Source of the DNA: Sphyrna mokarran | Taxonomy: Eukaryota | Reading direction: 5' to 3' | DNA length: 64,000 bases | NCBI GenBank assembly: GCA_024679065.1 | Contig: JAGIQG010000009.1 | Coordinates: forward strand, 92,132,001-92,196,000 | Part shown: piece after piece, positions 1-64,000 of the stretch | How the letters are laid out: the number at the start of each line of letters is the position of its first letter | How positions within the stretch are numbered: the first letter of the stretch is position 1 | Notes under the pieces: generated by a model | Told to the model about the DNA's origin: nothing | The model's input: the letters and a program-made list of their open reading frames with translations, nothing else | Database searches by the model: none | Translations under genes and position numbers: made by a program

Positions 1-374
1 CACAAACCACAGTGATCTCACTCTGAACTGCCTCTCAAACCATATTTTCCTTTTGTTGTCCAACCCTACGGTATGCTCCTTGCATGCTGTAATCTGCTGT
101 CTAAACACGAAAAGTGAATAACAGCTTGAGAACAGCATGTACAAACAGCTGTACAAATTGAAGTTTAAACATTGCTAGGGAAAATCTGCATTGCTAAGTA
201 TTTCCTCTTAGTGGGGAGTAAGGGGAATGTGGAAGTTCTGCCATGAAGCAGATAACATTGCCCCATTTAGGAATGAGTTGAACACATGTCAGGGAGAAGG
301 GACGGAGTGATATGGGACAGGGTGGAAAGAATAAATGGATTTGGAATAAGAACTCGTTAGGAGAAAGACAGAAA

Positions 375-562
375 CACTTGAAGTACTGTTCTCAGTTCTG
401 GCCGCCTCATCCAACTTGGACTACGGTGCTCAGTTCTGGCCGCCTCATCCCACATGGAGTACTGTGCTCAGTTCCGACCGCCTCATCCCACTTGGAGTAC
501 TGTGCTCAGTTCTGGCTGCCTCATCCCACTTGGAGTACTGCGCTCAGTTCTTGTCACCTCAT
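375..562 (+). repeat. 38-bp tandem repeat (about 5 units) derived from CR1 ORF2 sequence
   Basis: Units start at 375, 413, 451, 489 and 527 (consensus cacttggagtactgtgctcagttctggccgcctcatcc). The last unit runs into normal CR1 sequence. Confidence 0.9.
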
Positions 563-1048
563 TACAAGAGGGATGTGAAAGCTATTGAAAGGTGCAGAGG
601 AGATTTACAAGAATGTTGCCTGGATTGGGTGGCATGCCTTATGAGGATAGGTTGAGGGAGCTGGCTCTTTTCTCCTTGGAGAGACGAAGGATGAGAGGTG
701 ACCTGATAGAAGTGTATAAGATGTTGAGAGGGTGAATTCTTAGAGGCTTTTTCCAGGGCTAAAATTGTTGCTACAAGAGGACACAGGTTTGAGGGGATGG
801 AAATTGTGTTCAGAGGAGATGTCAGAGGTAAGTTTTTCACTCAGAGGGTGGTGGGTGAGTGGAATTGGCTGCCATTGGTGGTGTTGGAATCAAATTTGAT
901 AGAGTATTTTAAGAAAGTTCTGGATGAGTATATGGGACTTAATAGGATTGAGGGTTATAAGTAAGCCTTGTAGGTAGGGATATGATTGCTGCAACTTGTG
1001 GGCTGAAGGGCCTGTTTGTGCTGTAGTTTTTCTATGTTCTATGTTCTA
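375..1048 (+). mobile_element. 5'-truncated CR1 LINE 3' fragment
   Basis: [11 protein letters not shown] / ERVQRRF-type ORF2 end, plus the 3' tail gggctgaagggcctgtttgtgctgt…(ttctatg)n. Confidence 0.85.
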
Positions 1049-1554
1049 AACTAGGCCAATTAGCCAAGTCATGTGTTCGTTTGTTGACTGTTGTGAATAG
1101 ATTCTCACAAAACTGATGAAGAACCTTGGTGGAGACGTGCCAGAACATTATGTGTAATGAGTAATTCTATTCACGTGGGGGTAATTTGGTTCTTCAAGAG
1201 TGTAGATTCATCGAACACTAAAGGCACAACTTACAGTTGAAATGGTTATGAAACAATCAGAGTGCAGCCACAAGTCTTGAAAGTTACGTGAAATCTTTCA
1301 CTGTCCTATTTTTATATTATGAATTGTTTCAGAGGAAGTGAGATTGCAAAGGGGAAGGAATCTCCAGGCATACATTATACACATAGCCCAGCAGTCACTG
1401 ATGAGCCACAGACGTTTGTCACACAATTGAATAACGATGTCAGAAAATGCTGATGTCTTAACTCACAGGCCCCACACATAGAGAAAATTTCAATTTCGCC
1501 CAAAGGTGCGTGCATGAAGTCAGACACTCCTTGTTTGCAAAGTATCAACCAATT

Positions 1555-1745
1555 GCATGGCAAGGTGGCATAACGCCAGGGATCTGGGTCCGATTCTCAG
1601 CTTGGTTCACTGTCTGCATGGAGTCTGCACATTCTCCCCATGTTTGCATGGGTTTCTTCTGGATGCTCTGGTTTCCTCCCACAGTCAGAAAGACATGTTG
1701 GTTAGGTGCATTGGCCATGCTATATTCTCCCACAGTGCACCTAAG
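1555..1745 (+). mobile_element. tRNA-derived V-SINE (HE1-like) fragment
   Basis: V-domain core gagtctgcacattctcccc…ggtttcctcccacagtc…aaagacatg. Confidence 0.7.
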
Positions 1746-2512
1746 CAGATGCTGGAGTTCTCCTGAACTTTTCTTGTTTGATATCACCATTCTCTGGGGT
1801 GGTGGGGAGGGGGGGGGGTAGTCTGTGGCCACACATGATCTTTGCCATTTGGAGCTTTTTCCTGATGTGATCCCATGCTGTCATAATTAGTGGAAATTTC
1901 AAATGTGAGACAGCACAGGGATATCTAACATCAGCTGCCAACCAGCTTCTATGGCTAATGGCGACTCGATCAGTCTGGCAGTTGGACAGGGAATAATTCA
2001 AATTGCACGTAGAATCACAAAATCCCGATAGTGCAGAAGAGGCATTTGCTGAGGTCAGCAACTGTTACCACAGTGAGGAGGATTAGTCCCATTGCCACAA
2101 CAGGTTTAGTAGCCTCTAAGGATAGTTTCAGATAGCTGAATCTTTGCCTCTTTCTCCAATGAGGCAGCATCAATTCATCCGGTGCTTCACTGAAGGTATT
2201 GGGGCTCCCCTTATTCTTGAGGCCTGGCACTGATCTGTCGTCTTCCTGTCAAACCACAGCAGCATGATTCTCTCTGCATCCCCTTCTTCTGCTCACCCTC
2301 CTCCTCCACCACTGCCTCGTTCTTCTTTCCTCCTCACTGGAGGTTGTGTCTCCAACAGAGGCAGCAATTATTAACTGCCTCAGGCAATTTTCATACTCAT
2401 CTCTGTGTAATGGACTGGGATAATTTGATGAAAAGATCCTTCTGAGACACAGCAGAGTCCTCCTCATGGAAAATGTCCAATAGTGTCCTCTGTCCACTTA
2501 AGTGAGCAGTTT

Positions 2513-4850
2513 CCTTCAAATCATTTATATATATTACAAACAGCAAAAGTCCAGCACTGACCCATGAGGAATGTCACTTGTCACAGCCCTCCATTCAGAA
2601 ATGCACCCTTCCACTATCACCCAGTCTTCTTTGACCGAGCCAGTTTTGTATCCACCTTGCCAATTCACCTCTGATCCCATGCAACTTTACCTTCTACTCC
2701 AACCTGCCATGAGACACTTTGTCAAAGGCCTTACTGAAGTCCATGTAACAATGTCCACTGCCCTACCCTCATCAATCATTTTTGTCACTTCTTCAAAAAA
2801 CTCAATCAAGTTAGTGAGACATGACCTCCCCTTCACAAAACCATGTTGCCTTGCACTATTATGTCCACTCATTTCCAAGTCGGAATAAGTAACGTCTCAA
2901 GGAATCCTGACCAATAATTTCCCTATCACTGGCACAAGGTTTACTAGCTATGATTAGCTGGACTATTCTTGCTATCCATCTTAAACAAAGAAACAACATC
3001 GGCTCTTCTCCTCTGGGATCACCCCTGTAGCCAATAAGGATAGAAAGATTTATCTCAAGGCCCCAGTAATTTCCTCCCTAGCCTCTCTCAGTATTCTGGG
3101 GTATGTCCCATCAGGCCCTGGGGATTTGTCTACCTTAATGTTTCTCAAAAACCCCAATATCTTCTCCTTTTTGATCTCAACATGACTCAAACTATCTACA
3201 CATTCTATCTCTGACTTATCATCCAACAAGTCCTTGTCTTTAGTGAATACTGACACAAAACACTCATTTAATACTTTGTCCATTTCCTCCATGCTCCATG
3301 CATAGATTCCCTCCATTGTCCTTGAGTGGGCCAATCTCTCCCTGGCTATGCTTTTGCTCTTTAATAGATGTATAAAAAGTCTTGGGATCTTCCTTAGTTC
3401 TGCTGGTCAATGCTTTTTCGTGACTCTTTTAGCCCTCCTTACTTTTTGCTTAAGTTTCTTTCTGCTTTCTTTGTATTCAACATGTGCTTTGTGTGTTCTT
3501 GCTTCCTAGTTTTGACGAATGCTTCCTTTTTCTCTTTTACTAAGCTCACAATATCTCTCATTATTCACAGTTCCCAAAAGTTGCTATACTTATCTTTCAT
3601 CCCGATAAGAATGTGCCAGTTCTGAATCCCTATCAACTTACACTTGAAAGCCTCCCACCTGCCAGATGCTGATTTGCTTTCAAACATCTGCCCCCAATCG
3701 ACATTCTTCAGTTCCTGCTTAATATTGTTGTAATTAGCCTTCCCCCGATTTAGCACCTTAACTTGAGGATTACACTTATCTTTATCCAGCAGTATCTTAA
3801 AACTTACTGAATTGTGATCACTGCTCCTAAGAACAAAGAACAAAGAACAAAACAGCACGGGAAACAGGCCCTTCGGCCCAACGAGCCCGCGCCGCCACCC
3901 CTATGTTCCCACCTCTACCTGCAATCCCTGTCCATGTTTATAGATCTATGGATTGAAAACCAAATTTGAACCAATTTAGGGAGAATTTGTTTTGCCAATT
4001 AGTCTAATAGCACATCTTTGGGATGTGGGATGAAACTGGAGCACCCGGAGAAAACCCATGCAAACACGGGGAGAATGCGCAAACTCCCACAGACACAGGC
4101 CCCAATCCATGTATCTGCACAGCACGGCGATAGTCACTGAGCTGTCGTGTTGCCCATCAAATGGTCCAGGTCAAGCGTACACTGACGACATGAAGCACTA
4201 GGATACTCTCGAAAAGAAAAATCCAAGAGCAGCCTTGTCATGACCCATCGCGTGTATGCCCCTCATTAGACAACAAGGTGGACCAAAGCACCTGTAGGAT
4301 AAAAACAATTACATCAATATCATCTATTTATACACTTCCCAGGGACTCCCAAGGCTCATGATCCCTATTTTAAATCAGTTTTCTATATCCCTCCATTCCC
4401 ATTCTGTTCATGTGCCCATCTAAGTATTTCTTAAATAACTCCAGAGTGCCTGCCTCCACCACTTTACTTGGCAGTGCATTCCATACTCTCACCACCCTCT
4501 GTGTGAAAAAACTCCTTCTAGCATCCAAATTATACCTTACCCCCCTCACCCTAAGCCTGTGACCCCTCATGCTATTCGAGTCCATTGCTGCTTCTACTGA
4601 AACATAAACCATCTGGCTGGGCTCTTTCCACAATACCAGGTCCAGTATGGCCTCTTCCCTTCTTGGACTATCTATGTACTGTTTCAAGAAGTCCTCCTGA
4701 ATGCTCCTTACAAAATCTGCCCCATCCAAGCCTTTAGCACGAAGTGATTCCCAGTCAATAAAGGGGAAGTTAAAATCTCCCACCACTATCACCCAGTTAA
4801 TTTTACATCTTGCCAAATTCTAGCTACATATCTGTTCCTCAATTCCTACC
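2513..4850 (-). mobile_element. Older CR1 LINE (APE and RT remnants), interrupted at 3829-4587
   Basis: Minus-strand ORFs with [24 protein letters not shown] and VVGDFNFP motifs. Confidence 0.85.
3829..4587 (-). mobile_element. Young CR1 3' fragment whose 3' UTR includes an embedded SINE
   Basis: ORF2 end RGHRLRVRGVRYNLD..FFTQRVV..YRKLI. Near-identical to 58160-58905. Flanked by ctgctcct (3821-3828) and ctgcttct (4588-4595), a candidate TSD. Confidence 0.85.
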
Positions 4851-5826
4851 GGCAGTGGTTGTAGGTTCAGAAGCTGTTGCCTCTCTGTGGTTCACTCTAA
4901 CTTCTTGGCTTTTGCATTCAATTGTTGTAGTGTTGAAGTCCAAGATTCTTCCTATTTTGCTAAACACTCTGTCAAAATGTGAAGGATTGATGCAGGTGCA
5001 CTTTCAGGTTACTCGGTACTTGTGCATTATTTACAGCTATATTGTTTAGAACTGTTACTTTTTTAAATCAGCATTCATGAAAGCCCATCTTCTTATGCCT
5101 GCCCCGGGCTTGGGGTATGCTAATCTTCAGGTTAAATCATCACCAGTCAGCTCTCCTTCTTAAACGGGACTGCAGCCTGTGGTGATAATAGAATCATAGA
5201 ATCCCTACAGCGCAGAAGAAGGCCATTCGGCCCACTGAGTCTATACTGACCACAGTCCCGCTAGATCATATTCCTGGAACACCACTTATGTACCCTGCTA
5301 ATTCCCCTAACACTGAGGTCAATTTAGCATGGCCAATCAACCTAACCCACAAATCTTTGGATTGTGATTTTGGATTGGACCTGGGGCTTTTTTTTACCTA
5401 TTTAACTTTGAAATTGTTGGGATAGTTTGTTGGATTGGATTAAAATTTCCCCATGCTGGTGAGAGTTGCCATGATTTGAAATATCGTGTCTGAATAGAAT
5501 CCCGAGTATGGAGGATAGAGGGGGCCATTAGTGCACCGATTCTTTTTCACATATCTTTCACAGGGCCTCTCCCTTCTCCTTATGCCCGCACGTTTGCCAT
5601 GAATACCAACCCCTCCACCCACACCCCCGCGTAACCTACACGTCTTGGGAAACTAAGGGACAATTTAGCACGGCCAATCCAGCTAATATGTACATCTTTG
5701 GAGTGTGGGAGGAACTCGGAAAATCCTGAGGTATTGGGGCTGGTAATAATTTTACTCATGATTCTTGGAAAAACTATTTTACATTCCCATCGCCTGACCG
5801 ACAAGTCGATCTTGGACTGTGAGCCC

Positions 5827-5885
5827 GTTAACTAGGGAACTACTTGATAACCAGTGACGGCTCCGCAACTTCTGACTGCGATTGG
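5827..5885 (+). promoter_or_regulatory. MHC-type X1/X2/Y promoter module
   Basis: RFX-like GTTAACTAGGGAAC (5827-5840), X1-like CTTGATAACCAG directly followed by X2/CRE half-site TGACG (5855-5859), and Y box ATTGG (5881-5885) 26 nt after the X2 start. About 100 nt upstream of the leader ATG. Confidence 0.65.
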
Positions 5886-5979
5886 ACGGCAGAGATTCTC
5901 ACTCATCACTTGTGAATGAAGCTTCAAGCTCGCCTTTTGTCACCGAATCCCAATCTTACTCAGTCGGTCGCTGGGAGGA

Positions 5980-6046
5980 ATGGCAGGTGAAGTGCAAGGA
6001 GTGTTTCTGTCGCTTGCGCTGTGTTTCTATCGGGTTCAAACAGTTG
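5980..6046 (+). CDS. MHC class I exon 1 (signal peptide) MAGEVQGVFLSLALCFYRVQTV/G
   Basis: ATG at 5980, hydrophobic core VFLSLALCF, consensus donor G|GTAAGT at 6047 (phase 1). Joins to GG TCT CAT to give the canonical mature N-terminus GSH. Lies in a CpG-rich stretch just downstream of X2/Y boxes. Confidence 0.85.
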
Positions 6047-9000
6047 GTAAGTACCCCGTTGCGGGTGTTTCGAGAGCCAGGAACACAGATTCAAGTGGGT
6101 GTAGAGAGGACGTGGAGAAGGACGTTTTTTTTTACACAGAGGCTGGTGAGTTCTGGAATTTACTGCCCGAGTTGGGGCTGGAGGGAGAAACCCCATTAGT
6201 GCACCGGGATCGTGGACTGCAAGAGGCTTGTGGATCGCATCTGGTGTTTTTAGGGGACGGAATAATCTGTGCTGAACTGAGACGTATAACTGAGTGATTT
6301 CTCTCAGACTGGTCTGTTGTACTCTTGCAGCATTTTCTGTTATTTATCTTAGATTCCGTGTGTGTGCGTGTGTGTACCTGCTACCGTTGAGAAAGGCTTC
6401 GAGAAACGTTAGCTCTTTTCTCCCCTCACAGATGCTGCCAGACCTGCTGAGATTTTCCAGCATTTTTCTCTTTTGATTTCAGATTCCAGCATCTGCAGTA
6501 ACTCGCTTTTATTACGTGTGTGCCTGTGCAAGTCCCTCTGTCTATGTGTGTGTATTTGGTAATCCTTGCTCCAGGCGTAACACGTGGCATTTACTTTTCG
6601 CCCACATCCCGAAGTATTTTACAACTCCATCCCATATACATTCTTCAGAAAATGTGAAAACGAACCTTACAGGTCGGTACAGGCTCTACGTTGAGTGATT
6701 TGCTCAAAACATCTGGTTCTTCCGGCGCAGTCTTCCGCCATCACAATTTGCCATTTCATTCTGTATTTGCATTTCATGTCATATATTCTGTGATGCATGG
6801 CCCTCGAAGGGGCAGCCAAAAGCGTGTTATTAAAACTCACTTGTTGTTGTAGTGTGAATAAAAACTTAGCAACTAATTGGCTCACAGAACCGATTACTAA
6901 CATTCAACCGCCAAATCTGAATGGTGCCGGCTGACACAGTACATTAGTGTGTTTTTATATTTAGGGCTGCGAGTGACCTTGAACCATACAGCACAGAGGT
7001 GGCCATTCGTCCCATCTTGTCCATACCAGTCCTTGTACATCCAGGTGCCCTTTCTAACCCCCTCTTCCCGCACCTGGCCAAAGTTTATAGCAGTTAAGGT
7101 GAAAATCCAACTACCTTTTTTTTAAGATCGCAGGGTTTCTCCCTCCATCCCCAAACTAAGGCAGCAAATTCCAGAACTCACCAGCCTCTGTGTAAAAACG
7201 TTCTTCCTCATGTCCCATCTATACCTACTGCCACTGATCTTGAATCTATGTCCCTGGTTCTCCAATTCTTGACAAAGGCAAACAGTTTTATCCTATTCAT
7301 TCTATTTCTTCCCCTCAGAAATTTTGTACACCCGATCAAGTCTTTGTTCCAAGGGAAATGACTCCAATTTATCCAGTCTCTCCGAATAGCTAACTTTTCT
7401 AGACCTTCTTGTAATCTGTGTCATATTAAATACCAGTGCATCAATAGTTACAGTGACTGGGGTGAAGGATGGGGGGTTACATGAAGAGTGATATCAGGAG
7501 ACCAACACAGCACCAGGGCTCTTCTCCTTTATATTTGGACGGAAGAGACATGGTAACTACTTTGAAATGCACGATTTCATAGAAACATAGGGGTAGAACA
7601 GTGCATAGTGATTAGCAATGCTGCCTGATAGCATCAGGGTCATGGGTTCAGTTCTGGCCTTGGGTCACTGTCTGTGCAGAGTTTGCACATTCTCCTTGTG
7701 TCCACATGGGTTTTCTCTGGATGCTCTGCTTTCCTCCCACAGTCAAAGATGTGTGGGTTGAGTGTATTAGCCATAGTAAATTGACCCTAGTGTCAGGGGG
7801 ATTAGCAAGGTAAATATGTCTGGTGACGTGAATAGGGCCTGGGTGGCATTGTGTTCTTTACAGACTCGATGGACCGAATTGCCTCCTTCTTCATTGTAGT
7901 GGTTCTATAGAAAGTAGGAGCAGGAGGATGCCATTTGTCCCTGCTGTGCCATTCATCATGATCATGGATGATTCTCCAACTCAATAGCCTAATCTTGCTT
8001 TCTCCCCACAACGTTTGATTCCATGTGCCCCAAGTGATATATCTGAGCCCACCTCTTGAATACATTCAATTACTTTCCGTGGTAATGAATTGCATAGACT
8101 CACTGTTCTTTGGGTGAGGAAATTTCTCCTGATATCCATCCTAAATGGTCTATCCTGGATCCTCAGGCTGTGTGTCATGGATCTGGACACACCCAACATC
8201 GGGAACATCCTCCTGCATTTCCCCTGTCTAGTCCTGTCAGAATTTTATAAGTGTCTATGAGATCCGCTTCTCATTCATCTGAACTCCAAAGAAAACAATT
8301 CTAACCAAGTCAATCTCTCATCATACATCAGTCCTGCCAAACTGGAATTAGCCTGGTCAAACTAAATTGCACTCCCTTGACAGCAAGAGCATATTTCCAC
8401 AGAAAAGTAGACCAAAACTGCATACAGTAATCTAGGAATTTCCAACAGCTTCACAAACTAGGCTTTGGAAAATTTATCAACAATAATTTTCAGTTCAACT
8501 CAAGACACTGCATTATTTTAAACAGGGAGTGTTACCTCCATGAGGCTGCTTGCATTTCTTATAATTCTAACTTTGAAACCAAATATTTTGTCAACTGCAG
8601 TCTCATTGAGTGGGATGAAGAATTAGCATGATTTTATTTTCTCTGTCAAAGAGTGAAATGACCATACACCCACTCTCCATCATCCCACTTATGTAGAACA
8701 GCTTGAATAATTATTACTTCCCCAGGAAAGTATTGAATATGAAACTTTTCAATGCCTGTGCAAAATTTTTTTTAACACAATTTTGGTCATCTTTTAAATG
8801 TTGAGACACTTCTCAATCTCCTTCAAACGTGTTGTGGGTGCGATTGATGGCTGGCCTCAATTGTAAGTTACCATTGTTCTGTGATTCTGATGAAATAATC
8901 AGCGTTAGCAGATTCATCCCACAAACTGTAGTCTAATCACTCATTTGCCACAAAGACATAAGTAGCCAGACATAAGGGGAAACAGACAGCATGGGCTTGA

Positions 9001-12000
9001 ATAATAGCAGCGGTGACACAGTAGTTTCGAGGGAAGGCTGTACTGAATTGCAGCAATTTCCCTTGATCCGTAGCAGTGAACGGAATGCACCCAGTGAGAC
9101 CCCATTGTCCAGAGGGGGGAGGAGGGGGTATTTTTTACGTCTATGGATGGTTTCCGGCAAACATAAAGAGACAAGTGCAATTTACAAAGAGGATTTCCTG
9201 TAACATGTGGGTGGCTGATAACAAGCACACATACAGCAGATCGGCTGACAGAAAGTCCATCAGAAGTGTCTGAGGTTTCCTTAACTTTCAGTGTCATCCT
9301 GACTGTTGGCCACTAAGCCGGAGATTAAAAATAAGGTTTACATGAAGCCTAGACCGGGGAATTTGCAGACTACACAGAAAAATGGCCCTGTGGTTAATAG
9401 TGTTGAGGATAGCTGGCGACACCAGAATGACACCAATCAGAAATGCTCTCTTCGACCTTCTTCCCCCAGGAAAAAAAGAATACAAGTTTGGAAACAGATA
9501 CATGAACAGCTTTTTCCCTCCTATCAGACTTTTGAAGGGTCCTATCATATATTAAGTTGATTTTTCTCTTCTCCCTACCTGTAACTGCAACACTATATTC
9601 TGTACTCCATCCTTTTCCCTTGCCCCTATGTACTTTATGAGTGGTATATTTTGACTGTATAGCACACATGAAACAATACTTTTCATTGTATTCAAATATA
9701 TTTGACAACAATAAATCAAATCAATCAGTGGTTTGGTTGAATGGGCAGGAAGTAGCAAATAGAATACAATCTTGAAAAGTGTGAGCTTATGTACCTAAAG
9801 AGGACAAACAAAGCAAGGGAATTCTTAATAAATGAAGGAATATTGAGGATGAGATGGGGCAGAAGTGAGAGATCTTGGATTTCATGTCTGCAGGTTGCGG
9901 AAGGTGACAGGACATGTGGACAAGGTGGTCAAGAAAATGTATATAATGTTTTACTTCATTGAGCGAAGTATTGAATACAAAAACAGGAATGCCATGATAG
10001 CACTTTATAAAACTGGTTAAATCATAGCTAAAGTATTGTGAACAGTTCTGGTCACCAGAACATAGCAAAGATATAATTGTTCTGGAAAAAGTGCAGGGGA
10101 GATATGAAGAACATGGCCAAGGCATAACAATTGCAGCTATGAGGAGAGGTTGGCTAGGCTGGCATAGCTTTTATTGGAACATAGGAGCTAAGGGTAGCCT
10201 AATTGAGGTGGATGAGATTATGAAAGGTTTTTTATAGGGTGGACAGAAAAAACTAGTCCCCTAATTTAGGGGTCAATTACTAGGGGACATAGATTTAAGG
10301 TATTGGTAGAAGGATTAGGGGAGCCATGTGTAACAACTTTTTCACCCAGAAGGCACAGATTATAAAAACAGGGAAGCTATGCTAGAGGTTGTATAGGACT
10401 TTGCTGAGGTCAGAGGGAGGGTGCTGTGTGCATTTCTGGTCATTATCAGAATGAAGAGATTGCACTTGGAAGGTGTAAAGAGGAGATTTAAAGAGAAGTT
10501 AGGGAGGATTGGATTGTTTTCATTGGAACAGAGAATACTGAGGGCTGATCTGATTGAAGTATACAAGATTATGAGGGGCATGGACAGAATAGAAATACAG
10601 AAACTTAAAAACTCAAAGGGCTTTCAGCCCTTCAAACCTGCTCCACCATTCATCCTGATCAACAAATTCAATATCCTGATCCTCCTTTCCCATCATATCC
10701 TTTGATCCCTTTCTCTCCAAGAGCTGTACTAATTTCTTCTTGAAATCACATGAAGTTTTGGCCTCAACTAAATTTCTGTGGTAGTGATTTCCAGAGATTC
10801 ATCACCCTCTGGATGACAAAATTTCTCCTCACCTCAGTTTTAAAATGTTTACTCCTCATTCTCAAATTACAGCACCTAGTTCTGGACTCCCCCACCATTG
10901 GTAACAGCCTGGTAAACTTTCTCTACACTTCCTCTGTAGTAAGGACATCCTTCCTCAAATAAGGACACTGAAACTGCACACAAAACTCCAGGTGTCACCT
11001 CACTAAGCCCTAGATAATTGCTGTAAAATAGGAAAATGAATGGATAAGAAATATCTGTTTCCCTTAGTTGAAGGCTCAGTCACAAGGGGATACAAATTCA
11101 AGTTGAGTGGCAGGAGCATTAGGAAAGATGTGAGAAAAAATATTTTTACATAGAGAGTGGTGACAGTCTGGGATATGCTGCCTGGGAGTGAGTAGAGGCA
11201 GGTTGCTTCATGTACTTTAAAAAGTACCTGGATGATCACTTGACATGTCATAACATTCAAGGCGATGTGCCAAGTGGTGGTAAATGGGATTCGGAGGTAA
11301 GGTGTTTCACATGTGTCAATGCAGACTCAATGGGTAGTAGGACGCTTATACACTGTATGACTCCATGATTCTAAACTGGTGCATGTTTGAAATTCAATGC
11401 CTATGTTTGCCTATGAGTTGAGGCTCATTTAACTCATTTAAAATACACTTGGATCAGCACCTGAAGTGTTGTAAACTGCAATGTTATGGATTTGGTGTTG
11501 GAAAGCGAGATTAAAATGAGCAGCTAGTTCTTTTTCTTCCTCTTTTCTGGTTAGTGCAGACACAATGGGCTGAATGGCCTCTCTATAAATTCTCAATTTT
11601 TTAATTCTTCCATGCACGCTGAACACTTGTCATTTTTTATGCTATATGGTGTTAATGACTGTGAATCAATCAAAATCTGTGAAAAGCCAAATTCTGCTGT
11701 AGAGTTTCTGGTCATTGAAAATTGGACATAAGGACACAAACTACACAGTGTGAGTGCTAATACACTAATGCTACCAGTTTTCAAATCTGTACAATGTGAT
11801 TATGGCAGGCAGTGCTAGTTGTGTGATGTCCATATTGACGCTAAAGGAAACCTTTACAATTCGAATCAGTAGAAACTGCTCTTCACTAATCTGGCATAAA
11901 TAACAGCTATGGAGGAGATCAGGACACATCTCGTTATGACTGACATCAATGTATATTTTTTAATTCATTTTGGGACATGCCCATTCCTAGTTGCATCTGG

Positions 12001-15000
12001 GGATGCAGCTGAGCCATTGCAGCACATTTCTGTGGTTCTGGATTCACATGTAGACCTGACCAAGTAAATGACATTAGTGTATGAGTTGGGTTTTTTTCCC
12101 TGACAATCAACAACAGTTTCATGGTCATCAGTAAATTCTTAAATACAGAATTTTTTGAATTCAAATTCCACCATCTGCCATGACGGGATTCAAACCTGGG
12201 TCCCACAAACATTAGTTGAGTTTTTGGATTAATAGTCCAGTGATAATATCACTAGGCCATGTTCCTAACAGACACTCAATGTTCGGTTTTCAGAGATCAA
12301 GCTGGGAGAGTTCTAAATTCTGTCTTGGCATACACAGAAGCATAGAAAATAAATGAGACACTCCAACTAAATGCATGGATGAGGGATTGGTGTAGGGCAG
12401 AAGGCTTCATATTTATTGATCATTGGGAAGTCTTCAGGAGGGAGGGTCACCTATTCACGAGGGATAGGGAGCAGTTGACTGGGAGGGGAACACATATTTT
12501 AGCTGGGAGGTTAGCTGGAGTGTTTCAGAAATGTTTAAACTAATAGGGAGGGAGGGTGGGGAGACAGCGGGAACTGGGAGTGGGATAGAGAGGGATGATA
12601 GGGTAACACCAGAAGGTAGAAAGGAATATCCAAGAGCTGAGGGTCTTCAGTGCATGTGTTTTAATGCGAGGAGTGTGACTGGCAAAACAGATGAACTGAA
12701 GGCAATAATGTTCACGAGGAGTTTAGACGTGGTGGCGGTGACCGAGACGTGGTTGAAGGAGGGGCAAGACTGGCAATTGAATATTCCAGGGTATAAGTGT
12801 TTTAGGTGTGACAGAGTTGGTGTGAAGAGAGGCGGGGGAGTGGCTTTATTAGTTAAGGACAACATCATAGCAGTGCAGAGGGAGAGAGGTATGGATGATT
12901 TAGGAATTGAGTCTCTATGGGTGGAGTTGAGGAATAGGAAGGGAGTGGTTACTCTGTTGGGTGTTTACTACAGACCGCCCAACAGCCCGCAGGCTGCGGA
13001 AGAAGGGATATGCAGGGACATTTTAGATAAGTGTAGGAAAAATAGGGTGGTAGTGGTGGGAGATTTCAATTTTCCTGGAGTAGATTGGAGTGTGCCCAGG
13101 GCTGTAGGAGTGGATGGGGAGGAATTTGTACAGTGTGTTTTGGAAGGGTCCTTGGAGCAGTATGTGGATGGCCCGACTAGAGAGGGGGCTATACTGGATT
13201 TGGTTCTGGGGAATGAGCCAGGCCAGGTGGTTGACGTCGAGGTAGGAGAGCAGGTGTCAAATAGTGATCACAACTCTGTCTGCTTTAGGATATTAATGGA
13301 AAAGGACGAGACTGGCCCAAAAGGGAGGGTATTTAACTGGGGGAGGGCTAGATACGGCCAGATTAGGCAAGATCTTAAAGATACGGACTGGGATAAGCTT
13401 TTTGAGGGCAGGTCGACGAGGTACATGTGGGAGTCTTTCAAGGGAAAACTAAACTCTCTGCAGGAAAGATATGTGCCGGCAAGGAGGAAGGATGGGAAAG
13501 GTAGGATTAGAGAACCTTGGCTTACCAGGGAGATTGAGGACTTGATCAAGAAAAAGAGAGAGGCTTACATTAGATCTAGGCAACTAGGGACTGAGATAGC
13601 GCTGGAAGCTTATAGAGATTGTAGACGGGATCTTAAAAGGGGTATTAGAAAGGCAAAAAGGGGCCACGAGGTGGCTCTGGCAGGTAGGATTAAGGAAAAT
13701 CCAAAGGCATTTTACACCTATGTAAGGAGCAAAAGGATGGTTAGAGGCAAGATTGGACCTCTTAGGGACAGAGGAGGGGATCTATGCTTAGAGCCTGAGG
13801 GAATGGGGGAGATCCTGAATGAATACTTTGCGTCGGTATTCACGCAGGAGACTGGACAGATGTCTGTGCCTGATGTTGACAAAGTTGAGGATTGGTTGAG
13901 GGAAATAAGGATTACGAGGAAAGAGGTGTTGGGGCTGTTAGGCAGCTTAAAGACATATAAAGCTCCGGGGCCTGATGGCATTTACCCCAGGCTGCTAAGG
14001 GAGTTGAGGGAAGACTTGGCTGGGCCTCTGACGCAAATCTTTGTCTCTTCCTTGGACACAGGTGAGGTCCCAGAGGACTGGAGGATAGCAAACGTAGTAC
14101 CGTTTTTTAAAAAAGGTCAGAGGGATCACCCAGGGAACTATAGGCCGGTGAGCTTGACTTCAGTTATAGGTAAGCTAATGGAGAGGATCCTTAGGGACAG
14201 GATGTATGAGCATCTGGAGCGCTGCGATCTGATCAGGGATACGCAGCATGGCTTCGTCAAGGGGAAGTCTTGTCTTACAAATCTAGTGGAATTTTTTGAA
14301 GAAGTGACAAAAACAGTTGATGAAGGACAGGCTGTTGATGTCGTCTACATGGATTTCAGTAAGGCGTTTGACAAGGTTCCTCATGGTAGACTGATAGAGA
14401 AGGTGAAGGCGCATGGGATACAGGGCCGGGTATGTAGATGGGTCGAGAACTGGCTCGGGAGGAGGAGACAGAGGGTAGTAGTGGAAGGCTCTTTTTCCGA
14501 CTGGAAGCCTGTCACTAGTGGAGTGCCACAAGGCTCAGTACTAGGTCCTCTTCTATTTGTGGTCTACATAAACGACTTGGAAGTAGGGGTAGGTGGTGAG
14601 ATCAGCAAATTTGCTGATGACACCAAGATGCTTGGATTGGCGGGTACAGAAGAGCAGTGTCAGGCAATACAACAGGACATAGACAGGTTGGTAGATTGGG
14701 CAGATAGATGGCAAATGGAATTTAATCCGGAAAAATGCGAGGTGATGCATTTTGGCCGGAAAAATGTAGAAGAGAATTATAGGATAAAAGGTAAAACTAT
14801 ACGGAGCATAGAGACGCAGAGAGACTTGGGGGTGCAGGTTCACAAGTCTCTGAAGGTGTCCTCACAGGTGGAGAAGGTGACAAAGAAGGCGTATAGTATG
14901 TTAGCTTTCATAGAAAAGGGTATAGAATATAAGAGTAGGAGTTTGATGTTGCAGTTGTATACAACTTTGGTTAGGCCTCACTTGGAATACTGCGCCCAGT

Positions 15001-18000
15001 TCTGGTCTCCGTACTATCGGAAGGATGTGGAGTCCTTGGAGAGAGTGCAGAGGAGGTTTACCAGGATGCTGCCTGGTATGGAAGGACTGTCCTATGAGGA
15101 ACGATTAGATAGACTGGGGTTGTTTTCCCTTGAAAGACGTCGGCTTAGAGGGGATCTCATAGAGGTGTATAAGATTATAAGGGGTATAGATAGAGTAAAT
15201 GGAGGTAAACTTTTTCCACCTTTAGAAATGGATAGGACGAGAGGTCATGGCCATAGGGTGAGGGGGGCTATGTATAGGACGAATATTAGAGGGCAGTTTT
15301 TCACACAAAGGGTAGTGGGGGTGTGGAATGCACTGCCGAGTAAGGTGGTGGGAGCAGGCACGCTGGGGCTGTTTAAGGGTCTCTTGGACAGCCACATGAG
15401 CGGTATGCAGATAGAGGGATATATTAGGACTGTTTAACTACGGCTTTTTTCCACAGGTAATTCGGTCCATAATTTGAGCACGCATTCGGCAGGTGGTGCG
15501 GGTACAGCTCTTGGATGTTGATTCATGGGTTGCCTGGTACCTCATGTCGTATATGAGTGCTTTATGTGGACCATCTGAAGGGCACCATGACAGCTCAGAG
15601 ACTATCGATGTGGCTGTGCAGACACTTGGAATTGGGCCGGTGTCTGCGGGAGTTTGCGCGTTCTCCCCGTGGTTGCGTGGGTTTTCTCCGGGCACTCCGG
15701 TTTCCTCCCACAACCCAAAAATTCGCTCTTAGGCTGATTGGGTAACAAATTGTCCCTATGGTGAAAATTTTCCATATTAGGAAATGATAAATAAATGCTT
15801 AATAAAAAAAAAATAGGAGCAGGAGTGGGGCAATCAGCCCATCTAGCATGCTCTGCTTTCTGTTATGATCATCCAACTCAATATCCTCCACAAATGGAGA
15901 CATAGAATTATGGATTAAACACCACTCCTCACACCTCGTAACACATATATATTCAAAGTTGGTCACAAGCTATTTGTGAACAAGGAAGTGGCTTAATTAA
16001 GTGTGTAATCATATACCATTTTCCTTTATGGAATACTTTATTTCAGGTAACAAAGGGACAATGCTGGCAATTTACATTAAATAAATGGATTGTGGAAAGT
16101 ACACACAGACAGCCAGTGATACTGAGAAATTGAAAACAAACTGGCCTTTTCTCTCCTTGTTATCTACAGTTTTGCACTTTAGCTGAGATCTTGACTCTGA
16201 TTGGCACTCCCTCCATTCTCACCACCTGAAATTTTAAAACTTTCCCCCTCTACAGATATTGCCAGAACTTCTGAGCCTTTCCAGCATTTTGCTGTTTAGA
16301 TTTCTGCTTTGTTGCTTACTGCTGTAATGCCCGTCCCATTTAATTTACAAAAAAACTAATGATTTTGTCTTCATATCAAAGGATAAGTTTCCTTCTTAAA
16401 GGTGTACATCTCGGGCACTTTGAAGGAGATTGCATCTATTTATGATGCTTTCAGTATAGCTTCAAGACATTGAACACTAACAGGCTAATCGTATGTACAA
16501 TGAATGATTAAGTTTTACCTTTGTTTATTCATGAAAGAAGTGGGCTTATATCAACATTGCAATGAAGTTACTGTGAAAATCCTCTAATCGCCATACTCTG
16601 GCACTTGTTCAGGTATGATGTGGAGATGCCAGCATTGGACTGGAGTAAACACAGTAAGAAGTCTGACAACACCAGTTTAAATCCAACCGATTTATTTGAT
16701 AGTGAACTCACAAGCTTTTGAGCTTTCCCTCATCATCAGGTGACTGGAGAGTTCTCACCTCAGACAGAGCATATAACAGCACAAACAGTTTACAGATTAC
16801 TGATTAGAATACAAGTCTTTACACCTGACCTGCTATTCAAGTCTTAAAATGGCTAACAATGTGAGTGGAAGGAGCAGTGAGCACAGGTTAAAAAGATGTG
16901 TATTGTCTCCAGACAGTACAGTAAATGAGTTTTGATAGTAAGACATGCGGGATCATTGACATGGATAACATCATCACATATGAGAATACCATCCACCAGG
17001 AACATGGCACATACTCTTGCAACTTGGCCAACATTGTCTGCCTAATATGTTGCAAGAAAGAATGTCCCGAAGCATAGTACATTGGGGTGACCGTGCAGAC
17101 ACTATGACAATGAATGAATGAAAATTGCTCGACAATCACCAGGCAAGACTGTTCACTTCCTGTTGGCGAAAACTTCAGTGCTCACAGGCATTTGGCCTCC
17201 GACCTTCGGGTAAGCATTCTCCAAGGCGGCTTTCATGACACACGACAGCGCAGAGTTGCTGAGCAGAGACTGATAGCCAAGTTCCACACACGTGAGGATG
17301 TTCTCAACAGAGATCTTGGGTTCATTTCGCACTATCGGTAACCCCCATGACTTGCCTGGGTTTGCAAAACCTCACTGACTGTTCTGTCTGGAGACAATAC
17401 ACATCTCTCTAACCTGGGCTTAATGCTCCTTCCACACACATTGTTAGCCACTTTAAGACTTGAATAGCAGGTCAGATGTAAAGATTCGCATTCTAACCAG
17501 TAATCTGTAAACAGTCTGTGCTGTTATATACTCTGTCTGAGGTCAGTACTCTCCAGTCACCTGACGAAGAGGGAAACCTCGAAAACTTGTGAGTTTACTA
17601 TCAAATAAATCGGTTGGGCTAAACCTGGTGTTGTCAGACTTAGGTATACTGAGGGAGAATTTAGCACGACCAGTTGTCCCAACCAAGGCACCTTTCAGAC
17701 TATGGGAGGAAAATCCACACAGGTAAGGGAAAACGTGCAGACTCCCCACAGATGGTGACCCAACCAGGAATTAAACCCAGGCTCTTGGACTGTGAGGCAA
17801 CTATATAACTAACCACTATACTACTGTGCAACTGCATGTTAAGATATGCTTCTGCTGGGGCAGAAAGTGGACTGAGCTCATTCTCGTATTAAAGCAGAGA
17901 ATGAGCTCAGAAATCTATTAATAGATTTCTGATTAACAGTAACTTAAAGAGTTGGTGAGATGCTAGATGTCTAAGGAATTGAAGTTTCCGATCTAGCTAT

Positions 18001-21000
18001 GATCATATTAAGTGTTGGAGCAAGGTTGATGGGCAGAATGGCCTCCTCTTGTTCCATGTTGCTGACAAGTGTTCACATACACAGTAAATTTGACCATGGT
18101 TTCGGGTTTTTAAATGCAGCTTTCCAATAGTGGCTCACAAACGTTCTGATTCCTCAAAGAGGCAGTGCACTTTGCAATATGGCTACATTTTCACACAACA
18201 CTAGCTCAGCTTCAGGTGTCCAGCCTGTTCGGATGAACTGTCAATATCCAAAAATGGGACTTCAGCCTAACCACAGGAGAGACTCATTCCCTCCTCCCCC
18301 CCATCCCCTTCCTTTTGTAGACCCTGCCTTATGATTAATCATTGGAATGCACACTCCAAGTAACTTAATTGTTTGTTTCTTCAGTGAAAAATGAGAGGAA
18401 TTTCCCCGATCCTGAATCACATCCAAATTGCAGATTAGCAAATCCGGAGGAAAGAACACCACGGGGGTTGGGGGGAGAGAGTGTCTATTGAGATCAAATA
18501 CAATGACCGACAAGAGATGAAAGACAGTCTATCTGTCAGATGGAGACAATTTTTGATTTGACTTGACTTATGATGTATGGTACACAGTGAAAAATAATTA
18601 GAGATAACCAAAAGTAATTACAGACAACCCAGGAATGTCACTGAGGAGAGAGGTAGGGTGAGGCTTGATTGATGGAAAGAGGCGATAAAAACTGTAAGTT
18701 AGAGAGACAGAAAAAGGAGCAAGAACAGTGAAAGTCATAGTGAAAGAGAAAACAGAAAAGAAAAATGTAGATAGAGAATGAAACACAAGATGAAGCTATA
18801 TGAAACTTTTCTTTAGGCAGCATTTGGAGTATTACGTGCAGTTCTGATCACCAAACTGTCAGAAGGAAGAAGACTGTTTGGAGAGAGTGCAAAGAAAGTT
18901 CACCAGAGGTCTCGAGGTTATTGGCTCTGACAAGAGGTTGAATAAGCTAAGATTATTTTCACTAGAAATACAAAGGCTTAGTGGTCGTCTGACAGAGGTC
19001 TACAAAATTATGAGAAGCATAGGCAGGATGGATAGTCAAAGGCTTTTTCCAAAGGTAGAGTTGTCAATTCCGAGGAGGCACAGGTTCAAGGTGAGAGAGG
19101 CAAAGTGTAAGGGTGATTTTTTCTCAGAATGGTGGGTGCCTGTAACGTGCTGTCAGAGAAGGTGGTGAAAGCAGGCATATTTAAGAGGCATCTAGGTGGA
19201 TACATGAATTGGGAGGAAATATAGCATACAAACTGATCAATGGACTTCCTTAAGTTTAGGTTTTTTAAACTTAGGCAGGGCGTCATGGTGGAAACAGGCT
19301 TGGAGGGCTGAAAGGCTTTTTCATGTGCTGTAATTTTCTTTATTCTTTGTTTTGTTCTTTCAAGAAAGGGCTAGATCAGGATAGAGAAAGAACAATACAG
19401 AGCAGTAAGAGGAATAGTTTACTTTGGCCTGTTAGGGATGTGGGATTCGTTGGTTAGGTCAGTACTTATCGCCCATCCCTAGTTGCCCTTGAGATAGTGG
19501 TGGTGAGCTGCCTTCTTGAACCACCACAGTCATAGTCATATAGGTGCACCCCAGTGCTATTTGGGATGGATCCCAGAATTTTGACTCAGTAACGGTAGAA
19601 ACAGCAATACATTTCCAAGTGAAGATGGTGAATGATTTTGAGGCGGACATCCAGTTGGCAATGTTCCAACATTTCTGCTGTCTAGATGGTAGAGTCATGG
19701 ATTTAGAAGGTACTGTTGAAGGAGCCTTGGTCAGTTGCTGCAGTAAATCTTTTATATGGTGTACAATGCATTGGTGTTGGAGGATGTGAATGTTTAAGCT
19801 TGCAGTCATGGCTTTTTCAGAACGGCGTTGCACTTGAGTGTTGTTGGAGCTGCACTCATCAAGGCAAGTGGAGAGTATTCTGTTGCTCTCCTGATTTGTG
19901 CCTTGTACAATGGTGGAATGGTTTTTGAAAGCCAGGAGTTGAGTTACTCATCACAGGATTCCTAGCCTCTGATCTGTTCCGGTAGCATCCCACATTCTCA
20001 CAATACATGATATGAACAAGTTATTCCTCAATTGAAATTGAACTGATCTCGTTTCAAATTCTGCATTTATGAAAATCTATTTCATTTAGCTTGAGGACAT
20101 AATTTGCTCTGTAAGGAAATGCAAAAAAAAAGTCTCTTTCAAGGAAAGATTATACTGGTGCTAAGTTCTCTGAGTGCAAGTTCAACAACTAAAACAGGCC
20201 AATCAGCATCATCACATGGATCCTGCTTGACAAAGCAGTCTAATGGCTGACAAAACTACATCATAAAGTAATTCACTAAATTTATGACTGTTCAAAGTTC
20301 TGTTTACAATTGGCATTTACTGTGTCACTTTACAGTTCATTTCCAAGGTACCCTGTTTTATGATTTTTGAGCATAACCTACAGCTAGAAAACTGAAATCC
20401 ATATGTGTAGGGCACAGGCAATCCTCCATATTCCATTGATCTCTAATTCAAATAAATGTAACAATAGTCACTGCTCACTCCATGCCTAAATTATGTTCTC
20501 ACATTAAATAGCCATTCCTCAAAACATTACAGAGTGAGTACATTGCAGGATTGAAACTGACAAAATTCCTATTCTTTTCCAGGGGTTCTCGTGGAGGTAC
20601 CATTGCCCACTCTCTGAAGGATGCAATGCATTGGGTGCAATGTTGTGACATTAGGCTGCTTAGAGACCGTGTTCAGGATATATGTCCCTCTGCAACAATT
20701 GTTTCTTTATTCTGCTGTTAACATGGAATTTGAACCAATGCTTTGTGATATTAATGCTATTGTTGCCACTCTGATTGCCTTTTATTCTATCAGATTTTTA
20801 TTAATTTGTTGACCAATATGATGGGAAGCCATGTTCCTGTCACAATGAGCACAGCAGATTATTGAAGGGGAAGAGAGCCATGTTCCATGAAAGATTAATT
20901 AATTCTAACATGTTGTGGTTCAGGTCAGAAACTCAGAAGTGTTTTATGGAGCCTAGTCATAAGTTTTGCATTTTGAATTTGGTCAGGATAAGCATTACAG

Positions 21001-24000
21001 GTTTCACTTCAGGTATGATTCAAATGACCCATTTATCAAACAAAGTTTATTTCGGAATATTGTTATCATGCACGGAAGGAAAATTAGCAATAGCTTTAAT
21101 CAATTACAAACAAAAACAAAACACCCACAATAATGTATAACCCTCAAAAAATAGGTCTAAGATGTTCCAATGAAAACCAATCCCATAAACGTCCCTTTAA
21201 ACAGATTCAACACAACAAAGACTAATGCTTATGTAATACTGGAATTGTGTCCTTTGGGTGAATTCTGCAGTTCTCTTGACAAACTCAGAATAGTTTGAAG
21301 TCAGAATAACTTCCCAAAACATCAGAGAGAGCAGGTAGTCAAGCCACCAATGTACAATCTTTCCTTCAGGAAGAAAAGATGCATTTCTTTCAGCCAGGGA
21401 GATGGAGAGCCTTTTTTCAGCTTTGTGCTGCTTCTGAAACTAAACACTGCTGTTCAAGACTTAAAAAAGAAAGAGCTACTGTTGCCTGACCTGCAAACAC
21501 ATTTTCCTCTAACAATGCAGGGTCAGAAAACTAATTCCATAGTAAAAATTAATAACCCCATTAAGCCACTTAAGGAGCAATAAAAGGATCTCTCCAGCCA
21601 ACTTGGCATTAATGACATCAGCTGAGAGCAACAGAGAATATGATTAAAAAAACTCTTAAAGGTACACTAACATCACAGACACAAAGCACAGGAATTTAGG
21701 CTAACAACAAGGAAAATCCTTAGCCCATCAGTATCCAGTGGTCCCAGAGGCCTTGGCCCAATTGGGCTTTTTGATTTTTTCAGTTACTTTAAAACTTTGC
21801 TCCTTTGAACCTGTGTTTGCTGGTCACATGGTGGCTATCAGCTTTGCGGTCCTCCTTGGAGACCCTTCAAGGAGATCCAGTTTGGGAACTCCTGCTCAAT
21901 GCTTTGTAATTGTGGGGCAATGCCATAGTAAGTTGACAGAAACTTCCCGTTGCTGAGTGATTAAGTTAAAAGTTGAGTAGATCGATTAGATGATTGAAGT
22001 AATTTATTCAAATCATCTTTATCTTGAAAACAAAAATCAACTTGGAAGTGGATAGAATTTGCTCATTTTGCCATCACCACATTGATGTAAATCGTGAGCA
22101 AAGACATTTTCCTGTTTAAAGTATTTGGGATTGGCCTATCATTTCAAACTCTTTCCCAACTTGTTCCATGAGCTGATGTTCTTAATGTTTGATTTGTCAA
22201 TGAGAATGTTCTCTCTTTTAAAATTTGTCCTAGGGTCTCATTCTCTGCTCTATCAGTACATCCTGAACCATGGGTTTTCGCATCTCCCACAGTGTAGTTT
22301 TATAGGGTTTTTGGATGGCTGCGAGACAGATTATTATGACAACACTCTCAGCATAGCCATTCCAAGGCAAAAATGGTTGGCAGAAGCATTTGACAAGAAT
22401 TTCTGGAAAGAGTTCACCGTAACTATAAAAAGTTTCCACGGAATCATCAAGGAACAGTTTGACACTTGGTTGCAGGAGAACAACCAAACAGCAAGTAAGT
22501 TAATCAATTTTAGGTCAATGGAGGGACTAATGGGCATTTTTATTAACTTTGGGGTTTAGTGAGTCACCCATTATACTACTGGCCTGAATTCCAGTGCGGT
22601 TGATATTCCCACATTCTCGTTTGCTTCTCACGGAATCGCAGAATGGTTATCGTACAGAAGATGGTCCTTTGACCTATCATCTCTGCAATGGATCTCCAAT
22701 TGAGTAACTCATCTCATACCAATGCCCCCGAAATACTTCTCTCCAGAACCCTGCACTTGCTTCCTTTTCAAGATAGTAGTTTCATTCCTCTTTGAATGCT
22801 TCAAGTGAATCCACCTTCACCATACTCTCAGACAGAACATTGCAACACCTAATAACTCACTCCGCAAAAGTATTTCTCCTTGCTTCTTTTATTAATTACA
22901 CTAAATCTGTGTCCTTTCTTTTTGTATCCTTCCATCAGTGAGAAGAGCTTCTCCCTATCTATTCTGTCCAGACCTCTTGTGATTTGGAATTTTCTCTCAA
23001 ACATTTTCCCAGAACAAACTGTTCAAACTTATCCAATTTATCTTCATAATTGAACCTCCTCATCCCTTGAAATATTTTTGTAATACTTTCTGCACCATCT
23101 CAAATGTACTCGAAGTTGGAAGCTGAGGCCAAACTGGTTACATCAGCAAATTTAGGGTAACATCCGATATAATATCCTCCCATCATTAAAACCCAAGGTA
23201 CCATCTGCTTTATTTACTGCTCCTGTGATGGATGGCACAGTGGCACAATAGTTAGTACTGCTGCCTTACAGTGCCAGGGACCCTACTTTGATTCCCAGCT
23301 TTAGTGATTTTCTGTGTATAGTTTTCATGTTCTCCCAGTGTGGGTTTCTTGTGGGTGCTCTGGCTTCCTCCCATGCTTCAAAGTTGTGTGGGTTAATCTT
23401 GATTGACTGTGTTCAATTGACTCTTGAGTGTCAGGGGTATTATCATAGTAAATCCATGGGGTAAAAGCAAAATACTATGGAACCTGAAACCAAAACAGAA
23501 AATGCTGCAAAATCTCAGCAGGTTTGACAGCAACTGTGGAGAGAGAATAGAGCCAATGTTTTGAGTCTGAATGACCCTTCATCAGAACTATTGTCTTTTT
23601 TCAGAACAGTTCTGAGAAAAGGCCATCTAGACATGAAAAGTTGACTCTATTCTCTTTCTACAGAAGCTATCAGAATTACGAAGATTTTTCAGACTTTTCT
23701 AAATACATGGTGTTATGGGGATAGCAGCTGGGTTGTTGTCAGTGTAGCTTCAATGGGCTGAATGGCCTCTGCACTGCACTCCATCTGCACTGTAGGGTAT
23801 ACCATGAATTTAAGAAACCTGCCACTTTCATTACTAAACACCCAGGTCATTCTGATTTTAGTTTACATTGATTTAGTAATGTAATAAGTAAACTTACATT
23901 AACACTGCAATGAAGATACTGTGTAAGTTCCCAAGTTGTCATGCTCTGGCACCTGCCCAGGCATACTGAGGGAGAATTCACCATGGCCACTTCATTTAAC

Positions 24001-27000
24001 CAGGATGACTTTCAGATTGGAGGAGGAAAGTGAAGCACCAGCAGGAAACCCACACAGACATGGGCAGACTCTATATACCAAGCTGGAATTTGAACCCACC
24101 CCCTGGCACTGTGGGCAGCATTGCTAACATAGTACCACTGTGCACTTCTGCACTCCCATTGGAGTGAATCCTTTATCTTACAATGTTTCTCCGTAGTTTT
24201 CCTCTGAAGATGGATCACTTCACACTTATCCCCATTTGTGCTCATCTTTATTTGAATCCTATTCTAGGTAAACTGGACCTGGGGACGGTGTTGTCTTGCG
24301 TAAGACTTTGTGTACCTATTACAGCTTTAGTAACCATCGAAAGACAATGCACATTGAGTGGAAGAGAAATTCTCACATTTGGTGTGAATAAATGCAATAA
24401 ATATTTAAGCATCCATCGACTGAATTGCCGTTTCAGGTATCCATTATATACAAGGACTGTTTGGCTGTGAGGTGAATGGTAGCAAAGCGAGTGGCGGGAT
24501 TTTGAAGCTTGCTTTCGATGGGAGATATGCTTTCAGCTTTGATATAAACACCTTGGTTTGGACTGTGCACGATCCAGTTGCTAAGGAATTAAAAGTGAAG
24601 TGGGATAAAGAGGAAACCATGAACCGTTACTTCAAGAGCCTAATAATAAATGATTGTGTGGCGTTGTGGCAGTTATACTATGCTGTGGGAAACACATTTC
24701 TCAGCAGAAAAGGTAAGTTGAGAACAGCACCATGGTCAGTTACAAGCTGGCTTTTGGAATACAATAGTTGAGGCAATGATTACAAAAACTCATTTGTAAT
24801 GAATGAAGTCATGTTTGAGCTATATAGAACTTTGGTGAGGATGCCACAAGAGTACTGTGTTAGTTCTGGACAGTACATTACAGGAAGGATGTGCTTGCAC
24901 TGGAGGGCATGCAGACGAGATTCACAAGGATGCTGCCTGGGATGGAACATTTAGGTTGTGAAGAGAGGCTGGATAGGCTTGGGTTGTTTTGGGTTATTGG
25001 AGCAGAGAAACTGAGCTGTGACCTGATTGAGGTGTACAAGATTATGAGTGGCTAAGGAGCAGCTATTCTCCTTAGCTGAACAGTAATTCATGAGAGGACA
25101 CAACTTCAAGATGAGGGATAGAAGATTTAATGGGAAGGTGAGGCCAGGGGGTTGTGAGAGTCTGGAATGTACTGCCTGGGAGATTGGGAAAGGTGAGTTT
25201 CTGTACATCCTTTAGAAAATATCTGGATGAGCACATGACATGGTGCAACATTCAAGGCTATGGACCAAGTTATGGTAAATGGGACTAGATGGGAGGTCAG
25301 GTGCTTCACATGAATCAATGCACATTTGATGGGCTGATGTGGCCTCTTCTGCACCCTGTGATTCTATGATTCAATTTCATTGGATCCGTTGGAGACATTC
25401 TCTGTGTTCTTTTAACAGATGGCTGATTCGATGTTGCCTATTTCACATTGGAAGCAAAAAGCTAAGCTTCCCGCTTGATTTCCTAGTGCAATGTTCGGTT
25501 TGCACGTTACTTGAAATTAATTCTCAGTCTCTCATCCAGTTATTCCGCAGGTTTCAGTCACTGCCAGGGAAGGGCCTGGTTGGTTCCTACAATGCGCTGT
25601 GCGTGGATTTCACCCGCAGTCCATTAATGTGACTTGGCTGAAGAATGGATCACAAGTCCCTGAGACCAAATCTACCGGCTTGCTGCCCAATGAAGATGGA
25701 ACCTACCAACTGACTACAACTCTCCAGTTTGACCCGTACGATGGGAAGCAGTATGGCTGTCACATTGAACACATCAGCTTGCCGGATGGGAAGACTGTTC
25801 TTTGGGGTGAGGACATATTTCCTGACATTGTAGTCCAGCATGTGCGGACCCAACCGTTTTCTTTTCGATAAATCACATTATTTCTTTGTCATACAAGCTT
25901 TATCATCAAATAGACAAATCAGGGAGCTGTCCAGTCCCCCAAAATTTTATTGCTTAACGATTTGATGGGGGGGTGGTGGAAGAAACATCGAGTTAGGTAT
26001 GTTCGAGAGCTGAGTTCCTTCTTGGGCAAGATAGTTCTGCAGATTTCATAGGCAGCATAGACTTCACCCTTCATAGTGAGGCCCATGGTTAGCCTGTGGA
26101 ACACTGCACACACCACATGTATTGGTATCCTACTGTCTGCCTCGGACATCTTTTGGTTCTTGGGAACATTATTCTCCACTGTCTGCAATTGGCTGTGAAA
26201 GTAGCTGAAAGGCCCTGCACTCCAAGCCACAATGCTTTGAATCATACTATAGCATTGACCGTCTCATAAGATCATAAGATACAGGAACAGAATTAGGCTG
26301 TTCGGCACATCCCATCTGCTCTGCCTTTCAATCCATGGCTAATAGAGTATTCAATCCCATTCTCTTGCCTTTTGCCTGTAACTTTCATCCTCTCACCATT
26401 TATCTCCATCCCAAATACACTCATTGACAAGTTGCTCATTTTGCTGCATTTTACACACTTCCAGCTTTGTTTCCACCTGTCTGCTTATCAGCTAACTTCA
26501 AAACTGCTGAGAGCTGTCAAGACTTCAAAGTTTCTGCCCAAATTTGTGAACATTTGTTAATACAGATTCATAGAATAGAATCATAGAATTCTATATTGCA
26601 GGAAGTGGCTATTTGATCCAATGAGCCTGCACTGGAAACAATCCCACCCAATCCTTATCCCTGTAACCCCAATATTTACCACGTTAAACCCACTGGCAGT
26701 AAGGGGCAACCCTGGCACTGTGAAGCAGCAGTACCAACCATTGTGTCACTGTGCCGCCGATTGGCAGTGAGCAGGTCACACCTAATGTTATATCATAGCA
26801 CATGGGGATGTTTAGCATGATGTTGAGTGTAAGTTCAGTATTGAACAAAAACAAAGACTGAGCACCCTCCTACATATATTCTTCCCTCTCTTTGTCTTCC
26901 ATGATGTTACTGGGTAACTCATAGTGTGTATGGGGTGTCAGGAAGTGCTATTACCTTTGGTGGGGGAACATGTTGCGTCCTTTCATGGATATTTGTCCAT

Positions 27001-30000
27001 CCTGTGTCCCCACTTGGTGCTCAGCTCTTCCTAGGGCTCGCCATTGCTGTTTGCATGCAACAATGGCCACACCCCTGGCAACAATCTTTATCAAGCCTTC
27101 TGAACCAGGTGAAGGTAGCCAACGGGTCTCAACCCTCAGTGAGATAGGGAGATAGCTATCTCAGCATGTGAAGACAGAGTCCAGCAGATTGAGTGGAAGA
27201 GATCAATGGAAGGTCAAACGGTCAAGAAGGTGGTCTCTGCAAGTGTTGTGGAATATGAAGAGCAGGACAAGACACAAAGGACATCTTGGTCATCCACTGC
27301 ACCTAGTCCCACCTCCAACAGTCTTGACTCTTATCTTGCCACTGGATCTAGATGGAAATTGGCAAGAGAGAGTGAGGGTGGCACTGTGTAATTCTCCCTC
27401 AGTTTAATCCAAATCAAGTGCTAGTTTCAACACCATCATCATCATCATCAATGTCCTGTTCAACCCTCGAAGCACTGTGGCAATGGGTGAACAATGAAGC
27501 AGCAGGTGTGGATACACTGGGAGCTGTAGTCATGGACCTGCACACAGGCGGCTCAGGTCTAATGGTCGTTTTCCGCTGATCTATCTGGACGACTGAGCAG
27601 CCCTCTTCAGGAACACAATCCTCACCTCTGTAGAATGAGGAAGCAGCTAGAAAAGGTGCCCTAAAAATTGCCTTCTTCACTACACCCTGGCCAGTTTACC
27701 GCAGCTGGCAGTGATCCCATCTTGTAGTCAAAATAAAACAGAAGATGACACCGGTCAGTATTGGCACTTGGAAAGTGTGCACGCTTTTGGGCAACCCTAC
27801 AGCAGGCAGACCAGAGAGAAGAACAGCCTTAGTTGCCAGAGAGCCTGCAAGATACAACATCGACACTGCAGTCCTGAGCGAAACTCGTCTTGTCAACATA
27901 GGTCAGTTGACAAGACTGGAGCGATTGTAGCAACGATGAGCATCGTGACGCTGGAGTTGGATCCGCCACCAGGAGTCACCTGGTTGATAGTCTAGCCAAG
28001 GCTCATGACATTACAGCTTCCACTGCAGAACAGAAGTCAAGCCACTTTGATCAGCGTCTATGCCCCCACAATGAACAACCCAAACGAGATGAAAGACAAG
28101 CTCTACAAAGAACTAGATGCCCTACTATCAGCAGTAAGCAGTACCGACAAGCTGATCTTGCTTGGCGATTTCAATGCAAGAGTATGGTGTGACTCTGCAA
28201 TCTGGCAGGGAATCATTGGGAGACATGGAGTGAGCAAGTGTAATAGTAACAGTCTACTCTTAATGAAGACCTGTGCAGCACATGACTTCCTCACGACCGA
28301 CACAATCTTCCGTCTGCCTACCCATAACAAGACCTCCTGGATACACCTCCACTCTAAGCATTGGCATCTTATCGACTGTGTCATTGTCAGGAGAAAAGAC
28401 AGGCGGGATGTCAGAGTAACCAAGGCCATGTGTGGTGCTGATTGCTGCATAGATCGCAGGCTCATTGCTCCAAAATGAGACTCTGCATCAGACCCAAGAA
28501 GCAATCGCAAGGGTGCAAGATTATGTCAAGAATCAATGCGGCCAAGCTAAAGAACCCCAGTATAGCTTCAGCACTGGCTGAAGACTTAGAAATCAAGCTT
28601 GCTGACCTATACTTTACAGGCAGCACTGAAGACGACTGGGAATGCTTCATGGATGCTATCCATACATCTGTGCTGAAGATGCTCGGGCCCTCCATCCACA
28701 AGCAGCATGACTGGTTTGATGAGAATGATGAGAATATACAGACTCTACTTGTTGAAAAGCACCGTCTTCATCAGGCTTGTCAGAACAACCCATCTTCAGC
28801 TGCCAAGAAAAATGCTTTTACCAGTGCTCACAGGACAGTCCAGAGTAAACTGCATAAAATGCAGGATGTCTGGCTGAGCACCAAGGCAGATGAAAGACAG
28901 GGATACACTGACAGAAATGACTTCAATGACTTCAAATAGTTCTATGAAGCCCTGAACACTCTCTATGGACCTCAATCTCTTGGGAGTTCCTCCCTTCTGA
29001 GTAGAGATGGTACAATTCTCATTACAGAGAAGGCTGAGATCCTGCAGAATTGGGCTGAACATTTTGAAGCTGTCTTCAACCAAACGTCATCTATTAATGA
29101 TGAGGCAACAGACAGTATTCCCCAGGTTGATATCAACAGTGTCATTGATGACCCACCAGTAGTAGCCGAAGTCATGAAAGCTGTCAGCCAGCTATCCAGT
29201 GGCAAAGCCCCAAGGGCAGATGCCATACCCGCAGAAATCTATAAAGCTGCTGATCCTGCACTTATTGAGAAGCTCACCGAGTTGTTCCAGTCCTTTTGGA
29301 ATCAAGGATCCATTCCTCAGGAACTTAATGATGCTTCCATCATATAACTCTACAAAAGGAAGGGCAATCAGCAAGTATGTGAGACCCACCGAGGAATCTC
29401 ACTACTCTCTATCAGAGGAAAAACCCTCACAAGAGTCCTGTTAAATCATCCAGTCACTCACCTGGAGCTGGGCCTTCTGCCAGAGTCACAGTGTGGCTTC
29501 TGCAAAGGTCGTGGGACCGCTGACATGATTTTTGCTGTGCGCCAATGTCAGGAGAAGTATCATAGAACATAGAACATCTCAGCGCAGAACAGGCCCTTTG
29601 GCCTTCGATGTTGCGCCGACCAATTATGAAAAAAGTAATGACCCCCCAAACTAAACTATTCCCTTCTCTTCCATAAACTTATCAACTAACCTCTTAAACG
29701 CCACCAAACTTGGCGCATCTACAACTGCCGCAGGCGGTATCAGGAGCAGAATCACGAACTCTACACAACCTTTGTTGATCTCATGAAAGCCTTTGACACT
29801 GTCAGCCGACAAAGCCTATGGCGGATCATATCAAAGTTTGGCTGCCCCCCCCGCCCCCCAAATTCATTCAAATGAATGAATTTTATGATGGCATGCCAGT
29901 TCCATAATGGCACGATGGCCAGAGTACTGGATGGCAGAGAATCCTCTGAGGCATTCCCAGTCACCGATGACATCAAACAGAGTTGTGTGCTCGCACCCAC

Positions 30001-33000
30001 ATTGTTCAGCATGATGATTACTGCTATGTTGAATGATGCCTTCCAGGACGTGTTGCTGGAATCAGTCTCAAGTACAGAGTGGATGGGAAGCCCATCACGT
30101 CCATGCTGGTCAACAAAGAACTCACTGCACTACACCCATTTTCCAGCACTTGGCCCAACGCCATTATGGTAGCAAAAGTGAATTTCGAATAACTTGTTAA
30201 ATGTTAGTAGAGTTTCTGACCTAACTGCCCTTTAAGGCAATGAGTTCCTGATTGCCAGCTTTCTCTGTATTTCTCCTCAACTCCCCTCTTCTATTTCTTA
30301 CCTTAAATCCATTCTACTTCTTACCTTACCTCTTTGTTATTGACCCTTCTCCTAATGGAAAAGATACCTCCCTACCTGCCATATCTATGTCCATCATAAT
30401 GTTATATCTCTTTCTGGTTCACTCTGAATCTTCACTGTACTAAGGAAAACAGCACCAGCCTATTCAATCTTTCCTCACAGATCAGACCCTTCAGGCCAGA
30501 CAGCACCCTGGTGAATCTTCTCTGTACCCTCTCCAGTGCAATCACATCCTTCCTATAATGTATCACTTACTCATTCCTATTTTCTCTCTCTGACTTGCTT
30601 ACTCTTTTGCCAGTCGTTTCTTTTCCCTCCTTCCTCTCCTCACAAATCCCAGTTTTTATTCATTGCTCTCAAATTTGGGTCAACAGATGCAGTGGACAAA
30701 AATACTCAATCTCTTGAAGTATTGCACAACAAACCTCATATTACTTTACCATGTTACCACAGAAGTATCAAACTGTAATACAAAACTTTAGCATGCCGGG
30801 CACCTAACTTCATTAGATGCAAATTATTCGACCTCTGCCTTTACTTCATTATGTACAAAAATATCTAGACTCTGACTTACTTGTTAATTTTAAAATAACT
30901 AACTTCTGACCAACTTCATTCTTTACAAAGTATTCAAAGGGTATGAAAACTTAACAAAATATCCAAACTCATGACTTGGACTTAGAAATCCTACGTGAAG
31001 TGAGGCCAACGGATTGGATTCCCCTACTGATGGGCTTTGTTCTGATGTCCCTGAGTCCCAAACTTGGTGTCTTGCTGCTTGTTCAGCAGCGGTTGATCCC
31101 AGGTTGCTGTTGCCAATGTCTCTGAATTTCTTCTTCTCATATAGATGTTGCTGCCACAGACCATTCTTCCAGTAACATATTCACACTAATCAATCACTGT
31201 GTTGTTGGTCATAAGTGCTCAAGTGTTATGCCTCTATCACAGATTATGATTCTCTCAGGAATACAACACACAGGGGCCTATGTTCAATCACTGCCTGTTC
31301 CACACACAACAGCCACAGTCCAATCAATTCCTGTATTTATTCCATAGATGTACACCCTACTCTGCTACTTTCACAGTATTTAGCCTCATATAAAGTTAGC
31401 TCTTTTAACCAGTAGGTTTCACTGATGTTTTCAGTTTGCCTTTATGAATACCCATCAGGCTATATACTCTTCCTCCATGTCCTACCTTTTAAGTACAATA
31501 ATATATGATGAACAAAGTGGATACTATTGACATTAAACCCTCTAACATCATATAACATGAACAGTGTTAGAGGTGTAATATAGGATTGTCTATTTGCATA
31601 GAAAATCATATTTAATAAATTCTTCTTTCAATATATTTCAGAAAGAAAGATGAGGGAAGACAAACACATAGGATTGATTATCGCAGCAGTGGTGGTGATG
31701 CTGGCAGTAATACTGGTAGTCATTGTTCTTGTATATAAAAAATGGAAAAAGCAAAGAGGTAAGGCATGGACAATAATAACAAACAAATTTTGCAAATCAT
31801 CTTTTCTCAGCCAGAAGTGTAATTAAATTTTGAGCTAAAATATCAGTTATGGCGGGGTCAATTATCCCATGGCTTAAATTGCCTAAAAACTGCATTTTCT
31901 TTGAGGAATTAATTCCCAATGGAGGAAGTAATGATAAGCTTACATCTAATCTCAATACTGCCTCTGTTAGAGCACTGTGTGCACTGTTCAGCTTCCCATT
32001 GTAAGGTCTCATTCAGCATTAGGAAAGGTACAGGCCAGATTCATCAAGATGCTGCCTACCTAAGGTGTGCACTGTCTTGAGTAGTGGGTGTCCCAATAAT
32101 GAAGGCTATCCAGACTCTTTAAGCTATTAAGACAAGAATGATACAACTTGAGAGAACAATTCTGCCAATATTTACAGGAATAGTTCCAGCCATGAGAAAT
32201 TTCAGGTAGGAGGATAGTTTGGAGAGGATGGAAATGTTTTCCTTGGAGATGAGAAGGCAAAAAGCAAATATTCAAAACTATCAAATAATAGAATCACAGA
32301 AAGGATGTAGCACATAAGGGGGTCTTTCAATCCATCTGGTCTACAGTGACCCAAAAGACAGGTGTCCTTTCTAATCCCATCTTCATGCAGGAGGAGCGTG
32401 TTTAGAATAGAAAGGGCAAAACTGATTCCATTCCTATCAGGATCAAAACTTAATATAATTTAGAGTGATAGTGATAGAGTCATAGAGGTTTGCAGCACTG
32501 AAACAGGTCCCTCAGTCCAACTTGCCCATGCTGCCCTTTTTATTAACTCCTAAGCTAGTTCCAACTGCTCATGTTTGCCCATATCCCTCTGTACCCATCT
32601 TACCCATGTGACTGTCTGAACGCTTTTTAAAAGACAAAGTTTTACCCACTTCTACTAGTATCTCTGGCGGCTTGTTCCAGACACTTACCATTCTCTGTGA
32701 AAAAATTGCTGCTCTGGACCCTTTCATCTCACCTTAAAACTATGACCTCTCACCTTAAATCTATGACCTCTAGTTTTAGACTCCCTCCTTTTGGAAAAAG
32801 ATATTGACTATTTACTTGAAATATACCCCTCATTATTTGATAGATCTCTGTAAGATCACTCCTAAGCCTCCTATGCTCCAGAGAAAAAATGATCCAGTCA
32901 ATCCAACCTCTCCTTATAATTCAAACTATCAAGTCCCAGTAGCAACCTAGTAAATCTTTCCTGCACTCTTTCTAGTTAAATAATATCCTTTCCATAATAG

Positions 33001-36000
33001 GGTGACCAGAACTATATACAGTATTCCAAGTATGGCCTTACCAATATCTTGTACAATTTCAACAAGACATCCCAACTCGTGTATTTAATGTTCTGACCAG
33101 TGAAACCAAGCATGCTGAATGCCTTTTTTACCACTCTGTCCATCTGTGACTCCACTTTCAAGGAGCTGTGAACCTGTACCCTTAGACCTCTTTGTTCTGT
33201 TACCCTCTCCAATGCCCTACTATTAACAGAATAAGTCCTACCCTGCTTTCAATGTACCAAAATCCATCATCTTGCATTTATCTAAATTAAATTCCATCTG
33301 CATTTGTCAGCCCCTGGCCTGATTGATCAAGATCCCATTGCAATCCCAGATAACATCCTTCACTGTTCACTATGCCACCAATCTTAGTGTCATCTGCAAA
33401 CTTACTAGCCACTTGTACTAAATTGTCATCCAAATCATTAATATAAATGACAAATAACAGTGAACCCAACACTAAGGCTGTAGGCCTTCAGTTTGAAAAA
33501 CAACCCCCTACAATCACTCTCTATCTTCTATCATCAAGTCAATTTTGTATCTATTTAGCTACCTCACTCTGGACCCTGTGATATTTAACTTTATGCAACA
33601 ACCCACCAGTTGGTACTTATAAAAGGCCTTGCTAAAGTCCATGTAGACAACATCAAATGCACTGCCCTCTTGGTTACCCCTTCAAAAAACTCAATCAAAT
33701 TTGTGAGAAATGATTTTCCACTCACAAAACCATGCTGACTGTTCCTAATCAGTCTCTGCATCTCTAAATACCTGTAGATTCTATCTTTCAAAATACCTTT
33801 TGACAACTTACTCACAACAGATGTGAGGCTCACCGGCCTGTAATACTCAAGCTTTTCCCTCAAACAAAGGCACAGTATTTTCCATCTTCCAATCTTCAGG
33901 CACCTCACCTGTGACTATTGATGATTCAATTATCTCTGCTGGGGGAGGTACAATTTCGTCCCTAGCCTCTCACTGTATCCTGGGATACATTCGTCGGGCA
34001 TTGGGGATTTATTGATCTTGATATGTTTTAAGACTTCCAGTACCTCCTTCTCTGTCATATGTATACGCCTCAAGACATCACTATTTATTTCCCGAAGTTC
34101 TCTAAGATCCATGCTTTTCTCAACACTGAATACTGGTGAGAAATATTCATTTAGGATCTCACCCATCTCTTGTGGGTTTGCAGAAGAAGCAAGTATAACA
34201 TCAGAAAAGAAACTTTATCACACAGAAAGGTTGGGGTCTGGAATACACTGCCTGGAAATGCAGTGGAGCCAGGTTCATTTGTAACATTCAAGATGGCATT
34301 AGATGATTACCTGAGGTCCAAAGATCAGGAGAATGGAACTAAGTCATGATGCTCATTTGGAGAGCCTTTGCAGACACGATGGACTGAATGATCTCCTTCT
34401 ACACCGTAAAAGTTCAGTGATTTAGGGTTAGATTGGTCAAGATGATGAGGGAAAAGGGAGTGAAGGGAATTTTGGATCAGGGCAGGTCAATTAGGAATAT
34501 TTGTTCACCTGATGAAGACATGGCTGTGCAATCTGAATGGGCTGAAGAACTTGTATCCTATGTTTTAAGCGGGTGTTTTGAAATCTTTGTGGCTTGTTTA
34601 TAGTGACTCTGGATTAGAATTTTCTTTCAATGGATTTTGGATGTGGAGTATGTCATGGTGAATAACACAACATACTCACTGAGGGATCTGTTGTTCTAGT
34701 TTATCAGCCGACCCAGACAGAAGCAGGAAAATCTGTAAAAGAGGCTGTTGGGGAGTGGCATGGGGGAATTTCAGTATTTAATGATAGTGTAAGATGAATG
34801 ATATTTTTTCACTGGCTGTCTTTAGTACATCTCAGCCAGCTACCTTTTTGTGACTATTAGGGCAGGTATGTACAGGGGAACCAACAGAGGGGGCGAGATG
34901 AGCTGGGGTGGGGGTGTTGGGGGAGCATGTAAAGAGCAAAGAACAAAGTGCAGTACAGCACAGGAAAAGGACCTTTGGGCCTCCAAGCCTGCACCAATTA
35001 TATCCCATCTAGACCAACCGCTTATATTTCTCTATTCCTGTCTGTTTATGTGTGTATCCAGATAAATTTTAAATATCACTAACATATCTGCCTCAATCAC
35101 CTCAATTGCTAATGCATTTCAGGTCCCCACCACTCTCTATGTAAAAAAATGTCCCCTCACACATCTCCACTGAACCTTTCCCCCCTTATCTTTAACTTGT
35201 ACTCCTTTGTAATTGTTATTTCTGCCCTGGGAAAAAGCTTCCAACTGTTCATCCGATCCATTCTCCTCATAATTTTGTAAAATTCTATCAGGCCGCCCCT
35301 CAGCCTCCGTCTTTCCAGGGAGAACAATCCCAGTTCATTCAATCTCTCCTCGTTATGAATACACTTCGTACCAGGCGCCATTCTGGTAAAACATTTTCTG
35401 TATTCTCTCCAAAGCCTCCATGTCCTTCTGTAATGTGATGACCAGAATTGGACACAATATTCCAAAAGTGGCCTAACAATGTTTTATATAACTGTAACAT
35501 AATTCGCTAACTTTTGTATTCAATGCTCTGTCCAATGAAGACAAGCGTGCCACATGCTTTCTTCACCACCTTTTCCACCCATGCTGCCACTTTTAAGGAT
35601 TTGTGGACATGTATTCCCAGATCCCTCTGTGAGGCTGGGGCAAAGCACAAATTGTGGTGCGTGTGCGTGTGTGCGGTGGGCAGAGGGATGGGGGAGGTGT
35701 GGGAAGGCTGGAGAGAAAGATATTATGTTAGAGGGTGTCTTTGATACACACAAGGCACTTCTGAATGATGTGCTTCCCTTCCTTAGCGACCTATCAATAA
35801 TTATTTGAACTAACAACTTCCTTAATTTCACTAGCCTATCTAGGCAATAGGCTGTGTTGCCTTTTGATTTGTTAACAAGATAATTGCTGGTGGACTTATT
35901 TTCAAATATCGGTGGCTGGACTGTTGATTTTGGCATCTGCCTGCCTTTGCAGAAACATTGGCACATACTTACTTGATGGTGGTGTGGCCTAATGGATAAG

Positions 36001-39000
36001 GGGCCGGACTTCGGTAATCAGGTGATTCCATCAAAAAATTGTAGGTTTGAGTGCTGCTGTGATTGTTTAGGGGAAGAGGGCAGTGTACCATTAATATCAC
36101 GAGAATAATATTCCAGAGGTGCAGGGTAATGTTCTGGGGACATAGATTCAATTTGCATCATTCCCAATGCTGGGGATGAGGCACAGTCTCATGAAAGAGA
36201 AAAATTGCACTTTTCTGGGGATAGGATCAGTAATGGACCTGAAAACAGTTAGGTAATTATCTGGCATGTGCATCTCTTGAAAGCCATCCCTAGTAAGCAC
36301 ATCTGAAACAGGTTATTCCTCACAGTTTAGAGATTTGTGTTCCCACAGAGAAGGCCCAGTTCATCTGGTTCAGGCTGTGTACATAGACTTTCCGAAGAAT
36401 TTTTGGAGGGGACTGGTGAGGGGTGATACACCATTGAGAAGCAATGAAGCCCATTGAAAACAAGAGGCATTGTCAGCATGGGTACAGAGTTAGCTGAGCA
36501 GCAAGCATCAGAGAGTATTGGTGCAGGCCTGTGTTACTCAGACTGGAGGAATAGGTTTCTGTATTGCGAGGTGCAAGGTAGAGTGAGTGGCCGATGAAAA
36601 TCCCTAGGCATCTGACTCTTGCTCACTTCAATGCAGCATACACCTTGAAATGGGAAAAAAAAGTGTCTGTCCAACTCTGTTTCCATTAACACAAGATTTA
36701 TTGAAGAAAGAAAGGTGACCAAGCTCATCTTTAAACTTATGCAGTTGTGTCTGAGTGCAAGAGCATTCTCTATTGAAATCTATTGGTGGGATAGCAGCCA
36801 AATGGGTGGGCGCTTCCAAAACTAGGGGCCATAGCTTGAGGTTAAGGGATAAATCTTTTAGAACTGAAGTGAAAAGATATTTCTTCATCCAGAGGGCAGT
36901 GACTATGTGGAATTCACTACCACAGAATGTAGGTGAGATCAAAACATTTTCAAGAAGAAGTTAGATATAGTTCTAGGACTGAAACGAATCACAAGATATG
37001 GAGGGGTGGGGGGGGAGCGGTTGGGGGAGAGGGAAATCAGGATATATCCCTAGAGGTAGGTCCTTATGACAGAATTTGTGAATGCCATAAAGCTCAGACA
37101 TATTGTGAAGTGCAGTAGTCATTAGGATAGATTTTTAAAAGGATGTGAAGAAGCCTCTCAAATGGACAAACAAGAGGCAAATGAATTGTAATGCAGTGAA
37201 GTAGAAATTAAATATAATTTTGTCAGAAGAAAGAGGAATGCAATATAAAATAAGTGATAAAATGTTAAAAGGAGTCCTGGAATTGAAAAATTTTGGAGTA
37301 CATGAAGTTTACTTATTAGTCACAAGTTAAGCTGACATTAACACTCTGAAATTCCCCTTGTCACTACAATCCGGCATCTGTTTGGGTCAATGAACCTAAC
37401 CAGCACGTCTTTCAGAGTGTGGGAAGACATAGCGAAAATGTGCAAACTCCACATCGACAGTGACCCAAACTGGGAATTGAACTTGGATCCCTGGCACTGT
37501 GAAGCAGCAGTGCTAGCCACTGTGCCAGCCAAACATGTGCCTCACATGTGCACAAAATATTGAATGTGACATGGCAGATTGAAAATAAACAGAGTTGTGC
37601 AGAGTGGCAGCACAGTGGCGTCATCATTGGGTATTAGACTTATGGCAATGCTCCAAGGGCCTAGATCTAAATCCCACTATATGGTGAAGTATAAATTTAA
37701 TCGAAACCTAATGGTGACCATGATGCTATCAATCATAATGCAAATCTGTTTGATTCACCAATGGCGTTTAGGGAAATAAATATTTACCTGGTCTGATCCA
37801 CAGATCCACAATGTGGTAGAATTTTAACTGCCCTTTTAAATTGCTACATAATTCAAGAGCAATTAGTCGTAGGCAACATATCCCAAGAAAAAAATAAGTT
37901 ATGATTGAACATTGTGGGACGTAGGATGGCACAGTGGTGAACACTGCTGCCTCACAGTGCCAGGGACTCAGGTTCACTTCACAGCTCAGGTCACTGTCTG
38001 TATGGAGTTTGTTTGTTTCCCCATGTCTGTATGGGTTTCCTCCAGGTGCTCCAGTTTCCTCCCACAGTCCAAAAATGTGTGGGGTTAGGTTGATTGGCTA
38101 TGCTAAAAATTAGCCCTAGCGTCAGTGGGATTAGCGAGGGTAAAAGAATGTGGTTCTGGGAATAGGGCCTGTTTGGATTGTGGTCGGCGAAGGCTCGATG
38201 GGCCGAATAGCCTCCTCCTGCCTGAGATTCTATGATTTTTATATACAAAACCTTGTTCACTTGCAACTGGAGTACTTTAACCAGTTCTAAGCACCGCACT
38301 TTAGAATGGATGTCACAAATTAAGCGGTATTTGCAAGCATGGTTCCGAAATTGAGGCACTGCCATTATGTTGATAGCTTGGAGAAACTTTCTTATTCTGA
38401 ATGAAGATTTGTGAGGTGGTTTTGTGGAAACGTTCAAACACATGCCATATCCAGGCAGTTAGATCAGGAGAAACTGTTCCCATTATGAATGGTTGAAAGC
38501 CAGAAGACACCAATGTAAGGTTAAATAAATGTATGGCAACACAAAGAAACATTTTCAATCATTTTTAAGGCTGGAATGCACTAGTGGAAAGTGTGGTGGA
38601 GGTAGATTTTATGGCACCCCTAGGAGAGGGAACAATGCAGTGCAGGGCCACTGAATTAGGTTAGATATGGCATTTGAATCTCTGGACTTTGTGGTAATTT
38701 GCAGTGATTAAGTCAGCAATGGACATGTTCGACCATATGCCATCATGTGGCAGGTTTGCACTAGTATCAGATTTGGATGCCATGACTATTCACTTTTGAG
38801 CTGAACTTTAAAAAAAACATTTTCAAGTGAGGTAAAGTGAGTGGCTGATGAAAATCCTTTGGCATCTGACTCATGCTCACTTCAATGTAGCATGCACCTT
38901 GAAATGGGAAAAAAAAGTGTCTGTCCAACTCTGTTTCCATTAACACAAGATTTATTGAGGAAAGAAAGGTGACCAGGCTCATCTTTAAACTTATGCAGTT

Positions 39001-39866
39001 GTGTCTGAGCCCAACCACATTCTCTATTGAAATCTATTGGCGGGATAGCAGCCAAATGGGTGGGCGCTTCCAGAACTAGGGGCCATAGCTTGAGGTTAAG
39101 GGATAAACCCTTTTTAGAACTGAAGTGAGAAGACATTTCTTCACCCAGAAGGTGGTGAATATGTGAAATTCACTACCACAGAATATAGTGAGATCAAAAC
39201 ATTGTCTGATTTCAAGAAGTTAGATATAGTTCTAGGATCGAAACGAATCATGAGATGTGGAAGGGTTGACGGGGTCAAGGGTTGGGGAGAGGGAGATCAG
39301 GATATTGAATTTGATGATCCACTATGATCAAGACTAATGGCCAAGTAGGCTTGAAGGACCAAATGGCATAGTCCTACTTCTAGTTCCTATGTTTTTATTT
39401 GCAAATTGCACTTTGCATGGAGACACAAGTGTTCCAAATGATGATTGACATTGAGTTTGATGGCACGGATAATGGAATTGGGAAGAGCATGGTTTCTGGT
39501 AGTGGTGGGAAGAATTATGATCAACATTGCTGAGTACCAGCTTGTTCACAAGTATGCTTCCACCTCAGGGTGTTAGCTGACAGAGTCTTCACAGGCATTA
39601 TGATCATCTACGTTTCAGTTATCCCCATTTGGTACGATCTTAGACATATCCTCACAGAAGAATGTGCTAAACTGATCATGCTTGATTGAATTGACTAAAA
39701 GATTGGGAAGTAACCATTTTGGTAATCACAGTTGACTAAAAAGCTAGTTCACTGAATCATCATAAAATGGAAATAGACATGACTGTATTCATTACACTGC
39801 TCCGTGCAATCACCCTTATATTGTCTAACACTTATTTTTCATTTTCTAGAGTACCATGGTGTCTAA
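5980..39866 (+). CDS. Non-classical MHC class I heavy chain, 6 coding exons: join(5980..6046,22234..22494,24437..24712,25540..25806,31642..31758,39850..39866), 334 aa
   Basis: All five introns are GT-AG and phase 1, as in MHC class I genes. Exon lengths 67+261+276+267+117+17 = 1005 nt give an uninterrupted frame: leader, alpha1 (GSHSL..NQT), alpha2 (C101-C164 pair), alpha3 (C1-set Ig), TM and short tail. The lineage cannot be assigned without a search. The last exon is the least certain. Confidence 0.9.
7590..7905 (+). mobile_element. HE1-like V-SINE
   Basis: tRNA-like head (agtgattagcaatgctgcct…gggttcagttc), V core and CR1-like tail. Confidence 0.75.
7905..8435 (-). mobile_element. CR1 3' fragment
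   Basis: Minus ORF HSLRIQDRPFRMDIRRNFLTQR..LCNSLP. Confidence 0.75.
9730..11370. mobile_element. Cluster of degraded CR1 3' fragments (mixed orientation)
   Basis: [19 protein letters not shown]-type remnants on both strands. Confidence 0.7.
12352..12543 (+). pseudogene. C-terminal fragment of CR1 ORF1p (SGNH esterase-like)
   Basis: NETLQLNAWMRDWCRAEGFIFIDHWEVFRREGHLFTRDREQLTGRGTHILAGRLAGVFQKCLN* aligns with the ORF1 at 43172-43714 ([20 protein letters not shown]…[15 protein letters not shown]). Confidence 0.85.
12531..15437 (+). CDS. CR1 ORF2p: APE endonuclease + reverse transcriptase (968 aa)
   Basis: Uninterrupted ORF. APE motifs NARS, VTETW, GDFN, SDH. RT motifs [25 protein letters not shown]. 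Confidence 0.95.
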   Translation: MFKLIGREGGETAGTGSGIERDDRVTPEGRKEYPRAEGLQCMCFNARSVTGKTDELKAIMFTRSLDVVAVTETWLKEGQDWQLNIPGYKCFRCDRVGVKRGGGVALLVKDNIIAVQRERGMDDLGIESLWVELRNRKGVVTLLGVYYRPPNSPQAAEEGICRDILDKCRKNRVVVVGDFNFPGVDWSVPRAVGVDGEEFVQCVLEGSLEQYVDGPTREGAILDLVLGNEPGQVVDVEVGEQVSNSDHNSVCFRILMEKDETGPKGRVFNWGRARYGQIRQDLKDTDWDKLFEGRSTRYMWESFKGKLNSLQERYVPARRKDGKGRIREPWLTREIEDLIKKKREAYIRSRQLGTEIALEAYRDCRRDLKRGIRKAKRGHEVALAGRIKENPKAFYTYVRSKRMVRGKIGPLRDRGGDLCLEPEGMGEILNEYFASVFTQETGQMSVPDVDKVEDWLREIRITRKEVLGLLGSLKTYKAPGPDGIYPRLLRELREDLAGPLTQIFVSSLDTGEVPEDWRIANVVPFFKKGQRDHPGNYRPVSLTSVIGKLMERILRDRMYEHLERCDLIRDTQHGFVKGKSCLTNLVEFFEEVTKTVDEGQAVDVVYMDFSKAFDKVPHGRLIEKVKAHGIQGRVCRWVENWLGRRRQRVVVEGSFSDWKPVTSGVPQGSVLGPLLFVVYINDLEVGVGGEISKFADDTKMLGLAGTEEQCQAIQQDIDRLVDWADRWQMEFNPEKCEVMHFGRKNVEENYRIKGKTIRSIETQRDLGVQVHKSLKVSSQVEKVTKKAYSMLAFIEKGIEYKSRSLMLQLYTTLVRPHLEYCAQFWSPYYRKDVESLERVQRRFTRMLPGMEGLSYEERLDRLGLFSLERRRLRGDLIEVYKIIRGIDRVNGGKLFPPLEMDRTRGHGHRVRGAMYRTNIRGQFFTQRVVGVWNALPSKVVGAGTLGLFKGLLDSHMSGMQIEGYIRTV
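16617..17641 (+). mobile_element. Penelope-like element remnant (GIY-YIG end) with inverted pseudo-LTRs, TSD AGGTAT
   Basis: Arms 16659-16934 and 17365-17641 are reverse complements. The interior encodes a degenerate GIY-YIG C-terminus (…YIG.T.QTL…RRVAEQRLIAKFHT…LNRDLGF). AGGTAT at 16611-16616 and 17642-17647 splits a minus-strand SINE. Confidence 0.85.
17557..17592 (+). ncRNA. Minimal hammerhead-ribozyme-like motif in Penelope pLTR
   Basis: TCAC-CTGACGA-A-GAGG(GAAA)CCTC-GAAA-ACTT-GTGA: core boxes CUGANGA and GAAA, stem II hairpin, stem I TCAC/GTGA. Confidence 0.55.
18760..19360 (+). mobile_element. CR1 3' fragment
   Basis: ERVQRKFTR…LFSLE..RL.G.LTEVYKIM and a CR1 tail. Confidence 0.75.
22234..22494 (+). 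CDS. MHC class I exon 2 (alpha1 domain)
   Basis: Acceptor tttgtcctag|GG, donor A|GTAAGT. Translation GSHSLLYQYILNHGFSHLPQCSFIGFLDGCETDYYDNTLSIAIPRQKWLAEAFDKNFWKEFTVTIKSFHGIIKEQFDTWLQENNQTA contains the class I hallmarks GSHSL, G26/D29, PR..W51, W60 and the N86 sequon. Confidence 0.95.
23232..23800 (+). mobile_element. HE1-like V-SINE split by a palindromic insertion (23463-23700)
   Basis: tRNA head ggcacagtggcacaatagttagtactgctgcc and V core; the SINE resumes at 23701. Confidence 0.7.
23463..23700. mobile_element. Short palindromic non-autonomous element (probably Penelope-derived) with 13-bp TSD
   Basis: The two halves are imperfect reverse complements. Flanks aaatccatggggt (23450-23462) and aaatacatggtgt (23701-23713). 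Related half-copies occur near 6400-6510, 16240-16310 and 55860-55985. Confidence 0.6.
24437..24712 (+). CDS. MHC class I exon 3 (alpha2 domain)
   Basis: Acceptor gtttcag|GT, donor G|GTAAGT. Translation SIHYIQGLFGCEVNGSKASGGILKLAFDGRYAFSFDINTLVWTVHDPVAKELKVKWDKEETMNRYFKSLIINDCVALWQLYYAVGNTFLSRK shows H93, Q96, GC101, DG, W133, KW147, C164 and Y171. Confidence 0.95.
24800..25370 (+). mobile_element. Degraded CR1 3' fragment in MHC intron 3
   Basis: ORF2-end remnants and tail gatgggctga…cctcttctgcaccctgtgattctatgatt. Confidence 0.7.
25540..25806 (+). CDS. MHC class I exon 4 (alpha3, C1-set Ig domain)
   Basis: Acceptor ctcatccag|TT, donor G|GTGAGG. Translation VIPQVSVTAREGPGWFLQCAVRGFHPQSINVTWLKNGSQVPETKSTGLLPNEDGTYQLTTTLQFDPYDGKQYGCHIEHISLPDGKTVLW contains C..GFHP..I.VTW, LPNEDGTYQ and Y.C.IEH.SL motifs. 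Confidence 0.95.
27600..30090 (+). mobile_element. RTE-clade LINE (BovB-like), degenerate APE + RT
   Basis: Motifs RPERRTALVARE.ARYNID..VLSETRL, ISVYAPT, LGDFNAR, HWHLID, CGADC..D.RL, HDWFDEND, FVDL.KAFDTV, KQ.CVLAPTLF. Multiple stops and frameshifts. Confidence 0.88.
29563..29736 (-). mobile_element. Short CR1 3' end inserted into the RTE element, TSD GTATCA
   Basis: (tagaaca)n tail in reverse. GTATCA at 29557-29562 and 29737-29742; removing the insert restores RTE RQCQEKYQEQNHELYTTFVDL. Confidence 0.85.
31642..31758 (+). CDS. MHC class I exon 5 (connecting peptide/transmembrane)
   Basis: Acceptor atatttcag|AA, donor G|GTAAGG. Translation ERKMREDKHIGLIIAAVVVMLAVILVVIVLVYKKWKKQR has a 22-residue hydrophobic helix followed by a basic stop-transfer cluster. 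Confidence 0.92.
32470..34175 (-). mobile_element. Degraded CR1 LINE (RT region to 3' end)
   Basis: Minus ORFs [42 protein letters not shown]. Confidence 0.85.
34940..35630 (-). mobile_element. CR1 3' fragment
   Basis: Minus ORF EYCVQFWS…[13 protein letters not shown]. Confidence 0.8.
36576..39305 (+). repeat. Local direct duplication of about 470 bp (36576-37045 and 38830-39305)
   Basis: Both copies read aggta.agtgagtgg..gatgaaaatcc…gaaatgggaaaaaaaagtgtctgtccaactctgtttccattaacacaag…ggga.atcaggatat. Confidence 0.9.
37925..38235 (+). mobile_element. Full-length HE1-like V-SINE
   Basis: Head ggcacagtggt..acactgctgcctcacagtgccagggac..aggttc, V core, tail gctcgatgggccgaatagcctcct…gattctatgatt. 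Confidence 0.85.
39850..39866 (+). CDS. MHC class I terminal coding exon (cytoplasmic tail EYHGV*)
   Basis: Strong acceptor: branch point CTAAC (39825-39829), long pyrimidine tract, TTCTAG|. In phase 1 it reads (G)AG TAC CAT GGT GTC TAA. It is followed by non-repetitive AT-rich 3' UTR-like DNA with ATTAAA at 40126-40131. Confidence 0.7.
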
Positions 39867-40125
39867 GCAATACCTGTGAGAGGTTAAACAGCAGAGTTGA
39901 ATTGGAACCAAGGACATATTGAAAGTAATCTGAAAATCAATCACTTTATGACAAAGTCGAGGCCACTTGTATAAATACTTGACACACACTTTATGCTTGC
40001 ATCATTTTATTAACATTTATTCCTTTCCTCAGTATTGAAGGAAACATTGCTGATTCAAATCAGAATTGCATAAACTGCTGCTACATGTTACATGAGCACA
40101 ATGCAGAATTAATTCATTTCTGGCA

Positions 40126-40131
40126 ATTAAA
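40126..40131 (+). terminator. Candidate poly(A) signal (ATTAAA) of the MHC class I gene
   Basis: ATTAAA 260 nt after the stop, followed by a GT-rich tract (tgtgttttgtg). Confidence 0.4.
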
Positions 40132-40619
40132 ATGTGTTTTGTGAATATTGATGCATTCCTAATTAGCAGAAGCTTGAACATTGATCTGATCTAACATTGA
40201 TCTTGCGTGCTGGAACATTGAAGATGGGAATTCTATTAAATCACTGGGTGTACAGCAGGGATATCCTTTCCGCAGACTCAGTTCACCAGCTGCGTCCACA
40301 ATACCCAAAAACCTATTCAGTCCGATAACTGCAATGCCAATGTTACTCTTCTGCTGCCAACTCTATGATTACAATAGGAATTAGTAAAATAGGCATAGCT
40401 TAACTTCTGGCCAATGTGCAAAATGTGTAGGAGAAACCTGGCAAGTGAGCAAAGGCATCTCCAGAAAGTCAAGTAGAATAGTTAAAATGTTGTAAGCTGC
40501 AAATGGATTCAGGGAATACTTGAAGTGAAAATGATAAATATCAGAGTGGGGCATAACTGCAAACTTTCAGTCTATTGATTCCACGATTCCATAATGTTGA
40601 CCGAGTTGCAAATGTACGT

Positions 40620-41296
40620 TGTGCAAGTGTAAGATTTGCAACCCAATCAACATTATCTACCTGATACCCTGCAGGAAATAATGTCCCAAGACATGGTACA
40701 TTGGGGAGACCATGCAGACGCCATGACAATGGGTGAATGAACACCACTTGACAATCACCAGGCAAGAGTGTTCTCTTCCTGTTAGGGAACACTTCAGGGT
40801 GTCACAGACATTCAGTCTCTGAACTTTGGGTAAGCATTCTCCAAGGTGGCCTTCACAACACACGACAGCACAGAGTCGCTGAGCAGAGACTGATAGCCAA
40901 GTTTTGCACATGAGGACAGCCTTAACCAAGATCTTGGGCTCACATCACACTATCTGTAATCCTCATGACTTGCCTGGACTTGCAAAATCTCACTAACCAT
41001 TCTGTCTGGAGACAATATACATCTTTTTAACCTGTGCTTAACATTCTCTCCACTCACATTGTCTATACCTTTGAGACTTGATTACCTGTAAAGATTCATA
41101 TTCCAACCATTATTTTGTAATTTGACTTTGTGTCTTTATATGCCCTGCTTATGAATAGAACTTCCACTCAGCTGATGAAAGAACAGCTCCAATCGCTAGT
41201 GATTTTACTAGTGAATAAATCTGTTGGACTTTAACCTGGTGTTGTGAGACTTCTTACTGTGTTTACCCTAGTTCAACATCAGCATCTCCACGTCAT
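40620..41296 (+). mobile_element. Penelope-like element remnant (GIY-YIG end + pLTR) between the two genes
   Basis: Same family as 16617-17641 (tacattggggagaccatgcagac…gctgagcagagactgatagccaag…gttgtgagacttcttactgtgtttac). Degenerate CTGATGA motif at 41172. Confidence 0.8.
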
Positions 41297-41318
41297 CACT
41301 TTAATTAGCCAGCTATTG

Positions 41319-42223
41319 TTACACACTGTGTTTAACATCTTTTTTTTTAATAATTAGAGTTACTGGATATTTAAACAGGTTCTTTAATACCTCTCTGAAT
41401 TTAGTCTGGGACACTGCATAAATAATGGTATTTGAGCAGGAACTTAAATGCTGCAGCATATATCCTGTTTGCTCCATAATGGTGAAAGGATTACTATAGT
41501 CTGTGTGTAAGTATTGAATTTCCATAATCTGTACACAGATATAATGAACAAAAGTTACCGACCATAATAGTATAAAGCTGCCAGATATGGCCAACAGTAA
41601 AACAATGGATTTTTTTCGGTTTTCCATTTCCGGGTCGTTATCACTGTTCCGCAGACTTCTTCTAACCTTGCTTGTGAGCACAATGTGCCTGATGGTCAAG
41701 CCATTGAGTATCAGAATCAAGAGGAAGGGAATAAAAGGCATTAGAACAATGTCAACCCACAAGAATGTAACCCATATAGGTTCTGTATAGAGGCTTAACT
41801 TTACATTGCAGAACCATAATACATTGTTGATTATTATGTGAGGTTCAAATGTAAAATAAATTGGGATGTTTTCCAGAATACTCAGCCCACATATTATCGC
41901 TACAACCACTCCCGCAGTTTTTTCAGTGCAATATTGTGTTCTTAATTTTTGCCAACAAATGGCAACAAATCGGTCAAAGGTGAAAGCTACGGTTAGCCAG
42001 ACGGAACATTCAATAGAAGCAAAAATTAAGAAGAAATTCAGGCTGCAGACAGGAGTGATGTCCAGGAAGGAATCTGGAAAATAGATTTCATTCATCTCGT
42101 ATAGGATCACGTCAACAATCAGGACAAGTAGATCTGTCGCTGCCATGGAAACCAAGTAAACAGTGATGCATTTGGAGAGGCCACATTTCCCCCGGGAAAG
42201 GATCACAATGGTTAAAAGGTTAG
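41319..42223 (-). CDS. GPR139/142-like GPCR exon 2 (TM1 end to TM7 and C-tail)
   Basis: Lies within ORF 41319..42326. The true start is the acceptor (minus strand ...gcaatttcag|CT AAC CTT) at 42223. The ORF-track N-terminus MHEEKVQ… is intronic. Confidence 0.92.
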
Positions 42224-45200
42224 CTGAAATTGCAGAAGCAGTGAAATAAATCAGGAAAGAAGATTTGAAAAAAGAAATTGCACATGATAAACTGCAATAA
42301 TTAGTCTGGACTTTCTCTTCATGCAAAACATTTACTTTCTGCCTAGTTAAAAGGAGAAATTCTGAAGGTACCTGACTATTTAGCCATTCACAAAATATTT
42401 AGTGCTGGAATCACCATGGAAAATGTCTAATAAGGTGTTCTGATATTGAAATTTCCAGCTCTCATTTACTATCTTTTCCATTCAGACAACTTTAGGCAAA
42501 TCAATGAATTCACATTTTATTGGAGTATCTTCATAAAATTAATAACTTGTTTACAAATCTCAAGCTCTATTTGTTAATATTTCAGAAATAACACTTCTAG
42601 AGCCAGAAACCTTTTCAGCACAAGGAGATATTTTAGTCCATCAAGTTCATGTTATTCCCTGAAGTACAATCCAGTCAATCCCCAAAGGCTTGAAGGATCA
42701 GTTCTAAGCTGAGTCTGTCTAAATTTCCTTCAAAGGAAAAGTGCCCATTCTATATATTAGTCTTATAAAACTTCTCTGAACTGATTTTGTTTACACTTTT
42801 TCTTAAAGAAGGTGACCAATTTTGTACATAATACTCCAAATGTTGTCTCACAAGGAACTGGAAATGCAGCTTGAGGACCTTCATCTCATTAGAGAGAATG
42901 AGGACTTAATTGTTAGGAGCTATCGGCAAGTGGTCACAACAGGGCAACGGGAAGAAGGCACGTGGGTAACTATTAGGAAGGGGAAACCTCAGGTGATGGA
43001 GAGCATGCTGGTGGATGTCCCCCTTCATAATAAGTACTCCTGCCTGAGTACTACTGGGGGGAGACAGCTCATCCGAGGGAAGCAGCGGTGGCCAGCTCTC
43101 TAGAGCTGAGCCGTACGTCAAAAAACTAAGAAAAAGAGAGAAGCAAGGCAGTACTAATAGGGGACTCTATAGTGAGGGGTTCAGACAGGCGTTTTTGTGG
43201 ACGCAGACGAGAGTCGCGGATGGTGGTTTGTCTCCCTGGAGCTGGGATCCGAGATGTCTCTGGACACCTCCCTGACATCCTGAAAGGGGAGGGTGAGGAA
43301 CCTGAAGTTGTAGTTCATATAGGTACTGCAGACATAGGCAGGAAGAGGGAGGCAGTCATGAATAGGGATTATAGGAAACTGGGTAGGAAGCTGAGGAAGA
43401 GGAAAGTGAAGGTAGTTATCTCAGGATTGCTGCCTGCGCCTCAGGAAAATGACAGCAGGAATGGAATGAGATGGAGGGTGAATGCATGGCTGAGGGACTG
43501 GAGCAGGGGGCAGAGATTCCGGATCCTGGATCATTGGGACCTCTTTAGGGGCAGGTGTGACCTGTACAGTAAGGATGGGTGGCACTTGAATCCGAGGGGG
43601 ACTAATATCTTGGCGGGAATATTGGCTAGGGCTACTGGGGGGACTTTAAACGAGAAAGGTTGGGGGGAGGAAATATTGATGAGACTGAGAACAAGGAGGT
43701 TAGTTCCCAGGTAGGGAAGGACTGTAGACAGAATGAGGGAGGTTAGAGGGGTGGTAGAAAAGGGAAATATCCTGACTGAAGTGCTGAGGTGTGTCTATTT
43801 TAACACCAGGAGTGTAGTAAATAAGGTAGATGAGCTTCGGGCATGGATTGCTGCTTGGGAATGTGATGTGGTGGCCATTACAGGGACTTGGTTGTCTCAG
43901 GGACAGGACTGGGTACTTCAGGTGCCGGGATTCAGGTGCTTCAGGAGGGACAGGGTTGAGGGCAAAAGATGTGGTGGTGTGGCACTGTTGATCGGGGACA
44001 GTGTCATGGCTGCAGAGAAGGTGGATGACGTGGAGGGAATGTCTACGGAGTCTCTGTGGGTGGAAGTTAGGAACAGCAAAGGGTTGATAACTTTGCTGGG
44101 TATATTCTATAGGCCGCCCAGTAGTGACAGGGAAGTTGAGATGCAGATAAGGAAACGGATCCTAGAAAGATGTAGAAATAACAGAGTTGTCATGATGGGA
44201 GATTTCAATTTCCCAAACATCGACTGGAATATCCCAAAGGTAAGGGGTTTGGATGGGGAAGAGTTTGTTAGGTGTGTTCAGGAAGGTTTCCTGACACAGT
44301 ATGTGGACAAGCCTACAAGAGGAGAGGCTATACTTGATCTGGTGCTGGCTAATGAGCCGGGACAGGTGTTGGATCTCTCGGTAGGAGAGCATCTTGGAGA
44401 TTGAGATCATAATTCTATCTCCTTCATGATAGCAATGGAAAGAGATAGGATCAGGCAGGATAGGAAGGTGTTTGTCTGGATTAAGGGGAAATATGAAGAC
44501 ATCAGGCAGGTAATTGGATGAATAAACTGGAAGGAGGTGTTCTTGGAGAAAAGCACAGAAGGAAGGTGGTGGATATTCAAGGAATATTGGTCTGGAGCTC
44601 TGCACGACAACGTTCCGAGGAGACAAGGAGGTTTTGGTAGGACGCAGGAACCATGGTGCACGAAGGTTGTGGTGAACCTAGTCAGGAAGAAAAGAAAGGT
44701 GTATAAAAGGTTCAGAGAGCTAGGATATGTTAGGGATCTTGAGGAGTATAAGGCTTGTAGGAAAGAGCTTAAAAAGGAAATTAGGAGAGCCAGAAGGGGT
44801 CATGAGAAGGCCTTGGTGGGTAAGATTCAGGAGAATCCCAAGGCCTTCTACAAATATGTGAAAAGTAAAAGGATGAGAAGAGAAGGGATAGGACCTATAA
44901 AAGGTGAAGGGGGAAAAGTCTGTGTGAATCCGGAAGAAATGGCAGAGGTGCTTAACGAGTACTTTGCCTCGGTATTCACGGTGGAAAGTGAACTGGGAGA
45001 TTGCACTGCAGGTTTGAGGCATACGGAAAAGATTGAGTATGTGGATGTTAGGAAAGAGGATGTGTTAGACCTGTTAAATTCTATCAAGATAGACAAGTCG
45101 CCGGGACCGGATGGGATGTACCCCAGGTTATTGTGGGAGGTGAGGGAAGTGGTTGCAGAGCCCCTGGCAATGATCTTTGCGTCGTCCATGGAAACGGGAG

Positions 45201-48200
45201 AGGTTCCGGAGGATTGGAGGATTGCGGATGTGGTTCCTATTTTTAAGAAAGGGAACAAGGATAGTCCGGGAAATTACCGACCGGTGAGTCTGACCTCAGT
45301 GGTTGGTAAGCTGATGGAGAGGCTTCTGAGGGACAAGATTTATGAGCATTTGGAGAAGTTTAGAATGATCAGAAATAGTTAGCATGGTTTTGTCAAGGGC
45401 AGGTCGTGCCTTACGAGCCTAGTTGAGTTCTTCGAAAATGTGACTGAACACATTGACGAAGGAAGAGCGGTGGACGTGGTGTACATGGACTTCAGCAAGG
45501 CGTTTGATAAGGTCCCCCATGCAAGACTTCTGGAGAAGGTGAGAGGGCATGGGATCCAAGGGGCTTTGGCCTTGTGGATCCAGAACTGGCTTGCTGGCAG
45601 AAGGCAGAGAGTGGTTGTGGATGGGTCTTTTTCTGCACGGAGGTCGGTCACCAGTAGAGTGCCCCAGGGATCTATTCTGGGACCCTTGCTATTTGTCATT
45701 TTCATAAATGATCTGGATGAGGAAATGGAGGGATGGGTTAGTAAATTTGCTGACGATACAAAGGTTGATGGTGTTGTGGATGGTCTGGAGGGATGTCAAA
45801 AGTTGCAGCGGGACATAGACAGGATGCAAGACTGGGCAGAGAAGTGACAGATGGACTTCAACATGGATAAATGTGTAGTGGACCATTTTGGCAAGAACAA
45901 TGGGATGAAGGAGTACAATATCAAGGGTAGGAGTCTTAGCTGTGTTGAAGAGCAGAAAGATATTGGGGTCTGGGTCCATAGGACTCTTAAATCGGCCTCG
46001 CAGGTGGAGGATGTGGTCAAGAAGGCGTATGGTGTACTGGCCTTCATTAATCGAGGGATTGAGTTTGAGTCGGGAGGTAATGATGCAGCTTTATAAGACC
46101 CTTTTCAGACCCCACTTGGAATACTGTGCGCAGTTCTGGTCGCTTCACTATAGGAAGGATGTGGAAGCTATTGAAAGAGTGCAGAGGAGATTTACAAGGA
46201 TGTTGCCTGGATTGGGAGGCATGCCTTATGAAGATAGGTTGAGGGAGCTGGGACTCTTCTCCCTGGAGAGATGAAGGTTGAGAGGCGACCTGATAGAGGT
46301 TTGTAAAATGTTGAGAGGAATAGATAAGGTGGGTTCTCAGAGGCTATTTCCCCGGGCTGAAATGGTCACTACGAGAGGACACAGATTTAAGGTGCAGGGA
46401 AGCAAATACAGAGGAGATGTTAGGGGTAAGTTTTTCACTCAGAGGGTGGTGAGTGAATGGAATCGGCTGCCGTCAGTGGTGATAGAGGCAAACTCGCTGG
46501 GGTCTTTTAAAAGACTTCTGGATGAGTATATGGGAACTAATGGGATAGGGGGTTATAGATAGGTATGGCTTGGTAGGTATAGATGTGATCGGCGCAACTC
46601 ATGGGCTGAAGGGCCTGTTTGTGCTGTAGTGTTCTATGTTCTAATAGCCTGTACAACAGAAGTATGACCAGCTTCCATTCATATTAAATTCCACTCAATA
46701 AAACACTAATAAAAACAAATAAAACATTAGTTTTCTCAATTATTTGAAATATTTGCATGTTAAACTTTCATGATTTATACACTAGCACATCCAAATCCTC
46801 TGCACCTCTTATCATATCTTTGAATTCAATCTCTTATCATTTTAGTAATTTGCTCCTTTTATATTTTTCCTGTCAAAATGTACAATTCCACATTTTCCTG
46901 TATGATACTCTAATTGCCTACTCTTTGCCAATCCAGTTAACCACTTTACATCGCTTTACAGCCTGCTATGTCCCCTTTGCAATTCACTTTCCTACCTTTT
47001 TCTTTTATCAGCAAGTTTAGCAACCGTACCTTTGGTTCCTTCATTCAAGCAATTTACTTAAATTGTGGAAGTTTGAGGCCCAGTATTGGTCACTATAGTA
47101 CTACAATCATTCCAAATTTCAATCAGAATATGATACATTACTAGTAAGCCAACAGTAGAGAAGGTGGCCATTTGGTCCATGAGTCTGCATCAACTCTGAC
47201 AGAGCATCCCACCTGGGCCCTGCCCTTGTACCCCCATGTATTTACCTCACTAATCCCTGCAATGTATGCAGCTTGGGAAGCTAAGTGACAATTTAACATA
47301 GCCAATCTATCTAACTCACACATCTTTGGATTGTGGGAGAAAATCAGCACACCAGGAGGAAACCTATGCAGACATGGGGAGAATGTGCAAACACCACACA
47401 ATCATACAAGGTTGGAATTGAATTTGGGTCCCTGGCACTGAGGCAGACTGCTAACCATCATGTCAATATGCCATCCGAAGCCACTGATTTCTATCAGCCA
47501 GCTAATTTTCTATGCATGCCCATATGTTATACTTACCCATAAATTTTTATTTCCACAATAACTTTGATCTGGCAACTTGTCCAATTATTTCTGGAAATTT
47601 AAGAACTGTACATCCACTGGTTCCCCTGGATCCACAACACAGTTCTTTCCAAGAACTCCAATAAAGTGGTCAAGTTGATTTCCTTCTCACAAACCATGTT
47701 GACTCTGTCAGATAACCTAGCTCTAAGTGCTCTGCAAGATGACTTTAATAATTTATTCTAACAGTTTCCTTCTTTACTTTAGAAAAAGAGATGATCAGCC
47801 ACAGATATCGAAGGAAATAAATGAGGGTATCATATTGAAAGAAAATGCTTACAAAGTGGCAAGGTGGCAAAGATTAGTGGTAACCTAGAGGATTGGGAAA
47901 TCTTTAAAGGTCAGTAGAAAGTAACAAAAAAAACTATAAAGAAAAGTAAGATGGATTATGAGAGGAAACTAACTCAGAATATAAAAACAGTCAGCAAATA
48001 TATAAAATGAAAAAGAATGGTGAAAGTAAACATTGGTCCTTTGGAGGACAAGGAGGAATGGAGATGTAATAACTGGAAGTGAGAAAATGGCTGAGGCATT
48101 GAACAGTTATTTTGTGTCGATCTTCACAGTGGAAGACACAAATAACATGCCAAAGCTTGATAACAGGAAGATTATGGCAGGTGAGAACCTAGAAACTATT

Positions 48201-51200
48201 ATCATGAAAGAGGTAGTGTTGGGCAAATTAATAAAGCTAAAAGTAGACAAGTTTCCTGGTCCTGATGGAATGCATCCCAGGATATTAAAAGAGATGGTGG
48301 GAGAAATAACAAATGCACTAGTGTTAATTTACCAAACTTTGCTGGACTTGTAGTGGTTCCAGCAGACTGGAAAACAGCAAATGAGATGCTATTGTTTAAG
48401 AAAGGAGGTAGACAAAATGCAGGTAACTATACATTGATTAGCTTAACTTCTGTGGTATGGAAAATGCTTGAATCTATCATCAAAGAAGAAATAGCGAGAC
48501 ATCTGGATAGAAATTGTCCATTGGTAAGATGCAGCAAGGATCAACAAAGAGCAGGTCATGTTTGACTAATTTTATGAAGTTCTTTCAGAACATTACATGC
48601 ACAGTTGAAAATGGGGAACCTGTGGATGTGGTGAATCTGGATTTGCAGAAGGCATTCAACAAGGTGCTACACCAAAGACTGCTCCATAAGATAAAGGTGC
48701 ACCATGTTACGGGTAATGTATTAGCATGGATAGAGGACTGGTTGGCAATCAGTGACTAGTGGTGTGCCTCAGGGACCAGTGTTGGGATTGCAATTGTTTA
48801 CAATTCACATCGATGATTTGGAGTTGGGAACCAAGTATAGTGTGTCAAAATTCGCAGATGACAGTAAGATGGGTGGAAGAGCAAAGTGTGCAGAGGACGG
48901 TGAAAGTCTGCAAAGGGATATAGACATTCTAAGTGAATGGGCAAGGGTCTGGCAGATGGAGTACAATGTTGGTAAATGTGAGGTTATCCATTTTGGTAGG
49001 AATAACAGCAAAATGGATTGTTATTTAGATGGTAAAAATTGCAACATGTTGCTCTGCAGAGGAACCTGGGTGTCCTTGTGCAGAAATCTCAAGAAGTTAG
49101 GTGCAGCAAGTAATTGAGAAGACAAATGGAATTTTGTCCTTCATTGCTGGAGGGATGGAGTTTAAAAATAATGAGATTATGTTGCAGCTATATAAGGTGC
49201 TGGTGAGGCAAAATCTGGAGCCTGTACAGTTTTGGTCTCCTTAATTGAAAAAGGCTATACTGGCACTGGAGAGGATGCAGAGGAGATTCACTGAATTGAT
49301 TCCAGAATTGAGAGAGTTGGCTTATGAGGAGACTGAGTAGATTGAGGCTATACTCATTGGAATTCAGAAGAATGAGGGGAGATCTTCTAAAAACATGTAA
49401 GATTACAAAGGGAATAGATAAGATAGAATCAAAAAAGTCTTTTCCACTGGCAGGCGAAACTAAATCTAGGGGAGCATAGCCTCAAAATAAGGGGAAGCAT
49501 ATTTAGGACTGAGTTGAGGAGGAACTTCTTCATACAAAGGGTTATGAATCTGTGGAAACAGTTGACGCTACCTCATTAAATGCTTTTAAGGCAAGAATAG
49601 ATACATTTTTGAACAGTAAAGGAATTGAGGATTGTGGTGAGCAGGCTGGTAGGTAGAATGAGTCCACAAAAAAATCAACCATGATCTTATTGAATGGCAG
49701 AACAGGCTCGAGGGGCCAGATGGCCTACTCCTGCTCTTAGTTCTTATGTTCTTATATTTTTATAAGATCTGTTAAGGCAACTGTCTTACTGATTTTTGCT
49801 TTCTATCACCCTGCCTTTTAGATTAAAGGTGTTACATTGGCTATTTTCCAATTTAATGATACCTTCCACAATTCTAGAGAATTTGAAAAGCTAAAATCAA
49901 TGCATCAACTATCTCATCATCACTCCTTTAAGACATTAGGATGAAATCTACCAGGACCTGAGAATTTGTTATGCTGCCGTCCAACAGTTTGCTCAGTGCA
50001 TAATTGTAATCTTCTTCATTTCCTCCCTCCCATTTTTGGATTTACAGCTGTCTCTGGAATGTTACTTGTATCCTCTGCAGTGAAGCGGATGTCAAATACA
50101 TCTGCCATCTCCTTATTTTCCCTTACCAGTTCCCAGAATATTTATTGGGCCACTACTCATTATTTAAATATAAAGAAAAGAGCTTACTATCTTTTAATAT
50201 TTCAAGCTCTCTTCTACTCTGGTCCCCCTTATTAATAATCATAATTTATCTTTATCTTGCCCTCATCTTTGTGTAATTCTATACTTTTTTCTCTAACTTT
50301 CACACTTGCTTTATCTCTTTTTGGTTTACAGTCCTTCACTTTGGATTTCTCTTTTTCATTGGATTGTATCTATTCCATGTAGTCTGAAATATCCCCTTAA
50401 ATGTCCACCACCATTGCATCTCTGTTGACTTAGCCTTTCATCTGATTTGCCAGTTCAGTCCTGTTCTGAAATATATGTCCCATGTGCCTTAATGCCCACT
50501 GAGTATATTCTCCACCATGAAAGATCAATGTCAATGGGCACTCTTAAGAACTGCACCACCAAGTCTATATCATGTCACAGCGTCTATTCTGCCAAATTGC
50601 ATCATTTCACACTTTTCAGTATTAAGTTACAGATATTTGGCTATCCACTCTGCCATCCTATTTATGCTATGTTTCAGGCATCTTTCTCACTATTTGCTAC
50701 TCTTACACACTTGGTATAATTAGCAAAGTTTATAACTATATATTGCAATTACTGCAGACGTCATGTCTAACTATTTCAATCACCTTTCGACACGTGAAAT
50801 GCAGCAGCCAAACTTTCCAAGGAAGATGTGGACATTTCCAAAATGTATTTGTGATTAGACATGGATTGCACAGGTTGCATTGATGCTGCATTGATTTACA
50901 GCTTCAGAAATAAAAGAAAACACAGAAGATGCTGGAAATGCTGAGTGGGACTGGTGACATCGTTTCAGGTCACAACATTTCATCCAATGTTAATTCTGTT
51001 CCCAATTCGATCTAATGTTATAGGAATGATGAAATAGGACAGCCAATTTGGAAACTTTGATTAATATGAATCAATTGGAATCATGAATCAATTGGAATCA
51101 ATGGAGTTGCAGTGGGACATAGACAGGATGCAAGACTGAGGGGAGAAGTGGCAGATGGACTTCAACGCGGATAAATGTGTAGTGGTCCATTTTGGCAGGA

Positions 51201-54200
51201 ATAATGGGATGAAGAAGTACAATATAAGGGGTAGGAGTCTTAGGTGTGTTGTAGAGCAGAAGGATCTCGGGGTCCGGGTCCATAGGACTCTTAAATCGGC
51301 CTCGCAGATGGAGGAAGTGGTCAAGAAGGCATACAGTGTACTGGTCTTCATTAATCGAGGAATAGAGTTTAGGAGTCGGGAGGTAATGATGCAGCTCTAT
51401 AAGATTCTTGTCAGACCCCACTTGGAGTATTGTGCGCAGTTCTAGTCGCCTCACTATAGGAAGGATGTAGAGGCTATTGAGAGAGTGCAGAGGAGATTTA
51501 CAAGGATGCTGCCTGGATTGGGAGGCAAGCCTTATGAAGATATGAAGGGTATGAAAATTGATAAGTCCCCTGGGCCAGATGGGATTTACCCTAGGATTCT
51601 CTGGGAGGCTAGAGAGGAGATTGCAGAGCCTTTGGCTTTGATCTTCATGTCATTGTTGGCTACAGGTATAGTGCCGGAAGATTGGATAATGGCAAATGTT
51701 GTCCCTTTGTTCAAAAAGGGGAGTAGGGACCATCCTGGAAATTATAGACTGGTGAGCCTGACTTCTGTTGTGGGCATGGTCTTGGAAAGAATTATAAGGG
51801 ATAGGATTTATAAGCATCTAGAGAGAAATAAATTGATTAGGGATAGTCAGCATGGTTTTGTAAAGGGTAGGTCGTGCCTCACAAACCTTATTGAGTTTTT
51901 TGAGGAGGTGACCAGAGAGGTAGATAAGGGCAAGGCGGTTGATGTAGTGTATATGGATTTTAGCAAAGCGTTTGATAAGGTTCCCCATGGTAGGCTACTG
52001 CAGAAAGTGCAGATGCATGGGATTGAAGGTGATTTAGCAGTTTGGATTAGGAATTGGCTAGCTGATAGAAGACAGAGGTGGTGGTTGATGGGAAATATTC
52101 AACCTGGAGTGCAGTTACAAGTGGTGTACCTCAAGGATCTGTTTTAGGGCCACTGCTGTTTGTCATTTTTATAAATGCCCTAGATGAGGGTGTAGAGGGT
52201 TGGATTAGTAAATTTGCTGATGATACCAAAGTGGGGGGAGTTGTAGACAGCGAGGATGGATGTTACAGTTTGCAGAGGGACATAGATAGGTCGCAGAGCT
52301 GGGCCATGAGGTGGCAAATGGAATTCAATACGGATAAGTATGAGGTGATTCACTTTGGTAGGAATAACAGGCATATGAAATATAGAGCTAATGGAAGAAC
52401 CTTTAATAGTGTTGTCGAGCAGAGGGATCCTGGGGTACAAGTACATAGCTCTTTGAAAGTTGGCAGTCAGGTTGATAAAGTTGTTAAGAAGGCGTACGGT
52501 GTGTTAGCTTTTATTGGTAGAGGGATTGAATTTAGAAGCCGTGAGGTTATGTTACAACTGTACAAAACTCTGGTGCGGCCGCACTTGGAGTATTGCGTAC
52601 AGTGCTGGTCGCCGCATTATAAGAAAGATGTGGAAGCATTGGAAAGGGTGCAGAGGAGGTTTACCAGGATGTTGCCTGTATGGTGGGAAGGCCTTATGAG
52701 GAAAGGCTGAGGGACCTGAGGTTATTTTCATTAGAGAGAAGAAGGTTACGCGGTGACCTAATTGAGGCGTATAAGATGATCAAGGGATTGGATAGGGTGG
52801 ATAGTGAGAGCCTTTTTCCTCGGATGGTGATGACCAACACGAGGGGACATAACTTTAAATTAAGAGGTGGTAGTTGTAGGACGGATGTCAGAGGTAGGTT
52901 CTTTACACAGAGGGTGGTGAGGGTGTGGAATGCCCTGCCTGCAGCAGTTGTGGACTCGCCTACTTTGGGGACATTCAGATGTTTGGTGGATAGGCATATG
53001 GATGATATTGGAGTAGTTTAGGTTAGAGGGTCCTCTGGCTGGTGCAACATCGAGGGCCGAAGGGCCTGTACTGCGCTGTAATGTTCTATGTTCTATGTTC
53101 TAAGATAGGTTGAGGTAGCTGGGACTCTTCTCCCTGGAGAGACGAAGGTTGAGAGGCGACCTGATAGAGGTTTATGAAATGTTGAAAGGAATAGATAGGG
53201 TGGACTCTCAGAGATTATTTCCCTGAGCTGAAATGGTCACTACAAGAGGACACAAATTTAAGGTGCAGGGAAGCAAATACAGAGGAGATGTTAGGGGTAA
53301 GTTTTTCACTCAGAGAGTGATGAGTGAATGGAATTGGCTGCCATCGGAGGTTGTTGAGGCAAACTCGCTGGTGTCTTTTAAAAGACTTCTGGATGAGTAT
53401 ATGGAAATGAATAGGATAGGGGGTTATAGATAGGTCTGTGGATTGGTAGATGTGATCGGCGCAACCGGTGGGCCGAAGGGCCTGTTTGTGCTGTATTGTT
53501 CCATGGAATCGGATGAGGTCTGTTCTATGCGTTGATCACAAGTTAAGGTTAAATTGCTTGCAGGTCAAATACAAAGAATAAAAACCAACCAGGCCATGCT
53601 TGCTCCCGCTCATTTTATATTATGATGAAATATCAAATTGACTCACTACTAGTGGGATGACCATTGAACCACCATTATAAGATGCACTGACAATAAGGTT
53701 GCTGCTTCACAACAACGATCCACAGCTCCAACTTAATAAATACATAATTCTGTAGAAACTTGCAGGAGAAGTAATTCAACGAGTTTGCTTATTTAGAAAG
53801 TTTATGGAAAATTACTTTGTTTAACACAATTCATTCATAGAATTTCTACATTTCAGAAGGAGTCTAGTTGGCCTATCTATTCTGCGTGGGGTCTCTGACA
53901 GAACATTTCACTCTGTCCGAATCCCTGTAACCCCACATAATTACACGACTGATCCCATCTAACCTGCATATCTTTGGACTTTGAGAGGAAACAGGAGCAT
54001 CAAGAGAAAAGTCACACAGACAATGGGCAATGTGTAAACTTCACACTGTCAGTCACCCAAAGGTGGAATTGAGCCCTGGTCACTGGCACCGAGGAACTAA
54101 TATTTCATTAATTTTAATGAACAGGCAATTTGATACTATGTCATAATTACACAGGCAGAAAATGCTCTTACAGTAAAACACTGGTAAAGCTAAATACTTA

Positions 54201-54287
54201 ATGAGAATATAACTTACCAGGAACACCAATTAGTGCAAGGATAGGGTAGTAAATTTCTTGTATCTGAGTAAGTATTGCACGTTTCAT
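41319..54287 (-). CDS. GPR139/GPR142-like class A orphan GPCR, 2 exons: join(complement 54218..54287, 41319..42223), 324 aa
   Basis: Spliced protein [42 protein letters not shown]…; seven hydrophobic segments; TM3 [10 protein letters not shown]; TM6 [21 protein letters not shown]; TM7 SSCSNTIIY. One phase-1 intron of about 12 kb within TM1. 70+905 = 975 nt. Confidence 0.9.
42850..46642 (+). mobile_element. Near full-length CR1 LINE (ORF1 esterase + disrupted ORF2) in the GPCR intron
   Basis: ORF1 motifs IGDS.VRG, CLPGA, VHIGT, DGWHL. ORF2 pieces 43733-44404, 44537-45382, 45440-45847 etc., with stops. (ttctatg) tail. Confidence 0.92.
47150..47470 (-). mobile_element. HE1-like V-SINE
   Basis: Reverse V core tgtgggagaaaa…ggagaatgtgcaaac and tRNA head. 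Confidence 0.7.
47790..49755 (+). mobile_element. Degraded CR1 LINE (RT region to 3' end, different subfamily)
   Basis: [31 protein letters not shown] motifs; tail cctactcctgct…(tcttatgt)n. Confidence 0.88.
51103..53505 (+). mobile_element. Nested CR1-in-CR1: outer 3' fragment (51103-51542 + 53102-53505) split by inner element 51543-53101, TSD AAGATA
   Basis: Outer sequence ccttatgaagata^ggttgagg is restored on removing the inner element. AAGATA at 51537-51542 and 53102-53107. The inner element ends in (ttctatg)3. Confidence 0.9.
53835..54095 (-). mobile_element. HE1-like V-SINE
   Basis: Reverse V core and tail (catagaatttctaca). Confidence 0.65.
54218..54287 (-). CDS. GPR139/142-like GPCR exon 1 ([23 protein letters not shown])
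   Basis: ATG at 54287, donor CCTG|GTAAGT (phase 1). The YYPIL..IGVPAN motif is completed across the splice. Confidence 0.88.
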
Positions 54288-54351
54288 ATTCCCAGAATGG
54301 TAGCAAAACTGTTGGAAGACACAGCTGAGATGCTTTCGGGTCACACTGTCA

Positions 54352-54400
54352 TTTATAATCAAGGAAAAGTCTCGTGAGACAATTACATTTCGAAATAATT
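54352..54400 (-). promoter_or_regulatory. GPCR core promoter: TATA box plus adjacent homeodomain and O/E-like sites
   Basis: TATAAA on - at 54352-54357 (65 nt upstream of the ATG). TAATTG-TCTCACGAGA on - at 54370-54385. A second TAATTG at about 54396-54401. Confidence 0.5.
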
Positions 54401-56879
54401 GTCACTTGGAATACCTTTCATCCCACAAGAGATGCAAATCTCACAGCAAAAACAACTGTAGTGCCATGTGTACATTTTCAAAGCTTTTTTTTTAATATCC
54501 AAATTAATTGGTAGGATTCTTCTGGGAATTGGCATCACAGTTATTGCTTCCATTCAATAAAACAGTGACATCACACACTAATATACAACATAATTCTGAA
54601 CTGGCATTTGTAAAGGACTAAAAGGCGATTTGATAAAATTATATACGATCCTAAAGGCTTTTAGCAGGATGCGTATGGAGAGGATGTTTCTTCCGATGGG
54701 AGAAATTGGGACGAAGGCCATTGTTAAAATTTAAGGGCTACCCATTTAAAAGAGAAATTAGGTGATTGTTTTTCTCTGAGGGCAATGGGTCTTTGGAACT
54801 TTTCCTGAAAGTTTGGTGGGTGGAAGCAGAATGTTGGAATACTTTAAAGGCAGTGTTGGATTGATTCTTGATAAGTAAAGTGGGTGATAGGTTATTAGGG
54901 TTAGATGGGGTGCGGATTTGAGTTTGCTATCAGATTAACAATGACCTCATTGAACAGCAGAGGAGTGGAATGACCTATTTCTGTTCCTTGTTTTCAGTTC
55001 AATACTTTGACGCATAAAAACCACAACTTTTATTTTCTGGTATATCTATTTTTGTTTTTAATGAAATTTTCTTGATTGTTAAGAAACCCATGTTAAAACT
55101 GACTGTGCATGCTACGGTTTTCATTCTTTCTTCTTGTCAACAACAAGTTGTACTTTATGCCACCTCAGAATTTCTCATTTCACACATATATCATCAGCCA
55201 CAGCATGCCCATGTCAGAATTATGCAGATTTAATCACAGTATTGCACACATACATGCAGAAGCACACACACACTCAGGTCAAACAGAAATATATGCTGAA
55301 GGTGTCAGTAATATGTTTCTTTTTCTAAGACCAATTATCAGGAATCGAATAGTTAATGAATTGGCCACTGATTTGTTCTGTATTCCTTCTCACAAAAGGA
55401 GCTCAATTGATTCATTAATTTAGAATGTGAATACTTCAGACACACAATAAGACACTTTCACCTAATTGGACTCGGTTGATTTAACTTCATTCAATCCCAC
55501 TAATTTAGATGTAACAGACAAGGGGACTAAAACACTTAAAAAATCCACATTTTGACATTGTATGCCAACTCTTTACCATTCATAGTGATAATTACAAATG
55601 GAATAAAAGCTTATGGAACAATAGCAGAGGATGCTGGAAATAAGGTCGGTATGTTTGGCAATAAATGTAAGGAGACAAAGCAGAGTATTGGCCAGAATTT
55701 TATCTTGCAGAGCAGCATTCTCCATTGCTTTGGGTGGGATCTCACAAGTTTCAGGCAGATGTGCTGGTAAAATTCCAGCAAACGCTATGAGTCCCTTGGC
55801 TCTTTAGCAGAGCCACCATCCTCTCCAAGTATATAATTCATCAAATTCTATCCCTGTTCAGTTCTGTCAAAGGTGCTTACAGACTCAAAATATTAACACC
55901 TGCATTGATGCTGCCAGACTGCTGAATTTATCCAGAATTTTCTATTCTTATTTCACGTTCCCATCATCCACAGTATTTTGTTTATGGCTGGGATCATTGC
56001 CAAGCGCATTGAAAAACAAAATCAACCTCATTCACAATTAGTTGTGGGGATTTCTTGGCTCTATTTACAGCAATTTGATTCTGATGTCTGACATGTAACC
56101 TTGTGCTACAGGAAGCTGGTTGGAAACTTATTGTTAGGTCCATCTGATGCTGCTTATTTTAATCACCTCCATACTTCACAATAACCAGGAATCCTCCTCT
56201 GTCTTCATGATGTACTGAGATATTAGGTTGTTGTTGAATACAATTTTGTTGCTAATGATGGGTAACAGAGCCTAATAGACACTCATTTTTTGAATTGTTA
56301 GATCTTGATTGATCCTACCCTATTTAGCCCAGTGATTGTGCTATGCAACACTCTGGAATGTGGTCCAATTGTGAAGATGGAACTTCATTTCCACAAGGTC
56401 TGCAGTCACTCCTACCCTTATTGTTGTGGACAGACACAAGGCTACCATTAGATTGTTGAGAACAATGGTCACGTAAATTTTCTCATTTCAGTTCCTTCAT
56501 GAGCTGCTGCAGGCCCAATCTATCAGCTATATGCTTCAGGGTTTGTCCACTTTGCTAAGTACCTTCCTGTGCGTAAATGTCCCTATCAACATACCTTGAA
56601 GATTGATGGCCTCAGCAGTTGTACATTCTGTGTCATGCTAATGTAATTGTTTCCCTTAAATGTTCAACAACATGGAGGAGAACTAATTCATTTCACTATG
56701 GAGGAGTGGTTGCTCTGCAAAAAGCTACAACCTTTCTTGCTCATATTTGACCTGACTCCTGGGGACATCATGATGACGGGATCAACCCTGAGGACTCACA
56801 ACGCTTCTCCATCGCAACTGGAGAACATAGTGCAGTCATATCCACTCAGTTTGTCCTGCTGGTGAGGCAAGGCAGAGGA

Positions 56880-57140
56880 TCATAGAATCTTTGCATTGCA
56901 GAAGGAGGACATTTGGTGCATTGAGTCTGCACTGACCTTAATCTTACCTATACCTATCCCCGTAACTCCACTTATTTACCCTGACAGGTAGTTTAGCATG
57001 GCCAATCAAACGGAGGAAGCCCACACAGACAAAGGGAGACTGTGCAAACTCCACACAGACAGTGACCCAAGGATGGAATTGAAAGAAGATCCCTGGTGCT
57101 GTGTGGCAGCAGTGCTGACCATTGTGCCAAATGCTGCCCC
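56880..57140 (-). mobile_element. HE1-like V-SINE
   Basis: Reverse V core tgtgcaaactccacacagacagtgacccaa and tRNA head. Confidence 0.7.
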
Positions 57141-58159
57141 GTGCTGAGAGCATCAATCTTCAAGTGTGTAAATACTTCAACAGGGCATTTACCTACAGGC
57201 AAGGATTTAGGAAGGTGGACATACCCAGGGATCATGCCAATGGAAATTGCTCATTTGTATATAAGGTATGATTGGATGCCTGACTAAAGTAAGTTGTTGC
57301 ATGGCAAGTTTGATTCATATATCCCGTTATACACTTGCCTGCTCACAGCATCTTGCTATGACATTCCAAAGGGAATTTAAACTGTCAACTGCATTGACTT
57401 TCCTAACGTATAGTCATCAATTCCTATCAGAAACAGGTCATCATTCAGTCATAATGATGCATGATTTACTTGCCTTATCTGGTGTATTCCAGGGCAAAGG
57501 GTACATATATTGCAAATTTCCTAGAGATCAGTTTTAACTGGCAATGATCTTTGCATTTCCAGGAAAACAAGACGTTCTAAGTGTCATGTGATGTTGCACT
57601 TCTTTGGTCACAGACCAGAGGTCTCAGGAGGTCTCCTGGGATTCGGGTCAGGATTTCACTGCAGAATCTTGCGGACTGAGGATATTTGCTGCATGCTGCA
57701 TCTTTTTTCTCAAACGCTCTTACCGCAAGACCTGAAAGCAACTGAGGACAATACCTTCCCACAGTCTGACACACCAGAAGAAAGTTAAAGGGAGACATGG
57801 CCTCCAAAAATATGTATGAAATAACACACTGATGGATAATGGTTTTTAACTGCAGTATTCATCAATTCTTGCACATGTACAACATTTAAACAACAAATAG
57901 CAATGCTTGGAGCATCAGTACATGGAACATCTTCAAATATTTAGTTTTTTTGAACTTATTGCCAGCCATGTTCTACTTTGTTCACCTCTCAAATTTATTT
58001 TCCAACATCCTCCCCTTCCATACCCCCACCTTGATATTTGAGTGAAGCAGTAAAGGGACTATCTGATCTTATCATTAGTACAAGGGAATGGAGAGGTGGG
58101 GAGGTGGTGGGGAATGGGAGAAGGGGAGCAGCAAGGCGGGGGGGGGGGAGTTGTGGAAT

Positions 58160-59966
58160 AAAGAACAAAACAGCACGGGAAACAGGCCCTTCGGCCCAAC
58201 GAGCCTGCACCGCCACTCCGATGTTCCCACCTCTACCTGCGATCCCTGTCCATGTTTATAGATCTATGGATTAAATACCAAATTTGAGACAATTTAGGGA
58301 GAATTTGTTTTGCCAATTAGCCTAAGAGCACATCTTTGGGATGTGGGAGGAAACCGGACCATCTGGAGAAAACCCACACAAGCACAGGGAGAATGCGCAA
58401 ACTCCCACAGACACAGGCCCAAATCCACGTATCTGCACAGCACAGCGCAGCGATAGTCACTAAGCTGTCGTGTTGCCCATCAAATGGTCCAGGTCAAGCA
58501 TACACTAACGACGTGAAGCAGTAGGATATTCTCAAAAAAAATCCAAGAGCAGCCCTCTCACGACTCATCGCGTGTATGCCCCTTGTTAGACAAGGTGAAC
58601 CAAAGCACCTGTAGGATAAAAACAACTATATCAATATCATCATCTATTTACATACTTCCCAGGGACTCCCAAGGCTCATGATCCCTATTTTAAATCAGTT
58701 TTCTATACCCCTCCATTCCCATTCTGTTCACGTGCCCATCTAAGTATTTCTTAAATAACTCCAGAGTACCTGCCTCCACCACTTTACTTGGCAGCGCATT
58801 CCATACCCCCACCACCCTCTGTGTGAAAAAACTCCCTCTAGAATCCAAATTATACCTTACCCCCCTCAACCTAAGCCCGTGACCCCTCGTGCTATTCGAG
58901 TCCATCCTAGGAAAAAGCTTAACCCTGTTTATCTATACCTCTCATAATCTTGTACACCTCTATTAGATCTCCTCTAAGTCTACGTCTTTCTAAGGAAAAC
59001 AGTCCCAATTTGCCTAACCTCTCCTCATAACTCAGACCTTCCATACCAGGCAGCATCCTGGTAAACCTCCTCTGCACTCTCTCCAGAGTCTCCACGTCCT
59101 TCCGGTAGTAGGGCGACCAGAATTGGACGCAGTATTCCAAATGAGGTCTAACCAATGTTTTATACAACTGCAACATTAAAGGCCAGCTCTTGTACTCTAT
59201 ACCCCTTCCTATAAAGGCTAACATACTATATGCTTTCTTCACAACCTTCTCCACTTGCTCTGCCACCTTCAGAGACTTGTTCACCTGTACCCCCAGGTCC
59301 CTCTGCGTTTCTATACTCTTAATAGGTCTACCCTTTATCATATACCTCCCCCCTACATTCTTTCTCCCAAAATGCATCACCTCACATTTATCAGGATTGA
59401 ATTCCATCTGCCACCTGTCTGCCCAAGCTAACAGCCTATCTATGTCCTGCTGCATCGCCTGACAATGCTCCTCACTATCTGCAAGTCCAGCCATCTTTGT
59501 ATCGTCTGCAAACTTGCTGATCACTGCACTTACTCCCTCTTCCAAGTCATTTATCTATATTACGAATAGAAGAGGTCCCAGTACCGAGCCCTGCGGCATA
59601 CCACTGGTGACTGACCTCCAGCTAGATAAACACTCTTCTACTATTACCCTCTGTCTCCTTTTACCAAGCCAGTTACTTATCCATCTAGCTACCTGTCCTT
59701 GTATCCCATTAGCCTTGACCTTGTCAACTAACCTCCCATGAGGGACTTTGTCAAACGTCTTACTAAAATCCATATAGATGACATCAGCGGCTCGCCCTTC
59801 ATCCACCGTTTTCGTCACCTCCTCAAAAAATTCTACCAGATTTGTAAGGTACGACCTTCCCTTAACAAATCCATGCTGCGTATCCCTAATCAGATCACAA
59901 CGCTCTAAGTGCCTGTACATCCTGTCACTAAGAATCCCTTCCAACAGCTTCCCTACCACTGATGTC
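58160..59966 (-). mobile_element. Young 5'-truncated CR1 (RT to 3' end) with SINE-containing 3' UTR
   Basis: Minus ORFs 59555-60001, 58919-59545 and 58690-58905 are closely related to ORF2 12531-15437 (ERCDLIRDTQHGF, FADDTKM.GL). The 3' UTR matches 3829-4369. Confidence 0.9.
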
Positions 59967-59984
59967 ATTGCTGTAAATGTATAA

Positions 59985-60552
59985 GATACAAGTGAGGCCA
60001 CATTTAAAATATTTTGTAGAGTTTCATCCTCTTACCAAAGGAAAGATATACCATCATTGGAGGTAGTACAAAGGAGGTTTACTAAAATCATCCTGGGTAT
60101 GAATGGACTGCTGTATGAGGAAGGATTAAACAGATTTGATCTATACTCTTTGAAGTTCAGAAAAATGAGAGGTGAATGATTGAAACATATAGGATTCTTA
60201 GACAGGGCAAATGTTAGGAGGATGTTTCCACTCATGGGAGAGTGTAGGATCACAGGACATAGTTGCAGAACAAGGGGGTGATCATTTAATGCGGATTTGA
60301 GGATGAATTCCTTCTCTCAAAGACTGATGAATCCTTGGAATTCTTTTCCCCAGGAAGTTTGAAGGCCAAGTCCTTGAACATTTACAAGACTGAGATCAAT
60401 AGAATTTTTAATCAATAGAGGAATTAATTTGTATGGAATCAAAACAGAGAACTGGACTTAGTGAGTGTTAGATCTGCCATGATGTTATTAAATGGTGCAA
60501 CATTCACGAGGGCTGAATGCCCCTCCCTGTTCCTATTTCTTATGGTCTTATG
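59985..60552 (+). mobile_element. Degraded CR1 3' fragment
   Basis: ORF2-end remnants and tail cctgttcctatttcttatggtcttatg. Confidence 0.7.
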
Positions 60553-60699
60553 TCAGGTTAGTGATCTTCATTTATTTCTTAATTTTAAGGCCCTGTTGCA
60601 TTTGCAGTGTTTATCTACACATTTGAGGTGAATCCAAAATCTAGATATGTTGGAGCAAAGAACACAGTCATCATTGAATAGGCACAATGGATCCCTCTG

Positions 60700-62190
60700 T
60701 AGAATAATGCACAACCATCCTAGAATGTTTGTTGGAACAGCTGGGGAGATTTTGGACTAATATTCCAAAGGGATGGGAACCGATGTAAGGAGTCAGAGAA
60801 GGGGGGAACTAGGACAAAAACAAAAGGTAGAAAAGGAAATGAGAAAAGTGACTGGCAGAGAAACCAAGGATAACATTCAATCAGGGCTATAGAGGAAAAT
60901 ATTGGGAGTGAGACAATATTAAAAAGACAAGCTAAAAGACTCTGCGCTCTCATGCATGGAGCATTTGCAATAAAATGGACGTAATAATCATCCAACTAGA
61001 TGTAAACAGGTACAATATCATTGGAATTACGAGACATGTCTGTAAGGTGACCAGGGATGGGAACTGAATGTCTTGGGGTATTCAGTATTTAGGAAGGACA
61101 GGCATAAAGGAAAAGATAGAGTTGCACTAATGGTTAAAGAGGAAATTAACACAATACTGAGAATATTAGCCCTGACAATATGGAGTCTGAGGGTAGATTT
61201 GAGAAATAATAAAGCAAAAAAAAATCACTGGGGTGTCATATAAAGACCCTCAAACTATGTTGGTGATGTTGGGACTGGTATTAAATACAAAAATAGGGAT
61301 GCATGTCATAAGGGAATATCAGTGTTCATGGGCGATTTTAATCTGCACATAGATTGGGAAAATCAAGTTAGTCACAACGCCAAAAGGACGAATTCCTGGA
61401 GTGAATTTTGTGGAGAAATCAACTGGAGAGCAGGCTGTCTTAGTCTGGGTACTGTGTAATGAAAAAGGAGTCAATGCCAATCTAGTTGTGTGTGACCCTT
61501 TGGGGATTATCGATCATAACATGATAGAACATTTTTGTCAAGATGGAAGGTGAAGTAGTTGATTCACAGACTAGGTTGCTAAATCTTAATAAAGGAAACT
61601 ATGAAGATATGAGGCATGAGTTGGCCTTGATAGATTGGGGAGAGTCACTTAAAGGAATGACAGTGGCTAAGTAATGGCGAACATTCAAGGAATGCATGGA
61701 GGAATGGCAAAAACTGCTTATTTCTGTCTGGCACAAAAACAAAATGGTAAGAGGACCAATACATAGCTTAAAAAGGAAATTGGAGATAGTATTCAATCCA
61801 AGGAAGAAGCATACAGCTTGGCCAAGAAAAATAACAGGTCTGAGGTTTGAGAGCAGATTAAAATTCAGCAAAGAAGGACTGAAGGATTGGTTAAGAAGGA
61901 GAAAATACAGTATTAAAGTAAGTTTGCAGGAAACATTAAGACTGATATGAAGATTTTCTATAAATGTGAAGAGAAAGAGGTTGGTGAAGACAAATAGAGG
62001 TCCCCTATAGACAGAAGTAGGGGAATACATAATAGGGGACAAAGAAATGGCTGAAAACATGAATACCTACTTTGGTTCGGTCTTCACTGAAGAGGGTGCA
62101 AATCAGATGACAGAAATTTCAGGAATGCAAGATTTAGTGAGAGGGAAGAACTGAGGTAGATCAACATTAGTAATGAAATGGTACTGGTGC
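60700..62190 (+). mobile_element. Degraded CR1 (ORF1 end + APE region)
   Basis: Remnants of GDQGWELN..GYSVFRKDR, MGDFNLHIDW, DHNMIE and KEMAE.MNTYF.SVFT. Confidence 0.75.
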
Positions 62191-64000
62191 TATATTCAGC
62201 AGTTTATTTTTTTCTTTTGTTTGGCTAGTACCAACATGATGGGCCAAAGAACCTCTTTCTGCACTGTGATCTTTTTATTGTTCTGCTGAAATACTACCCA
62301 TCAACTGGCTGTGTCCACGAATCTGCCATACACACTTCATACTGAGTTTGGTGACTTCTATGCCTATACATGTAGCACTCAATTCTTGGATCCAGTGTTA
62401 CTCACATCAGCAATTATTAATTATCCCAGTGCAGTTCCAAAGAAGATTTTATTATTCTTCTTCTTTCATGGGTTTCAGTGTCACTGTTACGTCAACGTAC
62501 AATGCCCATCCCTAATTGTCCTTGTAGTGACTAGCTTGCTCAGTCATTAACAAGTTAGTCATATTGTTGTAGATCTGGAGGCACATTTCCATCAGGTCAA
62601 ATAAGGATGGCAGATTTTGTCCCCAAAAGTACATTAATGAACCAGATGTTTGTTTTTTTTTGCAACAAGCTATAGCAATTGCCACAATCACCATCACAGA
62701 AAAAAAGCTTCAAATTCCAGCCTTTGTGCATGACAATGATTTCCAAAAATCCCACTTTTTTAGTGGGATTCAAACCATTAGCCTCGATCCAAGAATTACC
62801 AGTCCAGTGACATTACCACTGACCCACCATCCTCATCTCCGTCCCACCTAGAACTGCCCTAAAAATGAAACTTAAATGAGAAAGATGTCACTTTCTCTAT
62901 TATTATTGATCTGATGTCAGATGTCATATATCTGGCGAAGTCCTTTGCAATGCTGAAATGGACTTGGTTGTGGACTTCTGAAAAATGACTACATGCTGTA
63001 CTGTTTACAAGTGGTCTGAGTCAGAACGGCATAATTGAAGTAATTGTGATAGTTAATTCTTACTGAATTTCAGGAATTACAACCTTCAAACCATTAGACT
63101 GAGATGAGTGAAGTGACAACAGTAATATCCAGATCAAGTTTAAAAAAAGATAGCTTCTACAGTGAGGTAACAGTTACACACTCACTTAAACATTATATCA
63201 ATTCCTCAATCAACTCATCCTTAATCCACACTGAACACATATATCTCTGTTGACTGATCTTTTGCACATGCACATTATCAATACTGACAATATATGAAAC
63301 ATTAACTTGTTGAAATTCGCCACGTATACAGCAAGATATTGTTTTTTCATGTTTCCTTTCCGAGTATTAATTACTGCTTTGTACAACTTTCAAAATTACT
63401 TTCCAGCTTCTTCTTGCTTTATCCAATTTAACTTTCAAGGTCCAGATTTACAAATTATATTGTTTATTTTTCATTTGTGTCATGGTTATTGGGCAAGAGC
63501 AGGAGGGTTGGCCTATGTAAGATATTGTGTTAGTGCAGCTTTGATGGGCTGCACTCTAGGGATTCTATACTACCTCTTTTTATTCACTCATGGAACATGG
63601 ACATCGCTGGCTGGACAGAAATCATTACCAATCCTAAAATCATTACTGCAGCAGTTCTTTTAGAATGATAGTACATTCTCAAACAGACTGTTGTCCTTTT
63701 TCTTCACCTGCAATTAGAAAATACTTTTGCCTTCATGTGTTTTACACTGGATTCATCTGCTTCCATTCCTATTCTCATGATCTGAGATTTGCAAATATCC
63801 ACCAACAATTTGTAATGGTTAATCTAGTCTTTTGGCTGCTGAATCTCAGACTCCACAGATGTCAGCTTCTCTTTCAGGACATGTGCCAAATTGACTGGAG
63901 TAAGTCCAAAAGGGACGTTGAATTGGACAAGCATTTCTTACATCTGCATTATGGACTATTGCTTTAGAACTTACCAGTTTATTCCCACATATAGCTCCAT

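What the first reader, a model, noticed from the sequence alone, without database searches (positions are those of the whole stretch)
5980..39866. Complete, intact non-classical MHC class I gene hidden across 34 kb of transposon-filled introns
Seen: six exons, all joined in phase 1, giving a 334-aa protein with no stop or frameshift. The ORF track shows only fragments and misses the TM and tail exons. The leader is 16 kb from alpha1. No TAP, PSMB, class II or second class I gene is visible in the window. Inference: a functional class Ib gene combining a hydrophobic groove, four N-glycan sequons, no acidic CD8 loop and a YxxΦ tail, which together give a CD1-like profile. Established: several non-classical class I lineages are described in cartilaginous fish. 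I cannot tell whether this gene belongs to one of them or is new.
Basis: partly seen in the sequence, partly recalled or inferred. Interest (0 to 1): 0.85.

Follow-up and report, generated by a model that had tools for sequence, protein, structure and literature searches.

The report
Shark UGA non-classical class I gene
This is a real, intact and transcribed shark MHC class I-like gene spread over 34 kb, but it belongs to the already named UGA lineage, a lipid-binding CD1-like family whose crystal structure is public, so it is a good annotation rather than a discovery.

Summary
The six-exon model is correct. Exons 5980-6046, 22234-22494, 24437-24712, 25540-25806, 31642-31758 and 39850-39866 all have AG/GT borders and phase 1, and sum to 1005 nt (334 codons plus stop). 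Contigs of one public run match the exons with no differences. They join exon 3 to exon 4 exactly at 24712|25540 and leave the genome exactly at the exon 2 acceptor and the exon 4 donor. The leader, TM and tail exons rest on homology only: the leader matches the Mustelus asterias orthologue at 21 of 22 residues, the TM motif is shared, and the tail EYHGV* matches EYNAV*.

All three ectodomain exons hit PDB 9CH4 best (E 4e-33 to 1e-39). Its title is "shark nonclassical MHC class I, UGA". Domain trees place the gene beside Mustelus inside a lineage found only in elasmobranchs (18 clusters, 13 species). Four of eight classical peptide-end anchors are lost.

The gene is not a CD1 family member by sequence or fold ranking. 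It is a new member of a known kind.

Extras: a longer alpha1 branch than in Mustelus, a decayed alpha3 fragment in intron 1, and a conserved GPR139-like neighbour.

The parts
5980..6046 (+). Exon 1: start codon and signal peptide (22 codons plus 1 nt), donor G|gtaagt
   Evidence: Sequence. 21 of 22 residues identical to the leader of Mustelus asterias P0171; tblastn E 6e-8. The RNA contig carries 59 letters upstream of exon 2 that do not lie anywhere in 20300-22232. The junction itself was not seen.
22234..22494 (+). Exon 2: alpha1 domain
   Evidence: PDB 9ch4_A E 4.4e-33. A 310-nt contig with 0 differences starts matching at 22233. Sister to Mustelus, support 99/95.
24437..24712 (+). Exon 3: alpha2 domain, with the canonical Cys pair at exon residues 10 and 73
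   Evidence: Pfam MHC_I E 3.7e-10; 9ch4_A E 2.1e-34; spliced contig joint 24712|25540.
25540..25806 (+). Exon 4: alpha3 C1-set Ig domain. The acceptor in use is the first of three nearby AGs (the others end at 25550 and 25557).
   Evidence: C1-set E 4.4e-19; 9ch4_A E 1.2e-39 with the same length as the solved chain. The contig joint fixes 25540, and the contig leaves the genome at 25806.
31642..31758 (+). Exon 5: connecting peptide, transmembrane helix and basic stop-transfer residues
   Evidence: The only strongly hydrophobic 19-mer in frame between 25820 and 41000. tblastn to P0171 E 1.7e-5. The motif D-K-H-I-G-L-I is shared with orthologues. No read evidence.
39850..39866 (+). Exon 6: 17-nt micro-exon that completes the split E codon, then encodes YHGV and the stop (Y-x-x-V tail)
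   Evidence: Orthologue tails: EYNAV, DYNTV, DYNVV, GYNVI, AYNAV in sharks, and D/A-Y-x-x-I in rays, 9 of 12 rows of A1. The pattern AG+2 nt+Tyr+2 codons+Val/Ile+stop occurs once in the 9.56 kb after exon 5, against 0.17 expected from shuffles. It has a strong pyrimidine tract. No read evidence.
20809..20874 (+). Decayed fragment of an alpha3 exon inside intron 1, with a stop just upstream
   Evidence: blastn: 74% identity over 66 nt to exon 4 nt 190-255, E 2e-6. Lineage HMM E 7.6e-4. tblastn with 5 lineage proteins, E 8.6e-4 to 8e-3.
41319..42326 (-). Neighbouring intronless GPR139-like 7TM receptor gene, tail-to-tail with the class I gene. It is a conserved neighbour, not part of the gene.
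   Evidence: Pfam 7tm_1 E 6.8e-23. 58% identity over 293 aa to Leucoraja erinacea 'probable G-protein coupled receptor 139' P0151. In skate this receptor is joined to the UGA-type gene in NCBI models.

Best explanation
This is this shark's orthologue of UGA, a single- or low-copy, MHC-linked non-classical class I lineage of sharks and rays.

Shown here: an intact six-exon gene, transcribed and correctly spliced at least from exon 2 to exon 4. It encodes a type I membrane glycoprotein with a leader, alpha1/alpha2 groove domains, a conserved C1-set alpha3 domain, one TM helix and a five-residue tail ending in Y-x-x-V.

Inferred: the heavy chain pairs with beta2-microglobulin through alpha3. Its groove has lost four of the eight residues that hold peptide ends and binds lipid instead, as reported for the lineage. 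The tyrosine tail routes it through endosomes for loading, as in CD1b-d. It then shows lipid to T cells of limited diversity. In short, it works like CD1 without being a CD1 family member.
For: Gene model and splicing.

Lineage:
- All three ectodomain exons hit 9ch4_A best. The next hits are far weaker: 8gm8_A at 4.8e-9 for alpha1 and 7cpo_A at 5.7e-12 for alpha2.
- The 9CH4 entry title is 'Crystal structure of shark nonclassical MHC CLASS I, UGA'.
- Stegostoma P0168 matches 9ch4_A at E 6.7e-170, so the protein family found here is the lineage of the solved chain.
- Against 1.84 billion representatives, the alpha2 exon has only 3 hits at E<=1e-30 (66-70% identity), then drops to 39%.
- 18 of 2108 candidates pass E<=1e-20, and all are elasmobranch.
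- The gene is sister to Mustelus in the alpha1 (99/95), alpha2 (87/79) and alpha3 (98/95) trees.

Anchors, from alignments to shark UAA 6lup_A and Anolis 7cpo_A: the equivalents of Y7, K146, W147 and Y171 are kept. The Y59 equivalent is F, R84 is E, T143 is L and Y159 is L.

Tail conservation.

Literature: UFA is called CD1-like and mapped in an MHC-Ib cluster (passage of PMC10751288). UFA and UGA are called lipid binders (passage of PMC12562908).
Against: Lipid binding, beta2m pairing, endosomal routing and T-cell recognition were not tested here. For the lineage they rest on a personal communication quoted in a review.

Exon 1, the TM exon and the 17-nt tail exon have no read support. A read-through of the exon 5 donor would also give an open tail of 22 residues.

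Three of 12 orthologue models lack the Y-x-x-V/I tail.

The alpha1 domain sits on a branch four times longer than in Mustelus and has changed residues that are conserved in 17 of 18 relatives. This could mean relaxed constraint.

Run X1 is only guessed to be RNA, and its tissue and individual are hidden.

MHC linkage rests on unchecked notes of this scan.
Confidence: 0.85

Rival explanations
1. The gene is a UGA copy on its way to becoming a pseudogene. It is still transcribed and open, but its groove domains are drifting under relaxed constraint.
For: End branches, this gene versus Mustelus: alpha1 0.37 versus 0.087; alpha2 0.25 versus 0.14.

Unique changes in alpha1: 14 versus 4 with Scyliorhinus as outgroup (p 0.03).

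Changes at columns conserved in 17 of 18 relatives: Y20C, M38L and Y56F in alpha1, and E70I in alpha2.

A decayed alpha3 fragment in intron 1 shows past decay at this locus.
Against: There is no stop or frameshift in 1005 nt, and all ten splice sites are canonical.

Spliced contigs carry no differences.

Alpha3 is 82 of 88 identical to Mustelus, with no rate excess (1 versus 2 unique changes). Neutral decay would not spare one domain.

The rate excess is not robust to the outgroup: 12 versus 6 (p 0.24) and 12 versus 4 (p 0.08) for alpha1, and p 0.14 to 0.81 for alpha2.
Confidence: 0.07
2. It is a recent paralogue of the true UGA orthologue. The other copy would lie nearby, for example the hydrophobic-groove class I noted 68 kb upstream. 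This copy would have taken on a changed ligand or receptor specificity.
For: Identity to Mustelus is 71% in alpha1 and 74% in alpha2, but 93% in alpha3 and 95% in the leader.

Pristiophorus and Pristis each have three UGA-type copies.

The alpha3 relic in intron 1 is evidence of past duplication.

Note s1-886792 reports another such gene 68 kb upstream (unchecked).
Against: All three domain trees put it beside Mustelus, in a topology that otherwise broadly follows shark and ray relationships.

In skate, the gene next to the UGA-type gene is a distinct sister lineage (P0033, about 36% identical). The upstream gene may therefore be that lineage rather than a second UGA.

Confidence: 0.06
3. It is a new non-classical lineage, or a true CD1 or MR1 orthologue, rather than UGA.
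For: Source names for relatives include 'MR1-like'. There are weak Pfam MHC_I_3 (CD1-type) matches in 10 of 12 lineage members. The tail is a Y-x-x-V motif.
Against: The gene sits inside the 9CH4/UGA clade with starred support.

MHC_I_3 scores are below the cut-off: 14.4 bits for the alpha2 exon and 22.5 bits for P0171, against 35.

No CD1 chain is among the 45 PDB sequences that match alpha1 at E<=1.

No CD1 entry is in the top 50 structural matches of the orthologue model, which are UGA, then chicken BF2, shark UAA, YF1*7.1, ZAG and MR1.
Confidence: 0.02

Closest known systems
Shark non-classical MHC class I UGA (PDB 9CH4, released 2026-03-18; most likely from an orectolobiform shark)
   Same: It is the best hit of every ectodomain exon (E 4e-33, 2e-34, 1e-39). 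Identity is roughly 60-70%, counted by eye from the printed alignments. The alpha3 length is the same, as are the Cys pairs and the motifs around P-R-Q-x-W and M-N-R-Y-F-K. The two fall in the same clade in the trees through Stegostoma P0168.
   Different: It comes from a different species, and alpha1/alpha2 are more diverged than expected from alpha3. This gene has F at the Y59-equivalent, an extra Cys at alpha1 residue 20, and I for a lineage-wide E in the alpha2 helix. The solved chain stops before the TM, so the tail cannot be compared.
Mustelus asterias 'class I histocompatibility antigen, F10 alpha chain-like' (P0171, 330 aa), the nearest protein on record
   Same: Leader 21/22, alpha1 61/86, alpha2 67/91, alpha3 82/88, TM 22/38. 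The tail is EYNAV against EYHGV.
   Different: This gene's TM is a few residues longer, and its alpha1 branch is about four times longer.
UFA and the unnamed sister lineage next to UGA in skate (P0033; PDB 8GM8 may be related)
   Same: P0033 groups with the UGA clade (98/97 in alpha1). It lies on the same 127-kb Leucoraja contig as a UGA-type gene, under the next accession number. The alpha1 exon's second PDB hit is 8gm8_A.
   Different: Identity is only about 36%. Which of these is UFA is not known to me: I never saw the title of 8GM8, and no paper in the library describes it.
CD1 (mammals, birds, reptiles)
   Same: The function reported for the lineage is lipid binding (passage of PMC12562908). 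The tail is a short tyrosine-based Y-x-x-hydrophobic motif, the peptide anchors are lost, and the alpha1 helix region is more hydrophobic than in shark UAA (16 versus 10 of 39 residues, counted by eye).
   Different: It is not a family member by sequence or fold ranking. It is MHC-linked according to the literature and the scan's notes.
Classical shark class I UAA (PDB 6LUP)
   Same: The same fold, exon plan and phase 1 introns, and the same N-glycan site at the end of alpha1.
   Different: Only 4 of 8 peptide-end anchors are kept. Alpha1 similarity is weak (E 4.4e-7).
Chicken YF1*7.1 (PDB 3P73 and 9EB2-9EB6), a class I-type lipid presenter
   Same: It ranks among the closer solved relatives of alpha2 (E 1e-9) and of the orthologue model (Z 25.1-25.6). 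It is a class I-type molecule that presents acylated ligands, according to the entry titles.
   Different: About 30% identity, an avian lineage and no orthology implied.

Membership tests
Elasmobranch UGA lineage (PDB 9CH4) | Each ectodomain domain is most similar to UGA and falls inside the UGA clade | tested here: met
   9ch4_A is the top hit for alpha1, alpha2 and alpha3. The title names UGA. The clade is starred in alpha1 (98/97 with P0033 as sister). This gene is sister to Mustelus in all three trees.
Elasmobranch UGA lineage (PDB 9CH4) | Short cytoplasmic tail with Y-x-x-V/I encoded after the TM exon | tested here: met
   EYHGV-stop at 39850-39866. 9 of 12 aligned orthologues carry the motif. 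The pattern is unique in the 9.56 kb downstream of exon 5. Use of this exon in RNA was not seen.
Elasmobranch UGA lineage (PDB 9CH4) | MHC linkage, single or low copy | tested here: inconclusive
   There is one copy in the 64-kb window plus one alpha3 relic. [quoted passage not shown] The GPR139-like neighbour is shared with skate.
Elasmobranch UGA lineage (PDB 9CH4) | Binds lipid in the groove | not testable with these tools
   Only a literature statement for the lineage (PMC12562908 passage). The ligands of 9CH4 are not visible to the tools.
Classical MHC class Ia (UAA type) | Eight conserved residues that hold the peptide termini (numbering recalled: 7, 59, 84, 143, 146, 147, 159, 171) | tested here: not met
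   4 of 8 are kept. F, E, L and L replace the equivalents of Y59, R84, T143 and Y159, in alignments to 6lup_A and 7cpo_A.
CD1 | Alpha1/alpha2 matches the CD1-type domain model (Pfam MHC_I_3) above its cut-off, or CD1 chains are among the nearest solved relatives | tested here: not met
   14.4 bits (alpha2 exon) and 22.5 bits (P0171) against a cut-off of 35. There is no CD1 among the 45 PDB matches of alpha1, and none in the top 50 of either structural search. CD1 chains do match the alpha3 Ig domain, as all class I-type chains do.
CD1 | Tyrosine-based endosomal sorting tail (a functional trait of CD1b, c and d; recalled) | tested here: met
   The Y-H-G-V C-terminus is present in the sequence. 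Trafficking itself was not tested.
MR1 | Nearest relatives are MR1, with the ligand-binding lysine in alpha1 (recalled) | tested here: inconclusive
   MR1 chains match alpha1 only at E 6e-4 to 0.04, well below UGA. I did not see a residue-level alignment to MR1, so the lysine was not checked.

The most novel reading that the evidence does not exclude
In this species UGA has shifted function. Its ligand-binding alpha1 domain, and to a lesser degree alpha2, evolved several times faster than in its nearest relative, while alpha3, the leader and the tail stayed fixed.

The changes replace a tyrosine kept in 17 of 18 relatives (the Y59 equivalent) with Phe, replace a lineage-wide Glu on the alpha2 helix with Ile, and add an unpaired Cys to alpha1. 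This would mean a lineage-specific retuning of an ancient lipid presenter towards a new ligand class or a new receptor.

It may follow a local duplication. The alpha3 relic in intron 1 would be the trace of that duplication, which would also explain the 16-kb first intron.
Probability: 0.15. Interest if true: 0.5.

Novelty: new member of a known kind. Interest (0 to 1): 0.3.

Why it matters
UGA and UFA are the evidence that lipid presentation by class I-type molecules goes back to the earliest jawed vertebrates. A correct gene model in one more shark adds to that comparative set. The model includes a leader 16 kb upstream and a 17-nt tail exon that ordinary gene callers miss.

No protein closer than the Mustelus one was found in the protein collections (best alpha2-exon identity 70%), so the gene may be missing from those sets.

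The conserved Y-x-x-V/I tail in 9 of 12 aligned orthologues supports endosomal loading as an old trait. The conserved GPR139-like neighbour gives a synteny marker for finding UGA in other genomes.

The faster groove evolution seen here is a modest lead on how such molecules retune. None of this changes what is already known about the lineage.

Tried and rejected
Acceptor of exon 4. My first pick (25551, later 25558) broke the phase or shortened the A strand. Alignment to 9ch4_A and the RNA joint fixed it at 25540.

Papers. Searches for the PDB ids 9CH4 and 8GM8 found nothing relevant (18 chance hits, 0 hits). Four further searches found no primary paper on UFA or UGA. They returned only passages in PMC10751288 and PMC12562908. 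That a primary paper is absent from this library says nothing about subscription journals. Supplements were closed and I did not ask for them. The supplementary tables of PMC10751288 may list these genes by species.

Protein searches. The search for homologous proteins with the alpha1 exon found no candidate. This is a length-window effect and means nothing. A second full-length search with P0171 returned the same 18 proteins.

Structure. The first prediction, from 12 sequences, was poor (pLDDT 54.3) and was not searched. The second, from 60 sequences, was good (pLDDT 88.8). It models the Mustelus orthologue, not this gene.

Rows left out.
- Trees: I excluded the isoforms, fusion models and GPCR rows P0003, P0151-P0153, P0155, P0158-P0163 and P0178-P0180, and all domain hits covering under 85% of the model.
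- The alpha2 and alpha3 trees used 26 of 186 and 25 of 106 domain hits, namely the lineage plus a few outgroups that I chose.
- Alignment A1 held 12 of the 18 lineage proteins.

Full report
THE OBSERVATION

- Exon 1, 5980-6046: ATG, a 22-codon signal peptide plus one base, donor G|gtaagt.
- Exon 2, 22234-22494: alpha1.
- Exon 3, 24437-24712: alpha2.
- Exon 4, 25540-25806: alpha3.
- Exon 5, 31642-31758: connecting peptide, transmembrane helix and basic residues.
- Exon 6, 39850-39866: seventeen bases that complete the split E codon and encode YHGV and TAA.

All acceptors end in AG after pyrimidine tracts, all donors begin with GT, and every intron is in phase 1. Everything below was done exon by exon, and 334 is arithmetic. 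The introns measure 16187, 1942, 827, 5835 and 8091 nt.

Pfam calls the alpha2 exon MHC_I (E 3.7e-10), the alpha1 exon MHC_I weakly (E 0.004, below the cut-off), and the alpha3 exon C1-set (E 4.4e-19).

The four N-glycan sequons are present: NQT in alpha1, NGS in alpha2, NVT and NGS in alpha3. Each extracellular domain has two cysteines, those of alpha2 and alpha3 at the canonical spacing.

TRANSCRIPTION AND SPLICING

One public run (X1, coded, year 2017, kind guessed as RNA) holds 16% of the sampled words of 22000-26000. The three exons make up about 20% of that stretch.

I laid it on 20300-26200:
- The exon bins have depth about 4.5 to 8 (about 7 in most). The unique intron bins 20300-20890, 21679-22072, 22664-22860, 24240-24436 and 25816-26200 have depth 0.
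- A 310-letter contig matches 22233-22483 without a difference, starting at its own letter 60. It therefore leaves the genome at the exon 2 acceptor. Its first 59 letters lie nowhere in the 1.9 kb upstream.
- A 539-letter contig matches 24507-24710 and 25538-25806 without a difference. It skips 827 letters with GT..AG ends (cut +2), which is exactly 24712|25540. It carries 66 more letters beyond 25806.

So the gene is transcribed, the exon 3-4 splice is proven, and the exon 2 acceptor and exon 4 donor are supported. The run cannot be ordinary genomic DNA of this animal, because unique introns are empty.

There are three AGs within 18 bases at the exon 4 acceptor. The contig uses the first, which is the only one that keeps both the frame and the usual alpha3 length.

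THE EXONS WITHOUT READS

These rest on homology. The nearest protein on record is P0171 of Mustelus asterias. It shares 21 of 22 leader residues, 61/86 in alpha1, 67/91 in alpha2, 82/88 in alpha3 and 22/38 in the TM exon.

The stretch D-K-H-I-G-L-I at the start of the TM exon recurs in orthologues from sharks and rays.

Nine of the twelve orthologues aligned in A1 carry Y-x-x-V/I after the TM:
- Five sharks end there: EYNAV, DYNTV, DYNVV, GYNVI and AYNAV.
- Four rays have D/A-Y-x-x-I followed by eight more residues.
- Three models (Chiloscyllium, Heptranchias and one Pristiophorus copy) lack it.

The pattern acceptor AG, two bases, Tyr, two codons, Val/Ile, stop occurs once in the 9.56 kb between exon 5 and the next gene. 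Mononucleotide shuffles give 0.17 on average, and the whole window has 2 on each strand. The micro-exon is therefore well supported but not proven. A read-through of the exon 5 donor would also stay open for 22 codons.

WHAT IT IS

Each ectodomain exon hits PDB chain 9ch4_A far better than anything else:
- alpha1: E 4.4e-33, next 8gm8_A at 4.8e-9.
- alpha2: E 2.1e-34, next 7cpo_A at 5.7e-12.
- alpha3 with its true start: E 1.2e-39.

Both structural searches print the title of 9CH4: 'Crystal structure of shark nonclassical MHC CLASS I, UGA', released 2026-03-18. Stegostoma tigrinum P0168 matches that chain at E 6.7e-170 over its whole length, so the solved molecule belongs to the family found here.

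Against 1.84 billion representatives, the alpha2 exon has 264 hits at E<=0.001 but only 3 at E<=1e-30 (66-70% identity). The next hit has 39% identity.

A full-length search with one of these found 18 of 2108 candidates at E<=1e-20. All are from 13 elasmobranch species, sharks and rays. The sources name them only 'F10 alpha chain-like', 'MR1-like', 'hypothetical' or 'Ig-like domain-containing'. A skate cluster adds Amblyraja. No protein closer than the Mustelus one was found.

Trees. Maximum-likelihood trees by domain put this gene beside Mustelus every time: alpha1 99/95, alpha2 87/79 and alpha3 98/95. That pair lies with Scyliorhinus and Cetorhinus (alpha1 96/90). The whole lineage plus one skate sister (P0033) is starred at 98/97 in alpha1 and 96/91 in alpha2. 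The rest of the topology broadly follows shark and ray relationships. This fits an old orthologous lineage. Row choices are given under Tried and rejected.

NON-CLASSICAL AND CD1-LIKE, BUT NOT CD1

Anchors. In ungapped HMMER alignments to shark classical UAA (6lup_A) and to Anolis class I (7cpo_A), the equivalents of Y7, K146, W147 and Y171 are kept. The Y59 equivalent is F, R84 is E, T143 is L and Y159 is L. That is four of eight kept. The numbering is recalled from the classical literature.

Hydrophobicity. The alpha1 helix region has 16 hydrophobic residues of 39, against 10 of 39 in 6lup_A (my count by eye).

CD8 loop. The alpha3 loop that is acidic in classical mammalian molecules has one Glu and one Lys here (sequence; the comparison is recalled).

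Literature. One passage of PMC10751288 says UFA is CD1-like in its binding region and maps in an MHC-Ib cluster with UDA and UEA. One passage of PMC12562908 says UFA and UGA are CD1-like, MHC-linked and single or low copy. It says crystal structure and mass spectrometry suggest they bind lipids like those of human CD1d, and cites a personal communication. I saw only those passages and the abstracts.

Membership of the CD1 family fails its tests:
- The CD1-type Pfam model scores 14.4 bits (alpha2 exon) and 22.5 bits (P0171) against a cut-off of 35. MHC_I passes in 12 of 12 lineage members.
- No CD1 chain is among the 45 PDB sequences matching alpha1.
- In both structural searches with a good model of the Mustelus orthologue (pLDDT 88.8), the rows after UGA (Z 29.3) are chicken BF2, duck, shark UAA, YF1*7.1, ZAG and MR1 at Z about 25-27. 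No CD1 is in the top 50.

So the gene works like CD1, on the literature's word, but it is a class I-type lineage of its own.

SURROUNDINGS

Second class I gene. A lineage HMM run on all six frames, and tblastn with nine proteins, find no second class I gene in the window. They do find a decayed alpha3 fragment at 20809-20874 in intron 1. It is 74% identical in DNA to exon 4 nt 190-255 (E 2e-6), with a stop just before it. It is a trace of an old local duplication. No alpha1 or alpha2 relic was detectable.

GPCR neighbour. An intronless 335-codon 7TM gene on the minus strand (41319-42326; 7tm_1 E 6.8e-23) lies 1.4 kb beyond the stop codon. It is 58% identical to skate 'probable GPR139'. In Leucoraja, NCBI models even join the UGA-type gene to that receptor on one strand. 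The neighbour is therefore conserved, but the orientation differs.

Sister lineage in skate. The next accession after a UGA-type gene, on the same 127-kb contig, is P0033. It is a sister lineage about 36% identical.

Scan notes (unchecked). These place a classical class I promoter 6.3 Mb away, class II beta genes 1.7-2.0 Mb away, a non-classical cluster 683 kb away and another hydrophobic-groove class I 68 kb upstream, all on the same piece. That fits MHC linkage, but I could not verify it.

Transposons. The introns do hold them: an open 968-codon LINE ORF2 with endonuclease and RT domains at 12531-15437, an endonuclease fragment at 28005-28478, and a weak RT fragment at 33591-33908 on the minus strand. 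Five other ORFs tested gave no Pfam match.

A MODEST ODDITY

The end branch of this gene is 0.37 in alpha1 against 0.087 for Mustelus, 0.25 against 0.14 in alpha2, and 0.055 against 0.03 in alpha3.

Unique changes, this gene versus Mustelus:
- alpha1: 14 versus 4 with Scyliorhinus as outgroup (p 0.03), 12 versus 6 with Cetorhinus (p 0.24), 12 versus 4 with Heterodontus (p 0.08).
- alpha2: 12 versus 5, 12 versus 7 and 10 versus 8 (p 0.14 to 0.81).
- alpha3: 1 versus 2.

Columns kept in 17 of 18 relatives are changed here at Y20C, M38L and Y56F (alpha1), E70I (alpha2) and S79I (alpha3). Y25H in alpha3 is shared with Mustelus.

The excess is confined to the groove domains but is statistically weak. 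It may reflect retuning, relaxed constraint or paralogy. I could not run codon tests because the orthologue's DNA was out of reach.

VERDICT

The open question is answered: this is the UGA gene of this shark. It is a new member of a known, structurally solved lineage, not a new kind.

Noticed in passing
window 20809-20874 (+): A decayed fragment of an alpha3 exon lies in intron 1, 1.36 kb upstream of the alpha1 exon. It is 74% identical in DNA over 66 nt to exon 4 and is preceded by a stop. It is a trace of an old local duplication. No alpha1 or alpha2 relic was found.
   Followed up: partly
window 41319-42326 (-): An intact intronless GPR139-like 7TM gene lies tail-to-tail 1.4 kb beyond the class I stop codon. 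It is 58% identical to the skate receptor that sits next to the skate UGA-type gene, so the neighbourhood is conserved. The orientation is opposite to the skate fusion models.
   Followed up: partly
window 12531-15437 (+): An open 968-codon LINE ORF2 with endonuclease and reverse-transcriptase domains sits in intron 1, on the same strand as the gene. It may belong to a young, still active element. A scan note (s1-887054) proposes a frameshift site at its start, which I did not test.
   Followed up: no
window 25540-25558 (+): Three AG dinucleotides lie within 18 bases at the exon 4 acceptor. The RNA contig uses the first. Use of the acceptor at 25551 would shift the frame, and use of the one at 25558 would shorten the first strand of alpha3.
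   Followed up: partly
window 5850-5890 (+): An inverted CCAAT (ATTGG) lies at -99 and a TGACG element at -125 from the ATG. The spacing recalls the X2-Y part of MHC promoters. This motif reading is recalled, not tested.
   Followed up: no
Leucoraja erinacea proteins P0152, P0153, P0155, P0178 (no locus held): NCBI isoform models join the skate UGA-type class I exons to the downstream GPR139-like receptor in one reading frame. These are either read-through transcripts or annotation artefacts.
   Followed up: no
Leucoraja erinacea P0033 and Mobula birostris P0009 (no locus held): A sister lineage about 36% identical to UGA lies next to the UGA-type gene in skate and is tandemly doubled in the manta ray model. 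It may be UFA or an unnamed lineage. Its best solved relative is also 9CH4 (E 2.9e-60), not 8GM8 (E 2.8e-32).
   Followed up: partly

Follow-up and report, generated by a model that had tools for sequence, protein, structure and literature searches.

A candidate -1 ribosomal frameshift signal between the two ORFs of CR1 LINEs with an esterase ORF1

Introduction

The 64,000-nucleotide stretch of DNA analysed here (the window) holds a LINE copy whose second open reading frame (ORF2) overlaps the end of the first (ORF1) in the -1 frame, which raises the question of how such elements translate ORF2. To our knowledge, ORF2 translation of two-ORF LINEs has been settled for a few elements only, by reinitiation. 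A preliminary description of this DNA had proposed a programmed -1 frameshift on the heptamer U UUA AAC, aided by a G-quadruplex, that would yield an ORF1p-ORF2p fusion. A 2026 survey presents CR1-group elements as the dominant retrotransposons in most vertebrates, and the esterase as the vertebrate CR1/L2 ORF1 type (PMC13343379). In the esterase-type elements compared here the signal is present and conserved, ORF2 lies in the -1 frame and several families lack an AUG for it. From this comparison of sequences, these elements are likely to translate ORF2 through programmed -1 frameshifting, so that its product would be part of an ORF1p-ORF2p fusion.

Collection of junctions

Junctions were gathered from the genome (2.77 Gb) through DNA-, Pfam- and protein-level searches, and from metagenome contigs; ORF1 ends were placed with a profile from which the final three residues had been omitted. 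Sixteen single-copy representatives were compared, nine from this genome, six of what we take to be a bird type and one from a distant lineage, frame-intact copies being picked where possible; the lineages are related and the counts given below are not independent draws. Eight of 34 metagenome loci entered the representatives or the text, and the other 26 were short, deleted or broken at the junction, or without a C-terminal match. A random sample of 200 kb of genomic DNA yielded a single junction, and this route was given up. Genome-contig matches L235-L238 were left out, having neither an LN end nor an adjacent ORF2. Neither a relative nor a motif match was found in viral contigs. One shark-type CR1 ORF1 (P0018) is labelled in a public database as a Pseudomonas aeruginosa SGNH hydrolase, which is likely a contamination.

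The junctions in the window

The window is vertebrate DNA with many LINE fragments, and the ORF1 proteins have named homologues from rays, skates and sharks (protein search). The element in question belongs to a young family (family 1) whose copies are 99% identical, and the window copy shows 99% identity to the full-length ones over 12348-15818. Its features are as follows.

12348..15813, + strand: young CR1 LINE family (family 1), 5'-truncated copy with an A-tail at its end; 5' junction and tail located
12349..12543, + strand: ORF1 remnant, last 64 codons and TAA stop; tail of the SGNH-esterase domain, start codon absent
12531..12533, + strand: ATG read in frame with ORF2; arises through a synonymous Lys codon and is not fixed within family 1
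12534..12540, + strand: slippery heptamer T TTA AAC in ORF1 register, ORF1 stop next; found in 16/16 representatives
12534..15437, + strand: ORF2 from the slip site, 967 codons, intact; 35-codon linker, APE endonuclease, reverse transcriptase
12546..12561, + strand: G-tract 5 nt past the heptamer; predicted three-tier G-quadruplex in family 1

The layout described earlier for this junction proved exact. ORF1 ends in AAA TGT TTA AAC TAA (12529-12543), the heptamer T TTA AAC (12534-12540) sits in ORF1 register with the stop directly 3', a 5-nt spacer, TAATA (12541-12545), leads to G3-A-G3-A-G3-T-G4 (12546-12561), and ORF2, open over 12468-15437, is the -1 frame relative to ORF1. The site has the X XXY YYZ form expected of -1 frameshifting, in register with the upstream ORF. 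No other such in-register heptamer occurs among the 300 codons that make up ORF1 in full-length family-1 copies, and ORF2 has two in 967 codons. The highest G4Hunter score within the element is that of 12544-12563, reached by 2 of 3103 windows; the sole in-register ORF1 heptamer and the top window thus make the junction signal more than chance.

An APE endonuclease followed by a reverse transcriptase is encoded by ORF2 (Pfam), and ORF1 is of the SGNH-esterase type, recognized by Pfam in family 2 (see below) and through alignment with these proteins in family 1. The CR1 label rests on this domain order and on a 3' end type that we take to be that of CR1. Because only 64 ORF1 codons are left, the window copy can make neither ORF1p nor the fusion, and the frameshift question is one about family 1 and not about this copy.

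Other observations concern the element and its surroundings. At 15784-15813, about 85 nt of the 3' end, present in three full-length copies, are missing and the terminal tail is kept; upstream, the family-1 3' UTR contains a stretch (15660-15720) that presumably resembles the V-SINE core domain. The family-1 ORF1 esterase (L011; window 12349-12543) is without the catalytic Ser (GDGM) and His (DREQL), and similar losses were found in P0031, P0014 and a sister subfamily; yet family 1 is young and abundant. Elsewhere, the window carries MHC class I alpha-2 and C1-set exons (24424-25871, Pfam), with a second G3-N-G3-N-G3-N-G3 motif between MHC class I exons at 24894, and an intronless frame of a rhodopsin-family GPCR on the minus strand (41319-42398, Pfam).

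A second junction is provided by another CR1 family.

43130..43651, + strand: second, older CR1 family (family 2), ORF1 esterase domain (Pfam Lipase_GDSL_2)
43645..43670, + strand: family-2 junction with heptamer, mutated stop (GAG), 6-nt spacer and G-tract

It too was found as had been reported, with the heptamer at 43645-43651, the 6-nt spacer, a G-rich tract and 33 open codons. The stop of this copy is mutated to GAG; of the 50 copies of its cluster that bear the heptamer, 47 have TAG there. A 2-nt deletion has moved ORF2 of this copy out of the -1 frame, which its relatives keep.

Conservation of the slip site

T TTA AAC plus a stop closes ORF1 in all 16 lineage representatives, from the shark-like host, the bird type and the lineage with tubeworm relatives, and TTTAAAC lies at most 6 nt from the predicted ORF1 end in 98 of the 105 unique copies given by family and protein searches. 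In 16/16 the base before TTA is T, the codon that it closes encoding one of six amino acids (Cys, Thr, Ser, Gly, Ala or Tyr). Among the 16, different stops follow the heptamer, with 12 TAG, 2 TAA and 2 TGA, and ten representatives that were compared share 25-82% amino-acid identity over the last 80 ORF1 residues. The slip site is thus conserved at the synonymous, nucleotide level, which is one mark of -1 frameshifting, whereas an invariant codon was found in only one of 27 other conserved control columns of ORF1 and endonuclease. In the same way, the slip-site Leu is TTA in 12/12 cases, whereas TTA accounts for 2 of the 41 codons found at four control Leu columns. Free synonymous variation of the Leu-Asn codons, which had been named beforehand as the outcome that would speak against frameshifting, was not seen, and the heptamer in every representative favours a frameshift.

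The protein ends agree with this picture over a wider range. Relatives of the distant lineage (L201) are named from the tubeworm Ridgeia piscesae (72-76% identity), and 74 of 86 tubeworm-type proteins with a short tail end in S/F/Y/C/L-L-N, their tails being longer than in sharks. LN or IN is terminal in 33 of 48 homologues from the shark search, and ORF1 homologues end in xLN although the preceding tails differ in length. The residue before LN is E, K, Q, M or W in only 1 of 33 cases, a weak indication, left out of the evidence since positions -6, -7 and -9 are equally low.

Reading frame of ORF2 and use of AUG

ORF2 occupies the -1 frame and stays open from the slip site onward, with the exception of the GGLN subfamily (15/74). 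The endonuclease is in -1 phase in 30/30 family-1 and 41/50 family-2/3 copies, and in only 6/13 copies of the old RALN family. Over the linker of 31-58 codons, the -1 frame has 0 stops in 602 codons, compared with 43 and 61 for the two alternative frames, a count that is partly circular because the representatives were chosen frame-intact. Upstream of the heptamer, the -1 frame is shut by a stop within 8 codons in 10/16 representatives.

Five of the 13 evaluable lineages (F2, F3, F2c, GGLN and QGALN) have no Met before the catalytic Glu, and F3 is a young family with intact ORFs. L201 has none before the catalytic Asn, and 7 of the 13 have a Met there. The ATG at 12531 is present in 29 of the 30 closest family-1 copies. 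Among the 100 of 1,940 genome-wide matches listed and counted by hand, the position is ATG in 18 of 58 family-1 copies (38 GTG, 2 other) and in 0 of 42 copies of the sister subfamily, and it tracks a synonymous AAG/AAA change. Conservation of this ATG had also been set beforehand as a test; since it is not fixed among the matches listed, the result favours a frameshift, and an AUG kept near the ORF1 stop of source elements, as expected under reinitiation, was not found.

In bird-type elements an in-frame ATG is frequent, either two codons past the slip or before the endonuclease; the former was seen in 3 of 7 junctions (L202, L203 and L211) and also in L205. With an in-frame ATG so near the slip site, these elements could use reinitiation. 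Moreover, a missing AUG alone does not prove frameshifting, because the human L1 ORF2 start is described as accepting any sense codon (PMC1965478).

In one F3 copy (L308, G000:C1104:27583300-27585800), an extra G in the ORF1 tail fuses ORF1 and ORF2 into one frame of 1224 codons. Such a single-frame fusion was found in 1 of 150 matches and is probably a copying slip.

The G-tract and the predicted quadruplex

Downstream of the slip site, a conserved G-tract was observed and no conserved stem-loop (15 lineages, z -1.9 to +1.6). G is present at +8 in 16/16 and at +11 in 14/15 representatives, at +11 to +15 in 13-15/15 and at +18 to +20 in 13-14/15; from +23 to +35 its conservation is at most 10/15. 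In the window these conserved positions are 12548, 12551-12555 and 12558-12560, +13 being A in the window copy. Both +8 and +11 fall on the third base of codons whose amino acids vary, which points to an RNA signal. The pattern of the tract occurs in exact form at 4,086 places in the genome versus 2 for a reversed control, and all 30 matches fetched out of the 4,086 were CR1 junctions.

In 14/15 lineages the tract scores above the 95th percentile of the G4Hunter values within the same element. In family 1, where a G-quadruplex is predicted, four G3 tracts with short loops lie at the distance expected of a stimulator, 5-8 nt past the site, in 30/30 close copies, and only there. The sister subfamily, with 79% nucleotide identity to family 1, reads GG-A-G7-T-G4 and has no perfect motif. 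The three-tier motif, found in 1 of 15 lineages, is not a common property of the lineages in which the slip site is kept; the two-tier pattern occurs in 7/15 (background 3-19% of windows), and both are absent from the bird-type and distant lineages among the 15 examined. With quadruplexes enabled, ViennaRNA placed one at the junction in 6/15 lineages. On this comparison, the predicted quadruplex is a family-1 elaboration of an older G-tract. As the stimulator within family 1 it is plausible, with a chance close to even. Of the earlier claim of a quadruplex stimulator, the predicted three-tier motif is thus confirmed in family 1, but a general role is not supported.

F2, F3, GGLN and QGALN (L312, L314, L315 and L316) have in common, in the 5' UTR some 100-200 nt before the ATG of ORF1, a TATA-like box, a 10-bp hairpin and a C-rich tract, together with a branch-point-like CTAAC and splice-donor-like sites; a search of Rfam with these 5' UTRs gave no match and nothing relevant. 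Long-range pairing of the G-tract with the C-rich tract was considered and rejected, as other windows pair equally well and the cognate family is not preferred.

The GGLN subfamily

The GGLN subfamily has a star-like tree with about 1.3% divergence. In-frame spacing was observed in 15/74 copies, one G being missing in 42 and two in 13, and 4 being longer, which leaves 59/74 out of the -1 frame. The form one G short (8-G) has gapless matches in contigs of two other independent runs; an assembly error was rejected on this ground. An A interrupts the G-run in 10/15 in-frame versus 3/42 one-short copies (p 1.5e-5). In parallel, among the 100 of 2,458 GGLN/QGALN matches listed and counted by hand, 42/52 with interrupted runs, 7/28 with pure runs and 11/20 others are in phase (interrupted versus pure, Fisher p 2e-6). 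The conserved GGG at +18 aligns in the in-frame GGLN form only.

Since out-of-frame copies track pure G-runs, they probably arose through shrinkage of pure G9-10 runs, after or during copying. Alternatively, the source element itself may have been out of frame; the star-like GGLN trees fit 8-G copies with or without a shared source. At the GGLN junctions (L111-L140 and L269-L307), G-to-A changes are clustered in the G-run, far over the 1.3% background and often two per run, which may reflect misalignment of the reverse transcriptase.

Alternative explanations

ORF2 might be reached through termination-reinitiation, AUG-dependent where an AUG is near and otherwise AUG-independent as in L1, the heptamer and G-tract then being a termination/reinitiation signal that is slippery by look only. 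This route is described for L1 (PMC1965478) and SART1 (PMC3708506), and it would suit the bird-type ATG just past the stop as well as the 59/74 GGLN copies out of frame. Nevertheless, it leaves unexplained the -1 frame of ORF2 across lineages, the T before TTA in 16/16 and an ATG 12531 present in just 18/58 copies among the matches listed, and the loss of GGLN phase tracks pure G-runs, pointing to shrinkage after or during copying; we regard it as quite unlikely. A sub-case of the frameshift explanation, in which the shift is real and a G-quadruplex stimulates it in all families, is unlikely too as far as the quadruplex is concerned. The position of the G-tract is conserved, ViennaRNA places a quadruplex at 6/15 junctions and family 1 resembles a synthetic construct described in PMC3919603, but a three-tier motif in 1/15 lineages, a two-tier one in 7/15 against a 3-19% background, the lack of either in bird-type and distant lineages and the imperfect motif of the sister subfamily speak against it.

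That Leu-Asn is kept for protein reasons, with its codons an accident of ancestry or composition, is very improbable. One control column is indeed invariant too (the catalytic Asn, AAT in 10/10), but the control-column comparison largely refutes this explanation; moreover, family-1 ORF2 uses TTA for 12/85 Leu and AAC for 9/25 Asn, the lineages share 25-82% of amino acids, and LN keeps its terminal position behind tails of differing length. Splicing of the element RNA, at which sequences resembling a donor and a branch point, present in the 5' UTRs of several families, could hint, has the smallest probability of all, as there is no conserved acceptor at the junction, where the stop is TAA or TGA in 4/16 and the region purine-rich.

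Proposed mechanism

The fusion by -1 frameshifting is supported by the comparison (heptamer in 16/16, -1 frame, ATG 12531 not fixed), and the part of the original proposal that did not stand is the G-quadruplex as general stimulator. In the proposed mechanism, the majority of ribosomes would terminate directly past the Asn codon, releasing ORF1p. A small share, a few per cent, would pause, owing to the next-codon stop and the G-tract at the mRNA entry site or channel, and the Leu and Asn tRNAs would slip in tandem one base back on U UUA AAC. In family 1 the transframe reading would be ...QKCLN followed by LIGREGG.... Shifted ribosomes would pass the 31-58-codon linker into the endonuclease and reverse transcriptase, giving a minority fusion of about 1270 residues. 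The G-tract would fold as a three-tier G-quadruplex in family 1 and could act as a weaker quadruplex or a protein-binding site in other families.

Taken at its widest, the proposal is of an ancient -1 signal shared from sharks and birds to tubeworm-like invertebrates, whose stimulator would be a position-fixed G-tract and not a stem-loop or pseudoknot, with a natural G-quadruplex in family 1 and a G-tract-protein site or weak quadruplex elsewhere, and hence of a gag-pol-like fusion in a major animal LINE class; this we advance tentatively, as possible but somewhat short of an even chance. If true, the frameshift would tether the CR1 reverse transcriptase to ORF1p, fix the ORF1p:ORF2p ratio and change the annotation of CR1 elements, in that a start codon of ORF2 would not be there to locate. 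Family 1 offers a natural system in which G-quadruplex-stimulated -1 frameshifting can readily be tested, with the sister subfamily, devoid of a perfect motif, as a built-in control.

Comparison with known systems

The literature search found no frameshift proposal for CR1; its scope did not extend to the original papers of 1997-2006 (e.g. Haas 1997 on chicken CR1, turtle CR1), which may mention the overlap. The words "frameshift", "overlap" and "slippery" occur 0 times in the main text of the 2026 vertebrate CR1-group survey (PMC13343379), and the excerpts of PMC3905857, PMC3708506 and PMC4255032 make no mention of a frameshift for CR1. A -1 frameshift is not a new idea for LINEs, since Dictyostelium TRE5-A and TRE3-A, which are APE-type non-LTR elements like CR1, are stated in a review to need one for ORF2 (APE and reverse transcriptase). 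They belong to another clade with another ORF1, and the review's description, on which this comparison relies, includes no G-tract (PMC5911963). L1 and SART1 share with CR1 a bicistronic LINE RNA and a low ORF2 output; unlike the proposed CR1 fusion, their ORF2p is described as separate, and their ORFs as non-overlapping or UAAUG-linked (PMC1965478, PMC3708506).

Retroviral and LTR gag-pol as well as coronavirus 1a/1b resemble CR1 in the in-register X XXY YYZ heptamer, the downstream element at 5-11 nt and a pol-like -1 ORF without AUG. UUUAAAC is the coronavirus slip site, and Rous sarcoma virus has a stop directly past its own. CR1 differs from them as a non-LTR host element, and in that no pseudoknot or stem-loop was found at its junction. 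In addition, Pfam detected no protease domain in ORF1 or ORF2, so that the fusion would remain uncleaved save by a protease of the host.

For the families without a perfect quadruplex, the arterivirus -1/-2 frameshift may serve as a model by analogy. It is described as protein-stimulated, without RNA structure, through a short conserved single-stranded motif 11 nt past the slip site (PMC7939443), and the core G-run of CR1 likewise begins at +11. The arterivirus motif is C-rich and bound by PCBP and nsp1beta, whereas the CR1 tract is G-rich and its binding factor putative. For family 1, the closest counterpart is synthetic. In the constructs described by Yu et al., (G3U)4 placed 5-8 nt past UUUAAAC gave up to about 7% frameshifting in vitro (PMC3919603). 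Natural stimulation of frameshifting by a G-quadruplex was "not currently known" according to a 2016 review (PMC5009743), and a 2026 paper reports a natural case, the rG4-promoted shift of HDAC1, which differs from CR1 in its +1 direction and its location at codon repeats (PMC12809536). The construct of Yu et al. equals family 1 in heptamer, 5-nt spacer and three-tier motif with 1-nt loops, the former being a reporter and the latter a natural sequence (PMC3919603).

Follow-up and report, generated by a model that had tools for sequence, protein, structure and literature searches.

What does the MHC class I molecule encoded at this Sphyrna mokarran locus present? The original prediction, made on the letters of the 64-kb window (the whole stretch of DNA analysed here), was that its groove binds a non-peptide, probably lipid, ligand. 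It is still debated whether lipid presentation goes back as far as the jawed vertebrates; the current evidence consists of the shark class I molecules UGA and UFA. Judged by its sequence matches, the gene is the S. mokarran orthologue of UGA, an identity that the original prediction did not give. UGA already has a name as a lineage of nonclassical MHC class I genes, presumably low in copy number, in sharks and rays. I put at about 0.8 the probability that this orthologue carries lipid in its apolar groove, recycles through endosomes by a YxxΦ tail and works in the manner of CD1.

The class I gene is intact. Its six exons span 5980-39866 on the forward strand and encode 334 amino acids, and the spliced frame has a stop codon just once, at its end. 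The phase-1 exons encode a leader, alpha1, alpha2, an Ig-C1 alpha3, a transmembrane segment and a tail, which are the parts expected of a class I heavy chain. The leader (signal peptide) exon lies at 5980..6046 (+), with the ATG at 5980, a GT donor in phase 1 and 78% identity over 27 amino acids to the N-terminus of a Mustelus relative. The alpha1 exon (22234..22494, +) and the alpha2 exon (24437..24712, +) are both open and flanked by AG and GT; the ends originally proposed for the groove-forming region, 22234 and 24712, are exact boundaries of these two exons. The Pfam MHC_I model matches alpha2 with E 3.7e-10 and alpha1 with E 0.004, which alone is under the curated cut-off, while the alpha3 exon (25540..25806, +) matches the C1-set model with E 4.5e-19. 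The exon for the connecting peptide, transmembrane segment and proximal tail (31642..31758, +; AG/GT; 59% identity over 39 amino acids to the Mustelus relative) was found, like the leader exon, through the proteins of relatives. The last coding exon, E-YHGV-stop at 39850..39866 (+) with a pyrimidine-rich acceptor, is predicted. It is one of 17 candidate acceptors from a motif-directed scan and was chosen because it alone gives the length and form of tail of the shark relatives. No tRNA or Rfam RNA was found within the 64-kb window.

To which class I lineage does the gene belong? The best PDB match of all three domains is 9CH4, entitled "Crystal structure of shark nonclassical MHC CLASS I, UGA" and released on 2026-03-18 (E 4.4e-33, 2.1e-34 and 5.1e-39 for alpha1, alpha2 and alpha3). 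The runners-up have E 4.8e-9, 5.7e-12 and 2.1e-28, so that in each domain the E-value of 9CH4 leads by 10 to 24 orders of magnitude. On this gap UFA, UDA, UBA, UCA and UAA were rejected as the lineage. UEA gave no match in the available part of the PMC10751288 supplement, and the lineage comparison was thus made without it. By my own count, identity to 9CH4 is 51/85, 55/90 and 63/87 (60, 61 and 72%), or 169/262 (about 64%) over alpha1 to alpha3. The alpha1 and alpha2 domains of 9CH4_A have the same reading as the Gcirratum_UGA rows in that part of the supplement. A broad profile search returned 4147 matches at E 0.001. In fold searches, the entries that follow 9CH4 tie with one another at rmsd 6-15 A, and their order was disregarded.

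From two homolog searches came 18 named proteins of sharks and rays. One of them, a read-through isoform from a skate, repeats another entry and was dropped, which leaves 17. In a tree of the window's protein and these 17 relatives, built without an outgroup, other lineages, CD1 or nurse shark UGA, the S. mokarran sequence is sister to Mustelus (100/98; 79% identity), followed by Scyliorhinus (96/89) and Cetorhinus (100/99), with the rays apart. Seven of the 15 inner branches are starred, and the supported forks agree with the expected species groupings. By this placement, a carcharhiniform shark would be the most likely source of the sequence. The window holds one intact copy, and no second one was found within its 64 kb; the databases list 3 entries for Pristis and 3 for Pristiophorus, which are entries and not checked loci. 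The predicted protein has four N-glycan sequons, N86 among them, and two canonical disulphide pairs, including C101-C164. It also has two extra cysteines in alpha1 (22236-22493, +): C31 is present in 15 of the 17 relatives, while C22 occurs in this copy only, nurse shark UGA having Y22. A cysteine at position 63 is present in four relatives and in nurse shark UGA.

The predicted tail is short and ends in YHGV, a YxxΦ motif, as is expected of a CD1 tail. Nine of the 17 relatives have a YxxΦ tail; the other eight are database models lacking the motif, several of them alternative isoforms or read-through models. In the accessible text of PMC5002281, the tails of CD1b, c and d end in YQNI, YQDI and YQGV. 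Since YHGV resembles these, endosomal recycling with lipid exchange would be expected by analogy. A lipid ligand, as originally predicted, also agrees with a 2025 review, according to which crystal and mass-spectrometry data suggest that UGA and UFA bind CD1d-like lipids (personal communication, data not shown), and the UGA structure has been solved as 9CH4. A primary UGA/UFA paper was not found by a search that left most subscription journals outside, which is not evidence that the work is unpublished. The background sources beside the review were PMC10751288, PMC5002281, PMC9586880 and PMC8236899.

Does the groove itself fit such a ligand? Nine residues anchor the peptide termini in class I molecules: Y7, Y59, R/Y84, Y123, T143, K146, W147, Y159 and Y171. 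The available part of PMC8236899 gives anchor roles for most of these positions. The alignment of the S. mokarran protein with nurse shark UGA is free of gaps, which allows the numbers to be transferred; HLA-A2 numbering was read by eye off the published rows (Gcirratum_UGA beside HLA-A2, in the part of the PMC10751288 supplement at hand) and applied by script. Under this numbering, all 28 distinct residue assignments of the original prediction hold. Only 4 of the 9 anchors (Y7, K146, W147 and Y171) are kept, which speaks against a classical class Ia molecule (UAA). Across the lineage, the claim that the peptide anchors have been lost is borne out for Y123, T143, Y159 and W167, absent in 17/17 relatives, but not for Y59, which 16/17 relatives keep. 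Since Y59F is confined to this copy, the UGA lineage retains more anchors than the predicted list of losses implies. The retained Y7, K146, W147, Y171 and, usually, Y59 may be structural or may bind a head group.

The same retained residues would suit a UGA orthologue whose ligands are lipopeptides or short acyl chains held singly, in the way of chicken YF1, where the Tyr, Lys and Trp residues would grip a polar or peptidic head. With E about 1e-9, YF1 chains stand fairly high among the alpha2 matches listed, and PDB titles show YF1 entries with N-myristoylated ligands. However, the review likens UGA ligands to those of CD1d, and the peptide-terminus holders Y159, T143 and Y123 are missing in all 18 sequences. 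I regard this reading as unlikely. A CD1-like lipid presenter fits the conservation of the lineage: L5, Y9, F99, L114, W133, W147, F156 and L159 are invariant in 17/17 named relatives, and these eight residues, together with the general absence of Y123, T143, Y159 and W167, are in keeping with a groove that has been conserved to hold something other than peptide. Of the two small residues that, by the original prediction, could open a deep pocket, G97 is found in 16/17 relatives and is common to the human CD1 row and the FcRn row, while A123 is found in 10/17 only, the crystallised UGA of nurse shark having Ile there. Structure predictions made with the Mustelus relative as a stand-in had a mean pLDDT of 56.6 (7 sequences) or 62.9 (15), with alpha1 mostly below 50, and their platform is unreliable.

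It was also claimed that the groove is lined with hydrophobic residues, and this is correct. Of the 19 positions listed for it, 17 are apolar, the other two are Y9 and G97, and none is charged. The 17 relatives have 14-17 apolar residues at the same positions. Hand counts of five classical rows gave 13 for nurse shark UAA, 11 for HLA-A2, 10 for chicken BF2, 10 for elephant shark UAA and 9 for ray UAA, and those of nonclassical rows gave 13 for chicken CD1, 12 for human CD1 and 16 for nurse shark UGA. The 19-position list is selective, leaving off the polar groove positions D34, T66, Q77, T80 and D163. In a list of 32 positions of my own choice, 21 residues of the S. mokarran protein are apolar and 4 are charged, and the relatives have 16-20 apolar ones. 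By either list (17/19 and 21/32), the groove is predominantly hydrophobic, as that of CD1 should be. Since one classical shark allele has 13/19 apolar positions, hydrophobicity alone is not diagnostic. Likewise, some chicken classical grooves are as hydrophobic as those of CD1 according to the accessible text of PMC5002281, so that composition by itself is no proof of a lipid ligand.

The groove could in principle be filled by its own bulky apolar residues, as in a ligand-free or non-presenting fold of the FcRn/HFE/ZAG type. Large aromatics do face it (F24, F63, F70, W81, F99 and F156), the FcRn row shares G97, and ZAG stands high among the listed alpha2 matches (E 1.6e-10). Such a fold is very improbable here, as the lineage is reported to bind lipids and the CD1-like tail suits a recycling presenter. 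At HLA-equivalent position 45, which I take to be the site of the MR1 Schiff-base lysine (A' pocket), the S. mokarran protein has Ala and 13/17 relatives have Thr; Lys is found in none of these 18 sequences, which speaks against membership of MR1. A peptide presenter with an unusually hydrophobic specificity, or an MR1-like presenter of small metabolites, might account for the four kept anchors, the conservative change Y59F and the 13/19 apolar positions of a classical nurse shark allele, but it is just as improbable, given this Ala, the lineage-wide loss of Y123, T143, Y159 and W167, and a groove conserved from rays to sharks.

The gene is a UGA member from a new species and probably works, by analogy, like CD1. 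Gene structure, lineage, groove composition and tail motif are established in this analysis, and on them the following course can be proposed. The heavy chain would pair with beta2-microglobulin, and an acyl-chain lipid would enter the apolar alpha1-alpha2 groove with no need of TAP. The loaded heavy chain would then reach the cell surface, from which the C-terminal YxxΦ motif would recycle it to endosomes for lipid exchange, as in CD1b, c and d. T cells would presumably recognise the complex.

How far has this copy diverged from the rest of the lineage? At 12 of 268 positions it lacks a residue that is otherwise nearly invariant, compared with 3-8 such positions in the other shark rows and 5-20 in rays. 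With Scyliorhinus as the outgroup, the S. mokarran protein has 27 unique changes in alpha1 and alpha2 against 9 in Mustelus (p 0.004, uncorrected), while alpha3 has 1 against 2. The platform excess is weaker with three other outgroups (p 0.04, 0.07 and 0.12, uncorrected). It may come from selection or from relaxed constraint, as counts at the protein level fit both. With F59, F63 and I67, the groove is more apolar than those of most relatives. A tentative and rather doubtful idea is that the groove of carcharhiniform UGA was remodelled (Y22C, T45A, Y59F, F63 and I67), making the A/B-pocket end more apolar and shifting the lipid specificity. If true, this would be a conserved CD1-like presenter with a changed lipid specificity and, together with the conserved YxxΦ tail, would mean that endosomal recycling of lipid antigens already existed in sharks and rays.

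The surroundings of the gene were also inspected. A rhodopsin-family GPCR gene of two exons, 54287-54216 and about 42230-41322 (-), faces the class I gene tail to tail and is probably GPR139-like. In a read-through model from a skate, UGA is fused to a similar receptor with 57% identity to this GPCR, suggesting that the adjacency of UGA and GPCR is conserved. In the sawfish MHC chromosome, GPR139-like arrays flank class Ib genes, as described in the available part of PMC10751288. By analogy, the neighbour is at most suggestive of MHC linkage; no MHC marker genes were found within the 64-kb window. Intron 1 contains the decayed remains of part of an alpha3 exon (20809-20874, +; 74% over 66 nucleotides), which hint at an old local (tandem) duplication. 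The same intron has an open frame of 989 codons (12468-15434, +) that looks by eye like ORF2 of a CR1-type LINE. Similar broken LINE elements lie at 43130-45379, 51446-52707 and 58922-59554, with a further LINE-like relic near 27990-30170.

Since UGA already has a name, a crystal structure and a description as a lipid binder, the general picture is unchanged; the locus contributes one more species and, as testable details, the tail motif and the faster-changing groove. Classical shark UAA (6LUP) shares the class I fold, the exon structure, the N86 sequon and C101-C164, but keeps Y59, R84, T143, Y159 and W167, and its alpha1 match is E 4.4e-7. Shark UFA (8GM8), whose alpha1, as far as it is aligned, has the same reading as the Gcirratum_UFA row, is the second-best alpha1 match (E 4.8e-9) and is reported together with UGA as CD1-like and lipid-binding. 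In contrast to the gene studied here, UFA is a separate lineage with a far weaker match (it is not among the best 60 of 495 alpha2 PDB matches), lacks K146 and W147, and has an alpha1 helix that is shorter in the published alignment rows. Tetrapod CD1 shares the apolar groove, Gly97 (human row) and a short tail ending in YxxΦ. However, the CD1 rows lack Y7, K146, W147, Y171 and Y59, of which UGA keeps the first four and, in 16/17 relatives, also Y59; no CD1 is found among the 45 alpha1 matches or the best 60 of 495 alpha2 PDB matches. The available part of PMC10751288 describes UFA as CD1-like and CD1-UFA orthology as hard to assess. The closest system is nurse shark UGA (9CH4), which aligns without gaps in three domains and has identical residues at 13 of the 19 groove positions, including G97, F99, L114, F156, L159 and W81. 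On the other hand, S. mokarran has F59, F63, I67 and A123 where nurse shark UGA has Y59, C63, E67 and I123, and L143, L116, E84 and C22 where the latter has F143, F116, K84 and Y22. Since 6 of the 19 groove positions differ, the ligand may differ from that of the crystallised UGA.

Follow-up and report, generated by a model that had tools for sequence, protein, structure and literature searches.

A UGA class I chain of Sphyrna mokarran whose short tail probably carries a tyrosine-based endocytic signal

Does the tail of this MHC class I chain, which ends in the residues YHGV, direct the protein into endosomes, and does such a tail make the protein a relative of CD1? The window, a 64,000-nucleotide stretch of Sphyrna mokarran DNA, contains one class I gene, and a splice reading of its six exons yields an intact 334-residue chain that ends in KKWKKQREYHGV before the stop codon (Table 1). 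Exon 5 aligns to its orthologues, with a transmembrane (TM) segment approximately four residues longer in the window gene.

Table 1. Positions of the class I gene features within the window
Feature	Position	Strand	Description
Exon 1	5980..6046	+	ATG and leader peptide MAGEVQGVFLSLALCFYRVQTV; donor GTAAGT; 78% to Mustelus UGA leader over 27 aa
Exon 2, alpha-1 domain	22234..22494	+	AG/GT, phase 1; best PDB match 9CH4, E 4.4e-33
Exon 3, alpha-2 domain	24437..24712	+	Pfam MHC_I; best PDB match 9CH4, E 2.1e-34
Exon 4, alpha-3 Ig C1 domain	25540..25806	+	Pfam C1-set; best PDB match 9CH4, E 5.1e-39
Exon 5	31642..31758	+	Connecting piece, transmembrane helix, basic stop-transfer KKWKKQR; donor G/GTAAGG
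Intron 5, 3' end	39778..39849	+	AG-free zone, CTAAC branch-like site at 39825, pyrimidine tract, TAG acceptor
Exon 6, coding part	39850..39866	+	Predicted (E)YHGV-stop; YxxΦ motif at 39852-39863; from splice reading and orthologue tails
Putative older-tail relic	39867..39887	+	Six further in-frame codons (AIPVRG) and second TAA
Inferred exon 6 3' UTR	39867..41219	+	End uncertain; ATTAAA at 40126 and 40235; AATAAA at 41214

The PDB entry 9CH4, a shark nonclassical MHC class I protein named UGA, is the top match for each of the domains alpha-1 to alpha-3 (117, 121 and 136 bits, respectively; next single-domain chains, 40, 49 and 68 bits). The supplement of PMC10751288 gives an alpha-1 domain identical to that of 9CH4 the label Gcirratum_UGA. 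Furthermore, in a midpoint-rooted class I tree of 40 rows, built without CD1 and UFA, the UGA clade comprises the 15 rows on one side of a branch with 100/99 support, and the window gene is sister to that of Mustelus, also at 100/99. Given the top match for every domain, the supplement label and the tree, the window gene is, by sequence, a UGA orthologue, a nonclassical class I chain from a carcharhiniform shark. Its terminal branch is longer than that of Mustelus (0.22 versus 0.077), and its groove and TM segment evolve faster. An identity as UFA was rejected, because the UFA alpha-1 of the supplement matches 8GM8, to which the window alpha-1 scores 40 bits versus 117 bits to 9CH4. In Pristis and Mustelus, the UGA orthologues lie on contigs of the same sizes as those bearing other class I genes in that species (19,913,265 and 140,552,254), which suggests that UGA is linked to them. 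A 2025 review describes UGA as CD1-like and lipid-binding, with the lipid binding of UFA and UGA drawn from a personal communication (PMC12562908). The preliminary description of this locus had proposed a CD1-like pathway in a cartilaginous fish; the proposal agrees with what is reported of the lineage, but the lineage is not newly found, as UGA is already named, crystallised and reported as CD1-like, and the window gene is a further member. A literature search on the PDB codes 9CH4 and 8GM8 found no paper. The crystallised protein (released 2026-03-18) comes from a different species, the nurse shark, and its construct consists of the ectodomain without the tail. A tail signal conserved across sharks and rays would add the trafficking half of the likeness to CD1.

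The groove of the window chain is apolar at 22 of 35 positions, with a mean hydropathy of 1.16, on a position list that, beyond the eight peptide-anchor positions, follows HLA numbering. Seven classical-type chains range from -0.79 to 0.13 and retain all eight anchors. The anchor set, taken from PMC4364491, consists of Y7, Y59, R84, T143, K146, W147, Y159 and Y171, and the window chain keeps four of the eight, with the changes Y59F, R84E, T143L and Y159L. By these anchors the chain does not qualify as classical class I (UAA), and by its groove positions it has the hydrophobic groove of the CD1 family, in line with the apolar groove that had been noticed at the outset.

The tail depends on the junction between exons 5 and 6. 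Exon 5 ends in phase 1 (...CAA AGA G/GTAAGG), exon 6 opens at ...CATTTTCTAG/AG TAC CAT GGT GTC TAA, and the predicted 31758/39850 junction, across an intron 5 of 8091 nt, translates as E-Y-H-G-V-stop. The 39850 acceptor has 82% pyrimidine between -20 and -4, 71 nt free of any AG and a CTAAC branch-like site, and it ranks first among the five acceptors of the gene in both pyrimidine fraction and AG-free zone length. Of the AGs between the TM donor and the end of the window, 2329 in all, 49 give YxxΦ within the first seven residues and 13 give an immediate x-Y-x-x-Φ, and a single one, at 39850, gives x-Y-x-x-Φ-stop; among the 15 strong acceptors downstream of the TM donor, the motif likewise arises from 39850 only. 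Orthologue models have tails that end alike at the matching position, and the window tail matches five shark orthologue tails end for end. The initial claim of a class I tail ending in YHGV behind a strong acceptor approximately 8 kb past the TM exon is borne out by these acceptor features, the 1/2329 count and the orthologue match. An acceptor two bases downstream of 39850 (tail VPWCLS...) and a read-through of intron 5 (...KQRGKAWTIIT...) were rejected as sources of the tail, as each gives an ending that no orthologue tail matches. Exon 6 had also been called a micro-exon, a term that we apply to a very short internal exon bearing both an acceptor and a donor. It holds 17 coding bases and 3' UTR, and the only donor-like site nearby is a weak CCT/GTGAGA at 39876. 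Because of the stop inside it, the weak donor and the poly(A)-type hexamers downstream, exon 6 most likely closes the gene and codes over a short part of its length, and the term micro-exon is not retained. Use of the 39876 donor could conceivably produce an internal exon of 26 nt.

Is YHGV a sorting signal? A YxxΦ motif occurs in 9 of the 17 database UGA models and 9 of their 13 genera, in sharks and rays alike, as YNAV, YNTV, YNVV, YNVI, YQTI, YENI or YESI; the conservation in orthologues that had been suggested as a check is therefore present. Two UGA rows were removed before counting, P0007 (a class I-GPCR fusion model from a Leucoraja locus) and P0014 (no detected TM or tail). Among scorable UGA tails, that of the window included, 10 of 17 have the motif. 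In all ten, the residue at +3 is hydrophobic; Y and Φ are constant and the two middle residues vary, the window having YHGV and the other five motif-bearing sharks YNxV/I. Of the control class I tails among the matches listed, all 19 other chondrichthyan ones lack the motif, and one of the 81 from other vertebrates has it. These controls, which contain no CD1 or UFA, were drawn from the best 120 of 245 matches after removal of five further rows and, for want of a detected TM or tail, of 5 of the 24 other chondrichthyan and 10 of the 91 other vertebrate proteins; 141 of 147 further matches, some of which may be human, were kept out of use. The window Tyr lies eight residues past the first basic residue. 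With a presumably cytosolic Tyr, a bulky hydrophobic +3 residue and conservation in orthologues, YHGV has the features of a YxxΦ signal, and AP-2 endocytosis via this tail is likely, with the proviso that trafficking is not readable with certainty from sorting motifs of this kind (PMC4364491). Of the endosomal or lysosomal loading suggested at the outset, the lysosomal part, which would call for AP-3 delivery beyond plain AP-2 endocytosis, overstates what the tail supports. The literature searched contains no description of a UGA tail motif; the primary UFA/UGA paper behind 9CH4 may well report it.

The origin of the signal appears to lie in the class I tail itself. All six UAA-type tails, from sharks, rays and chimaera, have a Tyr at tail position 8-9, within YNPA or YKPA in sharks, and in classical class I the exon-6 Tyr is part of a YXXA motif with a link to endolysosomal traffic (PMC12518231, PMC2532750). 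Classical class I and UGA both have the Tyr in the first tail exon, and YN is common to YNPA and YNAV, but the classical tail has a small +3 residue (A or T) followed by a Ser-rich extension. Thus, the contrast drawn in the preliminary description, that classical tails are longer and Ser-rich, is correct as far as it goes but omits their Tyr at the same position, and the Tyr that it called CD1-type is not specific to CD1. In MR1, a class I protein whose Tyr-based signal arose apart from CD1 but has Thr at +3 and slow internalisation, a single T-to-V change at Y+3 increases internalisation and recycling (PMC9499830), so Val is enough and a single step makes the change. Putative endosomal sorting motifs have likewise arisen apart from CD1 in cod and stickleback class I (PMC4364491); unlike in UGA, the stickleback motifs are in the seventh exon of U-lineage genes. 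The UGA signal probably consists of the Tyr inherited from ancestral class I tails, joined by a hydrophobic residue at +3.

Taken as a whole, we consider it probable that the window contains an intact UGA gene whose YHGV tail is an AP-2 endocytic signal derived from the class I tail Tyr and whose product exchanges lipid in endosomes with a CD1-like function. With exon 6, the short basic tail would end in (E)YHGV-stop, placing a Tyr eight residues into the cytosol with Val at +3, where the AP-2 mu subunit would bind it and draw the protein into endosomes. The apolar groove, by analogy with CD1b, CD1c and CD1d, would exchange lipid there before recycling. A YNPA-like Tyr, as in shark UAA, would have gained V or I at +3 in the elasmobranch UGA ancestor, and a later Gln-to-stop change in galeomorph sharks may have brought the C-terminus right up to the motif. 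The shark tails outline a simple route from class I tail Tyr through a hydrophobic +3 to truncation. Because the route is simple and shark classical class I has a Tyr at the same place, the signal is weaker evidence of CD1 orthology and no proof of CD1 ancestry, and the question of ancestry versus convergence becomes sharper. By analogy, the UGA tail most likely works in a CD1-like manner, a claim separate from CD1 descent.

Could UGA and CD1 instead share descent from a single class I gene that presented lipid in the jawed-vertebrate ancestor and already possessed the short YxxΦ terminal exon? We regard this as unlikely, although the parallels are considerable. The CD1/MR1 plan consists of six exons, the last of which carries both the tail and the 3' UTR (PMC5002277); the window gene has this plan and, like CD1b, CD1c and CD1d, a short basic tail ending in YXXZ and a hydrophobic groove, but MR1 shares the plan, which is not diagnostic, and the trafficking likeness is read on the shark side from the tail sequence. 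The batoid motifs YENI, YQTI and YESI resemble the CD1 motifs YQNI, YQDI, YEGI and YEDM (PMC5002281), and YQGV of human CD1d has Y, G and V in common with YHGV, but CD1d has a modified dileucine at its end, and no residue follows Φ in the window tail. UFA/UGA workers suggest an origin of CD1 approximately 500 Myr ago (PMC12562908). In a structural re-alignment, chicken CD1-1 and CD1-2 rank second and fourth (Z 16.1 and 16.0; rmsd approximately 8; approximately 200 residues aligned), but class II chains and ZAG lie within 1 Z of them, and the query, an AlphaFold model of the Mustelus orthologue that is poor in alpha-1 (mean pLDDT 65), is unfit for placing CD1 relative to other class I folds. 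At the sequence level, the window chain is no closer to CD1 than to MR1 or classical class I: CD1 is absent from the best 60 PDB matches of P0001 and of the UGA profile, where MR1 and classical chains rank higher, and alpha-3 alone gives a tie among chicken CD1 (59-60 bits), chicken classical (61-64 bits) and shark UAA (59 bits). The motif is also one substitution away from the common class I tail Tyr, and whether CD1 and UFA are orthologous is difficult to judge (PMC10751288). A bolder form, that the UGA terminal exon is homologous to that of CD1 and that UGA is CD1's true orthologue, perhaps via its sister protein P0033 outside elasmobranchs, is equally doubtful; an Atlas search placed P0033 in no specific family or taxon. 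If true, tail-driven endosomal lipid loading would predate the split between sharks and bony vertebrates.

Slightly less probable still is that exon 6 is used but its Tyr, merely a holdover of the class I tail, acts in slow turnover or in phosphorylation, as it does in MR1 or classical class I, with the ligand loaded in the ER and not in endosomes. The Tyr shared by all six UAA-type tails would fit such retention, as would MR1, in which the AP-2 signal is an off switch and the ligand is captured before the surface (PMC9499830), and classical Y320, which doubles as a phosphorylation site (PMC12518231, PMC2532750). However, the hydrophobic +3 residue of the ten motif-bearing UGA tails is not seen in the chondrichthyan controls listed, and a canonical Φ quickens recycling (PMC9499830), which favours the endocytic signal.

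Finally, it is very improbable that YHGV belongs to an artefact or minor isoform and that the main transcript uses read-through or a second strong acceptor at 40033 (tail ...KQRVLKETLLIQIRIA): six other fairly strong acceptors exist among the 621 AGs that follow the TM donor as far as the GPCR stop and several orthologue models bear other tails, but the acceptor features, motif uniqueness and end-for-end agreement described above all point to 39850. The motif is absent from 8 of the 17 UGA models (Heptranchias X2, Chiloscyllium X2, Leucoraja X5, three from Pristiophorus and two from Pristis), some of which look like read-through or mis-joined models, and some are possibly genuine tail-less isoforms or paralogues. 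The sawshark model P0004, motif-less as modelled, has an alternative frame compatible with D-Y-N-A-V-Q-P-N-Q; in shuffles, the nine-residue pattern recurs in 0 of 5000 and the five-residue pattern in 85 of 5000. Since the second TAA behind exon 6 stands at the codon where this sawshark reading can stop, and in view of the batoid tails, the codons after YHGV are a probable relic of an older, longer tail.

The UGA class I chain of the window terminates in YHGV, a putative tyrosine sorting motif of the YxxΦ type (hydrophobic residue at +3) that is encoded behind a predicted acceptor at 39850. The spliced model specifies 334 residues, contains no internal stop and ends in VYKKWKKQREYHGV. The acceptor exhibits 82% pyrimidines, an AG-free zone of 71 nt and CTAAC at 39825. 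How specific is this outcome? Beyond the TM donor there are 2329 AGs: 49 yield YxxΦ within the first seven residues, 13 yield it immediately past the junction, and the AG at 39850 is the only one (1/2329) that yields YxxΦ followed by a stop. A looser strength filter is passed by 7 of the 621 AGs between the TM donor and the stop of the neighbouring GPCR gene, and the best competitor, at 40033, gives the predicted tail VLKETLLIQIRIA. The preliminary description correctly placed YHGV behind the 39850 acceptor, with the gene model intact, but called its exon a micro-exon. Because the exon contains a stop, its sole donor-like site (39876) is weak and poly(A)-type hexamers lie beyond, it is most likely a terminal exon, joined through a predicted splice junction. 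The 40033 acceptor, 183 nt downstream of 39850, is itself strong (82% pyrimidine, a 69-nt AG-free zone and a branch-like site) and could be used for a different tail or to splice an intron out of the 3′ UTR.

Features of the UGA gene and its surroundings in the window
Feature	Position	Strand	Remarks
First four UGA exons	5980-6046, 22234-22494, 24437-24712, 25540-25806	plus	all introns GT-AG, phase 1
TM exon	31642-31758	plus	phase-1 donor GTAAGG
Tail exon, coding start	39850	plus	TAG acceptor, then AG TAC CAT GGT GTC TAA
Two-exon rhodopsin-family GPCR	41319-42233 and about 54215-54300	minus	convergent with the class I gene
Degenerate piece like the alpha-3 exon end (DQYDGKPCSCHNEHS...)	20808-20897	plus	intron 1; tblastn E about 1e-3
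LINE-type endonuclease/reverse-transcriptase frame	12468-15437	plus	intron 1; 989 aa, uninterrupted; family judged by eye

The window protein is assigned to UGA, a nonclassical elasmobranch lineage. By far the top PDB match of each extracellular exon is 9CH4 (E 4e-33, 2e-34 and 5e-39), entitled 'Crystal structure of shark nonclassical MHC CLASS I, UGA' and released on 2026-03-18; its alpha-1 bears the label Gcirratum_UGA in the supplement of PMC10751288, where it stands among queries named after transcript contigs. The homologue searches provided 18 elasmobranch proteins, and a 40-row tree places the window protein as sister to Mustelus (100/99) within a UGA group (100/99), the supported branches of which agree with shark and ray relationships, pointing to a carcharhiniform as the probable source. 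The CD1-like pathway that the preliminary description proposed for a cartilaginous fish is not newly found, as UGA is already read as CD1-like in the field; UFA is mentioned as CD1-like, unpublished, in the accessible text of PMC10751288.

The motif is conserved among UGA orthologues. YxxΦ occurs at the matching place in 9 of the 17 database UGA models, which are automated annotations. Five sharks terminate in the motif (Mustelus EYNAV, Scyliorhinus DYNTV, Cetorhinus DYNVV, Heterodontus AYNAV and Stegostoma GYNVI), and four batoids extend beyond it (Rhinoraja DYQTIQPNQNMRC, Pristis AYENIRANQNLRC, Hemitrygon DYESIRAHRRVNC and Mobula DYENIPAHRNVNC). The motif is absent from the other eight of the 17 models (Heptranchias X2, Chiloscyllium X2, Leucoraja X5, three Pristiophorus and two further Pristis), several of which appear to have read-through or mis-joined ends. 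In another frame, the tail of the sawshark (Pristiophorus) model P0004 is compatible with D-Y-N-A-V-Q-P-N-Q, a pattern that is taken from the orthologues and fits 0 of 5000 shuffles; the five-residue pattern fits 85 of 5000. As controls, class I chains were drawn from the 115 named among 120 matches listed of 245. When their tails are scored up to residue 20, YxxΦ turns up in 0/19 other chondrichthyan chains that could be scored and in 1/81 from other vertebrates; the set lacks CD1 and UFA and includes related, non-independent sequences. UGA is described as single or low copy, yet Pristis (P0008, P0009, P0016) and Pristiophorus (P0002, P0004, P0014) each have three distinct models with differing tails, and only one of these six carries the motif as annotated.

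What is the origin of the tail signal? All six UAA-type (classical) chondrichthyan tails carry a tyrosine 8-9 residues in, as YNPA, YNPT, YKPA or YTPA, ahead of a stretch rich in Ser; among the 81 tails from other vertebrates, 31 contain YxxA. These UAA-type tyrosines agree with the tyrosine that classical class I conserves in exon 6, whose YXXA is described in excerpts of PMC12518231 and PMC2532750 as an analogue of YxxΦ required for endolysosomal traffic in dendritic cells. The UGA signal was most likely built from this common tyrosine; in the simplest history, UGA would have retained it and acquired V or I at +3. A single T-to-V substitution at this position of MR1 increased internalisation and recycling (PMC9499830, in excerpt), and a step this small could recur independently. 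Past the window stop, the frame reads AIPVRG to a second TAA at the eighth codon after the valine, which suggests a trace of a longer tail. This second TAA matches a possible end point of the sawshark tail in its alternative frame, the first stop occupies the position of Gln or stop in that tail, and batoid UGA tails continue eight residues beyond Φ. A Gln-to-stop change may thus have shortened the UGA tail in galeomorph sharks.

By analogy, the UGA tail may work like a CD1 tail. Through their YXXZ motifs, CD1b, c and d engage adaptor proteins and are driven to recycle via intermediate and late endosomes (PMC5002277), and AP-2 and AP-3 interact with CD1d (PMC6603179), according to excerpts of both papers. 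AP-2 would internalise UGA, which would then exchange lipid in endosomes. Relative to that of CD1b, the human CD1d motif, the nearest to YHGV, is a poor binder of AP-3. Sorting routes are not predictable with certainty from motifs, as stated in part of PMC4364491, and CD1 motifs vary outside mammals (PMC5002281, in part). CD1 shares the six-exon plan with UGA, as does MR1. Sequence and structural comparisons do not place UGA in the CD1 family: CD1 chains are absent from the top 60 PDB matches of a UGA orthologue or UGA profile; alpha-3 scores tie chicken CD1, chicken classical and shark UAA, and chicken CD1 ranks second and fourth structurally, tied, on a weak model. The idea of a CD1-type signal holds as a conserved motif in a CD1-like lineage but not as a CD1-specific one, since the tyrosine is common to classical class I. 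Within the UGA lineage, already known to be CD1-like, we propose YHGV as a conserved, probably functional signal for endocytosis. The searched literature on shark class I and CD1, a scope outside which the primary UFA/UGA and UDA papers lie, yielded no description of the UGA tail, and the accessible portions of PMC8010645 and PMC11481681 do not mention it.

The apolar groove of the preliminary description is borne out over 35 positions (eight peptide anchors from part of PMC4364491 and others by HLA numbering). In the window protein there are 22/35 apolar positions, a mean hydropathy of 1.16 and four of eight anchors; eleven UGA orthologues range from 0.43 to 0.94, versus -0.79 to 0.13 with 8/8 anchors in seven classical-type chains. 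Identity to Mustelus is 71% in alpha-1, 74% in alpha-2 and 93% in alpha-3, the end branch of the window protein is ~3x longer than that of Mustelus and its TM is longer by ~4 residues; evolution of the groove may be accelerated in this species. P0033, a class I protein placed as the sister of the UGA group (99/98), with domain identities of only 35-45%, has a still more apolar groove (1.37, anchors 2/8) and UGA-like helix motifs, differs from the published UFA alpha-1 and chimaera 'UGA' alpha-1, and lacks YxxΦ in its modelled tail. If P0033 is from a bony vertebrate, the lineage would extend beyond elasmobranchs.

For the GPCR gene, poly(A)-type signals lie on the minus strand at 40006 and 40016, and its 3′ UTR may overlap that of the UGA gene. 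Leucoraja models P0006 and P0007 fuse UGA to a similar GPCR (57%), and the sawfish MHC chromosome bears a cluster of GPR139-like genes. The degenerate alpha-3-like piece, which has no DNA-level match to the real alpha-3 exon, may be what remains of an old duplication. The LINE-type frame is accompanied by many further decayed copies throughout the window.
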